Shown: one piece after another, positions 1 through 64,000 of the stretch
Layout: each line of letters starts with the position of its first letter
Numbering within the stretch: the first letter of the stretch is position 1
Source: Eledone cirrhosa
Lineage: Eukaryota
NCBI GenBank assembly: GCA_964016885.1
Contig: OZ024743.1
Coordinates: 230,516,001-230,580,000, forward strand
Length of the DNA stretch: 64,000 nucleotides
Direction of reading: 5' to 3'
Position numbers and translations under genes: made by a program
The notes under the pieces: generated by a model
Database searches by the model: none
Told to the model about the DNA's origin: nothing
What the model saw: the letters and a program-made list of their open reading frames with translations, nothing else

Positions 1-69
1 TTTGTAGACAATGTTACTAGAGAGGCATTTCCCGGATAAGGGGCAGTCAACCCGATTCCTGCAATTACG

Positions 70-330
70 TGCCAGGGAGCGTTTCCACGAACCAAAGTAT
101 CGTCTTCCTGTCTTGCTCCGGTTGCAACGTTTGTTGAAATATTCACTTCTGCGTTCACAGATTGACTTTGTTAGTTTCAGAAGATCCCGTTAAGGGTGAA
201 AGCAGAGATTCTTTGCTTTAACTTTAATATGATATTTTAATAAATTTTTGCTCTACGTTTCTTATATATTTGATATATATTTATCCTTATCGAGTCCTCT
301 TTGGATTTTAGTCTTCAAGTTTATTATTAT

Positions 331-332
<2 letters not shown>
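70..332. repeat. Dispersed non-coding repeat, probable Penelope-type pseudo-LTR remnant
   Basis: The sequence cttctgcgttcacagattgac...cccgttaagggtgaaagc...ctctttggattttagtcttcaa recurs at ~40303-40470 and 58450-58870; copies lie next to (TA)n. Confidence 0.6.

Positions 333-402
<70 letters not shown>
333..402. repeat. (TA)n microsatellite, one of many in the window
   Basis: Direct observation; similar tracts at ~3575, 3890, 26940, 29130, 39940, 41400-41905, 61230, 62030, 62400 and 63250. Confidence 0.99.
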
Positions 403-405
<3 letters not shown>

Positions 406-855
406 AATTAAAATGCTAGAGTGTGTTTAAGTTAAACACCCTCTTCATATTATAGAAATAACAGTATAGGATATAGCTCAATGTAATTAAACAGAGCCGA
501 AGAATTATTTAACCTTTCGATCACGATTGATAGAAATGATAGAGCGGTCAACTTTTTAGATGTGACTTTGGACTTGGTCACTAATAGTTATAAACCCTTC
601 CATAAGCCTAATGATATACTCTCTTATGTTAATCCCAATTCTAACCACACCAAATCTATGATTAGCTCTATAATTAACGGTGTATCTAATTGAATTTCCA
701 CACTCTCTAAGGATATAGGAATATTTAATTCACATGTAGAATACTATAATAATACCCTAGCTAACTCAGGTTACTCTGGTAAAATACGTTATAATGAGAA
801 CAACCTTAGAAAGTCTCCGTTTACCCATAATAATAATAACGTAATTTCCCATAAT

Positions 856-1797
856 ATGGACATGAATGGGAGTAGAAAGCATAAGAATCGTAGAAATCCC
901 ATAGGTGTATCCGAACCCATCCATAGGTTAAGCTACCGTAATCGTAATAGTGAATCTAATGGTACACTTTTCGGGATTAGTTCTAGGGAACAAGTTAGGC
1001 ACTCTGATCGCTTACCCAGTGGTAATGTTTTTACTAATTCTAATAGTGTTGTTTCAACTGATCCTGGTAGTAACCCTAATCCTATTGATATGATTCCAGA
1101 TAACAGTAGATATACTAAAGGTAGAAACAGAAGGAGACTCAATAGGGTTTTGGCTGCTTCTAATAATGTTGTTTCAACTAGTCCTCGTAGTAACCCTGAT
1201 CCTATTAGTGGGATACTGGATAACGGTAGAGTTCGTAAGGATAGAAATAGGAGGAGACTCAATACTTATTTTAACCCGCCTTATGATCATGAAGTATTAA
1301 CTAACATCCCTAGGTCTTTCTTTTCTATCTTAGAGAAAAATTTCCCTCCTACTAATAAATACCATGGTATTTTTAATAAAAATGTAATTAAACTATCATT
1401 CTCTACCACCCCTAATATTAGTTCTCATTTAGCTAGCACTAACAATAAGAAAATTAGGGAGAGCTACTCCTCTTTGCGTACTACTAGTCTTGATAGATGT
1501 ATTAATGCCTTACCACCTGAGCAGACCTTATCGTATAATAAACCTAGAAGTAATGCATCACTTATTCAGCCGGTAAATAGCACCAGGAAGTGTAACTGTA
1601 GAGTAAGTATTAACTGCCCTTTAAATGGTCACTGCCTCTCTAGGAACATTGTTTATGCTTGTGAAGTTAAGACTGATTCTTCTAATAGCACATATATAGG
1701 CCCCACATCAAACACTTTTAAAACTAGGTTTAATTCTCATATCTCTAATTTTAAGCATGTTAAGTTCAAGAACTCTACTTCTCTAGCACACCATTAA
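856..1797 (+). pseudogene. Penelope linker plus GIY-YIG endonuclease fragment, with upstream and premature stops
   Basis: Cys motif CNC..CPL..C followed by VY..YIG..F..R...H; internal duplication NxVVST..SNP..I..I.DN.R..K.RNRRRLN. Confidence 0.85.
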
Positions 1798-3462
1798 TTG
1801 GCGTATAGTAGCACGCTCTAATAACCTATCAACACACACTAAATTATGTAATCTCTGTATCCTAGAGACCCACTCTATAATTTTCTCTAGGGAAGTTTTG
1901 CTTAATAGAAAGTCTGAGATATTTTCTTCCTACCCCCATGCCATTTCTAATTCTTTCTTCTATTATATACCTAAAGGTTCTGGTAGTTTAAATCGTATCC
2001 ATTAGCTGCTATATTTCCTTATCCTTTTTGTTTAGGTTCATTTTGATTACCATCATCTTTATTATTATTAGTTTTTTTACAACTTTTCGATTTTAGTTTC
2101 CATAGTCTTTTGGCTACCATACCCTATCTATCGTCTTAAGCATTATTATAGTTTCACTACTAACACTTTATGGGTTTATATCTTATTAAATACTTTGGTT
2201 GGAGTCTCATTCAACTAATGTACCTCCTCCTCTACACACTTAATATCCGCCCCTTCTATTACACTATATATACATTTCACCTTTATGCTCCTTTTATGAT
2301 ATTATATAATATATTGATTTTAATTTTATGCTCCTTCCTATCCTCCATAACCTCTCTTCTTTCTGTTCCCATTGGTCTACCATAGTTCTATTTAGAGTCC
2401 TTTTATTTGATAACGTTACTCTATTCTTGATAATTTTATTGAGATATCTTAAACTTATACGGTTTTGATGACTTAAACAATAGCCAATTTTAAAGTGACT
2501 AAATATGTATTTTAAATACTTTTAATATTAATTAATTTAAAAAGGTTTTTCTAGTCAACTCTCTGGTCTACATTTCTATCTTTTTTCTTTTACTTAACCG
2601 CTTGTGACACCTAAGTAAATATACTTGTTTTTGTTTTTCGATCTTCCGTTTATTTTATTTATTTTTACTACCACACGCTGTTTGTCTGACCATGTAATTT
2701 CATTAATATATGTCTGTATGTCAACAACGTAAATATATTTTATATTTTGTGATATTTTGGTAATATTTATGCCAATGTAAAATGACTTGACCTCCGTGTT
2801 TTTGTTGCAATGGTATAGATATTTTTTCAACACAATTTTTTCAACACAATTTAGTACTATATGATTTTTTTCTTACCCTGTGTAAAACTGTATACTATTT
2901 GTTAACCTTAAATTATATGTATGATGTAACTTTGTATATCTTTTGATGCCAATATATTATAATATTGTTATTATAATGTTATTATAATGTTTCTATATTG
3001 TTTATGCACACTGACGGAATTATATATCATATTTTATTTTTATTTTTATCTTTATTCTTATTTTTATCTTTATTATATTATACTGTAAACAATATATATA
3101 TATATATAAATACTTAATAAGTGTTAGTTTGTATGTGTACTAATGTGTATATGTATAGAGATATATGTATATATATATACATATATTAAGCTTTTTATTA
3201 TCACCATCTATTATATTATATTATACTCGCATTATATTACCATTTGTGTTTCAAGATTTTGCATTATACAATATTTGCAGTGTGGGTTCATCATGTTAAT
3301 CACTTCCTTGCTATTTGGTCCATATCTATGTTTGTAACTGCTCACTCTTAATCTTAGACAACTTTTCCTTGATATCTTTCCTAAGCTTTAATAGATGTAT
3401 ACTCCATATTCTTCTGAGTTTTTGGCTTGTATTGGCCGATAGTGCTTATTGTAGCTTTACTT

Positions 3463-3500
3463 GCCCTGATGAGTCCTTAATAGGACGAAACATTGTTGGC
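3463..3500 (+). ncRNA. Minimal type I hammerhead ribozyme
   Basis: gcc-CTGATGA-gtcc(ttaata)ggac-GAAAC-att-GTT^-ggc: intact core, 4-bp stem II, short stems I and III. Confidence 0.8.
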
Positions 3501-3568
3501 TAAAAAAGACTTTTGATGTATTGAACGGTTCTTTGATTTATTTTTTATAAATTTTTTTTATAATTTGT

Positions 3569-3648
<80 letters not shown>

Positions 3649-3847
3649 GAGAAGAAAGAAGAATGCTGCGTGGTTGCACATGGGTTACATATGATAAAAA
3701 TAGTCCTTCGTCAGTGATTTGCCAACCATCATTGATATTTCATCGCATTATCTATATATATATATATGAAACTAAAAAAGGAAGACAGGAAGACGATACT
3801 TACGGTGTTTTATATATTTATATATATATTATGCATAACAAGCCCTC

Positions 3848-3950
<103 letters not shown>

Positions 3951-4644
3951 TGCACTGTGTGGCATTCCCTTCATCAGTTGTTGATTTGGTTTTTTTTATG
4001 ATTTCGAATGCTTCTGGTTGTATCCCCCCCCCTCATATGTGTCAAGCGGATTTGATACTTACAGGGAATAACCCGTTTCCCGGTTTACTATGTAGTACAA
4101 TATCCGTCGTTAACCAGACTTGTATCACCAGTATTTTGGTGTTGTAAACATTCTCATTACTCAGTCAATTCGATGTTTTCATCTTACGCAGAGTTTCCTT
4201 TCTATTCTGAATGCTGGGATTTCACTCAAATCAGGGATTTCCAACGGGCTATGAGTCATTTCCTACTATCACATACAAAACATTTCCCATCAGACACCTA
4301 TATAGTAAATATAAACAAGTTTACAAAAAATGTTTTGTAAAAGTTTGTTTCTTGTTCTTATATGGATTTTGGTGTAGTAAAAAATACAAAGGGAAATGTG
4401 TGTGTGTGTGGGGGGGGGGGTTTTAACAAACAACGCTAAGTTATGCGGCTGCTGCTTCTGATACCGAATTAAAGAACAAAGAAAGCAAACTTGACCATTT
4501 ACAACTGTATTAATGTCAAGGTGATGGTAGCAAAGATTGCCCCCACTCTCTCAATCATTTTGCTTCGTGAGTTGAGGGCCATCAGATCTTAGTTGGCTCT
4601 CATTAAAAGCACGAAGTTTGGTGTCTGTGTAGTCTGTTATTGTG

Positions 4645-6297
4645 CATTTTGTTTTTGGAGAGGGAAGGAAGAGGACTTTTTCTTTTTGGGGTTCTTTTTC
4701 TTTTTTTCTTTTTTCCTGATACAGTTTCCCACTCCTCGTCGTCACAATCTGTCTCCAGTTGCGATAGGTCGGGGAGTGGAAAATCCTCCACAGTCGTTGG
4801 TTTTGGTTGTGGCGTGGTGGATGGTGGAGGCGCTGGTGCTAATTCTGGCGCGGTGGGTGGTGGTGGTGTCGGTTTTGCTACTTTTTCTGGGGTTGCTGCT
4901 GCTACAGTTGCTTCTGTTGTTGCTCCCATTTCTGCTGCTGGTGGTGTTGATGGTTGAGCCACTGGGGTGGGTAAGAGAGGTGGCCTCAACTTTTTAGCAT
5001 GAGGGCAGAAAGCCTTTAGGTGGTTTCTTTCATCACAAACGACACACCTAGGCCTTCTACCCTTAACGATTACGGTGAGGTGGCTGCCGTCATTGAGGTC
5101 TATCACCTCTGGATTTTCCTCAATGTTTTTTTGGTCCCCTTGGATCAGGAGCACCATCCCAGATCCGGACCAGTTCTCCTGCTTTTCTTTTGTTACTTCA
5201 ATTATTTTCGTGTTGGCTTCAATGCCGGCGAGGACGACAGCCATTAAACAGGGGTATTCGATGGCCGCTGGAACGTGGGTCAACCTGATCTTCACGAGTC
5301 TCTGACCACAATAGCTTGGGACAAGTGTGAAGTCGTCACTTCATAATGGGGTCATGTAATCCTATCTGGCTTCCTGTGGTGTTCCAAAAAAACACGTCCA
5401 CAGTTCCATATTTCTGCCCACGTCTGATGTGGTGGTTTTTCGCCCACACATGTCCCACAGTTTTATATTTGGGACTCGGATGCCCGTTCCAATCGGCGAA
5501 ATTTTGTATATAAGTGCCAATGCTCCATTTAATTAGGTGGGGGTGGGGTGGGGGTGAGGCTGACTCTGTGCCTACCTTTTTTTACCATTCTCTTGGCTTC
5601 ATTTAATTAATCCTGGCTTACCTCAATTGTTTCGCTTTTCTTGGCTGCTTTGGCAAACGACACATTTGCGCTGGTGTTGATGTTTTTGTTGTTGTTCTCA
5701 TTGTTGTTGTTGCTGTTGTTGTTATTGTTATCTTTATTATTGTTATTTTTAGTTTCAGTGGTGGTGGTGGTGGTGGTTGTGGTGGTGGCGTCAGTGGTGT
5801 TTGACGTGGAAGAGTCCATTCTGCGTGAATCCATTTCGATGTCACGAGATAATACTTTTTTGGGTTTTCTGTTGTCGCTGTGGTGGTGGTGGGGGTGGTT
5901 GCTTTAACACCTGCAGTTATTGGTAATGGCGGGAAATGAATGTCTGCATGTGACAAATTTAAATTATTGCCACTGCTTATATTTTTAGTGTTGGCAACCG
6001 TAGTAATATTTACAATGGTGGTGTTGGTGTGAGGTGTTAGTTTGTCAGGAAGGCTGTCAGTTTCGTGTGGCTCTGAGGCGTCCATGATTTTTTTAAAGAA
6101 AGTTTTTGTTTGATAATTATAAAAGTTTAAATTTGGGGCTCAAGGCCCCAACTTTTTGAGTGTCTTTTTCAGAAAGCAATATATGTGAACTTATAAAAAC
6201 TTAACAACAAAAATGTTCCATAACTGGCAATTTGAAACAACTGAAAACAACAAAACTTTGCGGAGTTCACGATAATACGATTTCTACGTAGGAGACC
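4645..6297 (-). mobile_element. Tx1-group LINE copy 1: 5'UTR and ORF1 only, 3' part lost
   Basis: Colinear with the 5' part of copy 6 (54611 downward); knuckle CVVCDERNHLKAFC; 5' end abuts (ATT)n 6298-6333; similarity to copy 6 stops at ~4645. Confidence 0.88.

Positions 6298-6333
<36 letters not shown>
6298..6333. repeat. (AAT/ATT)n array joining the 3' end of Tx1 copy 2 to the 5' end of copy 1
   Basis: Direct observation. Confidence 0.98.
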
Positions 6334-6334
<1 letters not shown>

Positions 6335-6596
6335 GTTTCTTTATTGGCCACAAGGGCTAACACGAAGAAAACAATTTTAGACGGCAGAGAACAGTACAGG
6401 ACGATACAAATTGGGTTTTGGTCGTGTAAACAAGTTGTAACAAAATTGGGCTAGAAATCAAAAGAATTCAAACAACAACAATTCCCAATATGGAGGAAAC
6501 CTCCGAAGCTCACACGTTGCGAAAACTACACAAAAAGGCCACGGCCACGCTAACTACCAGGGCACGCGCCCTCTCTTACTTTTCCCACTCCTCAGT

Positions 6597-9500
6597 CTAC
6601 AGTCGCATACTCAGAGCGGGCCCGTTCACTCGTACTAGACTCGCCACTTTCACCCACCTTTCAACAAACATACTAGAAGACAACACTTGCCTTTCCACAC
6701 TGATTTTCCTCTTCAAATGAAACTTGAAAAAGTTAATCAGGGATTGGCCGAAGAGGAAAGTGTCCTTCTTCAACCCTTTCAACCTTGTCCACCACACAAT
6801 CTCTTTAGCCATGGCCACCAGGTAGATGAAAACTGCCTGCCCTTCCTCCTCTTTAACGGAGGATGGCGGGGCTATCTGCAGAATGGACTCAGTCGATAAC
6901 CGGATCCGTCCTACACGCGACAGCAGCTGTTCGACATAGCTCCACATGTCAGAAATCCTCGGGAACTGAACGAGTGCGTCCAAGACGGTTTCTTCGCCCT
7001 GCGCGCATCACGGACAGGCTCGGCTGACAGCACCTCTTTGCCTGTAGAGCTTATCCAGAACCGGCAACGCTCCCCGGTAGCACTGCCAGGCCAGGGATTT
7101 TTGGAAGTTATCCATAGGCCCTGGACTGAATGTTCTCCGGAAGAGAGCAAACAGCTGATCGTCTTCGACGCCCAGCGCCTCAACGAGCATGTCATCGCTC
7201 TTTCCCTCCACTAGCCCTCTATAGAATGCCAAGGTGGATGTTCCACCAATATTTGTGCCCAGCTGCTAGAGCCAGGTGAGCGCTTGGAGACATTCCAGCT
7301 CCCAAGCGCTATCTCTTGGTCTTTTCCTGATCCAGGACGGCATCTCCGTCAAGGAGACGAGCTGGGGAAAAGCGCGTTTGGCAAACGGTGACCACACCTG
7401 TTCACCGCCAAGGAAGCACCAGAGACGTCGCAGCCTCAGCGCATGTTTGTTCATCATCAGCCACAGCATGCCTAGTCCTCCACGCAACGGGTGTTGACAG
7501 CAAATGGATCGTCTGACCATGGGAGCACGTCTCTTTCTCAAAAAGCGGAAGAGAAGGCACTCCATTTTGGTCAGAGTTGGGCGTGGGCGGTAGTAGATGA
7601 CGGATGCTAAGTACGCATTCGCCACCTCCGCCCGACCTTTCAGAAACATCTTCCTCTCGGCCCATTTCTGGGTGAGAGAGGCCACCCTGTTTGTCACCTC
7701 GCTCCTGTTTTTCTTCATCTGGAGGTCCGGAGCGAACGAGACCCCGAGCAATTTAACCGGTCCTTCCCTCCAGTGCCCAACGAATGCAGTCGGAAGGCAT
7801 GGACTTTCCTCTCCAGGTGCCGAGTTGCAAGCCCACACACTTTTCCTCGTTTATCTTTTCTCCTGTCACCGCTTCGTATTTCTTGATTGCGGTGTCGAGC
7901 ATTTGGACGTGTTTGGTGCTCGACACGACCACCGTGACGTCGTCGGCTTAAGCTGACACGGATCTCCCGCATCCCAGTTCGCGTGGGACTCCCTCATCGT
8001 CTCCAATTTGTGTAGTAACGGCTCGTGTGCCAGTACGTACAAGAAAGACGAGCGGTGGCAACCCTGGCGGACCGAGGGCATGATACTGAGCGGCTGCGAC
8101 AGGTGACCATTCACCCTCACAATCGAGCAGATGTCGCTGTGCATCGCAGTGATCCAGCTACTAAAAGCGGGCCCGAAGCCGGCCGCCTCAAGGACCGCAA
8201 CCAGGTACCGATGGTCGACCCTATCAAATGCTTTAGATTGATCCAAGTTGATCAGGGCCCTACCCGTGCCAGGTTCCTTAACCACCCTCTCTATGATGTT
8301 TCGCATGAGATGGAGGTTGTCGTGGATTGATCTGTCCGGAATGGCGCATGTGTGCGATCTACCACCAGGTCACCGATGACAAGCACCAATCTCTTTGCTA
8401 ACACCTTGGCCAAAATCTTAAACTTTGCGTTTAGCAGAGTTAGGGGCCTGAAGTTGTCTATAACGCCCCCCTTGTTTGGGTCTTTTCTCAGCAGCGCCAC
8501 CGCTCCCCGGCTCACAAAACTGGGAATGATCCCCTTCTGCTGCCAGTTGCAGTAGACCTCTGCCAATAGGTCGCCGAACTAGTCTGGCATATGCGCATAA
8601 AGTTCATAAGGCAGACCATCCGAACCTGCGGATTTACCCCTCGTGAAATCAGACATCGCTTCCCGTATTTCACCTGCTGTCATCGGCTTTTTGCAGCACT
8701 GTGCTGCGGTTGTCGAGAGCCGCGGCAGTCCGTCGAGGTATGCACCGAAGTCCATACTCTGATCCGCCCCGCCGCCGCTCCCGAACAATTGAGCAAACTG
8801 CTGTTGAAGAAAAGCCACACACATCTGCTCGGTTTCGAGCAACATGCGCCCGTTTTCATCAGGCAAATACCGAATTGTTGACTTGTTGCCACGTCGACCC
8901 CCCACCACCCGAGCCCATTGGACGTATTTTGTCCCCTCGTGTTTCAGAGCACGCGCTCTAGCTCCGACAACGCAGCCTTCATGTTTTGCGTGGAAGAATT
9001 GGTCGAGTGCCAATCTCGCCGCAAGCATATCGGTTGTGATGTCTGTCCTAAACGCCTCTTCTAGCTTTCTAACTAACCCTCCCTCTACTCTATTTTCCTC
9101 TATCACTACTCCTTTGCTAAACCTTATCTACTCTAATATCCCTTCAAGGGTAAACCACCACCTGTTGTTGTCGATCGCAGCCGTCAACGCACGCTTAACT
9201 AATTCGCTAATCCTGTCTCTGTATGCTTTGCGTGCCGGGAACGACCCATTCAGCTTCCAGTAGCCGGACCCTTGCTTATGGAGTCTATCTAAGTCAACAT
9301 CACAGGTAACAAATTTGTGGTCCGTGTAGTCGACTACTTTAAATTGTGGACAACCTACACTAGCTTTATCTGTTTCCCTACAGAATACCCTATCTAAATA
9401 CGATCTGAATTACCCGATGCGGTTTGCTCATGTCCACGTTGGCACATTCGGATAATCCAGTCTATACCTGTCAGGCAGTTAAAAACGTCTCAGCAGGTTG

Positions 9501-9995
9501 TTGAGGCTTTTAATCCCTCCTGCCCTGTCTACTAGTCCCACATAATCCCAGCATCCATCTAAGATACCGTTCCAGTCGCCCCTAACACTAAATAGCGGGA
9601 CGTTCCAAGAAAGATCTCTAGACGTCTGAAGAAATATGCCCGTCCTGTCTCTGTTGGGGCGTAGACGGCTACTAGCCTGAAAGTTTTGCCTTCGCTGCCG
9701 GTCACATCCAGCACCCCCAACTTACCTTCTGGATCCAGGAAGATGGCTCGTATGGCGAGATCCAAGCCTCTCCGAAAAAGCACAGCAACTCCTCCCCCGA
9801 TCCTGGACGGCTGGGAGATGCGTATATATCGTAGCCGCCGAAAATCAGTGCGAAGGCTCGTGCTTCGGAGATTCTGGTCTCGCTGATGGCCACCACATCT
9901 ATGTTTAGTGACCTGTGGTCGTGGAGCAGATGACCGTGCTTCCAAGAAGATCCCAGGCTACATACATTTATACTGCCTATTCTAAGTACGGCTAT
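6597..9995 (-). pseudogene. ORF2 of copy 2 (AP endonuclease, reverse transcriptase, CCHC), frameshifted
   Basis: VAISETR, VAVYAP, KSAGSDGLPYE, FRPLTLLN, DQSKAFDRVDH, VRQGC, VKLLGV, LRGGLGM; start codon mutated to ATA at 9995. Confidence 0.92.
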
Positions 9996-10024
9996 GTTGG
10001 ATGAGAAATGGGGTAATAGAAAAG

Positions 10025-11941
10025 GATCACTTACCTTGATCGTGTGGGGAAGGGACAGTAGAACCGTCCCTTTAACAGGTCATGGGTGTTTCCGATAGGA
10101 TATCGGCGTATATCCTCTTGGTAACCGACCCTCTGAAGTCTCCAACTGCGTTGGGGAATTTTTCTTTTAAAAGTTTATGTTCTATTTTAATTTCAATGAT
10201 GCTTATCTTTTCCGGGACAGTTCTTGTGTTGGTGGGGTGTAGCAATTTTTTTTTTCTGTGATGTCTTTGTGCTGTTTTATATGTTGTAACAGTTCTTTAT
10301 TTGCCATGTTGATAGCTGTGTACTTTTTGGTGGGAGGGGTGGTTTTGTTGCTGTTTTCTTCTTGTTGCTGTTGGGTATATGTGCTTTGTTGTGTTTGCGA
10401 TGTTAGTGTTTTTGGTGATGCTGGTGTTGATGTGGTTGTTGTTGATAGTGATGCTTGTGGTGGTGATGGTGGTGGCGCTAGTGGTCGTGGTGGTGGTGGT
10501 GGTGGTGGTGTTGCTGCAGGTCTCCTTGCAGCCTTTACCACTCTTTGTTTGGCCTTTGCTTTTAGAGGGTGAAGCTTATCACTTCCCTCCCGCCTCAATC
10601 TCCATGTCGAATTCCGTGGCGTTTGGGAGGGGTATGAGCTGCACTGCTGTTGGTGGTGGTAATGGAGCCCGCTCCGGTGATTTTGCCGCCGTTGTAGTTA
10701 CTGCGACTGTTGGTGTTTCCGCCACTGCTGCCACTGTTTTAGTTGTCCGTGGCCTTGTTATGGATGCCACGGTCGTTGCCCTCCAACTCACCATGGAAGG
10801 GTCTTCTTTGGCTGACTTCTGTGGGCAGAAGGCCTTGAAGTGACCCTTTCTGCCCACAGAGATAGCACTTTGGGCGCGCTTATAGGGAGCTGGAGTCCTT
10901 TCTCGAGGTCTATGATATCTGGGATGGCCTCGATGCACTCATTTTCAGTTTGTATTAGCATTTGCATGCCTATTCCTGGTCAGTTCTCTCTTCCCATTCT
11001 CTGTATTAGCAGTATGGTGGTCTTCTTCTCGATTCCAGCATATACAGACGTGGCCAGCCAAGGTGTGGGCACCTCGAGCGGGACTTGGTCACTTTGACAC
11101 TCACAATTTTCTGCCCGCAGTAGGAGGGCACCAAGACTATCTCCTCACTCTTTAGGGTTTCCAAAGAGTGAGACTCCGCCTCTTACGGGGTGGCGAAAAG
11201 TACGTCTAATGTGGCGTACTTTTTGCCTCGGTGATGTGGGTTTTGCGCGCCCAGACGCACCCCAAGGCCTTTTGGATTTGAGCCTCCATGGCTCTCTCCA
11301 CCGGATGTGACATTTTGCTTTCGGTGCGGTAAGTCACCATGTGCAGCTGCTGGTCTTTGAAGAAATCAGGTGGAGGTTTCAGGGAAACTCTATTCTCATG
11401 GCTCTTGCGACTGCCATCTCCTCCGTGACTTTCACTATCTCTATATTTCGGGCCACACCTGCGAAAGAAGTGGCCCCTTTTTCAGCAGCGCTATTATTGC
11501 TGCCGCTACTGCTGCTACTGGTCTTATTGTTGATGCTGTTGCTGTTGCTACTGCTACAAACGGTGTTGTCGGTGTTGTTGCTGTTATCACTGTTGTAGTT
11601 GCTATTTTTTTTGGTGCCACCGTTGTTGCTGTTTTCGGTGCAATTTGTATTGTTGCTGTTGGTGTTGTCACTATTTATTTTCTTATTAATGGTGTTAATA
11701 TCGTTGTTGCATTTGTTGTCATTTTTTTATGTTGTCTGTATTTTTGTTGTCGCTGTTATTGTTGTAGTTGGCGTGGTAATTTTTTTTTAAAACTAGTGTT
11801 CTCAGTGTTGTTGTCTTTCTTGACGTTATTTGTGGTGGTGTTTGTTGTATCAATTTCTGTGTTCGCCGTAACCCTCCTCTCAACTTTTACGCCGTTGTCA
11901 CACGACAGCAGATATATTGCTGGGGGACGTGGCTCAGCCAT
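10025..11941 (-). pseudogene. ORF1 of copy 2 (Asn/Thr-rich N-terminus, RRM-like core, CCHC knuckle, Pro/Thr-rich tail)
   Basis: MAEPRPP start; core ..QIQKALGCVWARKTHIT..KKYATLDV..VLVPSYCGQKIV; HFKAFC; KEKFPNAVGDFR. Confidence 0.85.
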
Positions 11942-12155
11942 GTTTTTATTTTATTTTTAAAAGTAAAAGGTTCAAATATTTGGGCCAATAGGCCCAAATA
12001 TTTTACTTTCTCCTTCGCAGGGCGAAGTCCAAGGTCTTATATTCCTTACACAACAAGAACAATTTAACAACAAATAATTATAGCAGGTAAATAAAACGAC
12101 TTACTGGGAGCGAGCAAAAAGACGTCCAAACAGACCAATAATAATAATATTAATT

Positions 12156-12334
12156 GTTTTTTACTTTTGGCACAAGGCCAGCAAACACCCAGTGTATTAC
12201 TGGTACTTTATTTTATCGACCCCGTAACGATGAAAGACAAAGTTAACCTCGGCGGGATTTGAACTCAGAATGGCAAGGGCCGTAACTCTACGCGTCAAAG
12301 CATGGCGACCGACCCTCTAGCAATACTGCCATCC
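12156..12334 (-). mobile_element. tRNA-derived SINE with (ATT)n tail
   Basis: Reverse complement has A-box-like tggcagtattgctag, B box gagttcaaatcc, core ttgtctttcatcgttacggggtcgataaaataaagtaccag and tail ggccttgtgccaaaagtaaaaaacaatt. Confidence 0.88.
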
Positions 12335-12339
12335 AATAG

Positions 12340-12477
12340 TAATTATTTCTACTTTTGGCACAAGGCCAGCAATTATCACAGTGTATTACTGGTACTTTCT
12401 ATTACTGGTACAGTGTATTACTGCCATTCAATAATAATAATAATTGTTTCTACTTTTAGCACAATAATAATAATAAT
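12340..12477 (-). mobile_element. Stacked 3' stubs of the same SINE within (ATT)n
   Basis: Stub 12341-12400 reads agtaccagtaatacactg..ggccttgtgccaaaagtagaaataatt; stub ~12445-12463 reads tgtgctaaaagtagaaaca and is flanked on both sides by (att)n. Confidence 0.75.
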
Positions 12478-13238
12478 GAAAATACATTATATAAAATATG
12501 TATTTGCATCTTTTATATAAAATATGTATTATATAAAATATGTATTTGCAACTTTATATTGATTTTTAGATATCAAGATAGAAATGTGAAAAGAAAATTT
12601 CGTTGTAAAAAAATGTTTATTTTTCTATAAATTCGTACTAATAATTTCGAATTGAAAGAATAATAAATAGAGTCTACTTTCTAAAACAACGTTTATTTAC
12701 CATTATGTTGTATACACCCACGTACAAGCATATACATACAAATGTAATCACATTACATGATGATTTGTGCCTCTAAGCGTTTAGTTTCTTCTTTTATAAC
12801 GCCCTATCTCCCACTCATTTATTCATTTTGTATACCTGCTTTTCTCTGTGTACACATCTAGCATTCCATAGCGTTAGACAGACATATACATACCTTCAAA
12901 TATATTCTCCCCCATGTATATATATATATACATATACATATATATATGTGCGTCTGTGTGCGTGTGAGTGTGTTTGTGTTTGTATGTATATATGTATATA
13001 TGTAAGAAAATGAAAATTTTTGTTGTTTTTCTAAAAACAAATAGAAAAAAAAACGAGATGTCTTACACGGATTAAAGTATAAGGAAAAGAAATTTAAAAA
13101 AGGCAACTGGAGTCCTTTAAGAATATTTATGTATTTACTTTACCGGTTTCACAGTTCCTATGCTTTTCAAAAGTAAAATTGAGATGGAAGGTTTGTGTTT
13201 CTGTGGTGGTTTGTCTCGTATCTGTATATATATATAAA

Positions 13239-13481
13239 TAAATGAAGTATTTCCGTAGGAAAGGTAAAGGAAAAGAGAGTACTCTATGTAGGGTAGAGAA
13301 CTTTGTAGTTATGTAATAAACAACATAAGATAATTCCATGGTGTATGTTGGTTAATTTCCTGAAACTGTAGAATGCTGAAATTATCGAGCTGGAAGGTAC
13401 CAATCATATATGTAATATAGAATATGCTCCTACATAGAGCACTCTCTTTTCTGTTTCCTTTCCTACGGAAATTCTTCATTT
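13239..13481. repeat. Inverted repeat, ~55-bp arms
   Basis: aaatgaagtatttccgtaggaaagg..gagagtactctatgtagg pairs with cctacatagagcactctc..cctttcctacggaaattcttcattt. Confidence 0.8.
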
Positions 13482-13683
13482 AAACAGTTCCCACCGGGAA
13501 TAAGTGAGCTCGTAAGTTTGTTTTCTTCAACGGTTTGAAATACGTTTGTCATTAATATTTTTGTTTCAAACGGGAAATAAGACTTTAGTCTTTTCCCTCA
13601 AGAAAGGACTCTCCATAATATTTGGGCCTTTTGGCCCAAATATCTTTCAATTTAAAAGAAAGTTTTTATTAAAAAAAAAAAAC

Positions 13684-15730
13684 ATGGCGTAGGCACGCGC
13701 CCCAACTTTGACTTCGCTGTCTTGCGACAGCGATTCAAACGTTGAGATTAATAACGCTCCTCCTCCCACAACAATTTTAAAATGTAACAACACATCAGGC
13801 AATATCTCCAACAACAGCACCAACAACAGTGAGAACAAAAATGACAACAGCAGCGACAGCGACATTACCAAAGACATTAAAAAAAAAACAGTCGTGAACA
13901 AGAACGACAACAGCACCAGCGACAACTTTTCACAACAAATCCAACAACAACTGCAATAATGACAACAACACCAACAACAGAAAGAACGACAACAAAGACA
14001 AGAATATCAACAACAGTGACAATCACAACAACAGCAACAATAACAATAGCAGCAGCAACAATATCAACGAAAACAACAACGAAATTAACACCACTAACTA
14101 GAACATGAACAGCGACAGCACCAACAACAACAATACCAACTGCACCGAAAACAACAATAACGGCGGCACTAAAGACAACAATGATAACAGCAACAGTGAT
14201 AATAGCAACAATACCAACAACAACAACGACAACAACAACAACACCAACGACAAGAAGAAGAACACTTTCGCTGCGGCAGCAGCCAAAAACAGGCCATGCT
14301 TCAGTACGGACCTCTCGAAGGAAGATGAAAAGTTGGCCCAGGCCTGGATGCTCATCAAACAAGGGCAAACCTTGGCCAACTTAACTGCCCCGGTAGAAGC
14401 TATTGAAGCAGTGGAGCGCAGAACGGTACATTACAGATGCATCTCAGCGGAAACTAAGAGGGCAGCTTTAATTCCACAAGCAGATGTCGAAGTCGCGCTG
14501 AGGTGCATCAGGGATGACACCGAATACATAACGAGGGGCAGACAATACGGTACCATTTCGGTGCTGTTTAAGTCAGAAGCACTCGCTATGAAACATGCTA
14601 TGACACCTTGCAAAACCAGCAAGGTCATAATGTACCCCTCCCTCATGGGAAAAAGATCGGCCCGTCTCCGCATTCCCAGAATCCCACCAGGACTTGACAT
14701 GTGGTGGCTTTTGGGATGTGTGGAGGGGACGGATACCATCCCGATAGAAGTAACAAGAACTGCCTAAGAGGATTGGTCCGGGGTTGACCTGGAGATACTT
14801 CTCCAGATCAGGCCAGAGAATATCAAAACAATCGCGGTCCACATCCGTCTTCAGAACGGGACGGTCATTCACATTATGACCGAAGGGAAAAGGCCGGATT
14901 GTTTCGTTTGTGGAGAAAAAACCCATTTGCGAGCCTTCTGCCCTCAACACATGAAAGATGCAAGGGGTTGAAGGGCTCCACTGCTGCCGACGAAAGGACG
15001 AGGACCACAACCAACACCAGCACCGGGAAAACCACCAGCAACAACACCAATAGAAAAACCAACACTAACATTAACCACCCATGGGGGGAAACGAGGAAAG
15101 TTGCCCCCCCCCCCCTCCTCCAACACACACATCAATAAAAATAAAATCACACACACAGACGCAGACACAGTTACAGACACAGACCCCTCATCTACCAGTA
15201 GTGAAGATGAGGGAAAACCAAAATCCCCTAAAATACAAAAAAGGAAACACAAAAAGAAAAAAAAACTCAACAAAGCACAAAAACACCCACAATAAAAAAT
15301 GCAGACACCACCCACGCAAACATCTCCCCAACAACACCAACATCAACACCACCATCACCATCACCATCACGAGAATCCCCCAAACGCAAACAACCTAAAC
15401 AGACGCAAGAACAAATACACACACAAACATCTGAAACCACAGACACCGCACTCACAACAAATACAGACAGCACCGAAACAACACCATCAAAACCATCACC
15501 ACCATAGCCACGCAAACAAATAAAAACCCACCAACAAAACATACAAAACTTCGTGCTCGTCAGGAGGGCCAACAAGGAACTGATGGCCCTCATAGCACGA
15601 AGTGAAGAAATACAAAAAGTGGGGGAAATATTTAAATCGAGCACATATCGTGTGCCGGAAGATTTGCTTCTGGTGCGAATGTCACTCGATTTATGCAAAG
15701 AGATACGAGACAGCTTTCCTCGGGATGTAA
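13684..15730 (+). pseudogene. ORF1 of copy 3
   Basis: Asn-rich N-terminus, TFAAAAA motif, core YITRGRQYGTISVLF..IPRIPP, CCHC knuckle, stops and frameshifts; 3' end approximate. Confidence 0.82.
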
Positions 15731-15763
15731 GTAAACCTTTCCTCTCACTTTTAGCCTGCCAAC

Positions 15764-18700
15764 ATGACCATATTAATAGCAGGATGTTGAAATGTTTGAG
15801 GCCTTGGAACGTCCTGGAAGCAGGGTCACCTGCTCAACCACCTCGGGTCCCTAGAAATGGATGTAATTGCCATTAGCAAGACCAGGATGTCCGACACGCT
15901 CCTAATTTCGACGACTATCAGATCTTCGCATCTGTTAGTCGGCAGGGAATGGGAGGTGGGGTGGCAGTGCTGTTTATGAAAAGCCCGGATCTCGAGGTAA
16001 GAATCCATCTTCCGGGACCCGGACGGTAATTTGGTGGTCCTGGACGTGAACAATAGCGAAGGTGGTGCCTTTAGACTGGTGGCCGACTAAGGCTCCCACC
16101 GGGGAAGGACGGCCGGATTTTTTAGACGCCTGGAAGCCTTTATGGGCACGTCTCGCCCTTTACTGTTAGAGGGGGACTGGAACGGCATCTTAGAAGCACG
16201 CTGGGACAGTGTGGGAGTATCCGATAAGAGTGCGGTGTGGGGTACACAAACCTCAAGTACCTGATCAGCCAGTCCCAACTGTCGGACAGGTACCGATTAG
16301 ATTTTCCTAATGCGCCAGTGTGGACCTGGACAAATCGTTTAGGAACATCTAGATCGTACATAGATAGGTTTCTAATTTGATTATTGGATAAGGATAGTAT
16401 AGGGTGTTCACAATTACATACGGTCGCTTATTCAGATCACTAGTTTGTTATATGTATGGTCAACCTAGATAAGACGCGTCGGTTAGGACCTGGTTACTGG
16501 AAGCTGAACATGTCGTTTCCGGCACGTAAGGCTTACAGTGACCGAGTCAACAATTTAGCCAAGAAAAATTTGACAGGTGGAGTTGTCAACAATAGATGGT
16601 GTGTGTGGGGAGGGGGCTCTCAAAGGAGAGACTAGAGTAATGTCGATAGGTTCTAGCAAAGAGTAGCATTAGAGAAAAATAGAAAGGAGTGGGAGCAGGT
16701 AGATAAGTTAGGCGAGGCTATTTGTAGTGGCATTGCAACTGACATGCTAGCGGCGAGAATGGCATTAGATCATTTCTTCAATGCGAAACACGGAGGTTGC
16801 ATTGTCAGAGCTAAGGCGCGTGCTCTGAGAAACGAGGAAACCAAAGCTATTCGAGGGGCCCGCGTGGCAGAGGCGCAGCATGGTAATAAAACCACAATTC
16901 GGTCTTTGACGGACCGAGACGGACACGAGCTGAACTATTCCAAGAGGATGTGTGAGGCCTTTCGCCAACATTTTACTCGGTTGTTCGGGAGAAGTGGCGG
17001 GTCAGAGACGGTTGCGGACTTTAATCGCTACCTCGAGGACTTGCCGCAACTCTTGACGTCAGAGGCTGAGTGCTGCGAAAGGCCGATTACTGCAGCCGAG
17101 TTTCAGGATGCCCTTGTTGGTTGCATGAGGCGCAAGTCACCCGGTTTGGATGGTCTGACCTACGAGCTTTACGTAAATATGCCAGACTTGTTCTCCGATC
17201 TCCTCCAAGCGCTCTACTGCAAATGGCAGCATAATGGGAGTATTCCCAGTCCTGTGAGAAGGGGAGTGGTGACGCTCATAAGGAAAGAGGTGAACAAGAG
17301 AGACACACTAGTCAATTTTAGGCCCATACATCTGCTCAACTCATAGTTTAAGATTTTGGCCAAGGTGTCAGCGAAGAGATTAGCGCTTATCGTCGAGGAT
17401 TTGTTTGGGGAGGCGCAAACTTTCGCGATCCCGACCAGGTCCATACAACCTCCACCTGATGCGATACATGATAGAGAGGGTGAGGTGTAAACCTGGCTTC
17501 GGTGGGGTTCTGATCAATTCAGATCAATCGAAAGCATTCGATAGGGTCGACTATCGGTACCTGGAAGCTGTCCTCAAGGTAGCTGGCTTCGGCCACCGTC
17601 TTCAGAAGTTGGATCGCTGCAATGCACAGGGGCATCTGATCGATGGTCATAGTTAAATGCCACCTCTCGGAACCGTTTCAGATCTCCCGATAGGTCCGTT
17701 ATGGGTGCCCTCTCTCCTCCCTTCTGTAGGTATTGACTCTCGAGCCTTTACTGCAGAAGTTGGCGCTGTTGCAGGGCATCCCACTTGAACCAGGACGGGG
17801 AAAGGCTGTGTCGGCTTATGCGGACGACATCACCGTGATGGTGTCGGACACTTCGGAAATCTAGGTGTCGGCAACTTATTGGAGGAATATGAAAGGTTGA
17901 TAGGAGCACAACTTTACCTGGAAAAGTCGGTGGGCTTACAACTTGGCACCTGGACGGACGGACCGGTAAAGTTGCTTGGAGTTTGGTTCGGGCCTGAACT
18001 CCAGGTGGATAAATATTGAAATGAGGTGATGGCCAGCGGAGCCAGTCTCACCCAGAAATGGGCTGTGAGGAAGCTATCACCGAAAAGTCGGGGGGAGGTG
18101 GCGAACGCGTACATCGAGTTCGTCATCTACTACCGCCTCACCGACGTCACTTGCTCCCGTTAACGCCTCGCCAACTTGGAACGGTTCCTCTTCAAATTCT
18201 TGTGGAGGGGACAGGTTCTGTTGGTGAGGCGGTCCATCTTCTGCCAGCACCCTCTACGTGGAGGGATGGGCATGCCGTGGCTACTGATGTGCAAACGCGC
18301 TGAGGCTGCAGCATCTCCAGATATTCTGCCTAAACGGTGAACAGGTGTGGTCGTGGTTTGTCAGACGGGCCATTTCGCAGCTCGTCTCTTTGGCTGAACT
18401 GCAGTCCTGAGTCAAGAAGAGACCGAGACTGGGTGACTAACATCTGAAATGTTGCCAGGCACTCAGTGCCCTCTACCAGGCGAGAAATGCGGTCAGTGGA
18501 ACTTCCACTCTCGAGTTCTATAGAGGCTCTGGGCGTCGACGAAGTCGAACTAAACAGTCTGTTCCCGAGGACTTTCGAGGCGGGAACGATGGATCACTCG
18601 CTTGGCAGTGCTACCGGAGGGGACTGCCGGTTCGAGATAAACTCTACAGGCATGGAAGTGCTGTCAGACATACCTGCCCGAGATGCGCGCTGAGCGACGA

Positions 18701-19093
18701 AACCGTTCTGCACGCACTCATCCAGTCTCCATGTATTACTGACATGTGGAGTTATGTCGAACAGCTGTTGTCGCGTGTAGAACGGATCAGGCAATCGGCC
18801 GAGTACATAGTGAAGATCGACCCACCGCCTTCTTTTGGCCAGGAAGGGCAGGCAATTTTCCTCTGTCTGGTGGCAGTAGCGAAAGAGGTTGTATAGTGGA
18901 CCAGGTTGAAAGGACTAAAGACAGATGTTTTTCTCTTCGGCCAATCCCTCATCAACCTTTTCAAGTTTCACTTGGAAAGGTATGTGAGGGAGGCGAGAAA
19001 AATACTGCCCCCCCTAGTACATTTACTGAAAGGTGAGTGAATGCGGCGAGAATGGCCCGTGTGAGTGGTTCTACTCTGATCATGCGCCTGCAG
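15764..19093 (+). pseudogene. ORF2 of copy 3 (APE-RT), disrupted
   Basis: caacATGaccatattaatagcagg start matches the other copies; ORF 16744-17346 and downstream RT motifs; many stops. Confidence 0.9.
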
Positions 19094-19352
19094 GTGGGGG
19101 AATTTGAGGTGGAGAGGAGTGCCCTTCCCGGGTGCTCTCGAAGCGTCGGATCGTTCAGGATTGGTAGGTACCTGAGTGAACCCTGAGTGGTCATCCCGCC
19201 CTATTGAGGAATTTTCCTTGTATTTTTATTGTTATTTTGTTATTGTTATTTATATTGTTTACACGTTGTATATGTAACCCCCATTGTCCCTGTCTTTTTG
19301 TATTGTCCCCTATATGTCGGCCCTTGTGGTCAATAAATGAAACTATAATTAT

Positions 19353-19381
19353 ATGTAAACCCTTGTTGTTAATAAAGAAAG

Positions 19382-19382
<1 letters not shown>
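19353..19382 (+). mobile_element. 30-bp 3'-terminal stub of the copy 4/5/6 Tx1 lineage
   Basis: atgtaaacccttgttgttaataaagaaagc matches the copy 4 end atgtaaacccttgtggttaataaagaaagc (25475-25504) with one mismatch. Confidence 0.8.
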
Positions 19383-19456
<74 letters not shown>

Positions 19457-19460
19457 TATT
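19383..19460. repeat. (ATT)n array
   Basis: Direct observation. Confidence 0.99.
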
Positions 19461-19660
19461 AGGGCGGGGATTGGCAGTATCGGTAGAGGGTCGGACGCCA
19501 AGCTTTCCAGCATAGTTACGTCCCTTTACGATCTGAGTTCAAATCCCGCCGAGGTTGACTTTGCCTTTCATCCTTACGGGGTCGATAAAATAAAGTACCA
19601 GTAATGCACTGGGTAATTGCTGGCCTTGTGCCTAAAGTAGAAACAATTATTATTATTATT
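19461..19660 (+). mobile_element. Full-length tRNA-derived SINE with (ATT)n tail
   Basis: tggcagtatcggtag (A box), gagttcaaatcc (B box), central gttgactttgcctttcatccttacggggtcgataaaataaagtaccag resembling Meta/Sauria-type SINE cores, tail ggccttgtgcctaaagtagaaaca(att)5. Confidence 0.9.
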
Positions 19661-19871
19661 ATGGAATGCCATGGTTGATGGAGCCTCGGCTTTGTAAGGT
19701 ACAGTAATTTTTAACCGCTATAACAATTGTAAATTCTTTAAAACTTGAACCAAATTATAGATAAAAACACCCTCCTCCTTGTGAGAGGGGTGATTCTGCT
19801 CTTTATTTGGCCCTTCGGGGTTAAATAACCGCTTATTGGTGCACAATATTCGTTTTAAACCGTATAAAAAC

Positions 19872-22027
19872 ATGGCTACAAAAAATAATTTTAACAAGTT
19901 ACTCCCACTCATTCCGGCTTCTTCTTCTTCAATCGTCACTACATCAGTACATCAGAGAAAAGATTGTCTCTCTCCCTCCATTCTCTAAATGTGGTGTCGC
20001 CTATTTCTCAAGCGACGCCATTAAAGAAAGAGAACAATATAGTTTCTGGTAGCTTTCACCAAGAGAATGTGCATACCGTGGAACATTTCTCCACGACGAC
20101 GACAACGACGAAAAATGTGTGCGATAAATACGGAAAGCCATTTCATTCGTCTGACGTCATGAATAATAGCAGCAGCAGCCGCAATAACAGCAGCAGCAGC
20201 AACAGTGGCAAGGAAAATACTAGTACAGGCCGCAACAACATCAGCAGCAGCATAAACAACAGCAGCAGCAGCAGCAACAGCAACAACAACAGCAGCAGCA
20301 GCAACAACAACAACCACAGCAACAGCGGCGGCGGCGGTCGTAGTATCAGTAGCAACAACAAAAGTAACAGCAGCAAAGAACAACAACAACAACAAAGAAA
20401 AAACAACCTCGGTTGCAGGTATCGCCAAGAACCTGGAAACCATCCTTATAACAAATTAGGAATTACAGGAAGCAAGGAACATGGTGACGAAAACCGGTCA
20501 CCGAGCAATCTGCAAGGCAGCCGAAGAATTTTTCGAAACCCAACAGCAATGTACGGTTACGTACCGTACAGTAATCACAAAATCACGTAGGGTTGAAAGA
20601 GCCAAGGAGGCTCAAATACAAAAAGCCTTAGTGTCTGTGTGGCAGCGGAAAACGCATATCACCCGAGGCAAGAAATATGCCAGCGTGGACGTGCTTTTTG
20701 CCACACCCCAGGAGCCAAAGGCTCAATCCTTAGTGACCCTAAGGAGTGAGGAAATGGTATTGGTGCCCTTTTACTGCGGGCATAAAATTGTGAGGGTCAT
20801 ACTGACCCAGATCGTCGAGCCCTTGGATGGCCCCTTCTTGGCTGGCAGCGTCTCTCCTCGTCAGAATCGAGGACAAAACAACTGTACTGCAAGTACAGAA
20901 AAAAGTACAAGAAGATTGAGTCGGCACCTCCATTGAGATGTTAATTCAAAACAAACAGGAGTGCATCGAAGCTATCCCGGATGTGATAGACTTCGATAAC
21001 GGCACTCAACTGCCCATAAGTGTTGAGGGCAAACGCCCGTAATGCCTTCGCTGTGGGTCAAAAACTCACCCCAGGGTCTTCTGCAATGAGAAGACGCTGA
21101 GAAATGAGTAAAAGCCTCCTCCTTACGAAACCGGCTCCACTGCTACCAGCAACAGGACAGGCGGAAACCAGGAAGGATAGGTCCGTGGCACCCATACCCA
21201 CGCCACGGAAACCAAGAACAGCAGCAACAGTGGAAGTATGAACAACAACAACAGTAATACCAACTGCAGCTGCAACAGAGACTCCACTGCAACCATCACC
21301 AACAAGAACAAGTGAAAGAGTATAGCTGGTACCCCTCCCCGACCTCACAGAATCGGACATGCAGTTGTAGGTGGGAGAGGGATGGCAAAAGGTCGCAAGA
21401 AGTCACAAACGCAGAAGCAACGCATCGTCGACTGCGAAAGGGGAGGGAAGAAATGGAAAAAGGGTAAAGGCTACTGCAAAGAGACTTACAGCAGCAACAC
21501 CACCAACACCATCACCAACCACACTAGCACCACCATCACCACCGGCGGAAAACCCACCACCACCAACAACAACACCTTCCACACCACCACCACAAGCACC
21601 AACATCGCAAACACAACAACAAAACACATACACCCAGCAAAAACGACAAGAAAATAGCAGAACCCCAGCCACCCCCAGAAAAAGAAATGCACAGCAATAA
21701 ATACACACAAGAAACTAATGACTTACATAATTGAACACACAGATATTTCACAGCACGACTACATAATACCAGCACCAATCAGACCACCAACGAACATAAG
21801 ACTGCTAAGAATAGCACAGAAACAATACACAAAACATTAAAATGAAATTCCCCAACGCAGTTGGTGATTTCAGAGACCTAGGAGGGACACTCAACCGGAG
21901 AGTATATTCGGATATACGCACAGAAGAGGCGACGACCAGCCGAAGGGACGATTCAACGGTCCCTTCACCAGACGATCAAGTGAAAAGTGATGGAGAAACC
22001 ATCCTTCCTCTACGAGAAGTAAGGTAA
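19872..22027 (+). pseudogene. ORF1 of copy 4
   Basis: aaaacATGgct start; Ser/Asn-rich region; VTYRTV..QIQKAL..HITRGKKYASVDV; degenerate knuckle; ends ETILPLREVR*. Confidence 0.85.
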
Positions 22028-22061
22028 ATGGTCTTTCCCATCTTTTTCACTCCATTTCAGC

Positions 22062-25000
22062 ATCACCTCACTCAGAATAGGCAGCATAAATGCGCGTGGC
22101 TTGGGGTCGTCATGGAAGTAGGGCCACCTGCTCAACGACCTCAGGTCACTAAATATAGATGTAGTGGCCATCAGCGAGACCAGAATCTCCGAAGCACGGG
22201 CCTTCGCACCGATCTTCGGCGGCTATGATGTCTACGCAACTACCAGCCGTCCTGGATCGGGGGAGGAGTTGCTGTGCTTTTTCGGAGAGGTTTGCATCTC
22301 GCTATACGGGCCATCTTCCTGGACCCAGGAGGTAAGTTGGTGGTGCTGCACGTGACCAGCGGAGACGGGCAAGCTTTCAAGCTAGTGGCCGTCTATGCCC
22401 CGACAGGAGCAGGGTGGCCTGATATCTTCCGGCGTCTGGAGACATTTCTTGTAATGTCGCGCTCTTTAGTGTTAGTGGGCGACTGGAACGGGATCTTAGA
22501 TGCACGCTGGGACTGTGTGGGATTAGTGGATAGGGGAGGAGGGTGCAAGAGCCTCAGCAACCGGCTCGGACGTTTTGAACTGTCTGACAGGTACCGATTG
22601 GATTTCCCGAATGTGCCAATGTGGACTTGGACAAATCGCGTTGTGTCATCCAGATCATATCTAGATAGAGTATTTTGTAGGGAAATTTATATGTCTTGCA
22701 TAGGCTGTCCACAATTCAAGATAGTCAGCTACACGGACCACACATTTGTGATCTGTGTGCTTGACTTAGATAGGCTTCATAGACGAGGACCCGGCTACTG
22801 GAAGCTAAACGCGTCCTTACCAGCGCGCAAGGCCTACAGAGACCGGATTACCGAACTAATATTTCAATGCAAAGCACGAAGGCTGCGTGGTCAGAGCTAG
22901 GGTGCGTGATCTCAAACACGAGGTGACGAAAGCCGTTCAATGGGCACGAGTGCGGTGACGCGTCGTGGCATCAAAGCAACGATTCGGTCTTTGGTGTACC
23001 ACGACGGGCACATGCTACTCGTTCCCGGGCAAATGTGTGAAGCTTTTCAGCGACACTTCGCACAGCTGTTCGGGGGAAGCGGCGGGCCGGATCGAGGGAT
23101 GGACTTTAGTGTCTACCTCGACGGAACTGCCGCAGTGCTGGAACACTGAGGCGGAGTGTTTCGAAAATCCGATAACACCGCTGAAGTACGGGAGGAAATG
23201 ACTGGCTGCACAAGGGGTAAATCGCCTAGCTTGGATGGTCTGCGCTACGAACTTTACGGACAGATGCTAAACTTGTTCGGGGGCCTCTTGGCGGACGTCT
23301 ACTGCAACTGGCAACATAATGGGAGGATTTCCAGCTCTGTGAGCCGAGGAGCGGTGCGCTGCTGAGAAAGGATCCGAACAAGAGGGATAACATAAATAAA
23401 TTCAGGCCCATAACTCTGCTAAACACAGAGTTCAAGATTTTGGACAAGGTGCTAGCAAAGAGGTTGGCGCTTGTCGTAGGGGGTCTGGTGGGAGAGACGC
23501 AGACATGCGCCATTCTCGACAGATCCATCCACGACAACCTCCACCTCATGCGGTACATCGTAGAGAGGGTAGCTAGGGAACCTGGCATGGGTGGGTCCTT
23601 GATCAATTTAGATCAGTCGAACATCGTTACCTAGCGGCAGTCCTGGAGGCGGTTGGCTTTAGACCCGTCTTCAGAGGCTGGATCGCTGCCATGCACAGTG
23701 ACATCTGCTCTGTGGTGAGAGTGAACTGTCACCTTTCGGAACCGTTCAATATCATGCGCTCGTTCCGCCAAGGATGTCCCCTCTCCTCCCTCTTGTAAGT
23801 ATTTACTCTCGAGCCATTACTGCACAAACTGGAGACGTTGAGGAGGTCCCGCGCGGACTAGGATGCAGAAGATCCGTGTCAGCATATGCGGACGACGTCA
23901 CCGTAGTGGTGCCGAATGCCAAACACATCGAGGCCTTCGGCACTACACTAAGAGAATACGAAGCGGTGACAGGAGCAATGATCAACCAGGAAAAGTCAGT
24001 GGGCCTGCAGCTCGGCACCTGGAGAGGCAGGTCCATGCCGTCCAACAGCGTCGTCGAGCGCTGGACGGACGGACCGGTTAAATTGCAGTTTAATTTCAGT
24101 CTTTGTCCGTCTGGAGGTCTGGACCGAACCGTCTGGTTCGGTCCGGACGTACAGACGTACAAAAACTGGGACTAGGTGACGAGATAGTTGCTTCTCTCAC
24201 CCAGAAATGGGCGGAGTGGAAGCTATCCCTGAAAGGTCATCTGCTAGGGCCTGAACGTCATACCTTGTCTTAATCCCCACCTGACTGCGCTGGAGCGTAT
24301 GCTCTTTCGCTTTTTGTGGAAGGCGGTGGTCAGGCGGTCCATCTGCTGTCAATACTCGCTACGTGGAGGGCTGGGCATGTCGTGGCTGATGATGTGCAGA
24401 AACGCGCTTAGGCTACGACATCTCCACATCGTCCTCGACGGTGATCAGGTGTGGTCGCCGTTTGCTAGACGCGTATTTCCCCAGCTCGTCTCCTTGACGG
24501 AGCTGCAGTCCTGGGTCAAGCGAAGACCGAGAGGGAGCGCTTGGAGACTGGAATATCTTCAGGCGCTCACAGCCCGCAACCCATCGGGCAATGTGATCAG
24601 TGGAAACTCCACCTCTGCGTTCTATAGAGGATTAGTGGAGGGGATGAGCGACGACGTACTTGGGGAAACTCTAGGCGTCGACGAAAATCAACAAGCCAAT
24701 CTCTTCGGAAGAACTTTCGGGCCGGGGCCTATGGACAACTTCCTCAAATCCCTGGCCTGGCAGTGCTACCGAGGAGCTTTGCCAGGTCGGGATAATCTCT
24801 ACAGGCATGGAGGTGCCGTTAGCCGGGCATGTCCGAGATTCCGCGCAGGGCGACGAAACCGTCCTGCACGCACTCGTCCAATGTCCGAGTATTGCTGCCT
24901 TGTGTGTTTATGTCGAACACCTGCTGTCGCGTGTAGGACGGATCCGGATATCAGCTGAGTCCATCGTGAGAATTGCCCCGCCCTCTTAGCTTAGCCGGGA

Positions 25001-25251
25001 AGGGCAGGCAGTTTTTATCTGTCTTGAGGCCATGGCGAAAGAGATAGTATGTTGGACAGGTTTGAAAGGGCTGAAGACGAGCACTAACCTCTTCGGTCGG
25101 TGATGCCCTGATTAACTTTTACAAATTTCATTTGAAACGGAAAATCAGGGTAGAGAGGGAAGTGCTCTCTTCCCAGCATTTTGTTGAAAGATGGGTGAGA
25201 AAAGCAAGAATGGCCCGAGTGAATGGGCCTACTCTGAGTATGTGTCTGTAA
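22062..25251 (+). pseudogene. ORF2 of copy 4 (APE-RT-CCHC), frameshifted
   Basis: LRIGSINARGL, VAVYAP, LVGDWN, SYLDRV, YTDH, SAYADDVT, CP...ETVLHALVQC; start mutated to ATC. Confidence 0.92.
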
Positions 25252-25533
25252 ATTAAAGGTGGAAAACTGGGAGAGGGCACTTGCCCTGGTGGTCAGGGTC
25301 AGTGTGGCCTTTTAATGGGCTTTCTCCACAAATGTCCCTCGGAAGTCTCCCCCCTATTGGGGAATTTTGTCATCGTTCTATTATTACATCCTCTGTTTTT
25401 TGTTTTTTTTTACACGCAGAAATGTCCATTTGTACCGTCTTGTATTGTCCTGTACTGTCCTTAATGTCTACTTTATGTAAACCCTTGTGGTTAATAAAGA
25501 AAGCATTATTATTATTATTATTAATATTATTAT

Positions 25534-26000
25534 AGTTGCATTTATCTTGCTTTATGTTCATACGAGTTATCACCAAGTGACAACCAGTGACCTCAAGAGA
25601 CAACAAGGTCCGCCATGTTCAAGAAAGAACATACATATTCACACATGCATCTTTAGTGTTTAGACTTGTGATGTACTTATATTGACAGAATCTTCCTTAG
25701 TATATGGGCAGTTCCCATTAGTACTATCTTTTGTATTTCTCCTATACGCGGGTTTCCTGGGATTTGCGATAAGTAATCATTAGACCCCTTAGGTATCATT
25801 CCCAGAGCGCCTAAAACCACTGGTATTGTTTTAGTTCTCAATTTCCACATTTTTCCAATTTCTATCTCCAGGTCCTTATAGTTGCTCAATTTTTCAAATG
25901 TTTTTATAGATACATTCTTGTCTATTGGAACAGACATATCAATTAGCAGGCATACCCTCTTTTGAAAGTCTTTCAATATTATATCAGGTCTGTTTGCATC
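25534..26000 (-). mobile_element. 5'-truncated R4/Dong-like non-LTR element (REL endonuclease C-terminus and 3'UTR)
   Basis: NRPDIIL..CLLIDMSVP..EKLSNYKDL..IPVVLGALG..QKIVLMGTAHILRK*; flanked on both sides by (TAA)n on its sense strand. Confidence 0.88.
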
Positions 26001-26070
<70 letters not shown>

Positions 26071-26283
26071 GTTGTTGTTGTTGTTGTTGTTTTCATCAAT
26101 GTTTGTTTTGCAGAATTCTTAGTGTGAAATCGTCTGTTGAAACTGACATAGTTATATTTAGGGAAGGTCAGGTTGCCAGTATTGTCAATAAAAAGTAACA
26201 CCCACCATAATGATTTTCAGTTTATGTTTATCTTTATTGCTCTTTTTTCATTCAATCTTTTGTCTGTACCCACACACATACAC

Positions 26284-26329
<46 letters not shown>

Positions 26330-26766
26330 CGGCTGTTATTTCTAGCAGCACGAGTATGCGGTAGCTAGACACTGGATAACCATGTGGAAAACCATGTGCA
26401 TTAAACAGTCTTTTTAAATATTTTGAAGTGAAACATACCAATTTTTCTGTGCTTGCTGAAGAGATATAAATGCGGTATTTGTTCCACTTTTTCATTTTTC
26501 GAAACATATTTGGATTTTAGAGTTTAAACCTGTCTACGGAACAGGTTTGATTCTGAAATTTAAATTTGGCCAAGCACCACGGCCATTTGCCAATATACTT
26601 TGTTTTTATTGATTTATTATTTTAAATTGAGACAGGCAAACTATATTATTATAATTAGTATTTTTCAATCTAGCTAACTTAGTCATTTACAATACGAACA
26701 TGGATACGTTGGTATTTGTGTTTATCAAATATATTAATTTATATTAACTTGTATATATATATATAT

Positions 26767-26860
26767 ATGAGATTCTACATGACTAGAACTGTTTCATTCT
26801 TTAGAAATCATCAGGATTATTTCTAAAGAATGAAACAGTTATAGTCCTGTAGAATCTCAT
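26767..26860. repeat. Hairpin, ~42-bp arms, with hammerhead-like core; probable Penelope pLTR remnant
   Basis: atgagattctaca..tttagaaat pairs with atttctaaa..tgtagaatctcat; minus strand reads CTGATGA-tttc-taaa-gaat-GAAAC..GTC. Confidence 0.7.
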
Positions 26861-26938
26861 CTATATTAAAACTTTTATTCTCTGCTATGTATTGAGTACC
26901 TTACTTACTGTGGTTACCTCCGATTCAACCCGGAATAA

Positions 26939-27029
<91 letters not shown>

Positions 27030-27031
<2 letters not shown>

Positions 27032-29128
27032 TTTACGTATCGAGAAAGAGAGAAAAAAGGAGGGATAGGTGATACATATAGTTATTTGCGAAGTAGCGTA
27101 TGCCAAAGTTGGTCGATACTAGTGCCGGCGGTATTAAATATTCGAAGTGTTAATATTTAGTGGGCTAGAGAGTTAGAAGAGCGTAAGCACGTGGGAAAGT
27201 GAAAAATCGGAGAATAGACCGTTAAAACATGTTTATTGAAAATATCACCTACGTACGTTTCGCCCAGTTGGGCTTCTCAAGGGCATAAACAGTCACAAGT
27301 GTTTCTTATATAGTTTGGAAAGAGATTTGGGGGTTAAATCGACATCAAGATTCATTGTTCGCAAAAATATCTTGTTTTGATTTTGCAGCAGGTCAAGGGA
27401 GGTAACTTTGGCGGGTGTTAGGGCAGTCTTTCCCGGATAATTTTTGGTGTGCAGGGATCGTTTTCTGGGTGTTGTTTTGCTGCGCCTGCCCGCCGGGGTG
27501 TTAAGACTTGTTGCAGGGAGATCCAGTGTGTTATTTCACTCTCCATTCTTAACCCATCTAAAGAAGGATATTTTTAAGCGATGTGTACAACTTATCGCTG
27601 TTTCAACTCTGCTGTTGATGAGCTCGTGGGGTGCAGTTATGATGTGGTAGAGCTCCATGAGGCAAAGATCGCATTTCCTCTTGAAGTTGTACGGTGCAGC
27701 CCTGTCGACAATCTCCCAGTGCGTGGAGAAGCTAATGTTTAAGTCCTTTAGTGATGTGATGTAGTCCGCGAGCGAGGTGGAGTGCCTTAGTTTTCTATTT
27801 GTGAAAGAGTGGAGATGTGTTCGAAACCTAATTTTGAACGGGCCGGAGGTGGCCCCTATATAATGTTTAACGCTATTGTGGCTAGTAATAGTGCATCTAT
27901 ATATAACCCTATCGGTCAATCAGTATCCTCTAAGGGGGCACCGTCCTCTGTCGCGGCAGTTGCAATTTCTGTCGCTGTTCCGTCTATTTCCCACGATAAG
28001 ACTATCATTGTTGCTGCCTACGTTGTTAGCTGTGCCACCGCTGCTGTCGTTAGCACAATTACAACCCACAGCACGCGGGATGGTGCGATTGTTATTCCGC
28101 ACGCCATGTTTTGCATGCTCCCCAGTCACCTCGCGGTCATTCTGGTTGCGTCTGCGGATGCCGTTGCCAACACTATTGGATGCTGTCAGGGAGTTGTTAA
28201 GGCCGATACAGTTATTGTCAGGTGTAGGTGCGTCTGTGTCGAGGTGCTGTGTCTTGGTGATCTTACTGTGGTTCGTTGTTCCTATGATGTCTGCTAGGTT
28301 AGGAGTAGTAGAGAAGGATATTTTTATATTGTTCCTATTAATAATTTTTCTATACCTATGGTTGGGTGGGAAGTTCTTCTCTAAGGCTTCGAAGAATATC
28401 CGGGGTATGTTGGAGGCCACACTTCGAGATTAGGGGGGGTGGAACCATAGGACGTTACGGTGGCGATTACGTGTCCTTGTACTTTTGCTACGGGTGGTTC
28501 CATCTAAGTGATCGCTCTTATGCGTGTTAATGCGCTGTCGCCCGTTCGGTGCCCCTTTTACTTTATGCTCGGGTGCACTCTTTCTACCACTTCCATGTTT
28601 ATGTACACGAAGATGTTGGTTGGAAGGCGTTGGTAGTAGGCCGTCGCCTTTGTTGGTTTTGTAATAGGGGAATAGTTTGAGTAATCTACAGTGGTCACCG
28701 TCGCCGGGGACGTGATCTTTGGTGCGGTTATCTATTCTATTATATCCGACTTTACCGAGGTCGCCGCGTGATCGGTTATAGGTATGGCTTACTATAACGT
28801 TAGTTTTATGAGGGGGGTCGTTTCTAGAGCTAGCGTTAGGGATGTAGGAAATTCCTCGGTTAAAGCCGGCGCTTATCAGGGCCCTATTGTAGTAATCAGC
28901 CGCTTGGTTGAAGATATCCTCATTAGCGGATAGTCTCGAGATTCTGTGTGAGATACTATAGACTATGGAGTTGAGAGTCTGCTTAGGGTGGTTGGAGGCA
29001 TAATTAATATAAGAGAGGCACTCTCCAGGCTTATGGTATGGCTTGTATAAGCCCGTACTCAACTCCAGGGTCACGTCCAGGAAGTTGACAACCCTGTGGT
29101 TGAGGTCCATAGTTAAGGATAGGCCGTA

Positions 29129-29131
<3 letters not shown>
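27030..29131 (-). mobile_element. 5'-truncated Penelope-like retroelement
   Basis: ORFs 28430-29110 (VNFLDVTL, YKPYHKP, SYINYASNHP, WFHPP), 27920-28420 (KISFSTTPNL, CNC..CPL) and 27536-27919 (VIYRC..HYIG..FKIRF..H..CDLC..E..NSR.E...C.H). Confidence 0.9.
27246..27285 (-). ncRNA. Variant minimal hammerhead ribozyme in the Penelope 3' pLTR
   Basis: tgcc-CTTGAGAa-gccc(aact)gggc-GAAAC-gtac-GTA^-ggtg; palindromic stem III ACGTACGT; non-canonical core. Confidence 0.6.
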
Positions 29132-29226
<95 letters not shown>

Positions 29227-29296
29227 GTGTGTGTGTGTTTTACCTAATTCCAATGGAAAAGCAAAGGAAAAAAGTGTGTTCCATGTATAGAACAGC

Positions 29297-29486
29297 TATT
29301 TAATTAGAAAGTAAACAACACAAAATGTAACTACTCCATTACCAATGGCAATAATAATATATACGTCTGGATCCTTCGTCAGATAGAGATGTTCATCACA
29401 GACGTATATATTATTATCGCCTGTGATCCAGAAACCTTTGGTAATGGAGTAGTTATATTTTGTGTTGTTCATTTTCTAATTCAATA
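29297..29486. repeat. Nested inverted repeat, probable Penelope pLTR remnant
   Basis: attagaaagtaaacaacacaaaatgtaactactccattaccaa pairs with ttggtaatggagtagttatattttgtgttgttcattttctaat; inner ataataatatatacgtctg pairs with cagacgtatatattattat. Confidence 0.75.
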
Positions 29487-29823
29487 AATATATATATTCA
29501 TATATAAACATAGAAGGTTAGATAAATAGATAATAGAAGAGGTAGAGGGGGGAGAACATTGCGATAGATACATTGATATATATATAAATATTTACTTTTT
29601 AAATGCTAATACGGTCATAATTACGGATTGCCAAACTTTACGTGCTGCTGTATTTATTGGGATCATATATATTTGCCTGCTTTGAGATATAAGGAAAATA
29701 TATACTTAAAATGCATATATGTATAAATCACTCAATAAAATGAGTATGTTTCAAATGGGGGTTATAGCTTAATTATCATGTGTGTGACAGGTATTAGCTC
29801 TATACATGCTGAAATAATTTGAT

Positions 29824-29858
<35 letters not shown>

Positions 29859-30849
29859 AAATCGAAATAATGCATTATGAAGGATAGTACGTATTATTTG
29901 AATGATTTCAAAACCCCGACAATGGTGAGCGGTAAAGTTGGATGCCAGAAAAATATGGGAAAATAGAAAATGGAACAGGGTAAAAATGTAGAATATCTAA
30001 GAAGAAACAATTTCAAAAATCCATTCATTTGCGTAATTTCATTTGGTTTAACATGCTGTTTCACTATTCTATAACAGATACATGACTATACTTGCATTTC
30101 GCGAATATATTTGATCTGTTGCTTAAATGAAGTTATTGACTGCAGAATTTTTCAAAATCTTTCTTTTGTTTCCTGTGTAAAATTCAGACTTTCTACTTCC
30201 GTTTTTGATTTTTGTAGGGTGTAAAACTTTTGATAATTTTCTATTGAATGCTGTAATCTGAAGCCATTTATGTATTACTAGCTGCACTCGAATAGTTTTG
30301 TTGTAGAGACGCATTAGTTGCCTGAATCTAGTAGAACTTCTCTGAACGATAAGACAAATGGATTTAATTTTCCTTTAGGTTATCGACGTTCTTAGTATTG
30401 TGTTTATGAAATATAACAGATAACAAGAGATGAAGTTTGGAAAAATATGTAGAGTGTCGGACAAATGCCACGTATTTTACGTTATGAGTTAGAATTTCGT
30501 CAAGTGAGATTCGTTTGTGGGTCTTAAAACAAATACCAATCAAATGTAAAGGTCGATTTTAATAGTGTTTAGTTTCCTCAGCATCCATGGCCTTGTATCT
30601 GACTTACAATTCAATTTCAAATATATTATAATACTAAATTATGTTAATTGAACGATGTACTTACATATATAATTCGCCTAAATAGATTATGTTTTACTTC
30701 TCTACTTCAATTTATTACAGTGTAAGCTTTTATTTCTTGTATTACCACTAATATGAAACTTGGCTCTTTTTATAGTTTCTCCTTAAAACATAACATTAAT
30801 TATTCTCTAAAAATAGGCTGGTTGATTACACAAGTGGTGGGATTTAAGT

Positions 30850-31017
30850 AGTTTCCTTTACATTCCGACTTCAAATCACACCGAAATAAACATAATCTTT
30901 TAACCTTCCGGGGGTCATATAAATTACAATACCAGGTACGTACTGGATTCGATGTAATTGACTTTCCAATTCCTCCAAATTGCTAGCTTTGTGCCAATAT
31001 TTCAAAGAATTATTATT
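30850..31017 (+). mobile_element. Highly degenerate SINE copy
   Basis: gacttcaaatc..ccttccgggggtcatataaatt..taccag..gctttgtgccaatatttcaaagaattattatt. Confidence 0.55.
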
Positions 31018-31199
31018 CTGGTAGTAATGTAAGAATAGATAAGAGCAGAAAGAAATGACTAAAATGATAACTATATTGTTAGTGAAGAAAATAAAACAAT
31101 GAAAATTTCGGGAAAAAAGAGAAGAATGGGGAGGATGAGTAAAAACGCGTTGTGCAGAGGAGGAGGTGACTAGCAGAAAAACACATGAGTATGATGCAG

Positions 31200-31305
31200 A
31201 GAAGAAGAAGAAGAAGAAGAAGAAGAAGAAGAAGAAGAAGAAGAAGAAGAAGAAGACGACGACGACGACGACAACGAATGCGATGATGATGATGATGACG
31301 ATGAT
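31200..31305. repeat. Compound (GAA)n(GAC)n(GAT)n microsatellite
   Basis: Direct observation. Confidence 0.95.
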
Positions 31306-31782
31306 GGCAATCTTGATGAAGTCAAAGAAAAACGTAAAGAATGAGAGGAAAATGACAAAGAAGACGTTGGGAGTGGTGGTTTCAAATTATTGAACAAAGA
31401 AGATGAAAAGAGAATTCTCATCCAAGTGATAGCGTTCTTCTTTCGATTGATTAATTTCTATGAGTTAGATGGGCTCTAACAAGTCATCACGTGATACAAT
31501 GACTCATAGATGCTTCACAGTCTGTAAATGTTTAAATATGTAAACCTGTTGGTGAACGTTGACGACAGCAGGTAGGAGAAGCAAACAGCAGCAGCGGCAA
31601 CAACAGAAGGAAACAATATTTTGTTCCCGTTTAGAACCCTTTTTATAGTATCTCAGCCCCTAACTGGCTTTGATTCTATGAAACAAATCCATAATTTATA
31701 ATGTGTACCTCATTATATGATAATCTTCTGACATCATTTTCTATGGCGTGTATGTTAAGTTACTAACTTAATTATTGAATAA

Positions 31783-31968
31783 TTAATAATTGTTTCTACT
31801 TTAGGCATAAGGCCAGCAATACCCAGTACATTACTGGTACTTTATTTTATCGACCCCGTAAGGATGAAAGGCAAAGTTAACCTCGGCGGGATTTGAACTC
31901 AGACTGTAAAGGGACGTAACTATGCTAGAAAGCATGGCGTCCAACCCTCTACCGATACTGCCAATTCA
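31783..31968 (-). mobile_element. tRNA-derived SINE, full length
   Basis: Reverse complement closely matches 19461-19660. Confidence 0.9.
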
Positions 31969-32097
31969 CTATTGCTAGTAAATTCTTCAAATTTTTCCTT
32001 TAATTAATTGGAATAGAGTGTATTTCATTAAAATTACTCTCACAAAATTATCAACAAGTCGAAGCAGAGTGAACAGACTCCAATGTGTAAGTCAGCA

Positions 32098-32237
32098 TCA
32101 TAGTTACGTCCCTTTGCGGTCTGAGTTCAAATCCCGCCGAGGTTAACTTGCCTTTCATCCTTACGGGGTCGATAAAATAAAGTACCAGTATTGTACTGGG
32201 TAATTGATGGCCTTGTGCCTAAAGTAGAAACAATTAT
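32098..32237 (+). mobile_element. tRNA-derived SINE, 5'-truncated
   Basis: catagttacgtccc..gagttcaaatcccgccgagg..ggccttgtgcctaaagtagaaacaattat. Confidence 0.9.
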
Positions 32238-33559
32238 GTTGTGTTATCAGCCTTCTGCAGATTAAACCTCTTGGGACGTATTAGTAGTATATATGTTTAA
32301 CTACCAAAGGGGTTCCAGTGATTTTCATATTAATATGGTGCGGTTCCAGTGATTTACATATTATTTGGTAGATCACTGAGCACAATGAGGTAGAACAAAT
32401 ACCACAAGCATCCCATTCCTTACACAAACGATAACGCCAGTCCATCACCCTAGTTGAATAATGTATCTATCTCGAAAGGATATAGTGAGGAGATAGCCTC
32501 AGCCTCGTTTGAACTAACTCACAACACATAAAGCTGGTATATATACTGTCAGACATTCTGACCCCCCCCCCCCCCCGACGCACGCCCACACTTTAAAACT
32601 GGTTAGAGGAAAGACACAAAAATAGTTTAATTTAATCTTCAAAAGGGATAAATCAGAGATATAATATTCTGATCTCGTTGAATTTTCGGAAATATCCGAA
32701 TAATTTATTGGCCGATTGGACACCAGAGGTTATTCTCTTTATAAGCCGATGTTGGTGGTTAGATTTAAGAATGTTTTGGCTACTATTTTTCGCAGGTCGA
32801 TTGACCACAGCATCATTCTATTACAACTACTTTTTAATATTTGATATTTTAACATTCTTTATGGATCCAAGAACGAAAGTCTGTCAGAGGCAAAGTGACC
32901 TTGTAAAATAATTAGCATTAAGATTCTGTATATTTATAATTTATGTGGAACAATAGCTATATAAACAAGTCCCTTCGAATATAAAGAAAAAGAAGAGCCA
33001 CATTTAACAAAGAATTTTGTTGGAATTCTATTAGCCAACCAGGAAAAGGAATCCACATAAATAATTTAAGAAGTAATTCAACGAAAGTATAAAGTAGTAA
33101 AGGTTGTAAAGCCTTTTCCTGATAACACAGAATCTTTTATCATCATAGTTTGTTGAATTAAATACAAGCAAGCAATTGAAAAATAGATTTTGTCCAGGGG
33201 GAAAACTTTGAATTTGAAACATATTTTCAATGTATAGGAAAAGGAACTAGGGAACGGTGTATTTCATATGTGCTGGGATTTACAGGTGTTATCAAAAGTA
33301 TCTTAAGAATTTTTAGAATACTGTCCGTATCATCGAAATGGACTTGAGTTAAAGTAGAATATTTGAGCTAAGCTATTAGTTAGCCCCTCATCAAGCAGAC
33401 CTTTTAAAAAGTCATTCAATTACAGATCAGGCTTTATTTTTTTCAGGATGGTTTACCCTGATCTATGCTATTTTGTTTTCTTAAAAATAGTTGTCTATTT
33501 GAGTGAGATTTTGATTTTGTCATTATGTTTAGCAGATCAAGTGATTACATATAGACTTC

Positions 33560-35400
33560 ATTGTTGTATGCACGTCTGTGAGGTCCCAATCCTACTGCAC
33601 AGCACATTAGACTGACATCCTTTACCATATACTTTTGGCTGACCACTGCCCTTATTGTGCAGTCACTGCTTTTTTGCTGCTAAATTATATAATTTTGTTG
33701 GTTTCAGGTAGCGAGTATTTGAACTGGGCTGTAATTAGAAATCGTTCAATCCCAGCTTTAACCACGGCAACTTGATCACTATTGTGAAATTTGCTTCTCC
33801 TCTTAAATCCTATGCTGTTTTTATGGTATCTACCATGTAGGGGTTTGTCTTGCCATTTTAACCTAGCTTTATGGCGTATTGTTTTCAATTTGGATTATAT
33901 CTTTTTTGTAATTTTCCTTCCTGTTTCTTCTGTTTTCATTTCCTTCATAATTGCCTGTCAACTCAGAGTCTTTCCTGTATTTGTTAGGTTTCCTGATGAT
34001 AGAAAACATTTCTTTTTATTTATTCATGATTCAGGGCTATATTTATTAACTTTCTATGATTTTTCATTTTCATTAAATATTGCTGTAGAGGTTATTCTAT
34101 AATAGTTTCCTTATTGCATAAGGTCTCTATCTCACTCTGTTCCTGGCAGATGCAATTTCACTACATACGATTCTGGTGATATATTCATTATTCTACTTGT
34201 TTTACTGTCTATTATTTCTAGTTAATGTAGTGTCCAGTTCAGAATGCTTTAATTGTAGATTGTTAGTAGTATCGCTAGATTATTGATGCCAATTGCCTTA
34301 TTTTTTGAAATTATTTCTCTCTTAGGGAGTAATCTAATCGTTTTATAGTATTGCTATCTAATCCATACTTTCATCTGTATTTGTTAAATCCCACCTAGGT
34401 AATTGATTCCTAAGTATTTGTATGACAATGTTTGAGCTACGTCAGTTTTTTTATCTAGCACGATAGAGTTTTAAACTAGGTTTCCTCTCTACAGATCTAA
34501 ACTGGCTCATTTTTATAGTCCAAAATTCGTTTCTATTTCTTATGTGAATCCATGAACTGTCTGTAGCTGTGTTTCAATTTGTCTCTCAACTGCAACGTAC
34601 ATAATTAGGTCATCTATAGAGAGCGGATGGCTGATGTTCTCGCCATGACAATTTATCCAGCACCAGACCTGTTTAGTATCTCAGCTGACGATGATAATGT
34701 TAGGTCGCAGATGAGTGGTGACAGGTAGTCCTTTGAAATATCCCACTGTTAATTAATTTCGATTATATCTGCACAAACGAATGCCATATATTTATGGCTT
34801 ATCTTAAAATGTTTGTGTTATTGGAACTCATTTGTTTATGGCTAACGGGTTCAGTGTCTAGGGAACTCGGTCAAAGGTTTATTGGTAATCAATTCCTGTG
34901 ATGCTGACTTTCTTTTCCTTTCCTGCAGTTTTCAGATATGACTTTGGTAATTAGTTTGATCATTACAGCCATTTGAGTCTTTGCAACATCCTTCTACTCT
35001 TCTGGAAATAGGTTGCGTTTTAGCAAGTGTTTGGTTAGTTTCAGTAATATTATTCCAGGTATTGTAGGAAGGCAGGTTATGGGTTAATATTTGAGGGGAT
35101 TTGATGTGTCATTTGTTGGGGTCTGAATTCCTTCCCTTTAAGGCAGTGAGGTTTCATTTTTGATTCCATTAACATCTGAGTAATTGTTTTACACATACAT
35201 CTTGTGACCCTGATAAATATTTCAACCAGAAATTCCAGATTTTGCTATACCATTTCCCTTCCATTTCCTTGTTTTTTTTGTTGTTTTTTTCCGATTTAGA
35301 CACTTCTTCTGATGTATTCCCAAAGTTGTTGAGGGGCTGTGTTTGTTGTTCTTACTATTCTTGTGCCTGGAGATTCCCGTACTGCCCACAATCCTTCCCC
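33560..35400 (-). mobile_element. Heavily decayed R4/Dong-like RT region
   Basis: Frame fragments NFWLKY-like, PITCLPT, GCCKDSNGCNDQ, ISHPLSIDDL, LSYKYLGI, WQDKPLHGRY; boundaries approximate. Confidence 0.7.
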
Positions 35401-36299
35401 AGTAATCTTCAGCTTCTTCTATTCTATATACTTAATAAAGGAATTCCCCGGGTTAATGACATGGTGTCAATATTTTAGTGTATAAATCTAGTGTCACGTC
35501 TAGATATGTCTAAGTTATAATATTTGTATATGCGTTTTTACACACTCTCGAAGGCAGAACTACTGAAATAATTGAAAGTGAAGAGTGCATCATCTTTGCA
35601 TATACCTCATCCGATAGTAGGGGAGCCTTTTTTATACTTATCAATGAGAAATAGGCCTACTACATCGTTTACTTGAGCTGAGTCGCTCGAGCCCATCGTA
35701 GTATGAACAATGTTGTGACGATTTCTTTTTCTAGTTCATAGGGTTCCGTTCAATGCTATGATAGTATGTCTGGCCACTAATAATACTAGCAGAAGAACCG
35801 CGCTAGGGCCGTTTTCTGCTAGCATATATAGTGTGTGTATATATATATATAGTGTGTATATACGCAAATATATATGCACATACATACAATACGTAAATTG
35901 ACAATGTGCACATAAACAGAACAAAGACTGTGTTACACTTTCTTCTGTAATCAGTAAAGTAATCCATGATACATTTAAAAAAAAGGCGATAATGGAGATG
36001 GAAAAGTGATGAAACTGTTGACGGAAAATGTTAATGAATTTTCACTTGAGAATGTCGATGGGAAGCTTCAAGCAGTGAATTTGAAAATAGATGCTGCTGA
36101 CATGAATGAATGAATTACATTTACCAATATGAAGAGTTGACCTTCGCTATATTGTTGTTTTACTGTATTCACATATAGACTTTTTAAGTTTTTGTAATGT
36201 CCCTTTTCTAGCAGTTAAAAAGAAACTAAAAGAGAGTGATAGCTGTTTCACATCAGTGTAGAATTTCTTTGTCGACACAGTTGTCAGCAAACATACTCC

Positions 36300-39270
36300 T
36301 TTCATTTAATATTTTTATATTTTCCTTTTTTATAACTCGTGATAATGCAACATACATCTGACCATATGAGAAGAATTGTGTTGGTAGATATACACCTCTC
36401 TTTTCAAATATGTGCCCTTGTGCCTTGTTGCATGTAAGGGCAAAGGCTGGTTTGTCAGGAAATTGCTAGCGAGTAAAGGTGAAAGGGAACTCAAGCACTT
36501 GAGATACATGTGGTATCCTTAGGATTAGCAACCTTGTTCCAGCATTGGGATCCAATGCCACTTCAGCTTCAATTACATGATTATGTAAGGTGATGATGAT
36601 GTAGCGTGTACCATTGCAATGCCAGTTTAGAGGATCCAGATTTCTCAGAAGCATGATGCAACTGCCTTTCTTCAGTTTAAGTATGTGTGTTTGGGAAGCC
36701 TGATGGGGTAAGTTTGCTGATGAACTCAATTGGATATTGCAGTTCATTATCTACTGTATCAGAGCTCCTGTAGATTATTTCATGACCAGGGAACTTGTTG
36801 ACCATGAACCCATTCACCAATCTTGCTGCATCATTTGTTGGAGTGATAATGGCTCTATTTGCAAGCCATAGTGGGTTTGTGTAGTTTCCTGGAAGATTTG
36901 TATACACAAAATTACACCATATATACATATTACCATGTTCCAGACAAAGTTCATTTAGCAGAAGAATTGTGAATGCACCTATAGTTGGAACAGTTGAAAT
37001 GTTAGCATTTCCCACATCAAGAAGATAGTTTGTTAATTGTCTTTCATCATAATATTCTACATTAATTAACCGTTGATTGGTTGTCATCTCCATAGTTTCC
37101 ACATAGTCCCAGAGATAGGATCTCTTGATGGTTGCCTCAACTATTTGTGGTCTAGCACCATGACGTACAACTGGAAGAATTTGCTTCCAGTCACCAGATA
37201 GTAATAATGTTAGACCACCAAATGGCTTTTTGCAATCTCGAACATTTTTGAAGCTCCTGTCAAGGCATTCAAAGATATGTTTATGACCCATACCTATCTC
37301 ATCAATGATTAGTAGATCAGCTTACTACATAAGTTTACCTGTGTCATCCCTCTTTGTGAAGAAGCAAGTTGATTCAGCAGTCACATTGAGAGGAACTTGC
37401 ACTTGGAATGAAGAGTTCTACCTTTGTGAAGCAAAGTGGCTGCTATTCCAGATATGGCAGTGGCAAGTGCAACTTTTTTTTTAGATCGGAGGTAATCCAA
37501 TAGGATGTTTATGATATAGTTCTTTCCTGTACCTGCACTTGCATTCAAGCAGAACATTCTGCCTTCATTTTCATTTAGAGAGGTGATTACTTTGTGAAAA
37601 ATAACCAGTTGCTCAGGAATCAATGTTGGCAGAAGTTCATTTGTTTGCTTTCAGTTGGTCTGCATTGAAATCAGTTTCTGCCATAAGAACCCTGTTGATT
37701 TCTGGTATGGCAACAATAGTTGGGTCTGGCCGAGGAAGTCCATAGTTGGCATGAATGTCCAAGACATCATGTTGAAGTCTTTGTTGGATCTTCTGTAGAA
37801 CAATCTGCACGGTCTGCATGGACATGACGTTCATGCATGATATCCTCTGTAAGACAATTTTTCCATTTCTCCCAGAACTGTAGAGGGTCATTTGGCATGC
37901 TGTACAATAAAATGGTACAGAAGATCTCTCGCAGCTGAGGAGCAAGAGTAATGGATGAGACCTCTTCCATAACTTTGTCTTTTTCTCTATCTTCATCTAA
38001 CAGACCAAGTTTCTTGCATACATCTTGGAATTTTGGAAATTCAACTCCTTCAATTGTCCTCAAATCTTTGTATGAAGTTGACCTAGACTTGTGATGTAGG
38101 ATCATCTGGAGGTAATATAATTCAGATTGATTTTCTACTTAGAGATACTGTTGGAATGCGTCCAAGAGATTCACTCATAAATTGTTGATCACCATCCATG
38201 TGTCCCTTTTTTCTTCTTTGCCACGTTTTGTTTGTCCAAGTGGAATATTTAGGAATACCAATATACAATATTTTTTGTGCCAGTAGGTCTCTAATATTCA
38301 GTTGAAAATACTCCGTCAACTTAGTCATTGGCTGTCCCCTAGAAAAAACACTTTCTTCCTGCCCTCTCACATACACGACCATTTGTTCCCCAGGTAAATG
38401 GCAAGGCAACTTTTCAACTGGTGGTTTTTTATGATGTAATGGAAATTTATAGATTCTCCAGAATGCTTCGCTGGCTGAGATGTACCTTGCATTGATATAG
38501 GTCTCAATCTCATGTTGGGCATGGACACAATTTCCTTGATCATCCGTAATGGTGAAAGTGATCTTGTCTGATCTTTTTGTGATGTACTTATATAAGTACT
38601 TAACAGCCTTGGCACTGTGGACAGCCTCACAATTGATGTGGCACTGACATTTCAATGAGAGGAAAGGGTTGTATGGAACAATCCAACGACTATCAACAGT
38701 AAATTCTTGACCTTTAAGTTGGATTGTATGGATTTGACCACATGCTGTCTATCCCTTCTTCTATACTCTGGAAAGGAATTTTCGGCAACAAATGTGGTTT
38801 GTCTGAATGCCTTAGGATAACTTTTTGAGCAATGGCGTTGTTGTCCTAGCCCTTCCATACATGAGCACATCATATTAGCTTGTCCACATGGGCCATGGAT
38901 GTTGCAGAATGTGATGATCTTAAGCAGAACTGGATTGGTCTCTTTATCAGGAATCTCAAGTACACTCCATGATCAATGGCATCAGCAGTTTTGGTGGTGC
39001 TATCTTCAGCCATTATCAGCAGAACATGGGCATGAGTGAGGTCTCGTTTTCTGCCACTCTATTGTAGCAGAATGAGCCACAACTTCTCCTAGGAATATTT
39101 TCTCAGTATGTCATCCATAAGGCTGTCATACTTCATCTTGAAGACTTTTGCACAACTATCAGGACGGTCTCTAGGTTCTTCACCTGGGTGCAAACTATTT
39201 TTTATTTCATCCCAGTTAGGGCTTGTTGTTACCGGGATGAAATAATATGGCTTTCCCATGTGTCAAACCA
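36300..39270 (-). mobile_element. Degenerate Helitron Rep-helicase (HUH Rep plus PIF1-like helicase)
   Basis: PNWDEIK, DRPD..KVF, IEWQK.R.L.HAH, IHGPCG, KYLYKYITK, ARYISASEAFWRI, AGTGK, DEIGM, SGDWKQILPVV, LLRNL..CNGTR, NKAQG, YGQMYVALSRV; many frameshifts. Confidence 0.92.
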
Positions 39271-39629
39271 CAATCATCGAATTCTGAAAGCACTCACTGT
39301 AGAAGCAAGGGGAACCATAGATTGAAGGAGGAAGAATCATTCACGTTAGACTGTGCCCATGTTGGGGTACCACGATTAAAGGATTTTCTTGACTTCAATT
39401 ACAGTACACATATTTTAAAATCTACTACTCATGTTATTGATCTCTTCTATTCTCTTTGAAACTTGTGTGTGTGTCTATGTGTTCATATGTATGATGGTAC
39501 CCTATCGCTTGCGACGAGGATTCTTCCAGCTAGGTTTCTCAAATGGAACTGCCTGAAATTAAGGTGAGAGTGTCTGAGCATTCCATAGACACGTATAACT
39601 GAGGGTTTCAGGCTAGGACTACATTGGTT

Positions 39630-39735
39630 CTTCGACTTACTTTAGTGGAGAGAAGAAAGGTGAAATAAAATGTCATGCTCAAGAGCACAATGCCCTGATG
39701 GGATTCGAACTATCAGCATTACAATCACGAGACAC
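39630..39735 (-). mobile_element. Degenerate second SINE type (tRNA head plus CORE-like segment)
   Basis: Reverse complement gttcgaatcccatcagggcattgtgctcttgagcatgacattttatttcacct: B box followed by a CORE-like ttgtg..cttgagca.gacac. Confidence 0.45.
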
Positions 39736-39924
39736 CAACACACACGCGGACATAAACGCACACACATATACACACATACATATATACAGTAACACGCATA
39801 AGCACACACAGACATAAGCAAACAGATACACACACACACACATATACATATATATATATATACACATAAACACTTATCCACAAACAGATACACACATATA
39901 CACACACATGAACACACAACACAT

Positions 39925-40020
<96 letters not shown>

Positions 40021-40302
40021 GTGTTAGTGAGTCTATGTACTTATGCAATAGTTAAAAGAATATACACTTGTGGATTGTAAATTGGTACTGTAGTAAATTA
40101 TCCTTTCCTTATTTCCACATCTTCACATACATGCAAACAGACACATATACAGATAACCACACTATCGTCTATCTTTCTCTCTACCTACCTATATATTTAC
40201 GTATCGATCTATCGACCTATCTATCAACCTGCCAAACTGCCTGTCTATTTATCCCTCTCTCTCTCTCTATATATATATATATATTCCTATTTTCCTTCGT
40301 AT

Positions 40303-40470
40303 ATTTACTTCTGCGTTTACAGATTGACTATTTTAGTTTCAGAAAATCCCGTTAAGGGTGAAAGCAGCGATTCTTTGCTTAAACTTTACGGTCCTTATAT
40401 ATCTGATATATATTTATCCTTATCGAGACCTCTTTGGATTTTAGTCTTCAAATTTATTATTATTACTATA
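40303..40470. repeat. Second copy of the 70-332 repeat, with an internal deletion
   Basis: cttctgcgtttacagattgac..cccgttaagggtgaaagc..ctctttggattttagtcttcaaatttattattattac. Confidence 0.75.
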
Positions 40471-40712
40471 TCTCTCCATACCACCCCTACACACCCCACA
40501 CCCTTCCACCACCTGTTTTATCCCCCTTTTTATTTCAGTTTATTTTGATCATGCTTTTATATTTAATTTTATTTCATTCCTTGTATTTTGATCATGCTTT
40601 ATTTTTATTTTTATTTTTATTTTTAATTTCATTCACACCGTTTCCTTTCGCTATATGTCTCTCCACCACTCCCCTACACACCCTTTGAACTCTGTTCCCA
40701 CACACTTCTCAC

Positions 40713-40743
40713 CTGAGGAAGGGCTTATGCCCGAAACATCGTT
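40713..40743 (+). ncRNA. Degenerate hammerhead motif in a Penelope-type 3' end
   Basis: CTGAGGA-a-gggc(ttat)gccc-GAAAC-atc-GTT; no stem I pairing seen; followed by AATAAA and (TA)n. Confidence 0.5.
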
Positions 40744-40830
40744 CCCCACCACCACCCCACTCTCCAGAGCGTGAAATTAATAAACATTCGTTGTATTGCC
40801 TCTCTGTTTTGTTCCTGTTCAAATTTGTCC

Positions 40831-40877
<47 letters not shown>

Positions 40878-41323
40878 ATATATATATATAGGTGGATGTA
40901 TATATGCTCACTCCCATATGTCTGCATTTACGTATAATAAGACAAGATCCTGAATTTCATCTAAGATGTAAGACTATATGATGTGAGTATATATGAGTAT
41001 ATGAATATAGGAACTAACACCTGTGTCTTTGTATTTATTTTCATACCATTTCTCTGTGTATGTATGTCTGTGAGTACAATACAATACGTGATAGAGCTCC
41101 AATGAATCCATTGGTAAGAAGTAAAAGTGTATTGATGGTGGCAACATTAATTTATAATCCATTTCTTAGGTGACTAATTCGGAAAAACCAACCTGATTCG
41201 TCATCTGTTGTGTCATTACTTCCTCCATGTGAAACAACGTTATTCACCTGACACATTTGCATCACTCACACGCATATATTCACACACACACACACTCACA
41301 CACACGCGCACAGGCACGCACAC

Positions 41324-41361
<38 letters not shown>

Positions 41362-41419
41362 CTATATGTGTGTGTGTGTATATATATGTATATAAATAAG
41401 TATATATATGTATATATAT

Positions 41420-41482
41420 ATATATATATATAAGTATATCGCCATCCACACAATTTACGTACTAGCATACAAACATACATAT

Positions 41483-41535
<53 letters not shown>

Positions 41536-41540
41536 CATAT

Positions 41541-41589
<49 letters not shown>

Positions 41590-41655
41590 CATATGTATGT
41601 TTCATTGCTAGTACGTAAATTGTGTGGATGGCGATATACTTATATATATATATAC
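41420..41655. repeat. Palindromic element within TA-rich repeats
   Basis: taagtatatcgccatccacacaatttacgtactagca pairs perfectly with tgctagtacgtaaattgtgtggatggcgatatactta. Confidence 0.85.
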
Positions 41656-41685
41656 ATATATATACTTATGCATACACAGAGTCCC

Positions 41686-41727
<42 letters not shown>

Positions 41728-41764
41728 ATATATATGTATATATATTATCTATATATATATGTGG

Positions 41765-41859
<95 letters not shown>

Positions 41860-41883
41860 TATATATATATATATATACGTATG

Positions 41884-41922
<39 letters not shown>

Positions 41923-42221
41923 ATTTGTATGCGCTTGTGTGTTCTCGATTGTAGACGCGAAACAAAACATCAATGACAATATCAAGAGAGAAAAAGTTAT
42001 CTTCATTACAAATTTACATCCATAAGGAAGAACAAAAAGAGAACAACAGCAACGATAAAAAACATACAAAAACGAAAACTCGGCAGCATCTACAAAATAA
42101 TGGCTTCGTATTATTTTGTTTTTGAATCTTTTCCAAACTGATTTCTTTAGAAATAATAAAAAAAGATGATTGTAATAATAATGGTGAAGAAGAGGAGCCA
42201 GTTAATTCTCATGTTTTAAAA

Positions 42222-42320
42222 TTTCTTCTTCTTCTTCTTCTTCTTCTTCTTCTTCTTCTTCTTCTTCTTCTTCTTCTTCTTCTTCTTCTTCTCTCTTAAA
42301 ATAATAATAATAATAATAAC

Positions 42321-42364
<44 letters not shown>

Positions 42365-42365
42365 G
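42222..42365. repeat. (TTC)n followed by (AAT)n
   Basis: Direct observation. Confidence 0.98.
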
Positions 42366-42840
42366 GCCAGAGGCGGTGATGGAGAACAATCAGGTGAAGG
42401 TGCTGTGGGATTTTAGGATACAGACGGACAAAAAACTGGAACACAATAGACCTGACCTGGTGGATGTGGACAAAGAAAAAAGATCGTGCCTGATTGTGGA
42501 TGTGGCCTGCCCGTTCGACACGAGAGTGCAAGAGAAGGAGAGGGAGAAAATTAACCGATACCAGGACCTAAAGTGGGAGGTGAAAAGGATTTGGAACTGC
42601 CATGAAGTCAAAGTGATCCCGATTGTCATAGGCGCACTGGGGACTATCTCCAAAAGTTTCCAGGGATGGTTAAAGAAAATCGGCCCCTTCACGCTTTTTG
42701 GAACGCTTCAAAAGGCATGCTTGCTTGGAACAGCAAGAACCCTCCGATACGTCCTGAATATCTGAGGCTGCAGGTAGTGGCTTGATATTCAATCCAACGG
42801 ACTTTCCAGTTAACCAACATCAATGACTGAGATTCAAGGA
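42366..42840 (+). mobile_element. 5'-truncated R4/Dong-like element (REL endonuclease and 3'UTR)
   Basis: Open frame 42376-42765 ENNQVKVLWDFRIQTD..HNRPDLV..IVDVACPFD..EKINRYQDL..PIVIGALG..LQKACLLGTARTLR; (TAA)n on both sides. Confidence 0.92.
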
Positions 42841-43105
42841 ATAATAATAATAATAATAATAATAATATAAATGATTTATTTATTAACCACAAGGGTTTAC
42901 GTAAAGTAGACATTAAGGACAGTGTAGGACAATACAGGACGGTACAAACGGGCATTTCTGCGTGTAAAGAACAAAAACAGAGGATGTAACAAAAAAATAA
43001 CAATGAAAAATTCCCCAATAGGGGGGAGACTTCGGAGGGACATTTGTGGAGGAAGCGATCCTGACCCCCAAGGCAAGTGCCCTCTCCCAGTTTTCCACCT
43101 TTAAT

Positions 43106-46100
43106 TTAGAGATAAGTACTCAGAGTAGGCCCATTCACTCGGGGCATGCTTGCTTCTCTCACCCATCTTTCAACAAAATGCTGGGAAGAGAGCACATCCC
43201 TCTCTACTCAGGGCATCACCGAAGAGGTAAGTGCTCGTCTTCAGCCCTTTCAAACGTGTCCACCATACTATCTCTTTCGCCATGCCCACCAGACAGATAA
43301 AAACTGCCTGCCCTTCCCGGCTAAAGGAATAAGGCGGGGCAATCCTCACGATGGACTCAGATGATAGCCGGATCCGTCCTACACGCGACAGCAGGTGTTC
43401 GACATAAACCCACAAGTCAGCAATTTTCGGACACTGGACGAGTGCGTGCAGGACGGTTTCGTCGCCCTGCGCGCATCTCGGACATGCCCGGCTGACGGCA
43501 CCTCCATGCCTGTAGAGTTTATCCCGAACTGGCAAGGCTCCTCGGTAGCACTGCCAGGCCAGAGATTTCTGCGGTCCCGGCCCGAAAGTTCTTCCGAAGA
43601 GATTGGCTAGTTGATTTTCGTCGACGCCTAGAGTTTCCCCAAGTACGTCGTCGCTCTTCCCCTCCACTAATCCTCTATAGAACGCCGAGGTAGAGTTTCC
43701 ACCGATCACATTGCCCGATTGGTCGAGGGCTGTGAGCGCCTGAAGACATTCCAGTCTCCAGGCGCTCCCTCTCGGTCTTCGCTTGACCCAGGACTGCAGC
43801 TTCGTCAAGGAAACGAGCTGGGGAAATACGTGTCTAGCAAACGCCAACCACACCTGATCACCGTCGAGGAAGAGGTGGAAATGTCGTAGCCTGAGCGCGT
43901 GTCTGCGCATCATCAGCCACGGCATTCCCAGCCCTCCACGTAGCGGGTGTTGACAGCAGATAGACCTCCTGACCATCGGAGCGCGTCCCTTCCACAAAAA
44001 GCGAAAGAGCAAACGCTCCAGCGCAGTCAGGCGGGGCTTAGGACAAGGTACGACGGTCAGGCGGTAGCAGATGACAGACGCAATGTACGCGTTAACCACC
44101 TCTGCTCGACTTTTTAGGGATAGCTTCCACTCCGCCCATTTCTGGGTGAGAGAAGCCACTCTGCTCGTCACCTCGTCCCAGTTTTTGTCCGTCTGGAGGT
44201 CCGGACCGACCAGACCCCTAGCAATTTAACCGGTCCGTCCGTCCAGCGTCCGACGATGCTGTTGGACGGCATGGACCTGCCTCTCCAGGTGCCGAACTGC
44301 AGGCTCACTGACTTTTCCTGGTTGACCATTGCTCCTGTCACCGCTCCGTATTCGCTTAATGAAGTGCCGTTCGCCTCGATGTGTTTGGCGTTCGACACCA
44401 CTACGGTGGCATCGTCCGCATATGCTGACACGCATCTTTCGCATCCTAGTTCGCGCGGGACGCCCCCCAGCGTCTCCAGTTTGTGCAGTAATGGCTCGAG
44501 AGTCAATACGTACAAGAGGGACGAGAAGGAACATCCTTGGCGGACCGAGCGCATGATGTTGAACGGTTCAGACAGGTGACCGTTCACTCTCACCACAGAG
44601 CAGATGTCGCTGTGCATGGAGGCAATCCAGCCTCTGAAGACGGGCCCAAAGCCAGCCGCCCTCAGGTCTGCCGCTAGGTAACGATGGTCGACCCTATCGA
44701 AAGCTTTCGACTGATCTAAATTGATCAAGGACCCACCCGTCGCAGGTTCCCTAGCTACCCTCTCTACGATGTATCGCATGAGGTGGAGGTTGTCGTGGAG
44801 GGATCTGTCGGGAATGGCGCATGTCTGCGCCTCTCCCACCAGACCACCAACGACAAGCGCCAACATCTCTGCTAGCACCTTGGCCAAAATCTTGAACTCT
44901 GTGTTTAGCAGCGTTATGGGGCGGAAATTATCTATGTTATCCCCCTTGTTCGGATCCTTTCTCAGCAGTGCCACCGCTCCTCGGCTCACAGAACTGGGAA
45001 TTCTCCCGTTCTGTTGCCAGTTGCAGTAGACGTCCGCCAAGAGGCCTCCGAACAAGTCTGGCATCTGTACGTAAAGTTCATAGGGCATACCATCCAAACC
45101 AGGCGATTTACCCCTTGTGCAGCCAGTCATTGCCTCTCTTACTTCAGCGGCTGTTATCAGCTTTTCGCAACACTTCGCCTCAGTGGCCGAGAGCCGCGGC
45201 AGTCCGTCGATGTAGACACTAATGTCCATCCCTCGACCCGGCCCACCGCTGCCCCCGAACAGCTGAGCGAAGTGTCGCTGAAAAGATTCACACATTTGCC
45301 CAGGATCGAGTAGCATGCGCCCGTCGTGGTCCACCAAAGACCGGATCGTGGCTTTGTGCCACGACGCGCCTCCCCCACTCGGGCCCATTGAACGGCTTTC
45401 GTCCCCTCGTGTCTGAGAGCACGCACCCTTGCTCTGACAACGCAGCCTTCGTGCTTTGCATTGAAGAATTGGTCAAGGGCCAATTTCGCCGCAAGCACGT
45501 CGGTCGAAATGCCTTTGCTAAGCGCCTCGTCTAATTTTCTAACTAGTTCTCCCTCTGCTCTATTTTTCTCTATTGCTAAAGCCTTACTAAACCTAATCGA
45601 TTCTATTCTAATCGCTCTTTTCAGAGCAAACCACCACTTGTTGTTGACGATGCCCCCCAACAACGCCCGCTTAACTAGTTCGCTAATCCGGTCCCTGTAG
45701 GCCTTGCGCGCTGGTAAGGACGCGTTTAGCTTCCAGTAGCCGGGTCCTCGTCTATGAAGCCTATCTAAGTCAAGCACACAGATCACAAATTTGTGGTCCG
45801 TGTAGCTGACTATCTTGAATTGTGGACAGCCTATGCTAGACCTAGCTATTTCCCTACAAAATACTCTATCTAGATATGATCTGGATGACCCTATGCGATT
45901 TGTCCAAGACCACATTGGCACATTCGGGAAATCCAATCGGTACCTGTCAGACATTTCAAAATGCTTGAGCAGGTTGGTGAAGCTTTTACACGCTCCACCC
46001 CTATCCTCTAATCCCACACGGTCCCAGCGTGCATCTAAGATCCCGTTCCAGTCGCCCACTAACACTAAAGAGCGGGACGTTCCAAGAAAGGTCTCCAGAC

Positions 46101-46473
46101 GCCGGAAGAAATCAGGCCGCCCTGCTCCTGTCGGGGCATAGACGGCCACTAGCCTGAAAGCTTGCCCGTCTACGCTGGTCACCTCCAGCACCACCAACTT
46201 ACCCTCTGGGTCCAGGAAGATGGCCCGTATGGCGAGATCCAAACCTCTCCGAAAAAGAACAGCAACTCCTCACCCCGATCCAGGATGGCTGTGAGATGCG
46301 TACACATCCTAGCCGCCGAAGATCGGTGCGAAGGCCCGTGCTTCGGAGATTCTGGTCTCGCTGATGGCCACTACATCTATGTTTAGTGATCTGAGGTCGT
46401 TGAGCAGGTGACCCTGCTTCCATGACGACCCCAAGCCACGCGCATTTATGCTGCCTATTCTGAATGAGGTCAT
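43106..46473 (-). pseudogene. ORF2 of copy 5 (APE-RT-CCHC), few frameshifts
   Basis: ATG at 46473; LVGDWN, SYLDRV, YTDH, KSPGLDG, FRPITLLN, DQSKAFDRVDH, VRQGC, SAYADD, CPRC..ETVLHALVQC. Confidence 0.95.
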
Positions 46474-46508
46474 GTTTAAAATAGAGTGGATAAGATGGGA
46501 AAGACCAC

Positions 46509-48615
46509 TTACCGTACTTTTCGTAGAGGAGGGATGGTTTTTCCATCCCTTTTCACTTGATCGTCTGGTGAAGGGACCGTTGAATCGTCCCTTCGGCTGG
46601 TCGTCGGCTCTTCTATGAGTATGTCCGAATATACACTCTTCGGGTGATAGTTCCTCCTAGGTCTCTGAAATTACCAACTGCTTTTGGGAATTTCGTTTTA
46701 ATGTTTGTGTATTGTTTCTGTGCTATTTTTAGCAGTCTTATGTTAGTTGGCGTTTTGATTGGTGCTGGTATTATGTAGTCGTGTTGTGAAATGTCTGTGT
46801 GTTCAATTATATAAGTCATTAGTTTCTTGTTGTGTGTATTTATTGCCGTGCATTTGTTTTTCTGGGGTGGGTTGTGGTTCTGCTATTTTCTTGTCGTTGT
46901 TGCCGGGTGTGTGTGTTTTCTTGTTGTGTTTGCGATGTTGGTGCTTGTGGTGGTGGTGTTGAAGGTGTTGTTGGCGGTGGGGTTGTCGCCGGTGGTGATG
47001 GTAGTGCTAGTGTGGGTGGTGATGGTGTTGGTGGTGTTGCTGCTGTGAGTCACTTTGCAGTAGACTTTACCCTTTTTTATTTCTTTCCTCCCTTTTCAAA
47101 GGCAACGATGCGCTGCTTCTGCGTTTGTGCCTTCTTACGACATTTTGCCATCCCTCTCACACCTCACACTCCATGTCTGATTCTGTGAGGTCGGGGAGGG
47201 ATACCAGATCCACTCTTTCACTTGTTGTTGTTGGTGATGTTTGCACTGGAGTCTCTGTTGCAGCTGCATTTCGTATTGCCGTTGTCGTTGTTAATACTTC
47301 CACTGCTGCTGCTGTTTTTGATTTCCGTGGCGTGGGTATGGGTGCCACGGACCTTTCGTTCCTGGTTGCCGCTTGTCTTGTTGCTGGTAGCTGTGGAGCC
47401 GGTTTCGGAAGGAGGGGGGTTTTCTCCTTTCTCAGGGTCTTCTCGTTGCAGAAGGCCCTGAGGTGAGTCTTCGATCCACAGCGAAAGCATTTCGGGCGTT
47501 TGCCCTCAACAATTATGGGCAGTTGAGTGCCGTTACCGAAGTCTATCACATCCGGGATAGCTTCGATGCACTCCTGGTTGGTTTGGATTAACATCTCAAT
47601 GGAGGTGCCGACCCAATCTTCTCTTACTTCTTTATGTACTTGCAGTACAGTTGTTTCGTCCTCGATTCCGACGAGGACAGACGCGGCTAGCCAAGAAGGG
47701 ACCATCCGGGGGGTGGGGGGCGGGGGTCAGTTTGACCCTCACAATTTTTTGCCCGCAGTAGGAGGGCACCAACACCATTTCCTCGCTCCTTAGGGTCACT
47801 ACGGATTGAGCGTTTGCCTCCTGGGGTGTGGCAAAAATTACGTCTACGGTGGCATATTTCTTGCCTCGGGTGATGTGCGTTTTCCGCTGCCACACAGACC
47901 CCAAGGCTTTTTGTATTTGAGACTCTGTGGCTCTTTCAACCCTACGGGATTGTGTACTTACTGTACGGTACGTGACCGTACAGTGCTGTTGGGTTTCGAA
48001 AAATGTTTCCGCTGCCTTGCAGATTGCTCGGTATCCAGTTTTTGTCACCATCTTCTTCGCTTCCTCTAATTCCTCATTTGTTATGAGGATTGTTTCCAGG
48101 TTCTTCGCGATACCTGCAAACGAGATTGGTTTTTCTTTGCTGCTGTTGTTGTTGTTGTTGTCGTCAGAGCTGCTGTTACTTTTGTTGCTGCTGCAGGTAC
48201 TACGACTACTGCCGCCGCCGCTGTTGCTGTGGTTGTTGTTGTTGCTGCTGCTAATGCTGTTGTTGTTTATGCTGCTGGTGATGCTGTTGCGGCTGCTACT
48301 GTTGTTTTCATTGTCACTGTTGATGTTGTTATTACGGCTGCTATTGCTATTATTCCTGACGTCAGACGAATGAAATGGGTTTTCGTATTTCCCGCACACC
48401 TGTTTCGTCGTTGTCGTCGTCGTCGTGGAGAAATCTTGCACGCTTTGCACGAGACTTTTCTTTTCTGTCGTCGCTTGCGAAAGAGAAGTGAGGGAGAGAG
48501 ACACATTTAAAGAAGGGAGGGAGAGAGACAATCTTCACTCTGCTGTAGTGACGATTGAGGAAGAAGAAGACGGAATGAGTGGGAGTGACCTATGAACATT
48601 CTTTTTCGTAGCCCT
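46509..48615 (-). pseudogene. ORF1 of copy 5
   Basis: ORFs 47632-48531 and 47157-47705; SFAGIAK motif, RRM-like core, CX2CX4HX4C; start codon appears mutated to AGG. Confidence 0.88.
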
Positions 48616-49093
48616 GTTATTTTTTTTGTTTAAAATACATGTTGGGAACAAAGCCCCAATAAGCAGTTATTTAACCCCGAAGGGCCAAACAACGGACAGA
48701 AATACCCCTCTCACGAGGAGGAGGGTGTTTTTGTCTACAAGTTGGTTAAAGTTTTAAACAATTTACAATTGTTATAGCGGTCAAAATTTACAATACCTTA
48801 CAGAGCCGAGCCTCCGTCAACCATAGCATTCAATATTGATTACTTTATTAACCACAAGGGTTTACATAAAGTATACATTAAGGACAGTGCAGGACAATAC
48901 AGGACGGTATAAATGGGCATTTCTGCGTGTAAAAAAACAAAAAAAAAACAGAGGGTGTAACAAAAAATAACAATGACAAATTCCCCAATAGGGGGGAGAC
49001 TTCGGAGGGACATTTGTGGAGAAAGCCCAGTAAAAAGCCACAATGACCCTGACCACCAAGGCAAGTGCCCTCTCCCAGTTTTCCACCTTTAAT

Positions 49094-52000
49094 TTACAGA
49101 TATATACTCAGAGTAGGCCCATTCACTCGGGCCATTCTTGCTTCTCTCACCCATCTTTCAACAAAATGCTGGGAAGAGAGCACTTCCCTCTCTACTCTGA
49201 TTTTCCTTTTCAAATGAAATTTGAAAAAGTCAATCAGAGCATCACAGAAAACGTAAGTGCTCGTCTTCAGCCCTTTCAAACGTGTCCACCATACTATCTC
49301 TTTCGCCATGGCCACCAGACAGATAAAAACTGCCTGCCCTTCCCGGCTAAAGGAAGATGGCGGGGCAATCCTCACGATGGATTCAGCTGATAGCTGGATC
49401 CGTCCTACACGCGACAGCAGGTGTTCGACATAAACCCACAAGTCAGCAATGCTCGGACACTGGAGGAGTGCGTGCGGGACGGTTTCGTCACCCTGCGCGC
49501 ATCTCGCACATGCCCGGCTGACGGCACCTCCATTCCTGTAGAGTTTATCCGAACTGGCAAAGCTCCTCGATAGCACTGCCAGGCCAGGGATTTCTGGAAG
49601 TTGTCCATAGACCCAGGCCCGAAAGTTCTTCCGAAGAGATTGGCTAGTTGATTTTCGGTGGAGTTTCCACGTTCACATTGCCCGATTGGTCGAGGGTTGT
49701 GATCGCCTGAAGACATTCCAGTCTACAAGCGCTCACTCTCGGTCTTCGCTTGACCCAGGACTGCAGCTCCGTCAAGGAGACGAGCTGGGGAAATATGCGT
49801 CTAGCAAATGGCGACCACACCTGATCACCGTCGAGGAAGAGGTGGAGATGTCGTAGCCTGAGCGCGTGCTGCGCATCATCAGCCAGGGCATACCCAGCCC
49901 TCCACGTAGCGGGTGTTGACAGCAGGTGGACCGCGTGACCATCGGAGCGCGTCCCTTCTACAAAAAGCGAAAGCGCAAACGCTCCAGCGCAGTCAGGCGG
50001 GGCTTAGGACAAGGTACGACGGTCAGGCGGTAGCAGATGACGGACGCGATATACGCTTAAGCCACCTCCGCACGACCTTTCACGGATAGCTTCCTCTCCG
50101 CCATTTCTGGGTGAGAGAAGCCACCCTGCTCGTCACCTCGTCCCAGTTTTTGTCCGTCTGGAGCTCCTTACCGAACCAGACCCCTAGCAACTTAACTGGT
50201 CCGTCCGTCCAGCGCCCGGCGACGCTGTTGGACGGCATGGACCTGCCTCTCCAGGTGCCGAGCTGCAGGCTCACTGACTTTTCCTGGTTGATCATTGCTC
50301 CTGTCACCGCTTCGTTTTCTCTTAGTCTAGTGCCGGTCACCTCGATGTGTTTGGCGTTCGACACCACTACGGGGACATTAACCGCATATGCTGACACGGA
50401 TCTTCCTTATCCTAGTTCGCGCGGGAGCCCCCTCAACGTCTCCAGTCTGTGCAGTAATGGTTCGAGAGTCAATACGTAGAGGGACGTGAATATATAAGAG
50501 GGACGAGAGGGGACATCCTTGGCGGACCGAGCGCATGATGTTGAACGGTTCCGAAAGGCGACTTTTCACTCTCACCACAGAGCAGATGTCGCTGTGCATG
50601 GCAGCGGTCCAGCCTCTGAAGACGGGCCCAAATCCAGCTGCCATCAGGACTGCCGCTAGGTAACGATGGTCGACCCTATCGAAAGTTTTCGACTGATCTA
50701 AATTGATCAAGGACCCACCCATGCCAGGTTCCCTAGTTACCCTCTCTACGATGTATCGCATGAGGTGGAGGTTGTTGTGGATGGATCTGTCGGGAATGGC
50801 GCATATCTGCGCCTCTCCCACCAGACCACCAACGACAAGCGCCACTTCTTTGCTGGCTCCTTGGCCAAAATCTTGAACTCTGTGTTTAGCAGAGTTATGG
50901 GCCTAAAATTATCTATATTATCCCCCTAGTTCGGATCCTTTCTCAACAGAGCCACAGCTCCTCGGCTCACAGAGCTGGGAATTCTCATGTTCTGTTGCCA
51001 GTTGCAGTAAACGTCCGCCAAGAGACCTCCGAACAAGTCTGTCATCTGTACGTAAAGTTCATACGTCAGACCATCCAAACCAGGCGATTTACCCCTTGTG
51101 CAGCCAGTCATTGCCTCCCTTACTTCAGCGGCTGTTATCGGCTTTTCGCAATGCTCCGCCTCAGTGGCCGAGAGCCGCGGCACTCCGTCGAGGTAGACAC
51201 TAAAGTCCATCCCTCGACCCGGCCCACCGCTGCCCCCGAACAGCTGAGCGAAGTGTCGCTGAAAAGATTCACACATTTGCCCAGGATCGAGTAGCATGCG
51301 CCCGTCGTGGTCCACCAAAGACCGGATCGTGGCTTTGTGCCACGACGCGCCTCCGCACTCGGGCCCTTTGAACGGCTTTCGTCCCCTCGTGTCTGAGAGC
51401 ACGCACCCTAGCTCTGACAACGCAGCCTTCGTTCTTTGCATTGAAGAATTTGTCAAGGGCCAATTTCACCGCAAGTACGTCGTTCGCGATGCTTTTGCTA
51501 AGCGCCTCGTCTAATTTTCTAACTAATTCTCCCCCTGCTCTATTTTTCTCTCTTGCTAAAGTCTTACTATACCTAATTGACTCTATTCTAATTGCTCTTT
51601 TCAGAGGAAACCACCACTTGTTGTTGACGATGGCCCCGTCAACGCCCGCTTAACTAGTTCACTAATCCGGTGTCTGTAGGTCTTGCGCGCTGTTAAGGAC
51701 GCGTTTAGCTTCCAGTAGCCTGGTCCTCGTCTATGAAGCATATCTAAGTTAAGCACACGGATCACGAATTTGTGGTCCGTGTAGCTGACTATCTTGAATT
51801 ATGGATAGCCTATGCTAGACCTATCTATTTCCCTACATATACTCTATCTTGATATGATCTGATGACACAACGCGATTTGTCCAAGTCCACATTGGCACTT
51901 TCGGGAAATCCAATCGGTACCTGTCAGACAGTTCAAAACGCCTGAGCAGGTTGGTGAGGCTCTTGCACCCTCCTCCCTTATCTGCTAATACCACACAGTC

Positions 52001-52450
52001 CCACCGTGCATCTAAGATCCCGTTCCAGTCGGCCACTAACACTAAAGAGCAGGACGTTCCAAGAAATGTCTCCAGAAGCCGGAAGAAATCAGGCCACCCT
52101 GCTACTGTCGGGGCATAGACGGCCACTAGCCTGAAAGCTTGCCCGTCTCCACTGGTCACGTCTAGCATCACCAACTTACTTTCTGAGTCCAGGAAGATGG
52201 CCCGGCCCATATGGCGAGATGCAAACCTCTCCGAAAAAGCACAGCAACTCCTCCCCCCGATCCCGGACGGCTGGGAGATGCCTACACATCGTAGCCGCCG
52301 AAGATCGGTGCGAATGCCCGTGCTTCGGACATTCTGGTCTCGCTGATGGCCACTACATCTATATTTAGTGAGGTCGTTGAGCAGGTGGCCCTGCTTCCAT
52401 GACGACCCCAAACCACGCGCATTTATGCTACCTATTCTGAGTGAGGTCAT
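49094..52450 (-). pseudogene. ORF2 of copy 6
   Basis: MTSLRIGSINARGL, VAVYAP, KSPGLDG, DQSKTFDRVDH, RQGCPLS, CARC..HALLQC. Confidence 0.93.
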
Positions 52451-52484
52451 GTTGAAATGGAGTGGAAAAGATGGGAAAGACCAC

Positions 52485-54409
52485 TTTCCTTACTTCTCGT
52501 AGAGGAAGGATGGTTTGTCCATCCTTTTCACAGCTTGTGGCCTCCTCCGGAAGGATGTCCTTATAAATCCACCTGGAGAGTGTTTGTCGGAAGTCTCCGA
52601 TATTTTTGGGGAATTTTTGTTTTAGTGTGATGCGAGTGATTTGTATGTGTTGAGGTGATGTGAACTTTTGGGTTGTTGTGTTGTCTTTTTCTGTGATGCT
52701 GGTGTCGTGTTGGATGTAGTGTAATGATTGGTTGTTGTTCAAATTTAATGCTGTGTAGTGTGTATCGTTTTGGTTGTTTTGTTTTGGTTGCGTTTGTTTT
52801 GGGTTTGTTTCTGTTACGCTTTTTGGTGACTTTTGTGGTGTTGGTGATGGTGGTGTTGGGTTTAATGATGATGATGGTTTTGGTGTTTGTGGTGATGGGT
52901 TTGGTGATGCTGGTGTGGATGGTGGCATATCTGTCCTAACTTTTTTGTTTGATAATTTATTTGTTTTCCTCTGTATTTTGTTTTTGGAGGGGTAGGGAAG
53001 AGAATTTTTTTCTTTTTTGGTTTCTTTTTTTCTTTTTTCCTGACACCGTTTCCCACTCCTCGTCGTCACAATCGGTCTCCAGTTGCGATAAGCCGGGGAG
53101 TGGAAAATCCTCCACAGGCGTTGGTTTTGGTTGTGGCGTGGTGGATGTTGTAGGCGCTGGTGCTAGTTCTGGCGCGTTGGGTGGTGGTGGTGTTGGTTTT
53201 GCTACTGTTGCTGCGGTTGTTATTGTTGCAGTTGCTCCTGTTGTTACTGCTACAGTTGTTGCTGCCATCTCTGCTGCTGGTGGTGTTGATGGTTGAGTCA
53301 CTGGGGTGAGTAGGAGAGGTGGCCTCAACCTTATAGCCTGAGGGCAGAAAGCCCTTAAGTGAGTTCCTTCACGACAAACGACACACATAGGCCTTCTGCC
53401 CTCAACGATTACGGTGAGGTGGCTGCCGTCAGTGAGGTCTGTTACCTCTGGGATCTCCTCAATGCTTTTATGGTCCGCTTGGATCAGGAGCTCCATCCCA
53501 GATCCGGACCAGTTCTCCTGCTTTTCTTTCGTTATTTCGATTATCTTGGTGTTGGCCTCGATGCCGCCGAGGACGGCAGCCATTAGCCATGGAATTTCGA
53601 TGGCCGGTGGAATGCGGGTCACCCTTATCTTCACGAGTCTCTGGCCACAATAGCTTGGGACGAGTGTGAAGTCGTCACTTCTTAATGGGGCCATGGAGTG
53701 TTCTCTGGCCTCCTGTGGTGTTTCAAAGAACACGTCCACGGTTCCATACTTCTGCCCACGTCTGATGTCTGTTTTTTTTGCCCACACATGTCCCAAAACT
53801 TTTTGGATTTAGGAATCGAATGCCCGTTCCCCCCGGCGCGATTTTATGTTAATTGTCCGATAAGACACGGTGCTTAGGCGACGATGCTCCATGTTATTAG
53901 GTGGGGGAGGGGATGACTTTATACCCATGTTTCTTTACCATTCTTTTGGCTTCTTCTAATTCCTCCTGAGTTAACTGGATCGCTTCGCACGTTTTTGCTA
54001 CTCTGGCAAAACTCAGGGTAGTTTTCTTAATTTGATTGTTGCTGTTGTTGTTATCGTTATTTTTGTTATTGTTAATTTTAGTTTCAGTTGTGGTGGTGGT
54101 GGTGTCAGTGGTGTTCGGTGTGGAAGAGTTCATTTTAGTTGAATTCATTTCGATATCACGAGTTAATTTATTTCTTTCTTTTGTTTCTGTTGTCGCTGTG
54201 GTGGTAGTTGGGGTGGCGGCTTTAACACCTGCAGTCATTGGTAATGGCGGGAAATGAATGTCTGCCTGAGACAAATTTAAAATATTGCTACTGCTTATAT
54301 TTTTAGTGTTGGCAAACGTAGTAATATTTACAATGGCGGAGTCGGTGTGAGGTGCGTAAGTTTTTGAGGAAGGTGTGACACTGAGTCGGCCATGATTTTT
54401 CAAAGACAT
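52485..54409 (-). pseudogene. ORF1 of copy 6
   Basis: ORFs 53897-54409 and 52957-53796; LSFARVAK, RRGQKYGTVDVFF, CVVCREGTHLRAFC, KQKFPKNIGDFR. Confidence 0.88.
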
Positions 54410-54829
54410 TTATTTTTTTTTTGATAATTATAAAAAGTTTAAATTGTGGGTTCAAGCCTCCAATCCTTTTGAGTGTCTTTTTCAGAAATCAATGTATGTG
54501 CACTTATATACAGTTAACAATAAAAATGTTCCATAAATGGCAATTTTAAACAACTGAAAATAACAAACCTTTGCGGAGCTCACGATGATACGATTTACTA
54601 CGTAGGTCGTCAATAATAATAATAATAATAATAATAAGGTTGATGATTAGGAGGAGGATGACATTGACGACTATATTAATGATTAGGATGATGATGGCAA
54701 CGATGATTATAATATTAAATGTCATAAATTGAGAAATATTCCAAAACTAAACAAGAACAAGAAATATATATATATATAAAGATAAATAGCAATATAAACC
54801 AACGAAAGAATTGGCGGAATCAATAACAC

Positions 54830-55470
54830 CAAAACAAACAACAACCATCACAACAACAAATATCACAACAACAAGGAAAACAATAACAACAATACAAACA
54901 TCAACCTAGTAAAATTTTCAGAAATGGCAACAACACCAACCTCAGTAAATACAATTACAACAATAAGGATGACAACAGCAGTAAAACAATTACAAAAACA
55001 ATAGCAGTAATATATAGAAAACAATAACAATAAAAACAGCAGCAGAAACATACGCAACAACCATAGTAAAAACAATTCTCACAACAGCAACAGCAACTAA
55101 TATTACACCAGAAAAAGTGAAAACAATTCCCAAAACAACGAAATCACCAGCAACATACACAACAACACCGACAGTAAAAGCCATCAAAACAACAAATATA
55201 TCTGCAGCAACAAGCAAAACAACTGCAGTAAGCCATTACAACATGAACAACAACAGCAGCAACAACCAAAACGACAATAATTACGACAATTGCAAAAGCA
55301 ACAGCAACACATATAACAACATTAGTAAAAACAATTATCACAACTACAACCACAACCTCACCAGCAGCCATACCTACAACAGCAACAACAACAGCAACAG
55401 CAGCAATAGCTACCATGACACCGACAACATCACTAGCAATTCATGTCAACAGCAACAACACTAACAATAA
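54830..55470. repeat. Degenerate (CAA/AAT/CAG)-rich low-complexity tract
   Basis: Base composition only; no recognisable domain. Confidence 0.7.
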
Positions 55471-56154
55471 TAACTAGAAGGACAACATTAATAATTTGTA
55501 CATATATCAGACACGATGCATTTTTCCATTTTTAAACAGATTTCTCGTAAATTGGCAATTTGTAGAGTGCACTGTAGCCTAATTAAGGTGAATTCTTATA
55601 GATTAACACACCAGCTCCGCCATCAATAGTCGTTAAAGGGAAGTTCACATCTCGCTGAGCATGCTGGGACATGTATAGTTTAAAGAAGTTACAAATCTCC
55701 ACTTCATCAAATTGTCATTCACATTAGGTGCCATACGATGACGTCGCTGACGAGAAAGGGGAGAAAGTAGCAAAAGTGAAAATTGAAGGGTTTGCTCTAT
55801 AAAAAGTAATGCGGAGAGAGAAAGCGACGAAGAGAGTTTGATAAGGGAGAGAGAACTAGAGGGGGGGGCGTGATCGATGAGAAGAAGAGATAGAATGCTA
55901 CTGTGGGTATGATAGAAATATAGGGATAAAACAGAGAATATGGTGCTGATAGGGGAAAATAGATGAGATAGAATAGATGGAAATGGAAAAGGTGTGAGGT
56001 TCGAAATTCTAGGAGAAGAAGGAGTTGGAGACTAGATGTCGGTAAAAGAAAACGAGATGACTAAGCCATAGAGTGAGAAGCTTCTTCAGTATGTCCTTCC
56101 TTTTCGAAGGCATTAAGATGGGATTTGTTGGAGATTTGGTGGCTATGAGGAAAC

Positions 56155-56430
56155 GAATTGGGTGAGTCGTTAAAGAATCGGATTAAATACCACGGAATTT
56201 ATTTCAGCTCTCTGCGCTCTCAGTTCAAATCCAACTGAAGTCAACATTACCTTTCATCCCTTCGGAGATATGTTGAATTAGCAGAATCGATAGAGATGTG
56301 GACAATCTGCTTACGTTATCTAGTTACGGTCCTTTACGTTATCAGTTCAAAACTCACTAACGTCAACTTTAGTTTCTTACATTCCTCCAGTATCAGCGAA
56401 CTAAAGTACCAGCCAGGTATTTAGGTTCAT
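56155..56430 (+). mobile_element. Two old, degenerate SINE fragments in tandem
   Basis: cagttcaaatcc..gtcaacattacctttcatcccttcgg, then tagcagaatcgatag..cagttcaaa..gtcaacttt..aaagtaccag. Confidence 0.55.
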
Positions 56431-57312
56431 ATAAACTTCTTACAATATTATGAATGAGAATTATAAGAAAAAAGACCATGACAAACAACACAACAAAAAA
56501 AGAGAGTACAGGAAATTATCGTGTTGTACTATGAGAAATGAAGTTGAAACAGATTGCGAAAGTAAAGAATTACTACAGAAATATAATGAATAAAGAAGGG
56601 TTAAAAGAAGAGATAAGATTTAGATATTAACATAAATATATATTTTTAATGGTGGCAAGGCGCAAAGATTGTAGATGTATACGATGCTGATGTAAATTTA
56701 AGATGCAGATATTAAGAATAAATATTTCTCAGAAAAAATCAAGGAAATAAAAAGAAAGGAAGCCTAGATAAAGTCGAAGGATAAAATGTAATTTATTGAT
56801 GAAAAGAAGGTGGAAAATAAGGTAAAACGAAAAAGTGTGAATGAATAGATAAAAAAAAGTAGATGAGAATGTAAGAAGACACTAAATTATAGATTAATAA
56901 AGTAAAAAGAAAGAACGTATATATCATCAAAGAAAAACAAATGAAAGATTGAAGAGAAGTAAGAATTGAAGGTGGAGTAAAATATGATTGAAAAAATAAA
57001 AGAAATATAATAACATAAAATATGAGACCGGAATACCCGAAGAAGCGACAATGTGAAGATAGGGCAGATAAGTTAAAAGCTCAAGTAGAATAGGATACAA
57101 AGTGCAAAATCAAAATATAAACAATTACTGGAAAAATATAGAAAGACAATATGAAAAGAGATATAGATTTGAAGAAAGTATAAAGCCGTTATTTACCATA
57201 TTTCTAATGAAATATTCAACAAATAAATTTAGTAAATTTTGAAAATAATCAAATATTTTGAGGGATGTAATAATATGACAAACTTTCTCATTATGAAGCT
57301 GGTATTTGGAAC

Positions 57313-57352
<40 letters not shown>

Positions 57353-57357
<5 letters not shown>

Positions 57358-57415
57358 GTCCCCAAAATGTATGCATACTTTGATTACCTGTATAGGCATT
57401 TTTGGGACACCCTCT
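57353..57415. mobile_element. Tiny Tc1/mariner-type MITE in TA context
   Basis: TIRs agggtgtccccaaaatg and catttttgggacaccct, with TA on both sides. Confidence 0.65.
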
Positions 57416-57890
57416 ATATATAATAGTGTGTGTGTGTGATTGTTTGTATGCATTCCTACATGCACACGCTCACACTCAAAACCAATATACAACAAACATC
57501 ATATACAATTCCTGTTTTATTCCCTGAAATTTTCTGAAATCAGATGAATAAAAAAAATATTATGCCTATGCTGTCGCAGCCAGATGGAGAGTTACGATGT
57601 TATTTTAGATAAATGGTACCTAAGGTATATTCACTTATTCGATCCAGATATATTTTCTTTAAAGCTTCACAATTATATGACTCTGAAAAGTTACATGGGG
57701 TGGAAAAGTGGATCCTACTGTTAGACTCTCAAGCAAAAGAAGCCCGGCGTAATTTTACGTACGTCATCACGTAGAAAATTAAGAAATGGGGAAATCGTTT
57801 AAATCATTGTAAATAATTATTCTTAATGACTCCCGGTCCACTTTCATTTTTTTTTCTATATATTTGTACCAGTGTAGAATATTCAAATGT

Positions 57891-57951
<61 letters not shown>

Positions 57952-58008
57952 TGGCTGCCAACTCGTTTTCGAGTACGGCCACTACTTTATATCCACGTAG
58001 GAGATATA

Positions 58009-58346
58009 CATACAATATATTAACAAATGGAAACTATATTTATAAAACCATATTTATTTTATTATACATATTTCAAGGACACCAAAGAAAATTATGGTGG
58101 GCTTTCATCACATAAAATATAATATAGATCACTTTTATAAACAAATATTGACATACCCTTAAAGAATGCGACCATGTCGGTTGGACGCATTCTTTAAGGG
58201 TATGTCAATATTTGTTTATAAAACTGATTTATATTATATTTTATGTGATGAAAGCCCACAATAATTTGCTTTGGTGTCCTTGAAATATGCATAATGAAAT
58301 AAATATGGTTTTCTAAATATAGTTTCCATTTGTTAATATATTGTAT
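58009..58346. repeat. Long inverted repeat, ~160-bp arms
   Basis: atacaatatattaacaaatggaaac..cccttaaagaatgcg pairs with cgcattctttaaggg..gtttccatttgttaatatattgtat. Confidence 0.92.
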
Positions 58347-58449
58347 TTTTTATCCAATAATGTGTTGAGTGCTCTATATCAGTTATAAAAATATTTGCTT
58401 GTTGTATCCCAACAAATTAATATAACGTCTACATATATATACATATATA

Positions 58450-58870
58450 TTTATTAAAATAACAGATTAAAGTTTAAGCAAAGAAGCGCTGCTTTCACCC
58501 TTAACGGGATCTCCTGAAACTAAAAAAGTCAATCTGTTAACGCAGAAGTAAATATTTCAAAAAGCGTTGCAACCGAAGGAAGACAGGAAAAAAACGTTTT
58601 TTTCCGTTCTTTGCCAGGGAATGTTTCAACGAACGAAATGATCGTCTTCCTGTCTTCCTTCAGTTGAAACGTTTTTGAAATATTTATTTCTGCGTTCACA
58701 GATTGCCTTTTCTTAATTTCAGAAGAACCCGTTCAGGGTGAAAGCAGTGATTTTTTGCTTAAACTTTAATCTGTTATTTTAATAAATTTTGCTCTACGGT
58801 TCATATATATCTGATATATATTTATCCTTATCGAGCCCTCTTTGGATTTTAGTCTTCAAATGTATTATGA
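58450..58870. repeat. Inverted-repeat form of the 70-332 family, ~140-bp arms
   Basis: tttattaaaataacagattaaag..gaaggaagacaggaa pairs with ttcctgtcttccttc..ctttaatctgttattttaataaa. Confidence 0.88.
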
Positions 58871-58896
58871 TTAATATATATACATATATATATATA

Positions 58897-59209
58897 TAAA
58901 CGGAAAAAATGAAACGAAATTTCATTTCTCACTCTTAGTACGTCTGTTACGTCAGCACCGTATACCTTCCTGCCAGATGATTGAACGGCAGAAAGTATGT
59001 ACTTTCCTTATGCATATTAACGGCTGAGCAGCCTAATTTGCATATTGAGTGAGTTAATAGGCCGGGTGCAGCGAAAACGATAAACGGAAAATAAGAAACG
59101 AAATTTCATTTCTCACTCTTAGTACGGCTGTTACTTAAATATAAGTATTTATACGTACATACATATATGTATACAGACGTACAGTAGTATGTATATATAT
59201 ACATACATG

Positions 59210-59258
<49 letters not shown>

Positions 59259-59762
59259 GTATGGATTTACCGAACATTTATTATAATGCTTGGTGTGTTT
59301 GTAAACAAACATCCCGATTTAAGCCGTACAGTGTTTAGGAACCATCGTTGCCCTTTTATTCAACACTGACAAAGGAACGATGTACTAGTTTCAAGCTTAT
59401 TAGCTATCGTCAACACCGTATACCTTCCTGCCATACTTATATTTAAGTAACAGCCGTACTAAAAGTGAGTAATGAAATTTCGTTTCATTTTTTCCAGTTA
59501 ATGTTTTCGGTGCGCCCGGCCGATTAACTCACTCGATATGCAAATTAGACTGCTCAGCCGTTAAGGAAAGTATATACTTTCAGACGTTCAATCATCTGGC
59601 AGGAAGGTATACATTGCTGACGATAGCTAATAAACTTGAAACTAGTACATCGTTCCATTGTCAGTGTTGAACAAAAGGGGCAACGATGGTTGCTAAACAC
59701 TGTACGGCTTAATTCGGGATGTTTGTTTACAAACACACCGAGCATTATAATAAATGTTGAAT
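58897..59762. mobile_element. Hammerhead-containing non-coding repeat, two units in inverted orientation
   Basis: Minus unit ~59432-58897 and plus unit ~59433-59762; both match 62790-63230. Confidence 0.8.
59611..59653 (+). ncRNA. Hammerhead motif with weakened stems
   Basis: acattg-CTGACGA-tagct(aata)aactt-GAAAC-ta-GTA^-catcgt; antisense copy at 59377-59419 has C3 changed to U. Confidence 0.6.
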
Positions 59763-60074
59763 ACGGGTATGTGGGTGGGGGTTAGTAATGGTAGTGCGGA
59801 TGTGGAGTGGGTTGTGTATAGGTATGTACGTAGGTGTGGGTGAGTGTATGTATGCTGGTGTGTTTTCGTGTGTGTGGTGAGGGGTGTTGGGTTGGGAGAT
59901 ATTAGGATTATTAGTGGGGCGGGGGGTCGGATGTAGATTTGTGGGTGGAAGTTAGTGGTGGCAGTAGGGTGTGTGAATAGTGTGAGTGTATATATGTACT
60001 GGTGTATGTGTGCGTGTTGAGGGTGTGGGAGCGTGTGTGATAGGGTGTGTTGTTAGTATTATTAGTTGTGGGGT

Positions 60075-60185
60075 GGTCCAAGGGGTTGGGGGTGGCTGGA
60101 TTGTCGAGGTAGTGTCGGAGGGCACGTAGGCCGTCGGAATGGGGGATGACGGTGTAAAGGGACTTAATGTCTAGGGTGAAGAGAG
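60075..60185 (-). pseudogene. Penelope-like RT fragment, not in the ORF track
   Basis: Translates to LFTLDIKSLYTVIPHSDGLRALRHYLDNP, the PLE RT D..SLYT.IP motif. Confidence 0.75.
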
Positions 60186-60581
60186 CAAATCAAAATTTAA
60201 AAAAACAGTCCACCTTAATACCTGCAATCACTTTCATGTCTTCGAAATGCACATAACATGATTATATAATATATATAATATATATCATAATCTATAAAGC
60301 TCAGTGTGTGGTCATGCTCCTTCGTTATAGAAATCTACGATATAGAATTCATTCAATTTAAATTTACAATTCAGCATTCGAAATAGCTTCGATTGCGTTT
60401 TGACGCAGATAATGTTTTCAATTTCACCCACAATTACGCAAAAAATAGATAAAACTGAATATTTTACGATTTTTCTCTCTCATTTAAACTGCTGAACCCT
60501 TTCTACTACCATTCAAAATCTATACAACTTCATATTTTCTGCTACTTTCTCTTTCCAAGCTTGATGGTGATACTGTCCGTT

Positions 60582-60895
60582 CACACCACTCCCTACTGTC
60601 TTAAATTTAGAAAACACATATCCTCTATGAGGTTACTAAACCTGCTAGAAACAGCAGCTAACTATCCCCCATATCACACCCCTCCTTACTGTCTTAAATT
60701 TAGAAAACATATCTTCTATGAGGTCACTAAACCTGCTAGAACCAGCAGCTAACTCTCCTCCATATCACACCACTCCCTACGGGCTTAAATTTAGAAAACA
60801 CATATCCTCTATGAGGTCACTAAACCTGCTAGAAACAACAGCTACCTCTCCCTCATATCACAACCCTCCCTACTGTCTTAAATTTAGAAAACACA
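60582..60895. repeat. Tandem repeat, ~92-bp unit, ~3.4 copies
   Basis: Unit cacaccactccctactgtcttaaatttagaaaacac..ctatgagg..aaacctgctagaa..cagc starts at 60582, 60675, 60766 and 60859. Confidence 0.92.
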
Positions 60896-61224
60896 AAGAC
60901 AATCATGCAGAACAACTCCATCGCAGCTCTGTTGTTCGGCTGGCATCGTCTACGCGCGTGTTGCGCAAGTAGACGAAAAACAATAAATGTCAACACTTTT
61001 TTGCACAGAGATAATATCCATAGGCGAAACTACAATTGTCACTGCTGGCGCAGCTCATGCTTCCAGGTCTGCAATTTATTCACCCAGTGCCTGGCAGACA
61101 AAAAAGTGCTGCCATAAAATGGGTGGTGCAACCTAACGTTGGTAACTTAATGGCTTTAATGCTAGTAATATATATAATATATATAATAACAGATAATATA
61201 TACATAAAGTCGTCTCTATTCCTC

Positions 61225-61311
<87 letters not shown>

Positions 61312-61316
<5 letters not shown>

Positions 61317-61993
61317 TGAAAATAGAGAAATTAATGTAAGCAAAATGGCAACAATAATTCAGACATATAAGTGACTATACCATCAAGATGAAAACATCTT
61401 TAATGTAAGATGAGGGAAAAGTAATACAATCTTAATTTAAAACAAATCAAGAAGAGAAACTTTATCCTCAGACTTTGTGTAAGTTGGGGAAAAAGCAATA
61501 CAATCTTAATTCAAAATAAAATCAAGAAGAAATACTTAACCGTTGATTTTGGGAAAACTACAAATGCACTATATAGTCTTAAAAGACTATTTGAGTGGGG
61601 TTAGTTACTATTGCTGTCGATCTTCAGTAGTGCTCAACAAATTAACAAAATATCCACTGCTAAAATACCGGAGGGGATTTAAAAGCAGGCATGTGACAGC
61701 GTGTAGAAATGAAATAACAAAACACACGTGGACACAAGCTAGTGATGGCGGGATGAGACGAAAAAGCTGCTTACAAGAAACAACAGTCAAAACATTCCGA
61801 AAAAAATCAACAAAAATGTGGAGTTCAGCATAAGCAATATTATCGCAGTTTTTTTTTTCTAAACTGGGATTAGTCACAAATATTACGTAGCACTCTGTGG
61901 AAACTCCGAGTATATATATATATAAATGAAAATAGAGAAATTAATGCAAGCAAAATGCCAACAATAATTCAGACATATGAGTGACGATACCAT
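61312..61993. repeat. ~70-bp direct repeat pair about 610 bp apart, each after (TA)n
   Basis: tgaaaatagagaaattaatg.aagcaaaatg.caacaataattcagacatat.agtgac.ataccat at ~61317 and ~61927. Confidence 0.75.
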
Positions 61994-62024
61994 TAACTAT
62001 ATATATATATATATAAATAAATAA

Positions 62025-62096
<72 letters not shown>

Positions 62097-62242
62097 TCAG
62101 GTTTGAGGTTCACCACTGTATAGAGCTGGTCTATTCCGTATGGTCAATCGTAATGCAATAATATAGAGAGTACTCAACGTAAGGCAGTTCAACCGTCTTT
62201 GTTTTTGTAGATGGTGGTGCTATAACGGAGTTAAATATTATT

Positions 62243-62399
62243 ATGAAATGACAGGAGGCTGGATCTATGTAAATCCTTGAAAGGTTTATTATACTATGAT
62301 CATTTCAATGACCGGATTCATACGGAACCTGGTCATTGAAAGGATCATAGTATAATAAACCTTTCAAGGATTTACACAAATCCAGCCTCCTGTCATTTC

Positions 62400-62401
<2 letters not shown>
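62243..62401. repeat. Inverted repeat, ~70-bp arms
   Basis: atgaaatgacaggaggctggat..tttcaatgacc pairs with ggtcattgaaa..atccagcctcctgtcatttcat. Confidence 0.9.
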
Positions 62402-62491
<90 letters not shown>

Positions 62492-62763
62492 AAACGAAAA
62501 ATCAGTGATGTATCTGGACTCAATTTATTGTATGTTACAAGTGTTTCGCCAGCAGACAGCTCGAGACACGATCATTGTATTGGTCTGTCTGATTCTAGAA
62601 ACTCCAGGTTTGTCGGACTCTGGCAAAAATTCCGGATCCTATTTTCTCACTGGGGTGTTAGCTTCAAAAAACATCTTCCCAGCATGTCCTGCTGTTGGCA
62701 GTTGTTTTTCTACGTCATCATAAATTTTGGCCAATAGTAACAGTCAGACTGTCCATCTCGGGT

Positions 62764-63232
62764 GATACCTAAATATAAGTATGTATACGTAATTTCGTTT
62801 CATTCTTTTCTATTTATCGCTTTCGGTGCGCCCGGCCGATTCACTCACTCGATATGCAAATTAGGCTGCTCAGCCGTTAATATGCATAAGGAAAGTATAT
62901 ACTTTCAAACATCTGACAGAAAGGTATACGATGCTGACGATAGCTAATAAGCTTGAAACTAGTACATCGTTCCTGTGTCAGTGTTGAACAAAAGGGCGAC
63001 GGTGGTTGCCGAGCACTGTTCGGCGTAGTACGGGCTGTTTGCTTACAAACAAACCGAACATTATAATAAATGTTCGGTAAACCCATACGTACATATATAT
63101 ATGTGTGTGCATGTATGTATATATACATACTACTGTACGTCTGTACACATATATGTATGTACGTATACATACTTATATTTAGGTATCAGCCGTACTAAGA
63201 GTGAGAGATGAAATTTGGTTTCATTCTTTTCC
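62764..63232 (+). mobile_element. Retrozyme-like / non-autonomous Penelope pLTR unit
   Basis: Unit begins and ends with aatttcgtttcattcttt (second copy aatttggtttcattcttt); short inverted piece 62764-62791 pairs with 63160-63187; contains a hammerhead. Confidence 0.75.
62928..62970 (+). ncRNA. Minimal type I hammerhead ribozyme
   Basis: acgatg-CTGACGA-t-agct(aata)agct-t-GAAAC-ta-GTA^-catcgt: 6-bp stem I, palindromic stem III ACTAGT. Confidence 0.85.
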
Positions 63233-63347
<115 letters not shown>

Positions 63348-64000
63348 TTTATGTTTTGCGGTTCACAAATGGTTAGAACTGGTTTTTCCGTTTAGTTAAC
63401 CACGATGGAAAAGCACTTTACTTAGAGGCAACTTATCCGTCGTTGATTCTGTAACTGCTGCAGGAACCGAGTTAAATATTAATCTAACAGGAAGTCGGAT
63501 TGGGTAATATTCCTATAAAGTTTTATTATTTTATCGTTGCAAAACACACTGTGTTTCAATGGGCTGGTTACGAAAGATTTTAGAGACATCACCAGGTTCG
63601 GATTGCTTAATAAGATAATCAATAAAAAGGATTCCGTCAAACCCAAACGGAGAATGGAGAAAATATTTCATTCGAAGATGGCTCAGGAAATATTATTGTT
63701 GCAGCCAGTCGCTTCCACCATGCTGTAAACATGCGGGTATGAGAGGGTGGTATATCGAATAATATATTATATGTTTACCAGTAAACATTTGAAAGCATTT
63801 AGCCTTTAATTTTAAACATGATGATCACTTCATAACGGCCAAATACCAATAACTTGAAAACGGCTAAATAGTCAGAAACAGCGATGTAGGTAGCTTTTCC
63901 TTGCTTCTGCTGGAATAAGATAGATGACGTCAGTAATCAACTTTAAAATTGATAGCTAAAGACTTTCAAATATTTATTAGTAAATACATTGTGTGCTATT

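Follow-up and report, generated by a model that had tools for sequence, protein, structure and literature searches.

An L1-group, likely Tx1-type LINE of Eledone cirrhosa that appears to insert at a short ATTAT motif, gathers in (ATT)n arrays, and likely mobilizes a tailless SINE

Several LINEs that favor simple repeats have been described. Kibi, Koshi, and the crocodilian (TTCC)n/(TTTC)n Tx1 families are, like the element reported here, APE-type LINEs of the L1/Tx1 group with a preference for microsatellites; according to the available text of PMC4494074, they target (TC)n, (TTC)n, (TTCC)n, and (TTTC)n, and their hosts are fish and crocodilians. The same text proposes a Tx1-type LINE, crocodilian Tx1-Mar, as mobilizer of a SINE, SINEU, the two being linked by a common target (a Mariner transposon), age, and snRNA-derived heads, with tandem insertions around the duplication. 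Dong, of the R4 clade, and Rex6 insert in TAA repeats, which are the same microsatellite as ATT on the other strand (PMC1635306, in the portion available), and for RTE elements pairing between RNA and target has been proposed (PMC6007223, likewise in part). In Octopus vulgaris, SINEs and L1-Tx1 elements are both abundant and recently active, and the accessible part of PMC13282606 names neither a partner LINE nor a target for the octopus SINEs (OK, OR1, and OR2; tRNA-Core/Deu and Meta-type families). No ATT-targeting Tx1 was found in the published literature searched, a body of text separate from the repeat libraries Repbase and Dfam. Here we describe an L1-group, likely Tx1-type lineage that, with a probability of roughly three in four, inserts at Y^ATTAT(T) with duplications of ~16–19 bp, gathers in one polarity in (ATT)n, and likely mobilizes a tailless SINE.

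The window, that is, the whole 64,000-bp stretch of DNA analyzed, contains six copies of this Tx1-like LINE, which occupy 30,115 bases (47%) and fall into three separate blocks; the same LINE makes up 3.8% of random regions (200 kb only were sampled), making the window ~12 times richer. Copy 1 (4530..6297, minus strand, the low boundary being approximate) is a 5′ fragment with a type B head and the ORF1 region, has neither ORF2 nor a 3′ end, and matches the 5′ part of copy 6 at 80%. An (ATT)12 array (6298..6333, minus) connects its first G to the 3′ end of copy 2 (6334..12136, minus), a full-length, degraded member of subfamily C with an RVT_1 match and 74–77% identity to copies 4–6. Copy 3, of subfamily D (13560..19343, plus, with an approximate 5′ limit), is 68–70% identical to the other copies, and inspection of its 5′ junction found no ATT on that side and no identifiable head. 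Next comes a 30-bp 3′ stub belonging to subfamily A, the subfamily of copies 4 and 5, which represents a 5′-truncated insertion (19353..19382, plus), and then (ATT)23 and three more units (19383..19460, plus). Copies 4 (19664..25504, plus) and 5 (42873..48831, minus) are full-length subfamily A elements, 85–86% identical, with matches to Exo_endo_phos and RVT_1 in both and to zf-RVT in copy 5. Copy 6 (48838..54611, minus) combines a B-type head and ORF1 region with an A-type ORF2 and tail, matching copy 1 at 80% on the 5′ side and copy 5 at 91% in ORF2; its first G is preceded by (ATT)8 (54612..54637, minus). The junctions were found as an earlier note on this DNA had described them: sense ATT abutting the first G of copies 1, 2, 4, and 6; AATAAA-N6 followed by ATT, with poly(A) absent, at the ends of copies 2, 4, and 5; the end of copy 3, which lies at 19343, ahead of the stub and long array; and same-polarity joins of copy 2 to copy 1 through (ATT)12 and of copy 6 to copy 5 through an AATATT linker (48832..48837, minus). 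Small corrections are that copy 4 has ATG for the last ATT preceding its G, that the first two ATT units of copy 5 are degenerate, and, as described above, that copy 1 is a fragment and copy 3 has no 5′ ATT.

Other elements share these arrays. A tailless SINE of ~185 bp, whose 3′ end resembles that of the LINE (19462..19645, plus), is joined to copy 4 by (ATT)5 and ATG (19646..19663, plus). A second SINE, of the same polarity as copy 2 and 87% identical to the first (12156..12331, minus), is linked to copy 2 by the interrupted ATT run (12137..12155, minus) and has SINE 3′ stubs with two (ATT)5 runs upstream of it (12346..12477, minus). The arrays preceding copies 2 and 4 are also 3′ flanks of a SINE, which had been overlooked. 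Two more SINEs lie within 31778..32237 (31791-31965, minus; 32096-32232, plus). Similarly overlooked, the arrays following copies 4 and 5 are common to oppositely oriented, 5′-truncated fragments seen in translation, which by their putative restriction-like endonuclease motifs may be Dong/R4-like. The one at 25534..26000 (minus) lies tail-to-tail with copy 4 across an ATT array (25505..25533, plus), and the other is at 42365..42839 (plus), between arrays at 42300-42364 and 42840-42867; both have (TAA)n on either side, and the translations searched gave no Pfam match in either.

The window copies of the LINE contain Pfam-detectable pieces of APE (Exo_endo_phos), reverse transcriptase (RVT_1), and zf-RVT domains. 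Elsewhere in the genome, the L133 copy has an ORF2 that is open over 1138 aa, with an N-terminal APE domain, RVT_1, and zf-RVT. Among solved structures, L1 ORF2p matches it best (E 2e-51 over residues 4–854), with R2 at E 4e-20, and CR1, RTE, and Jockey proteins are absent from that match list. The LINE also shows 5′ truncation and variable target-site duplications, as does the L1 group. Judged by these features, it is a non-LTR retrotransposon of the L1 group, and a Tx1 label for it is plausible. Tx1-clade ORF1 proteins carry a CCHC zinc knuckle, and a CX2CX4HX4C motif is visible in the LINE ORF1, yet ORF1 has no Pfam match; a target-sequence preference is common to the LINE and the Tx1 clade. 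In homolog and cluster searches no named Tx1 protein was among the matches, which were unnamed or generically named. In a quick tree, built without named Tx1 anchors, the window copies form a single clade (100) whose sister group consists of unnamed proteins, in a neighborhood of fish, lancelet, and sea-cucumber elements. The endonuclease hairpin loop has 10 residues between its anchors, as in L1, compared with 12 in the Tx1L graft (2v0r). The long loop is a feature of Xenopus Tx1L and is not known to define the Tx1 clade. The "TX1" of PMC4176376 is a mutant name, irrelevant to Tx1 elements.

The association with ATT extends well beyond the window. Among the matches listed, sense (ATT)n precedes 84/87 intact 5′ ends of non-window copies, which represent three subfamilies (29/29, 27/29, and 28/29 per subfamily), each search covering the best 40 copies nearest the query and the subfamily A query carrying one array T. 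By comparison, the 9-base ATT test that defines these flanks has a pass rate of 0.29% across 399,640 background positions, and chance is excluded as the source of these flanks. Selecting copies on their internal RT sequence gave a sample of 20 that includes 14 full-length ones, of which 14/14 start ATT|G after at least six units; long subfamily A copies have ATT on both sides in 20/20, and copies with 5′ ATT are spread over many chromosomes. The genome-wide scoring thus upholds the link that had been drawn from the window, and the outcome set beforehand as counting against it, most full-length copies having non-ATT 5′ flanks, did not occur. Flanks in this one repeat type (84/87 full-length, 18/45 truncated copies) exceed the >20% threshold that PMC4494074 uses, here taken as the mark of Kibi/Koshi-type microsatellite-specific elements. 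Subfamily C copies chosen for short 5′ arrays (20/29) proved too rearranged for duplications to be read, 9/20 having no visible 3′ end.

Truncated copies reveal the target more directly. Ninety loci chosen by 3′ end yielded 45 5′-truncated copies; the rest ran beyond 1.5 kb, with four loci lacking AATAAA left out, as was L199 by hand. Non-repetitive duplications of at least 11 bp flank 12/45 of these copies, two or three of these automatic calls (L059, L202, and L220) being doubtful, compared with 17/1980 (0.9%) in a mismatched-pair control, and nearly all begin ATTAT or TATTAT. Because of these duplications and their starts, the ATT is target and not tail. At the 5′ junction, ATT is present in 18/45 truncated copies and absent in 27/45, and no duplication of at least 11 bp is seen in 20/45, where later deletions or insertions are possible. 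The junction phase of truncated copies inside arrays is mixed, in few copies. For the SINE, unique duplications of 11 or more bp occur in 22/29 copies, vs. 24/812 in the control. Across 116 full-length SINEs, 46 unique duplications were read; positions 2–4 are TTA in 46/46, and the base preceding the site is C in 22, T in 18, A in 4, and G in 2, compared with 14% C and 45% C+T before background ATTAT, the sampled DNA containing a repeat that skews this context. Three duplications start GTTATT, and the G is present on both flanks (seen for two of them), so that the flank is target DNA. Duplications are ~16–19 bp long.

These junctions identify the target as Y^ATTAT(T), a short motif of which (ATT)n is the richest sink. 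The earlier proposal of specificity for (ATT)n therefore holds in that ATT belongs to the target and fails for the microsatellite as such, since truncated LINEs and the SINE also inserted, with ordinary unique duplications, at isolated ATTAT motifs. Residence in arrays differs between full-length LINE copies (97%) and SINEs (6/29), a gap for which the nicking motif alone does not account.

The SINE is very abundant: 200 kb of random DNA gave 30 matches. By eye, words resembling A and B boxes can be picked out in it, while ARAGORN found no tRNA in it and Rfam gave chance matches only; it presumably resembles the common octopus SINE. Besides the target, it shares with the LINE a CTTGT word, mostly 16 nt from the end, in 28/30, 26/27, and 29/29 LINE ends and 24/30 SINE ends. 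The word would form the loop of a stem of 3–4 bp, predicted from pairing only, in which pair 2 is C-G in the LINEs and G-C in the SINE and pair 3 is A-T in subfamily A and G-C in subfamilies C and D and the SINE, each paired change counting as one evolutionary event. In alignment, the SINE tail matches the C-type tail better than any of 2000 shuffles (0/2000) and A-type tails weakly (32 and 88 of 2000). The features of a stringent LINE–SINE pair, a common 3′ end with a predicted conserved stem-loop and the same insertion signature, are thus present, and the SINE is likely mobilized by the L1-group LINE.

These observations suggest a simple cycle. The APE domain would nick 5′-(A)ATAAT^R-3′ on the bottom strand, at a pyrimidine–purine step like that cut by L1, and the 3′ end released in this way would prime reverse transcription at the last base of the element, ORF2 probably recognizing the small 3′ stem-loop (loop CUUGU) common to the SINE. 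The LINE ends in C and the duplicated ATTAT comes next, so the top-scoring site, C^ATTAT, would arise anew at the 3′ junction of every insertion, where the next copy could land head-to-tail behind the previous one. This would explain the same-polarity chains, and polarity would be fixed because the sites within an array recur at three-base intervals on just one of the strands. Upstream of 22/87 full-length copies lies a LINE end in the same sense, and in the opposite sense 0, which bears out the shared polarity claimed earlier. Target regeneration, also claimed, is supported by the final C and duplicated ATTAT; as an explanation of the local density it contributes to the 47% and may not cover all of it, as the copies form three separate blocks. 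Use of upstream-SINE duplications as a record of the preinsertion site failed: at L093 the SINE had inserted after the LINE and duplicated the LINE's first bases.

We give about even odds to an additional step, in which (AUU)n retained by read-through at the ends of the RNA base-pairs to the target; if so, this would account for the lack of copied poly(A), for the near confinement of full-length copies to arrays, and for the fixed phase ATT|G. Such pairing could also be the whole of the targeting, with a loose endonuclease and with the 3′-terminal AUU of a read-through transcript priming on nicked AAT, as proposed for RTE-type elements. Nearly every parent copy has ATT after it, so transcripts would carry AUU; AATAAA lies only 6–7 nt before the array and poly(A) is not copied; and 3′ arrays are longer at long copies than at short ones (28/37 vs. 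21/45, p=0.012). However, C or T precedes the site in 40/46 SINE insertions, though the SINE ends in A and this base lies outside the primer, and the three sites beginning with G would mismatch the primer's 3′ end. We consider pairing as the sole source of targeting unlikely. Strict (ATT)n specificity, as in the earlier note, with isolated sites as rare errors or decayed arrays, would fit the arrays preceding the full-length copies of both samples, but the duplications of 12/45 truncated LINEs and 46/116 SINEs are unique past their first 5–6 bases and agree between the two flanks, which means that those sites were never arrays. For truncated copies this strict form is largely refuted, and overall it is distinctly improbable.

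The SINE might instead be mobilized by another LINE, Dong/R4-like or RTE, with only the arrays in common. Dong/R4-like ends do adjoin the same arrays at 12/82 LINE 3′ ends, and Dong inserts in TAA repeats (PMC1635306, as above). Yet the Dong-like tail compared shows no similarity to that of the SINE (1686/2000 shuffles as good) and is oppositely oriented, and the duplication start and polarity of the SINE match the L1-group LINE, leaving this alternative very improbable. That ATT is merely a templated tail and the clustering a local accident accords with the enrichment of the window over random regions and is already refuted by the occurrence on many chromosomes of copies with 5′ ATT and by several truncated copies and most SINEs, which have no ATT beyond the duplicated target. 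Insertion at Y^ATTAT(T) by an L1-group enzyme thus remains our preferred reading. A fuller version can be offered only tentatively, at somewhat less than an even chance: an undescribed ATT-targeting Tx1-type lineage would drive, through the CUUGU stem-loop, a SINE that ranks among the most abundant in the genome, AUU at both RNA ends would confine full-length copies to (ATT)n, and LINE, SINE, and opposite-strand Dong-like family would together build and occupy self-renewing ATT landing pads genome-wide.

If correct, the proposed mechanism adds ATT/ATTAT to the list of targets for APE-type LINEs, could explain how large animal genomes acquire repeat hotspots, and points, through a common structured tail, to the LINE that probably serves a very abundant SINE; such a tail-based link is unusual for the L1 group. 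The mechanism would also place within one lineage a state intermediate between the loose motif of L1 and strict site specificity, in a small natural endonuclease whose probable motif makes it a test case for how specificity arises. Compared with the Kibi/Koshi-type elements, the Eledone LINE targets ATT, and a motif of five to six bases appears to suffice, unlike their microsatellite targets. Its tie to the SINE differs from that of Tx1-Mar and SINEU in the common 3′ end with a predicted stem-loop. Dong and Rex6 use a restriction-like endonuclease and have the opposite polarity, whereas the Eledone LINE has an APE domain. With human L1/Alu the likenesses are the nearest solved ORF2 structure, a probable short-motif nick at a pyrimidine–purine step, ordinary duplications, and a hairpin loop equal to that of human L1 in length, the Tx1L loop being two longer (PMC1950540, in the part available). 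Human L1, however, nicks TTTT/AA and copies poly(A), whereas the Eledone LINE would nick ATAAT/R, lacks poly(A), and seems to rely on a structured tail at its 3′ end.

The window contains six copies of one LINE lineage, which carry pieces of APE, RT and zf-RVT domains (Pfam), share 68–91% identity and cover 30,115 of its 64,000 bases, compared with 7,593 of 200,000 bases in 20 comparison regions placed at round-number positions in the 3.0-Gb genome. The ATT arrays and AATAAA-N6 ends that the earlier note described at the borders of these copies are present where it had placed them, with small corrections: the final ATT before copy 4 (19664..25504, +, subfamily A) reads ATG, copy 1 (4530..6297, −) is a 5′ fragment, and the 5′ side of copy 3 (13560..19343, +, subfamily D) has neither ATT nor an identifiable head. 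Copy 3, a 30-bp stub of a subfamily-A 3′ end (19353..19382), a tailless SINE of ~185 bp (19462–19645, +) and copy 4 make up one same-polarity chain; we take this SINE to be like the common octopus SINE. Copy 4 and copy 5 (42873..48831, −, subfamily A) each make tail-to-tail contact with a 5′-truncated fragment (25534..26000, − and 42365..42839, +, respectively) that we presume to be Dong-like from its motifs, a label for which Pfam gave no support. In copy 6 (48838–54611, −) a B-type head and ORF1 region is fused to an A-type ORF2 and tail, as it also is at six loci fetched from the same genome (L274–L277, L292 and L305), which suggests that 5′ modules have been exchanged between subfamilies. 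The window also holds an inverted repeat pair of 54 bp just 5′ of copy 3 (13239–13482), possibly a MITE; a PIF1 helicase fragment (36677–37321, −; Pfam E 3e-30), possibly from a Helitron; a 367-aa frame (694–1797, +) with no Pfam match, the end of which presumably resembles a Penelope GIY-YIG region, judged by motifs; and a tandem repeat (60581–60895) with a 93-bp unit, 3.4 copies and 88% matches.

Genome searches used the 5′ end of copy 5, of copy 1 and of copy 2 (6334..12136, −, subfamily C), and 30 loci were taken from the 40 best matches to each, the window's own copy being excluded. Among these best matches the 9-base stretch preceding the first G is (ATT)3, in any phase and with at most one mismatch, in 29/29, 27/29 and 28/29 copies, respectively, against 0.29% of background positions; the copy-5 query held one T of the array and the other two none. 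All 20 copies of the copy-5 set that were retrieved whole have ATT on both sides. To avoid end bias, 20 further copies were chosen via an internal RT stretch. Fourteen are full length and all 14 begin ATT|G after at least six units, while the remainder comprise two truncated copies with ATT before them, three without and one running past the region edge. Thus, the link to ATT that had been proposed from the window is genome-wide, and in no set are the 5′ flanks of full-length copies mostly non-ATT. A fourth head type, absent from the window, follows ATT arrays at L285 (~2.8 and 5.5 kb before the 3′ end) and L286, and may belong to subfamily D or to another subfamily.

Truncated copies show what the ATT represents. 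Ninety loci were chosen by three kinds of 3′ end (4 without AATAAA, one removed by hand), and the 45 with a 5′ junction within 1.5 kb were kept as the truncated set. ATT is present at the 5′ junction in 18 of the 45 (background 1.6%). Duplications of at least 11 bp flank 25 copies and are absent from the other 20; 12 of the 25 are non-repetitive, two or three of these automatic calls being doubtful, compared with 17/1980 in a mismatched-pair control. Nearly all of the non-repetitive duplications open with ATTAT or TATTAT right after the element's last base, and in several copies ATT is confined to the duplication, with none beyond. The ATT therefore belongs to the target, and this target is shorter than the microsatellite. 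Of the (ATT)n specificity originally put forward, ATT in the target stands, and specificity for the microsatellite as such does not.

The SINE inserts at the same kind of site. Among its 29 closest copies, duplications of at least 11 bp occur in 26 and are non-repetitive in 22 (control 24/812), and only 6 lie in arrays. In a wider set of 116 full-length SINEs, from all loci collected to that point, 46 have unique duplications, which, with one mismatch allowed, measure 12–22 bp as called (mode 19) and 16–19 bp by eye. All 46 have TTA at positions 2–4; 43 start with A and three with G. Immediately 5′ of the site, 22 copies have C, 18 T, 4 A and 2 G; for background ATTAT lying outside arrays the corresponding rough values, skewed by one repeat, are 14% for C and 45% for C+T. 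Read on the bottom strand, the site is (A)ATAAT^R.

The two elements also resemble each other at their 3′ ends. CTTGT is present in 28/30, 26/27 and 29/29 LINE ends and in 24/30 SINE ends; its distance to the terminus is 16 nt in almost every A, C and SINE copy and 16–17 nt in D. The bases flanking it pair: pair 1 is C-G throughout, pair 2 is C-G in the LINEs versus G-C in the SINE, and at pair 3 subfamily A has A-T where C, D and the SINE have G-C, though this stem is short and predicted and every paired change counts as one event. Alignment of the last 26 SINE bases with the C tail beats 2000/2000 shuffles; 3 shuffles do as well for a D tail, 32 and 88 for the A tails, a weak match, and 1686 for the Dong-like tail, to which there is no similarity. 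Judged from these sequences, the SINE is probably carried by the ATT-associated LINE.

The upstream neighbor of 87 full-length LINEs is a LINE end in 22 cases and a SINE in 22, all in the same sense, a reversed Dong-like piece in one and some other sequence in 42, with an opposite-sense LINE in 0/87; the same-polarity chains noticed in the window are thus borne out. On the downstream side of 82 LINE ends, same-sense neighbors are SINEs at 16 and LINE pieces at 10, reversed ones are Dong-like ends at 12 and a SINE at one, and 43 have another sequence. Insertion of Dong in TAA repeats has been reported (PMC1635306). A further repeated element, which may be an additional passenger of the LINE, lies in the same sense and ends immediately 5′ of the ATT arrays at L022, L036, L105 and L219. 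At L044 and L045 (G000:C28:82.50–82.51 Mb), the flanks of two 3′ junctions separated by 6,017 bp are identical, possibly through tandem duplication of a whole unit.

In the mechanism we propose, the APE domain would nick the bottom strand at ATAAT^R, the freed 3′ end would prime reverse transcription at the terminal base of the element, and a second nick 16–19 bp away would produce the duplication. Because the LINE ends in C, its insertion would recreate C^ATTAT at its own 3′ junction. The SINE ends in A, so the base before its site lies outside the primer, and the bias at that base favors the enzyme, as do the G-starting sites. However, the nicking model alone is insufficient, since the share of copies in arrays is 97% for full-length LINEs, 40% for truncated LINEs and about 20% for SINEs, and full-length copies hold the phase ATT|G despite varying duplication length. 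Pairing of read-through AUU at RNA ends with the target, to which we give about even odds, would account for the length-dependent array use, the fixed phase and the missing poly(A), and 3′ arrays are indeed longer in long than in short copies (28/37 vs. 21/45, p=0.012); an RNA-pairing model has been proposed for RTE (PMC6007223). The alternatives to AUU pairing are that long copies are selected against at unique sites or that the second nick is phase-specific.

ORF2 at locus L133 is open for 1138 aa and contains all three domains, and the solved structure nearest to it is L1 ORF2p. Frames as long as ORF2 persist in some copies, being open for 1204, 1204 and 1139 aa (L133:1743–5354, L300 and L297); in the first aspartate motif of RT, L133 has N in place of the D of copy 5. 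Homologue searches returned no named Tx1 protein, and we therefore infer Tx1 membership from architecture, target preference and neighbors in a quick 36-row tree. In its length, the hairpin loop of the endonuclease matches L1 and not Tx1L (PMC1950540). Half or more of sampled ORF2 words from L133:1743–5156 occur in sequencing runs of eight further organisms, and UTR pieces also matched in three contig sets; close relatives and horizontal spread are both possible sources.

The observation is thus real, genome-wide and sharper than on first reading. Targets listed for Tx1 elements are Tx1D, U2, (TC)n, (TTC)n, (TTCC)n, (TTTC)n and other transposons, and Tx1-Mar has been proposed as the motor of SINEU (PMC4494074). 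L1-Tx1, Dong-R4 and SINEs are described as abundant in octopuses, in passages that do not give targets (PMC13282606, PMC8967140). Our literature search, which covered publications rather than Repbase/Dfam entries, returned no description of an ATT-targeting Tx1 or of such a LINE–SINE pair. Tx1-type elements that prefer microsatellites, and SINEs driven by Tx1, are kinds already known; the new parts are the ATTAT target, the structured tail that the two elements are predicted to share, and a use of arrays that depends on copy length.

Follow-up and report, generated by a model that had tools for sequence, protein, structure and literature searches.

A conserved U1-complementary donor-like motif at the ORF1/ORF2 junction of L1/Tx1-type LINEs in Eledone cirrhosa

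The window, i.e., the whole stretch of 64,000 nucleotides analyzed here (Eledone cirrhosa, assembly GCA_964016885.1, contig OZ024743.1, positions 230,516,001 to 230,580,000 of the forward strand; host genome size 3.0 Gb), contains five decayed copies of a two-ORF LINE and one ORF1 fragment. The fragment, copy 1 (4643..6333, minus strand), comprises a 5' end and a partial ORF1 and is truncated ahead of the ORF1/ORF2 junction, so that it lacks the donor-like site described below. Copy 2 (6318..12177, minus strand, lineage B) is a decayed two-ORF element with a poly(A) signal at 6345 followed by (ATT)n. Copy 3 (14021..19400, plus strand, lineage C) is likewise decayed, with the ORF2 ATG at 15764 and the poly(A) signal at 19371. 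Copy 4 (19668..25533, plus strand, lineage A2) is near full length and its ORF2 ends in TAA (25249-25251). Copy 5 (42840..48827, minus strand) is near full length, belongs to the youngest lineage, A1, and stands head-to-tail with copy 6 (48832..54637, minus strand, lineage A2; ORF2 stop at 49096-49094).

In an intact relative (L071), the 5'UTR measures about 210 nt, ORF1 has 720 aa with a CCHC knuckle, ORF2 has 1139 aa and the 3'UTR measures about 250 nt; the element has AATAAA and an (ATT)n tail. Its ORF2 matched PF03372, PF00078 and PF13966, corresponding to an APE endonuclease, a reverse transcriptase (RT) and a C-terminal zinc-binding domain. ORF1 measured 593-720 aa and carried the CCHC knuckle in all seven lineages checked, with no Pfam family above the cut-off. 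An APE-RT-zinc ORF2 and a separate ORF1 with a nucleic-acid-binding motif are the features of L1/Tx1-type LINEs. Tx1-clade LINEs are target-specific, and the present elements resemble them in the APE-RT-zinc-finger ORF2, the zinc-knuckle ORF1, the microsatellite tails and the tandem arrays. Recent activity of L1-Tx1 elements has been reported in Octopus vulgaris (PMC13282606).

A pattern derived from the endonuclease yielded 11,655 matches in the genome and 23 in the control. Nine lineages were sampled from the host genome, those named D to H coming from outside the window; their ORF2 sequences are 69-96% identical at the DNA level, and they form two clades, between which ORF1 for the most part cannot be aligned. 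Insertions are associated with microsatellites or repeats, with (ATT)n at both ends in lineage A, (ATT)n tails in B and C, (TCTA)n-like tails in E-H, and head-to-tail arrays. Copies of lineage D are concentrated towards the chromosome ends, with 5.8-kb tandem arrays among them (C1, C2), those of A and B being spread along the arms. One element (L177, G000:C1:18927448-18934470) is a chimera of a lineage C ORF1 end and a lineage A 3' end.

A sequence-only reading of the window had placed a GTAAGT-like splice-donor motif shortly before ORF2 in five copies, and all five coordinates and strands proved correct. The donor-like site (positions -3 to +6) lies at 10029..10037 (minus strand) in copy 2, 15724..15732 (plus) in copy 3, 22021..22029 (plus) in copy 4, 46507..46515 (minus) in copy 5 and 52483..52491 (minus) in copy 6. 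The distances from motif to ORF2 start in copies 2 to 6 (39, 37, 38, 39 and 38 nt) were also reproduced; the start codon itself is decayed in copies 2 and 4, and is an ATG at 46473 in copy 5 and at 52450 in copy 6. As described in that reading, the spacers of the window copies are pyrimidine-rich and close in a CAAC-ATG-like context; in copy 2 the spacer and the decayed start codon (9995) occupy 9993..10028 on the minus strand. Copy 4 is mutated at +5 and copy 6 at +2. Since the hexamer is stable within families (exact in 26 of 30 lineage A copies taken in genome order and in 17 of 19 other B copies), both changes represent decay.

The form AG|GTARGT was present at the ORF1/ORF2 junction in nine of nine sampled lineages, with CG| in the youngest; when 30 elements were taken in genome order with the endonuclease pattern, 29 had the motif there. 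Among the lineage representatives, the only variation from +1 to +6 was A or G at +4. Six of the eight motif columns are invariant across the nine lineages, as compared with three of about 75 columns upstream and none in the pyrimidine tract, and the flanks cannot be aligned between lineages. An equally strong site was found in only 18 of 945 control windows from the same elements. For comparison, the nine lineages agree at 43 of the 171 four-fold sites in ORF2 (pairwise differences 0.07-0.47, i.e., not saturated).

The same donor-like site occurs in a family from another assembly with about 40% identity to the present elements in ORF2 protein, where it lies 13 nt 5' of ORF2 and 4 nt 3' of the ORF1 stop; all 49 matches, which stem from overlapping loci, carry it. 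This outgroup was retrieved from eukaryotic contigs (L318-L360), many of them tandem LINE arrays, in a bacterial MAG record (CAXXMW01, titled Arenicella sp.), probably as host contamination. Additional donor-like sites are present in its 5'UTR and shortly 3' of its ORF2 stop, and its 3'UTR has a strong acceptor-like site. The outgroup family was placed in a sister clade with a support of 1.0, in a tree composed of unnamed relatives. Another member of the sister clade (L353) lacks the junction donor, so that the outgroup site may stem from shared descent or from convergence. Regarding 54 more distant families, three had such a site before ORF2 (25 of 3,278 control windows, about 0.4 expected), which sets the present elements apart from the Tx1 clade at large; the junction donor is a clade feature, not a general one of Tx1. 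The three are L1/Tx1-like elements (L308, L313, L315) with a strong donor 26-42 nt ahead of ORF2. A first metagenome scan and a viral scan found nothing.

The spacing, which had been regarded as fixed at 37-39 nt, ranges from 25 to 47 nt among lineages (D, 25; E, 27-28 with one copy at 34; G, 37; C, 37-40; A, 38-39; B, 40; H, 45-47) and is 13 nt in the outgroup. What had been missed is the ORF1 stop codon, which lies inside the motif in lineages read in phase 2 (A, D, E, H and part of G) and begins at its last base in those read in phase 1 (B, C). In copy 5 the site holds the stop TAA (46511-46509); in copy 2 the family's stop would begin at the last base of the site (10029-10027). Among 30 lineage A copies examined, the stop was at +1 in 23 of the 24 with at least 100 open codons. 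The phase of lineage G is mixed (phase 1 best in three of six copies, phase 2 in the others). In lineage F, ORF1 reads through the motif in true phase 0 and continues for 36 nt. The occurrence of the motif in different ORF1 phases had been used to argue for constraint on the nucleotide sequence; this argument stands in another form, the motif being kept in phases 2, 1 and 0, but copy 3 has to be withdrawn as the example of phase 0. Its reading is the product of a private 109-bp deletion that ends immediately 5' of 15727, since a segment of about 109 nt absent from copy 3 is present in 19 of 19 other family copies fetched, and lineage C as a family is read in phase 1 like copy 2. The ORF1 C-termini of C, D, E, F, G and H, whose tails are otherwise unalignable, share a recurrent Met-Asp/Glu motif in good start context 9-16 codons ahead of the donor.

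It could be argued that the motif is an inherited stop-codon context without a function of its own: all lineages descend from one ancestor, the motif spells stop codons in two frames, and the four-fold sites are unsaturated (43 of 171 invariant). This is distinctly improbable. From the four-fold rates, six invariant columns and one A/G column would be expected at about 1e-4 (an arithmetic that leaves partial coding constraint aside), the flanks are unalignable, and the motif persists in lineage F without an overlapping stop, and in a family with 40% protein identity. Also unlikely is a translation signal, i.e., a termination context, an element for ORF2 reinitiation, or the site of another factor that merely resembles a donor, to which the position of the motif nevertheless lends some weight: it overlaps or adjoins the ORF1 stop in eight of nine lineages and in the outgroup. 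The ORF2 start of lineage F is not ATG, since an ATA overlaps the ORF1 stop in 639 genomic matches, as opposed to none with ATG at the usual start; the six copies L153, L154, L155, L179, L180 and L181 have no ATG there, and in L153 both ORFs are intact. Translation of ORF2 is therefore unconventional in lineage F, and its at least 639 copies without an ORF2 ATG point to termination-reinitiation on unspliced RNA, for which the stop-start coupling of SART1 is a precedent (PMC3894237). However, the motif varies in position relative to both the stop (-4, +1, +5, +36) and the ORF2 start (13-47 nt), and the variant it tolerates, A or G at +4, is the one that U1 tolerates.

The host U1 gene was retrieved, and its RNA forms 8-9 pairs with the motif (-10.3 to -12.2 kcal/mol). 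U1 tolerates A or G at +4, and a U-rich tract 3' of a donor can help to recruit it via TIA-1-type proteins. The junction GT ranked first among the 284-359 GT sites of the sense strand in eight of ten elements and second in lineages G and A1; a conserved 5'UTR donor was not found in the five lineages checked. Together, the invariant columns, the control windows, the pairing with U1 and the rank among GT sites give good support to the earlier claim of a constraint at the nucleotide level with the look of a U1 site. Judged from the sequences, the signal at the junction is real, under selection and U1-shaped; its conservation is observed, splicing from it is predicted. Engagement of U1 at the site, in one form or another, appears probable.

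Such engagement need not lead to splicing. U1 might bind the site only to guard the RNA from cleavage at cryptic poly(A) signals or to control its nuclear handling, which would account for the same conservation and the same pairing and which we consider the principal alternative, possible if on the unlikely side. Protection by U1 independent of splicing has been reported for the plant element EVD (PMC5580714), and a donor in the 5'UTR of human L1 is described as conserved but rarely used (PMC5860796). AATAAA or ATTAAA hexamers occur within 750 nt upstream of the site in eight of ten elements; against this, they are about as frequent in shuffles of synonymous codons (lineage G, with 5 versus 2.3, being a possible exception), and the downstream ORF2 holds just 0-2 of them. 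In EVD, protection by U1 and splicing can coexist.

A candidate acceptor for the junction donor is found at the other end of ORF2. In seven lineages (B-H), the TAG that ends ORF2 also supplies an acceptor-like AG 3' of a pyrimidine-rich stretch; in copy 2 this is the ORF2 end at 6597..6620 (minus strand), with the TAG at 6599-6597 as the putative acceptor. By a crude acceptor score, this AG came first among about 260 in F and G (five of five copies each). Its rank was 1-5 in C and 9-15 in B, D and H, which puts these four lineages within the upper 6%; in E it was 10 and 25. When the donor was joined in silico to the ORF2 stop, an ORF1-frame stop followed without a further codon in D, G, H and B, after 0-1 codons in C and after three in F, so that a frame-matched stop lies within 0-3 codons in six lineages; the predicted end of the ORF1 protein is unaltered in D, G and H. 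Lineage E lacks such a stop (36-95 codons), and the three of six G copies read in phase 1 run for 35-52 codons after the join. In the phase-2 clade this stop is found at +1, in the phase-1 clade at +2 or shortly after it, a tracking of donor phase that amounts to only about two independent events. (Note that the pyrimidine tract is coding sequence, and that AG|GT followed by purines frequently reads as a stop codon by itself.) Lineage A has TAA in place of TAG and, 165-170 nt further 3', a U-rich CAG that is absent in B; this CAG ranked second in three copies and would give a stop 14-19 codons past the join. The candidate ends at 25419 in copy 4 (plus strand), 42958 in copy 5 and 48923 in copy 6. 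The most abundant lineage combines a weaker donor (A1) with the absence of an AG at the ORF2 stop, which tells against splicing. Binding of U1 without splicing fits the conservation of the donor, which exceeds that of any acceptor, but leaves the acceptor-like stop codon and the phase-matched stops unexplained.

More than 3,000 donors from seven lineages (A-G) were screened for retrocopies cut precisely from the junction GT, as called for by the sequence-only reading, and none was found. (The exact 19-23-mer screens miss old copies, and those of D, E, F, G and C were aimed solely at the predicted acceptor.) For lineage A, with 8,352 A-type 3' ends in the genome, none of 2,076 exact exon ends belonged to an ORF2-less retrocopy; in two generic screens, 8 and 13 of the 2,076 deviated, none being spliced and one being a microhomology deletion. 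For lineage B, 30 of 651 deviated (29 point or small changes, and the locus L226 discussed below), none being spliced at the predicted acceptor. One match among 303 in D was not spliced, and those in F (1), G (1), E (7) and C (21) were all point changes or small deletions. An acceptor-side screen of F and G gave one chance match, and a search of ORF1 homologues for spliced C-termini found none.

Several single candidates were rejected as spliced copies. L082 has a 433-nt deletion from the donor with 3-nt microhomology and an end other than AG, L399 has a short deletion from the donor, also with microhomology, L370 is a double point mutant and L450 a chance match. The 109-bp deletion in the window, which starts with GT and ends with AG, has a poor donor and 2-nt microhomology and was without a second copy among 40 candidates scored. 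An old single copy (L226, G000:C7:35089888-35092910) is ambiguous: through a deletion of about 3.0 kb, its ORF1 end, of B type, is linked at the donor and in frame to an A-type end of the ORF2 zinc finger. The deletion would be GT-AG only if the parent had an A-type context, with an AG that the five B neighbours with readable context lack. L226 may be a spliced retrocopy using an internal site or a microhomology deletion.

These searches bear most directly on a mini-intron across stop and spacer that would fuse ORF1 to ORF2, and for which AG sites 53 and 62 nt downstream in lineage A would give an in-frame fusion. An RNA of this kind would encode the enzyme in cis and should have left many copies, of which there are none among the 2,076; the introns would moreover be very short, the outgroup spacer being 13 nt. 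Because such RNA would have been copied and no copies are seen, the fusing mini-intron is largely refuted and has scarcely any probability left.

A joint in RNA at this GT, the other check proposed earlier, was not seen among the joints listed for the RNA-like run X5, where lineage A was examined. Three contigs (depth 78, 22 and 4; summed, 104) cross the lineage A donor unspliced, and no joint or loose end was listed there; X5 was taken as poly(A) RNA-like from its 3' depth and size. Runs X4 and X6, which may be DNA, bridge the same donor at a depth of 7-10. The lack of spliced copies and the unspliced X5 contigs agree with U1 binding without splicing. They are weak evidence against an ORF2-less RNA, because this RNA would need the enzyme in trans, the type of X5 is deduced, and lineage A, in which splicing is least expected, has lost the acceptor at its stop. 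L1 proteins show a cis preference (PMC5860796), so that the absence of retrocopies bears less on an RNA without ORF2.

Tentatively, and with nearly as much to be said against it as for it, we prefer the reading that the site acts as an alternative donor giving an ORF1-only mRNA, in the manner of copia; the U1 binding, the splicing and the purpose are inferred, and conservation, U1 complementarity, acceptor-like sequence and frame-matched stops are what was established. A U1-complementary 5' splice site would be kept at the end of ORF1 in two-ORF LINEs, and in some transcripts all of ORF2 would be removed as an intron of about 3.45 kb, the predicted acceptor being the ORF2 stop TAG itself (B-H) or the U-rich 3'UTR CAG (A, where the stop is now TAA). 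The unspliced RNA would yield ORF2p by reinitiation and would be the sole RNA copied back, for which reason every copy would keep the intron. U1 on the unspliced RNA may additionally suppress premature cleavage, as for EVD. The earlier proposal that ORF2 is removed by splicing can now point to a putative acceptor at the ORF2 stop, followed by a stop codon in the matching frame, but to neither a precisely ORF2-less retrocopy nor a donor joint in the RNA-like run. More cautiously still, the whole ORF2 of this LINE clade might be regarded as a regulated spliceosomal intron bounded by two stop codons. Non-LTR elements would then be able to alternate between full-length and ORF1-only RNA much as copia does, and this switch would have persisted in families whose proteins are just 40% identical.

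Drosophila copia and plant Ty1/copia elements make a subgenomic Gag mRNA by splicing (PMC5580714). As described there, the structural gene of copia and EVD ends, like ORF1 of the present elements, in a conserved U1-type donor; their splicing removes the enzyme-coding sequence and creates a stop, and the template is the unspliced RNA, three points that are predicted likewise here. The copia intron is about 3 kb (PMC5580714), that predicted here about 3.45 kb. In contrast, splicing has been demonstrated in copia and EVD, which are LTR elements with a single ORF (PMC5580714), whereas the present ones are non-LTR elements with two separate ORFs, an ORF1 with its own stop and splicing that is predicted. 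Human L1 is similar as an L1-type element with an old, conserved and rarely used donor; its donor, however, belongs to the 5'UTR, owes its retention to a RUNX3 site and leads to splicing that is a dead end (PMC5860796), whereas here the donor is at the ORF1 stop. Splicing is considered harmful to L1, and SpIREs, which encode ORF2p, make up about 2% of full-length copies (PMC5860796); no such copies were found here. LINEs need far more ORF1p than ORF2p, and the usual account is inefficient translation of ORF2 from one bicistronic RNA (PMC3894237). The predicted spliced product would have an ORF1-plus-tail form, although no element of this form was found here. That form is shared by HAL1 elements (half-L1), which are ORF1-only.

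A donor kept at the ORF1 stop by selection would be a case of a non-LTR element tuning its own expression through U1, either by convergence on the strategy of copia or as an off-switch offered to the host. No description of such a LINE junction donor was found by title or abstract start in the literature covered (Repbase reports and most subscription journals lying outside it), and the signal is apparently undescribed so far. Exact junctions are predicted for each lineage and are directly testable in existing RNA-seq data.

Elsewhere in the window, a fragment of a PIF1-like helicase (PF05970; 36677-37321, minus strand) is probably a Helitron relic. A SINE- or MITE-like repeat of about 190 bp occurs at 12138-12331, 19470-19662, 31778-31965 and 32096-32237, its copies being 86-95% identical.

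Follow-up and report, generated by a model that had tools for sequence, protein, structure and literature searches.

A short SINE of Eledone cirrhosa ends in a tail whose match to the 3′ ends of Tx1-type LINEs is, by sequence comparison, real and beyond chance. Because the two elements have a 26-nt terminal signal in common and the SINE inserts at ATTAT with target duplications of mostly 7–19 bp, its copying in trans is probably the work of ORF2 from the Tx1 group that targets ATT repeats, and SINE and Tx1 likely form a stringent-type pair. A sequence-only reading of the same DNA had proposed mobilization by Tx1 ORF2 through a common 3′ signal; as an inference, this proposal is supported by the target duplications, by the overlap in age, and by the intact young Tx1 copies described below.

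The DNA analyzed is a 64,000-nt stretch of contig OZ024743.1 (hereafter, the window), the features of which are listed in Table 1. The SINE had been described as flanked by ATT arrays and oriented like its Tx1 neighbors, and this is what we find, with (ATT)26 upstream, (ATT)5 downstream, and all neighbors on the plus strand. For comparison with the rest of the genome, we used a sample of 79 stretches of 10 kb taken at fixed steps, mostly from large contigs (790 kb of 2,996 Mb, 0.026%).

Table 1 Repeats and sequence motifs in the 64,000-nt window
Feature	Position	Strand	Remarks
Tx1 copy 2	6334-12136	-	GCC-CTTGT-GGC hairpin within last 26 nt (6334-6359)
Second SINE	12138-12331	-	directly 5′ of Tx1 copy 2, equal polarity
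Tx1 copy 3	14206-19344	+	decayed; 78-84% identity to young Tx1 family; 5′ end reaches about 13600
5′-truncated Tx1 tail	19353-19382	+	30 nt, subfamily A type; immediately before (ATT)26 array
(ATT)26 array	19383-19461	+	5′ flank of SINE
SINE, short subtype	19462-19645	+	184 nt; tRNA-like head, central domain, Tx1-like tail
SINE A-box-like motif	19472-19483	+	by eye against consensus
SINE B-box-like motif	19535-19547	+	by eye against consensus
SINE shared terminal motif	19622-19632	+	GGC arm 19622-19624, CTTGT loop 19625-19629, GCC arm 19630-19632
SINE spacer	19633-19645	+	GAAACA at its end; aligned with Tx1 AATAAA-GAAAnC, hexamer lost
(ATT)5	19646-19660	+	target or target duplication; doubles as 5′ flank of Tx1 copy 4
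Tx1 copy 4	19661-25504	+	full length, decayed; last 26 nt 25479-25504
Tx1 copy 4 terminal AACC-CTTGT-GGTT	25480-25492	+	
Tx1 copy 4 AATAAA	25493-25498	+	
Dong/R4-type LINE	25520-26007	-	5′-truncated; tail-to-tail with Tx1 copy 4, one common array; label taken from sequence motifs
SINE outside ATT arrays	31778-31965	-	
SINE outside ATT arrays	32096-32237	+	5′-truncated
Dong/R4-type LINE	42364-42867	+	
Tx1 copy 5	42868-48834	-	endonuclease, RT, and zf-RVT frames
93-bp tandem repeat	60581-60895		3.4 copies

SINE and LINE families

The SINE is likely of the tRNA-derived type, with a tRNA-like head recognized by eye from its A- and B-box-like motifs; ARAGORN and Rfam returned no tRNA or Rfam match for it. 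Octopus tRNA-derived SINEs (OR1, OR2, and OK) were reportedly described by Ohshima and Okada in 1994, and the head and central domain of the present SINE presumably resemble them. The available text of PMC4824008 and PMC4758252 names no partner LINE for these octopus SINEs. In the 790-kb sample, the central domain was matched 123 times, by 65 short-type copies, 18 long-type copies (with ~28 nt extra before the tail), and 40 copies with a different tail or none, and extrapolation from the 65 gives ~250,000 short-type copies genome-wide. Forty scored genome copies, spread over many contigs, are 98–100% identical to the window SINE, and divergence from the majority sequence is 0–20% (median 4.4%, 58 copies). 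Target duplications and many 5′-truncated copies are marks of retroposition. A third SINE type (loci L106, L110, L115, L123, and L138) has the same central domain and an unrelated longer tail, which by sequence comparison is a tail swap.

Members of the Tx1 clade insert sequence-specifically and encode an ORF1 with a CCHC zinc knuckle. The LINEs that we take as Tx1 on these features fit the clade in domains, knuckle, and microsatellite specificity: copies carry the Pfam domains PF03372 (endonuclease), PF00078 (RT), and PF13966 (zf-RVT), the best PDB matches include LINE-1 ORF2 (E about 1e-29 to 1e-30), and the ORF1 frame shows, by eye, a CX2CX4HX4C knuckle with no Pfam match. The homologues returned included no named Tx1 reference. 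A young (ATT)n-specific family (loci L398-L417) is 5.8 kb long and often forms head-to-tail trains, and copy 3 of the window is an older relative of it. In a young subfamily, 30 loci show 99–100% identity across 1.5 kb, and at least five ATT units follow every one of them. Among the young copies fetched, 19 of 20 are full length and 16 of 20 have an ORF2 of 1150 aa; this frame recurs in 122 of the best 139 protein matches by manual count, i.e., about 120 intact frames. Pairwise identity in young Tx1 is 97.6–99.4%, and older copies of the ATT group are mostly 88–96% alike. When age profiles are compared, SINE and Tx1 activities overlap in time.

Several structural variants accompany these families. 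A second Tx1 group (loci L068, L085-L087, L108, L113, L124, and L126) has ~55–68% ORF2 identity, keeps the terminal hairpin, and mostly ends in (ATCT)n; one of its loci (L087) has an open frame of 1153 aa. Some Tx1 copies with near-identical ORF2 halves carry different 5′ halves (L240, L244, L398, and window positions 21979-22860), which suggests swapping of ORF1/5′UTR between Tx1 subfamilies. Two unlinked Tx1 copies (oriented L244:332-1906 and L246:231-1859) have in common a 1.6-kb 5′ extension, 96% identical, that combines a Tx1 fragment in inverted orientation with two SINEs arranged head-to-head and may represent either a 5′-extended master or a duplication. Two Dong/R4-type families lie in the same ATT/AAT arrays in opposite polarity, tail-to-tail with Tx1 or the SINE (Table 1; loci L070, L077, and L089).

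The common 3′ end and its predicted hairpin

The SINE tail was compared with the 3′ ends of the LINE families that the 790-kb sample and an RT search yielded, namely Tx1 (ATT and ATCT groups) and nine others (CR1-type, three; RTE-type, four; Dong/R4-type, two), labeled by sequence motifs. Aligned without gaps, SINE and Tx1 ends have a common architecture, with CTTGT between short complementary arms, a 16–17 nt spacer ending in GAAAnn, and ATTAT; the CTTGT lies 16 nt ahead of the first ATT in the window SINE and in Tx1 copies 2 and 4. The likeness of these three ends, first noticed by the sequence-only reading, is real and best in the gapless form: the tail of the window SINE (19620-19645) is identical to copy 2 at 17 of 26 positions and to copy 4 at 15 of 26. 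No better match came from another clade, the nine other LINE families sampled having just 2–9 identities of 26. Over all comparisons, SINE–Tx1 identity is only 15–18 of 26, and the ATCT-targeting Tx1 group matches the SINE equally well. The differences fall mainly at AATAAA, which is present in 34 of 36 Tx1 ends and in none of 68 SINE tails.

Chance had earlier been left open as the cause of a match of ~25 nt, and it is now rejected. We built a matrix from 68 SINE tails of the 790-kb sample (56 short-type, 12 long-type), with 1,575,892 reversed-genome positions as background. Under this matrix all eight Tx1 ends scored p <6e-7 to 3.2e-4, whereas all nine non-Tx1 LINE ends, although taken at the best of seven offsets, scored p ≥0.04.

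The Tx1 arms covary while the loop stays constant (of 122 ends, 78 have A-T and 40 have G-C at pair 3), and the SINE arm corresponds in sequence to the Tx1 arm minus one C-G pair. In 11 distinct Tx1 and SINE ends, 86% of cells pair and three of four pairs change on both sides, a value that is not a probability as these ends were hand-picked and are related; sliding the partners abolishes the covariation signal. The fourth pair is unpaired in 97 of 193 SINE tails. The hairpin comprises just 3–4 pairs, and none of the folds outperforms shuffled sequences (z −1.8 to +0.6). Predicted pairing of the three inner pairs is 0.67–0.99 in three Tx1 ends at 184 nt and 0 in one folding window of 120 nt. 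Of 59 loci found for distant relatives in metagenomes, the 20 inspected at the 3′ end (mostly 25–33% identity) all lack the loop motif at the terminus, and several of them finish with AATAAA and poly(A). The hairpin is therefore not general to L1/Tx1 elements.

In full-length SINE RNA the hairpin is predicted at ≤5% for all three subtypes, and the window SINE favors another helix. This and the weak z-scores would suit a relaxed form of recognition in which Tx1 ORF2 moves the SINE only through pairing of AUUAU with the nicked target, the hairpin being an inherited relic; the crocodilian SINEU elements, ascribed to Tx1-Mar with no common 3′ terminus found for SINEU-1 in the available text of PMC4494074, provide a precedent. 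We nevertheless consider such recognition unlikely, given that both SINE subtypes preserve arms, loop, and GAAA despite a variable spacer (in copies picked on the motif, and to that extent biased) and that the start point lies a constant 16 nt from the loop in 56 of 65 short-type copies. It would also predict other RNAs as cargo, but a scan of 1.95 Mb for duplications starting with ATTA recovered 49 SINE inserts and one Tx1 insert, with no recurring cargo seen among its 54 other matches.

Insertion sites and candidate partners

Junctions were compared after removal of 30 of 62 Tx1 rows (27 internal or inverted, three duplicates or tandem), two of 70 SINE rows (tail-only matches), and CR1 rows that had no 5′ junction, had <90% identity, or were duplicated or inverted; the Tx1 and CR1 sets were picked by similarity search and are not random. 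ATTAT follows the SINE end at 93–99% per base (67 copies). It is also present in the 5′ flank of 43 of 68 SINEs, compared to 25 of 32 Tx1 copies, four of 21 copies of a CR1-type family (CR1a), and a background of 4.4%; the ATT enrichment of SINE flanks, on which the pairing had been said to depend, was thus found. Duplications of at least 9 bp accompany 31 of 68 SINEs (permuted mean 1.4) and none of 21 CR1a copies. Those of Tx1 within arrays are indistinguishable from chance (17 vs. a permuted mean of 14.3), so the Tx1 comparison is carried by only four copies outside arrays, in which a duplication starts at the first ATT (L027, 9 bp; L258, 8 bp; L257, 9 bp; L040, 13 bp). By itself, the length of a duplication is no marker of clade, as RTE-driven SINEs also give ~17 bp according to the part of PMC7245038 consulted.

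The (ATT)n run had been counted as part of the common end. It is present, but it is mostly target DNA, because in 34 of the 50 copies with a duplication of at least 7 bp (70 examined) the first ATT is where the SINE duplication begins. Since (ATT)n likewise closes a CR1-type LINE of this genome, the repeat by itself does not identify the partner, and as proof of the SINE–Tx1 pairing it was rejected.

The suggestion that the SINE inherits the target preference of Tx1 holds in part. Both elements use ATTAT in the same polarity, but the SINE takes any such site (seven of 68 copies lie in arrays of at least three ATT, close to the 11.8% share of ATTAT sites located within arrays), whereas young Tx1 elements take arrays only (19 of 19 full-length copies, with arrays on both sides). 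In the mixed-age junction set, 17 of 32 Tx1 copies are array-bound (Fisher p = 8e-6 vs. the SINE). SINE and Tx1 often lie directly behind each other's tails. At L034/L035, a Tx1 end has its final 96 nt repeated four times in head-to-tail order, with every unit joined at the first ATT, an arrangement that resembles repeated priming at a fixed start point.

The mismatch between an array-bound Tx1 and a dispersed SINE could point to a rarer driver outside the sample, most probably itself of Tx1/L1 type, with the exact SINE tail and dispersed ATTAT insertion. Since the sample covers so small a part of the genome, a family with fewer than ~4,000 ends could escape it, and the genome search scores the best candidates only. 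Several searches nevertheless make such a LINE improbable. Among 83 ends in the 790-kb sample with the loop plus ATT, 64 have the SINE core and seven are Tx1 ends, and the remaining 12 have the look of SINE tails that were truncated or have decayed, or of isolated unrelated matches. A Tx1-type end was found in 26 of 30 zf-RVT loci, with none within range in the other four, and a distant L1-type protein drew only matches of 40–41%, nearly all with the young 1150-aa frame. A pattern combining a Tx1-type upstream word with the SINE hairpin gave 128 matches, of which the 30 inspected were all SINE tails (22 with a detectable core). A genome-wide pattern for SINEs with a longer Tx1-derived tail gave a single match, which proved to be an ordinary Tx1 end with a SINE behind it. 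Another pattern, for the SINE tail behind non-SINE sequence, matched eight times, each time a variant or truncated SINE; spanning only ~3% of possible upstream hexamers, it carries almost no information and was not counted.

All 30 loci from a PF00078 search belonged to one CR1-type family, CR1a, which is young (mostly 95–100% identity among copies), is abundant, has a 945-aa frame (L140-L169, L209-L238), and ends in its own hairpin and (ATT)n. In molluscs, SINEs usually have CR1 or L2 as partner according to the part of PMC4824008 consulted, but CR1a as partner, with a Tx1 likeness by chance or convergence, is largely refuted and keeps hardly any probability: its end agrees with the SINE tail at two of 26 positions (best p = 0.1), its hairpin differs, and because it makes no target duplications and has ATTAT at so few 5′ junctions (Fisher p = 4e-4 vs. 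the SINE) it is excluded despite its (ATT)n end.

Proposed mechanism and known systems

In the model that we favor, copying of the SINE by Tx1 ORF2, a template switch would have placed a Tx1 3′ end on an ancestral SINE, with the loss of one stem pair. ORF2 would recognize the CUUGU loop and the GAAA spacer of the Pol III transcript; the endonuclease would nick the bottom strand at ATTAT, the primer would pair with AUUAU(U) of the RNA, and synthesis would start right after GAAACA. The SINE may have dropped AATAAA because Pol III RNA needs no polyadenylation signal. Tx1 RNA, in turn, would read into its array and be cleaved downstream of AATAAA, giving a long (AUU)n that favors arrays, whereas SINE RNA with only 5–6 such bases would accept any ATTAT, which would allow genome-wide spread.

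In the parts of the literature consulted, L2 LINEs provide a precedent for loop recognition (PMC4176376; the "TX1" of that paper is a construct name). Like the stringent pairs described there and in PMC3747384 (UnaSINE1/UnaL2 and ZfL2; CR1, L2, RTE, I, and Tad1), the SINE combines a tRNA-like head with a short LINE-like tail, a fixed loop, variable arms, and a terminal repeat. It differs from the stringent pairs of PMC3747384 in that its partner would be a target-specific member of the L1 superfamily (Tx1 type), and its hairpin is much shorter than in known pairs and predicted to be weak in the SINE. The portion of Ohshima 2013 consulted (PMC3747384) lists 58 SINE/LINE pairs, with three L1-tail SINEs, all plant or algal, against >800 L1-clade LINEs; the 58-pair table includes no Tx1, animal L1, or cephalopod pair. 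Among these, ZmSINE2/3 with LINE1-1_ZM and SINEX-3_CR with L1-1_CR likewise have an L1-superfamily terminal hairpin copied into the SINE, but they are neither animal nor microsatellite-specific.

The closest parallel in the part of Kojima 2015 consulted (PMC4494074) is crocodilian SINEU/Tx1-Mar, in which a SINE is tied to a target-specific Tx1 by target and age and its preference is weaker than that of the LINE (13–23% for SINEU-1/2). In SINEU elements the head is of snRNA type and the tail is poly(A), and a LINE with the SINEU-1 3′ end was not found there, whereas the present SINE has a tRNA-like head, a Tx1-like tail, and no poly(A). With Kibi (TC)n, Koshi (TTC)n, and the crocodilian (TTCC)n/(TTTC)n Tx1 elements of the same paper, the LINEs described here have in common an APE-RT-zinc-finger ORF2 and fixed-polarity microsatellite insertion, but their target is (ATT)n, or (ATCT)n in the sister group. 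The consulted text of PMC4494074 held no report of a SINE partner for any of those microsatellite-specific Tx1 elements.

We found no SINE with a Tx1-derived tail in the portions of the literature consulted, which also covered PMC8967140, PMC10294476, PMC3531059, and PMC5786205 (the last with no occurrence of Tx1); Repbase or the 1994 octopus SINE paper may already record the pair. SINEs and L1-Tx1 elements have both been recently active in O. vulgaris, according to the part of PMC13282606 consulted. Within this literature, no earlier description of such a pairing was found for Tx1 elements. Tentatively, and with somewhat less than even confidence, we suggest that a Tx1-derived tail is here seen on a SINE for the first time, that the pair is the first L1-superfamily system of an animal to use stringent hairpin recognition, that AUU tail length sets the target range, and that an array-confined LINE has thereby unleashed a quarter-million-copy SINE across the genome.

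The pair bears on the open question of whether L1-superfamily elements outside mammals recognize a structured tail or a simple repeat only. The ~120 intact ORF2 frames of Tx1 and the arm variants that occur naturally make tail recognition directly testable in an animal. The pair would name the likely engine of the large SINE load in this genome, and it would show a route by which a LINE confined to specific sites can power the spread of a dispersed parasite.
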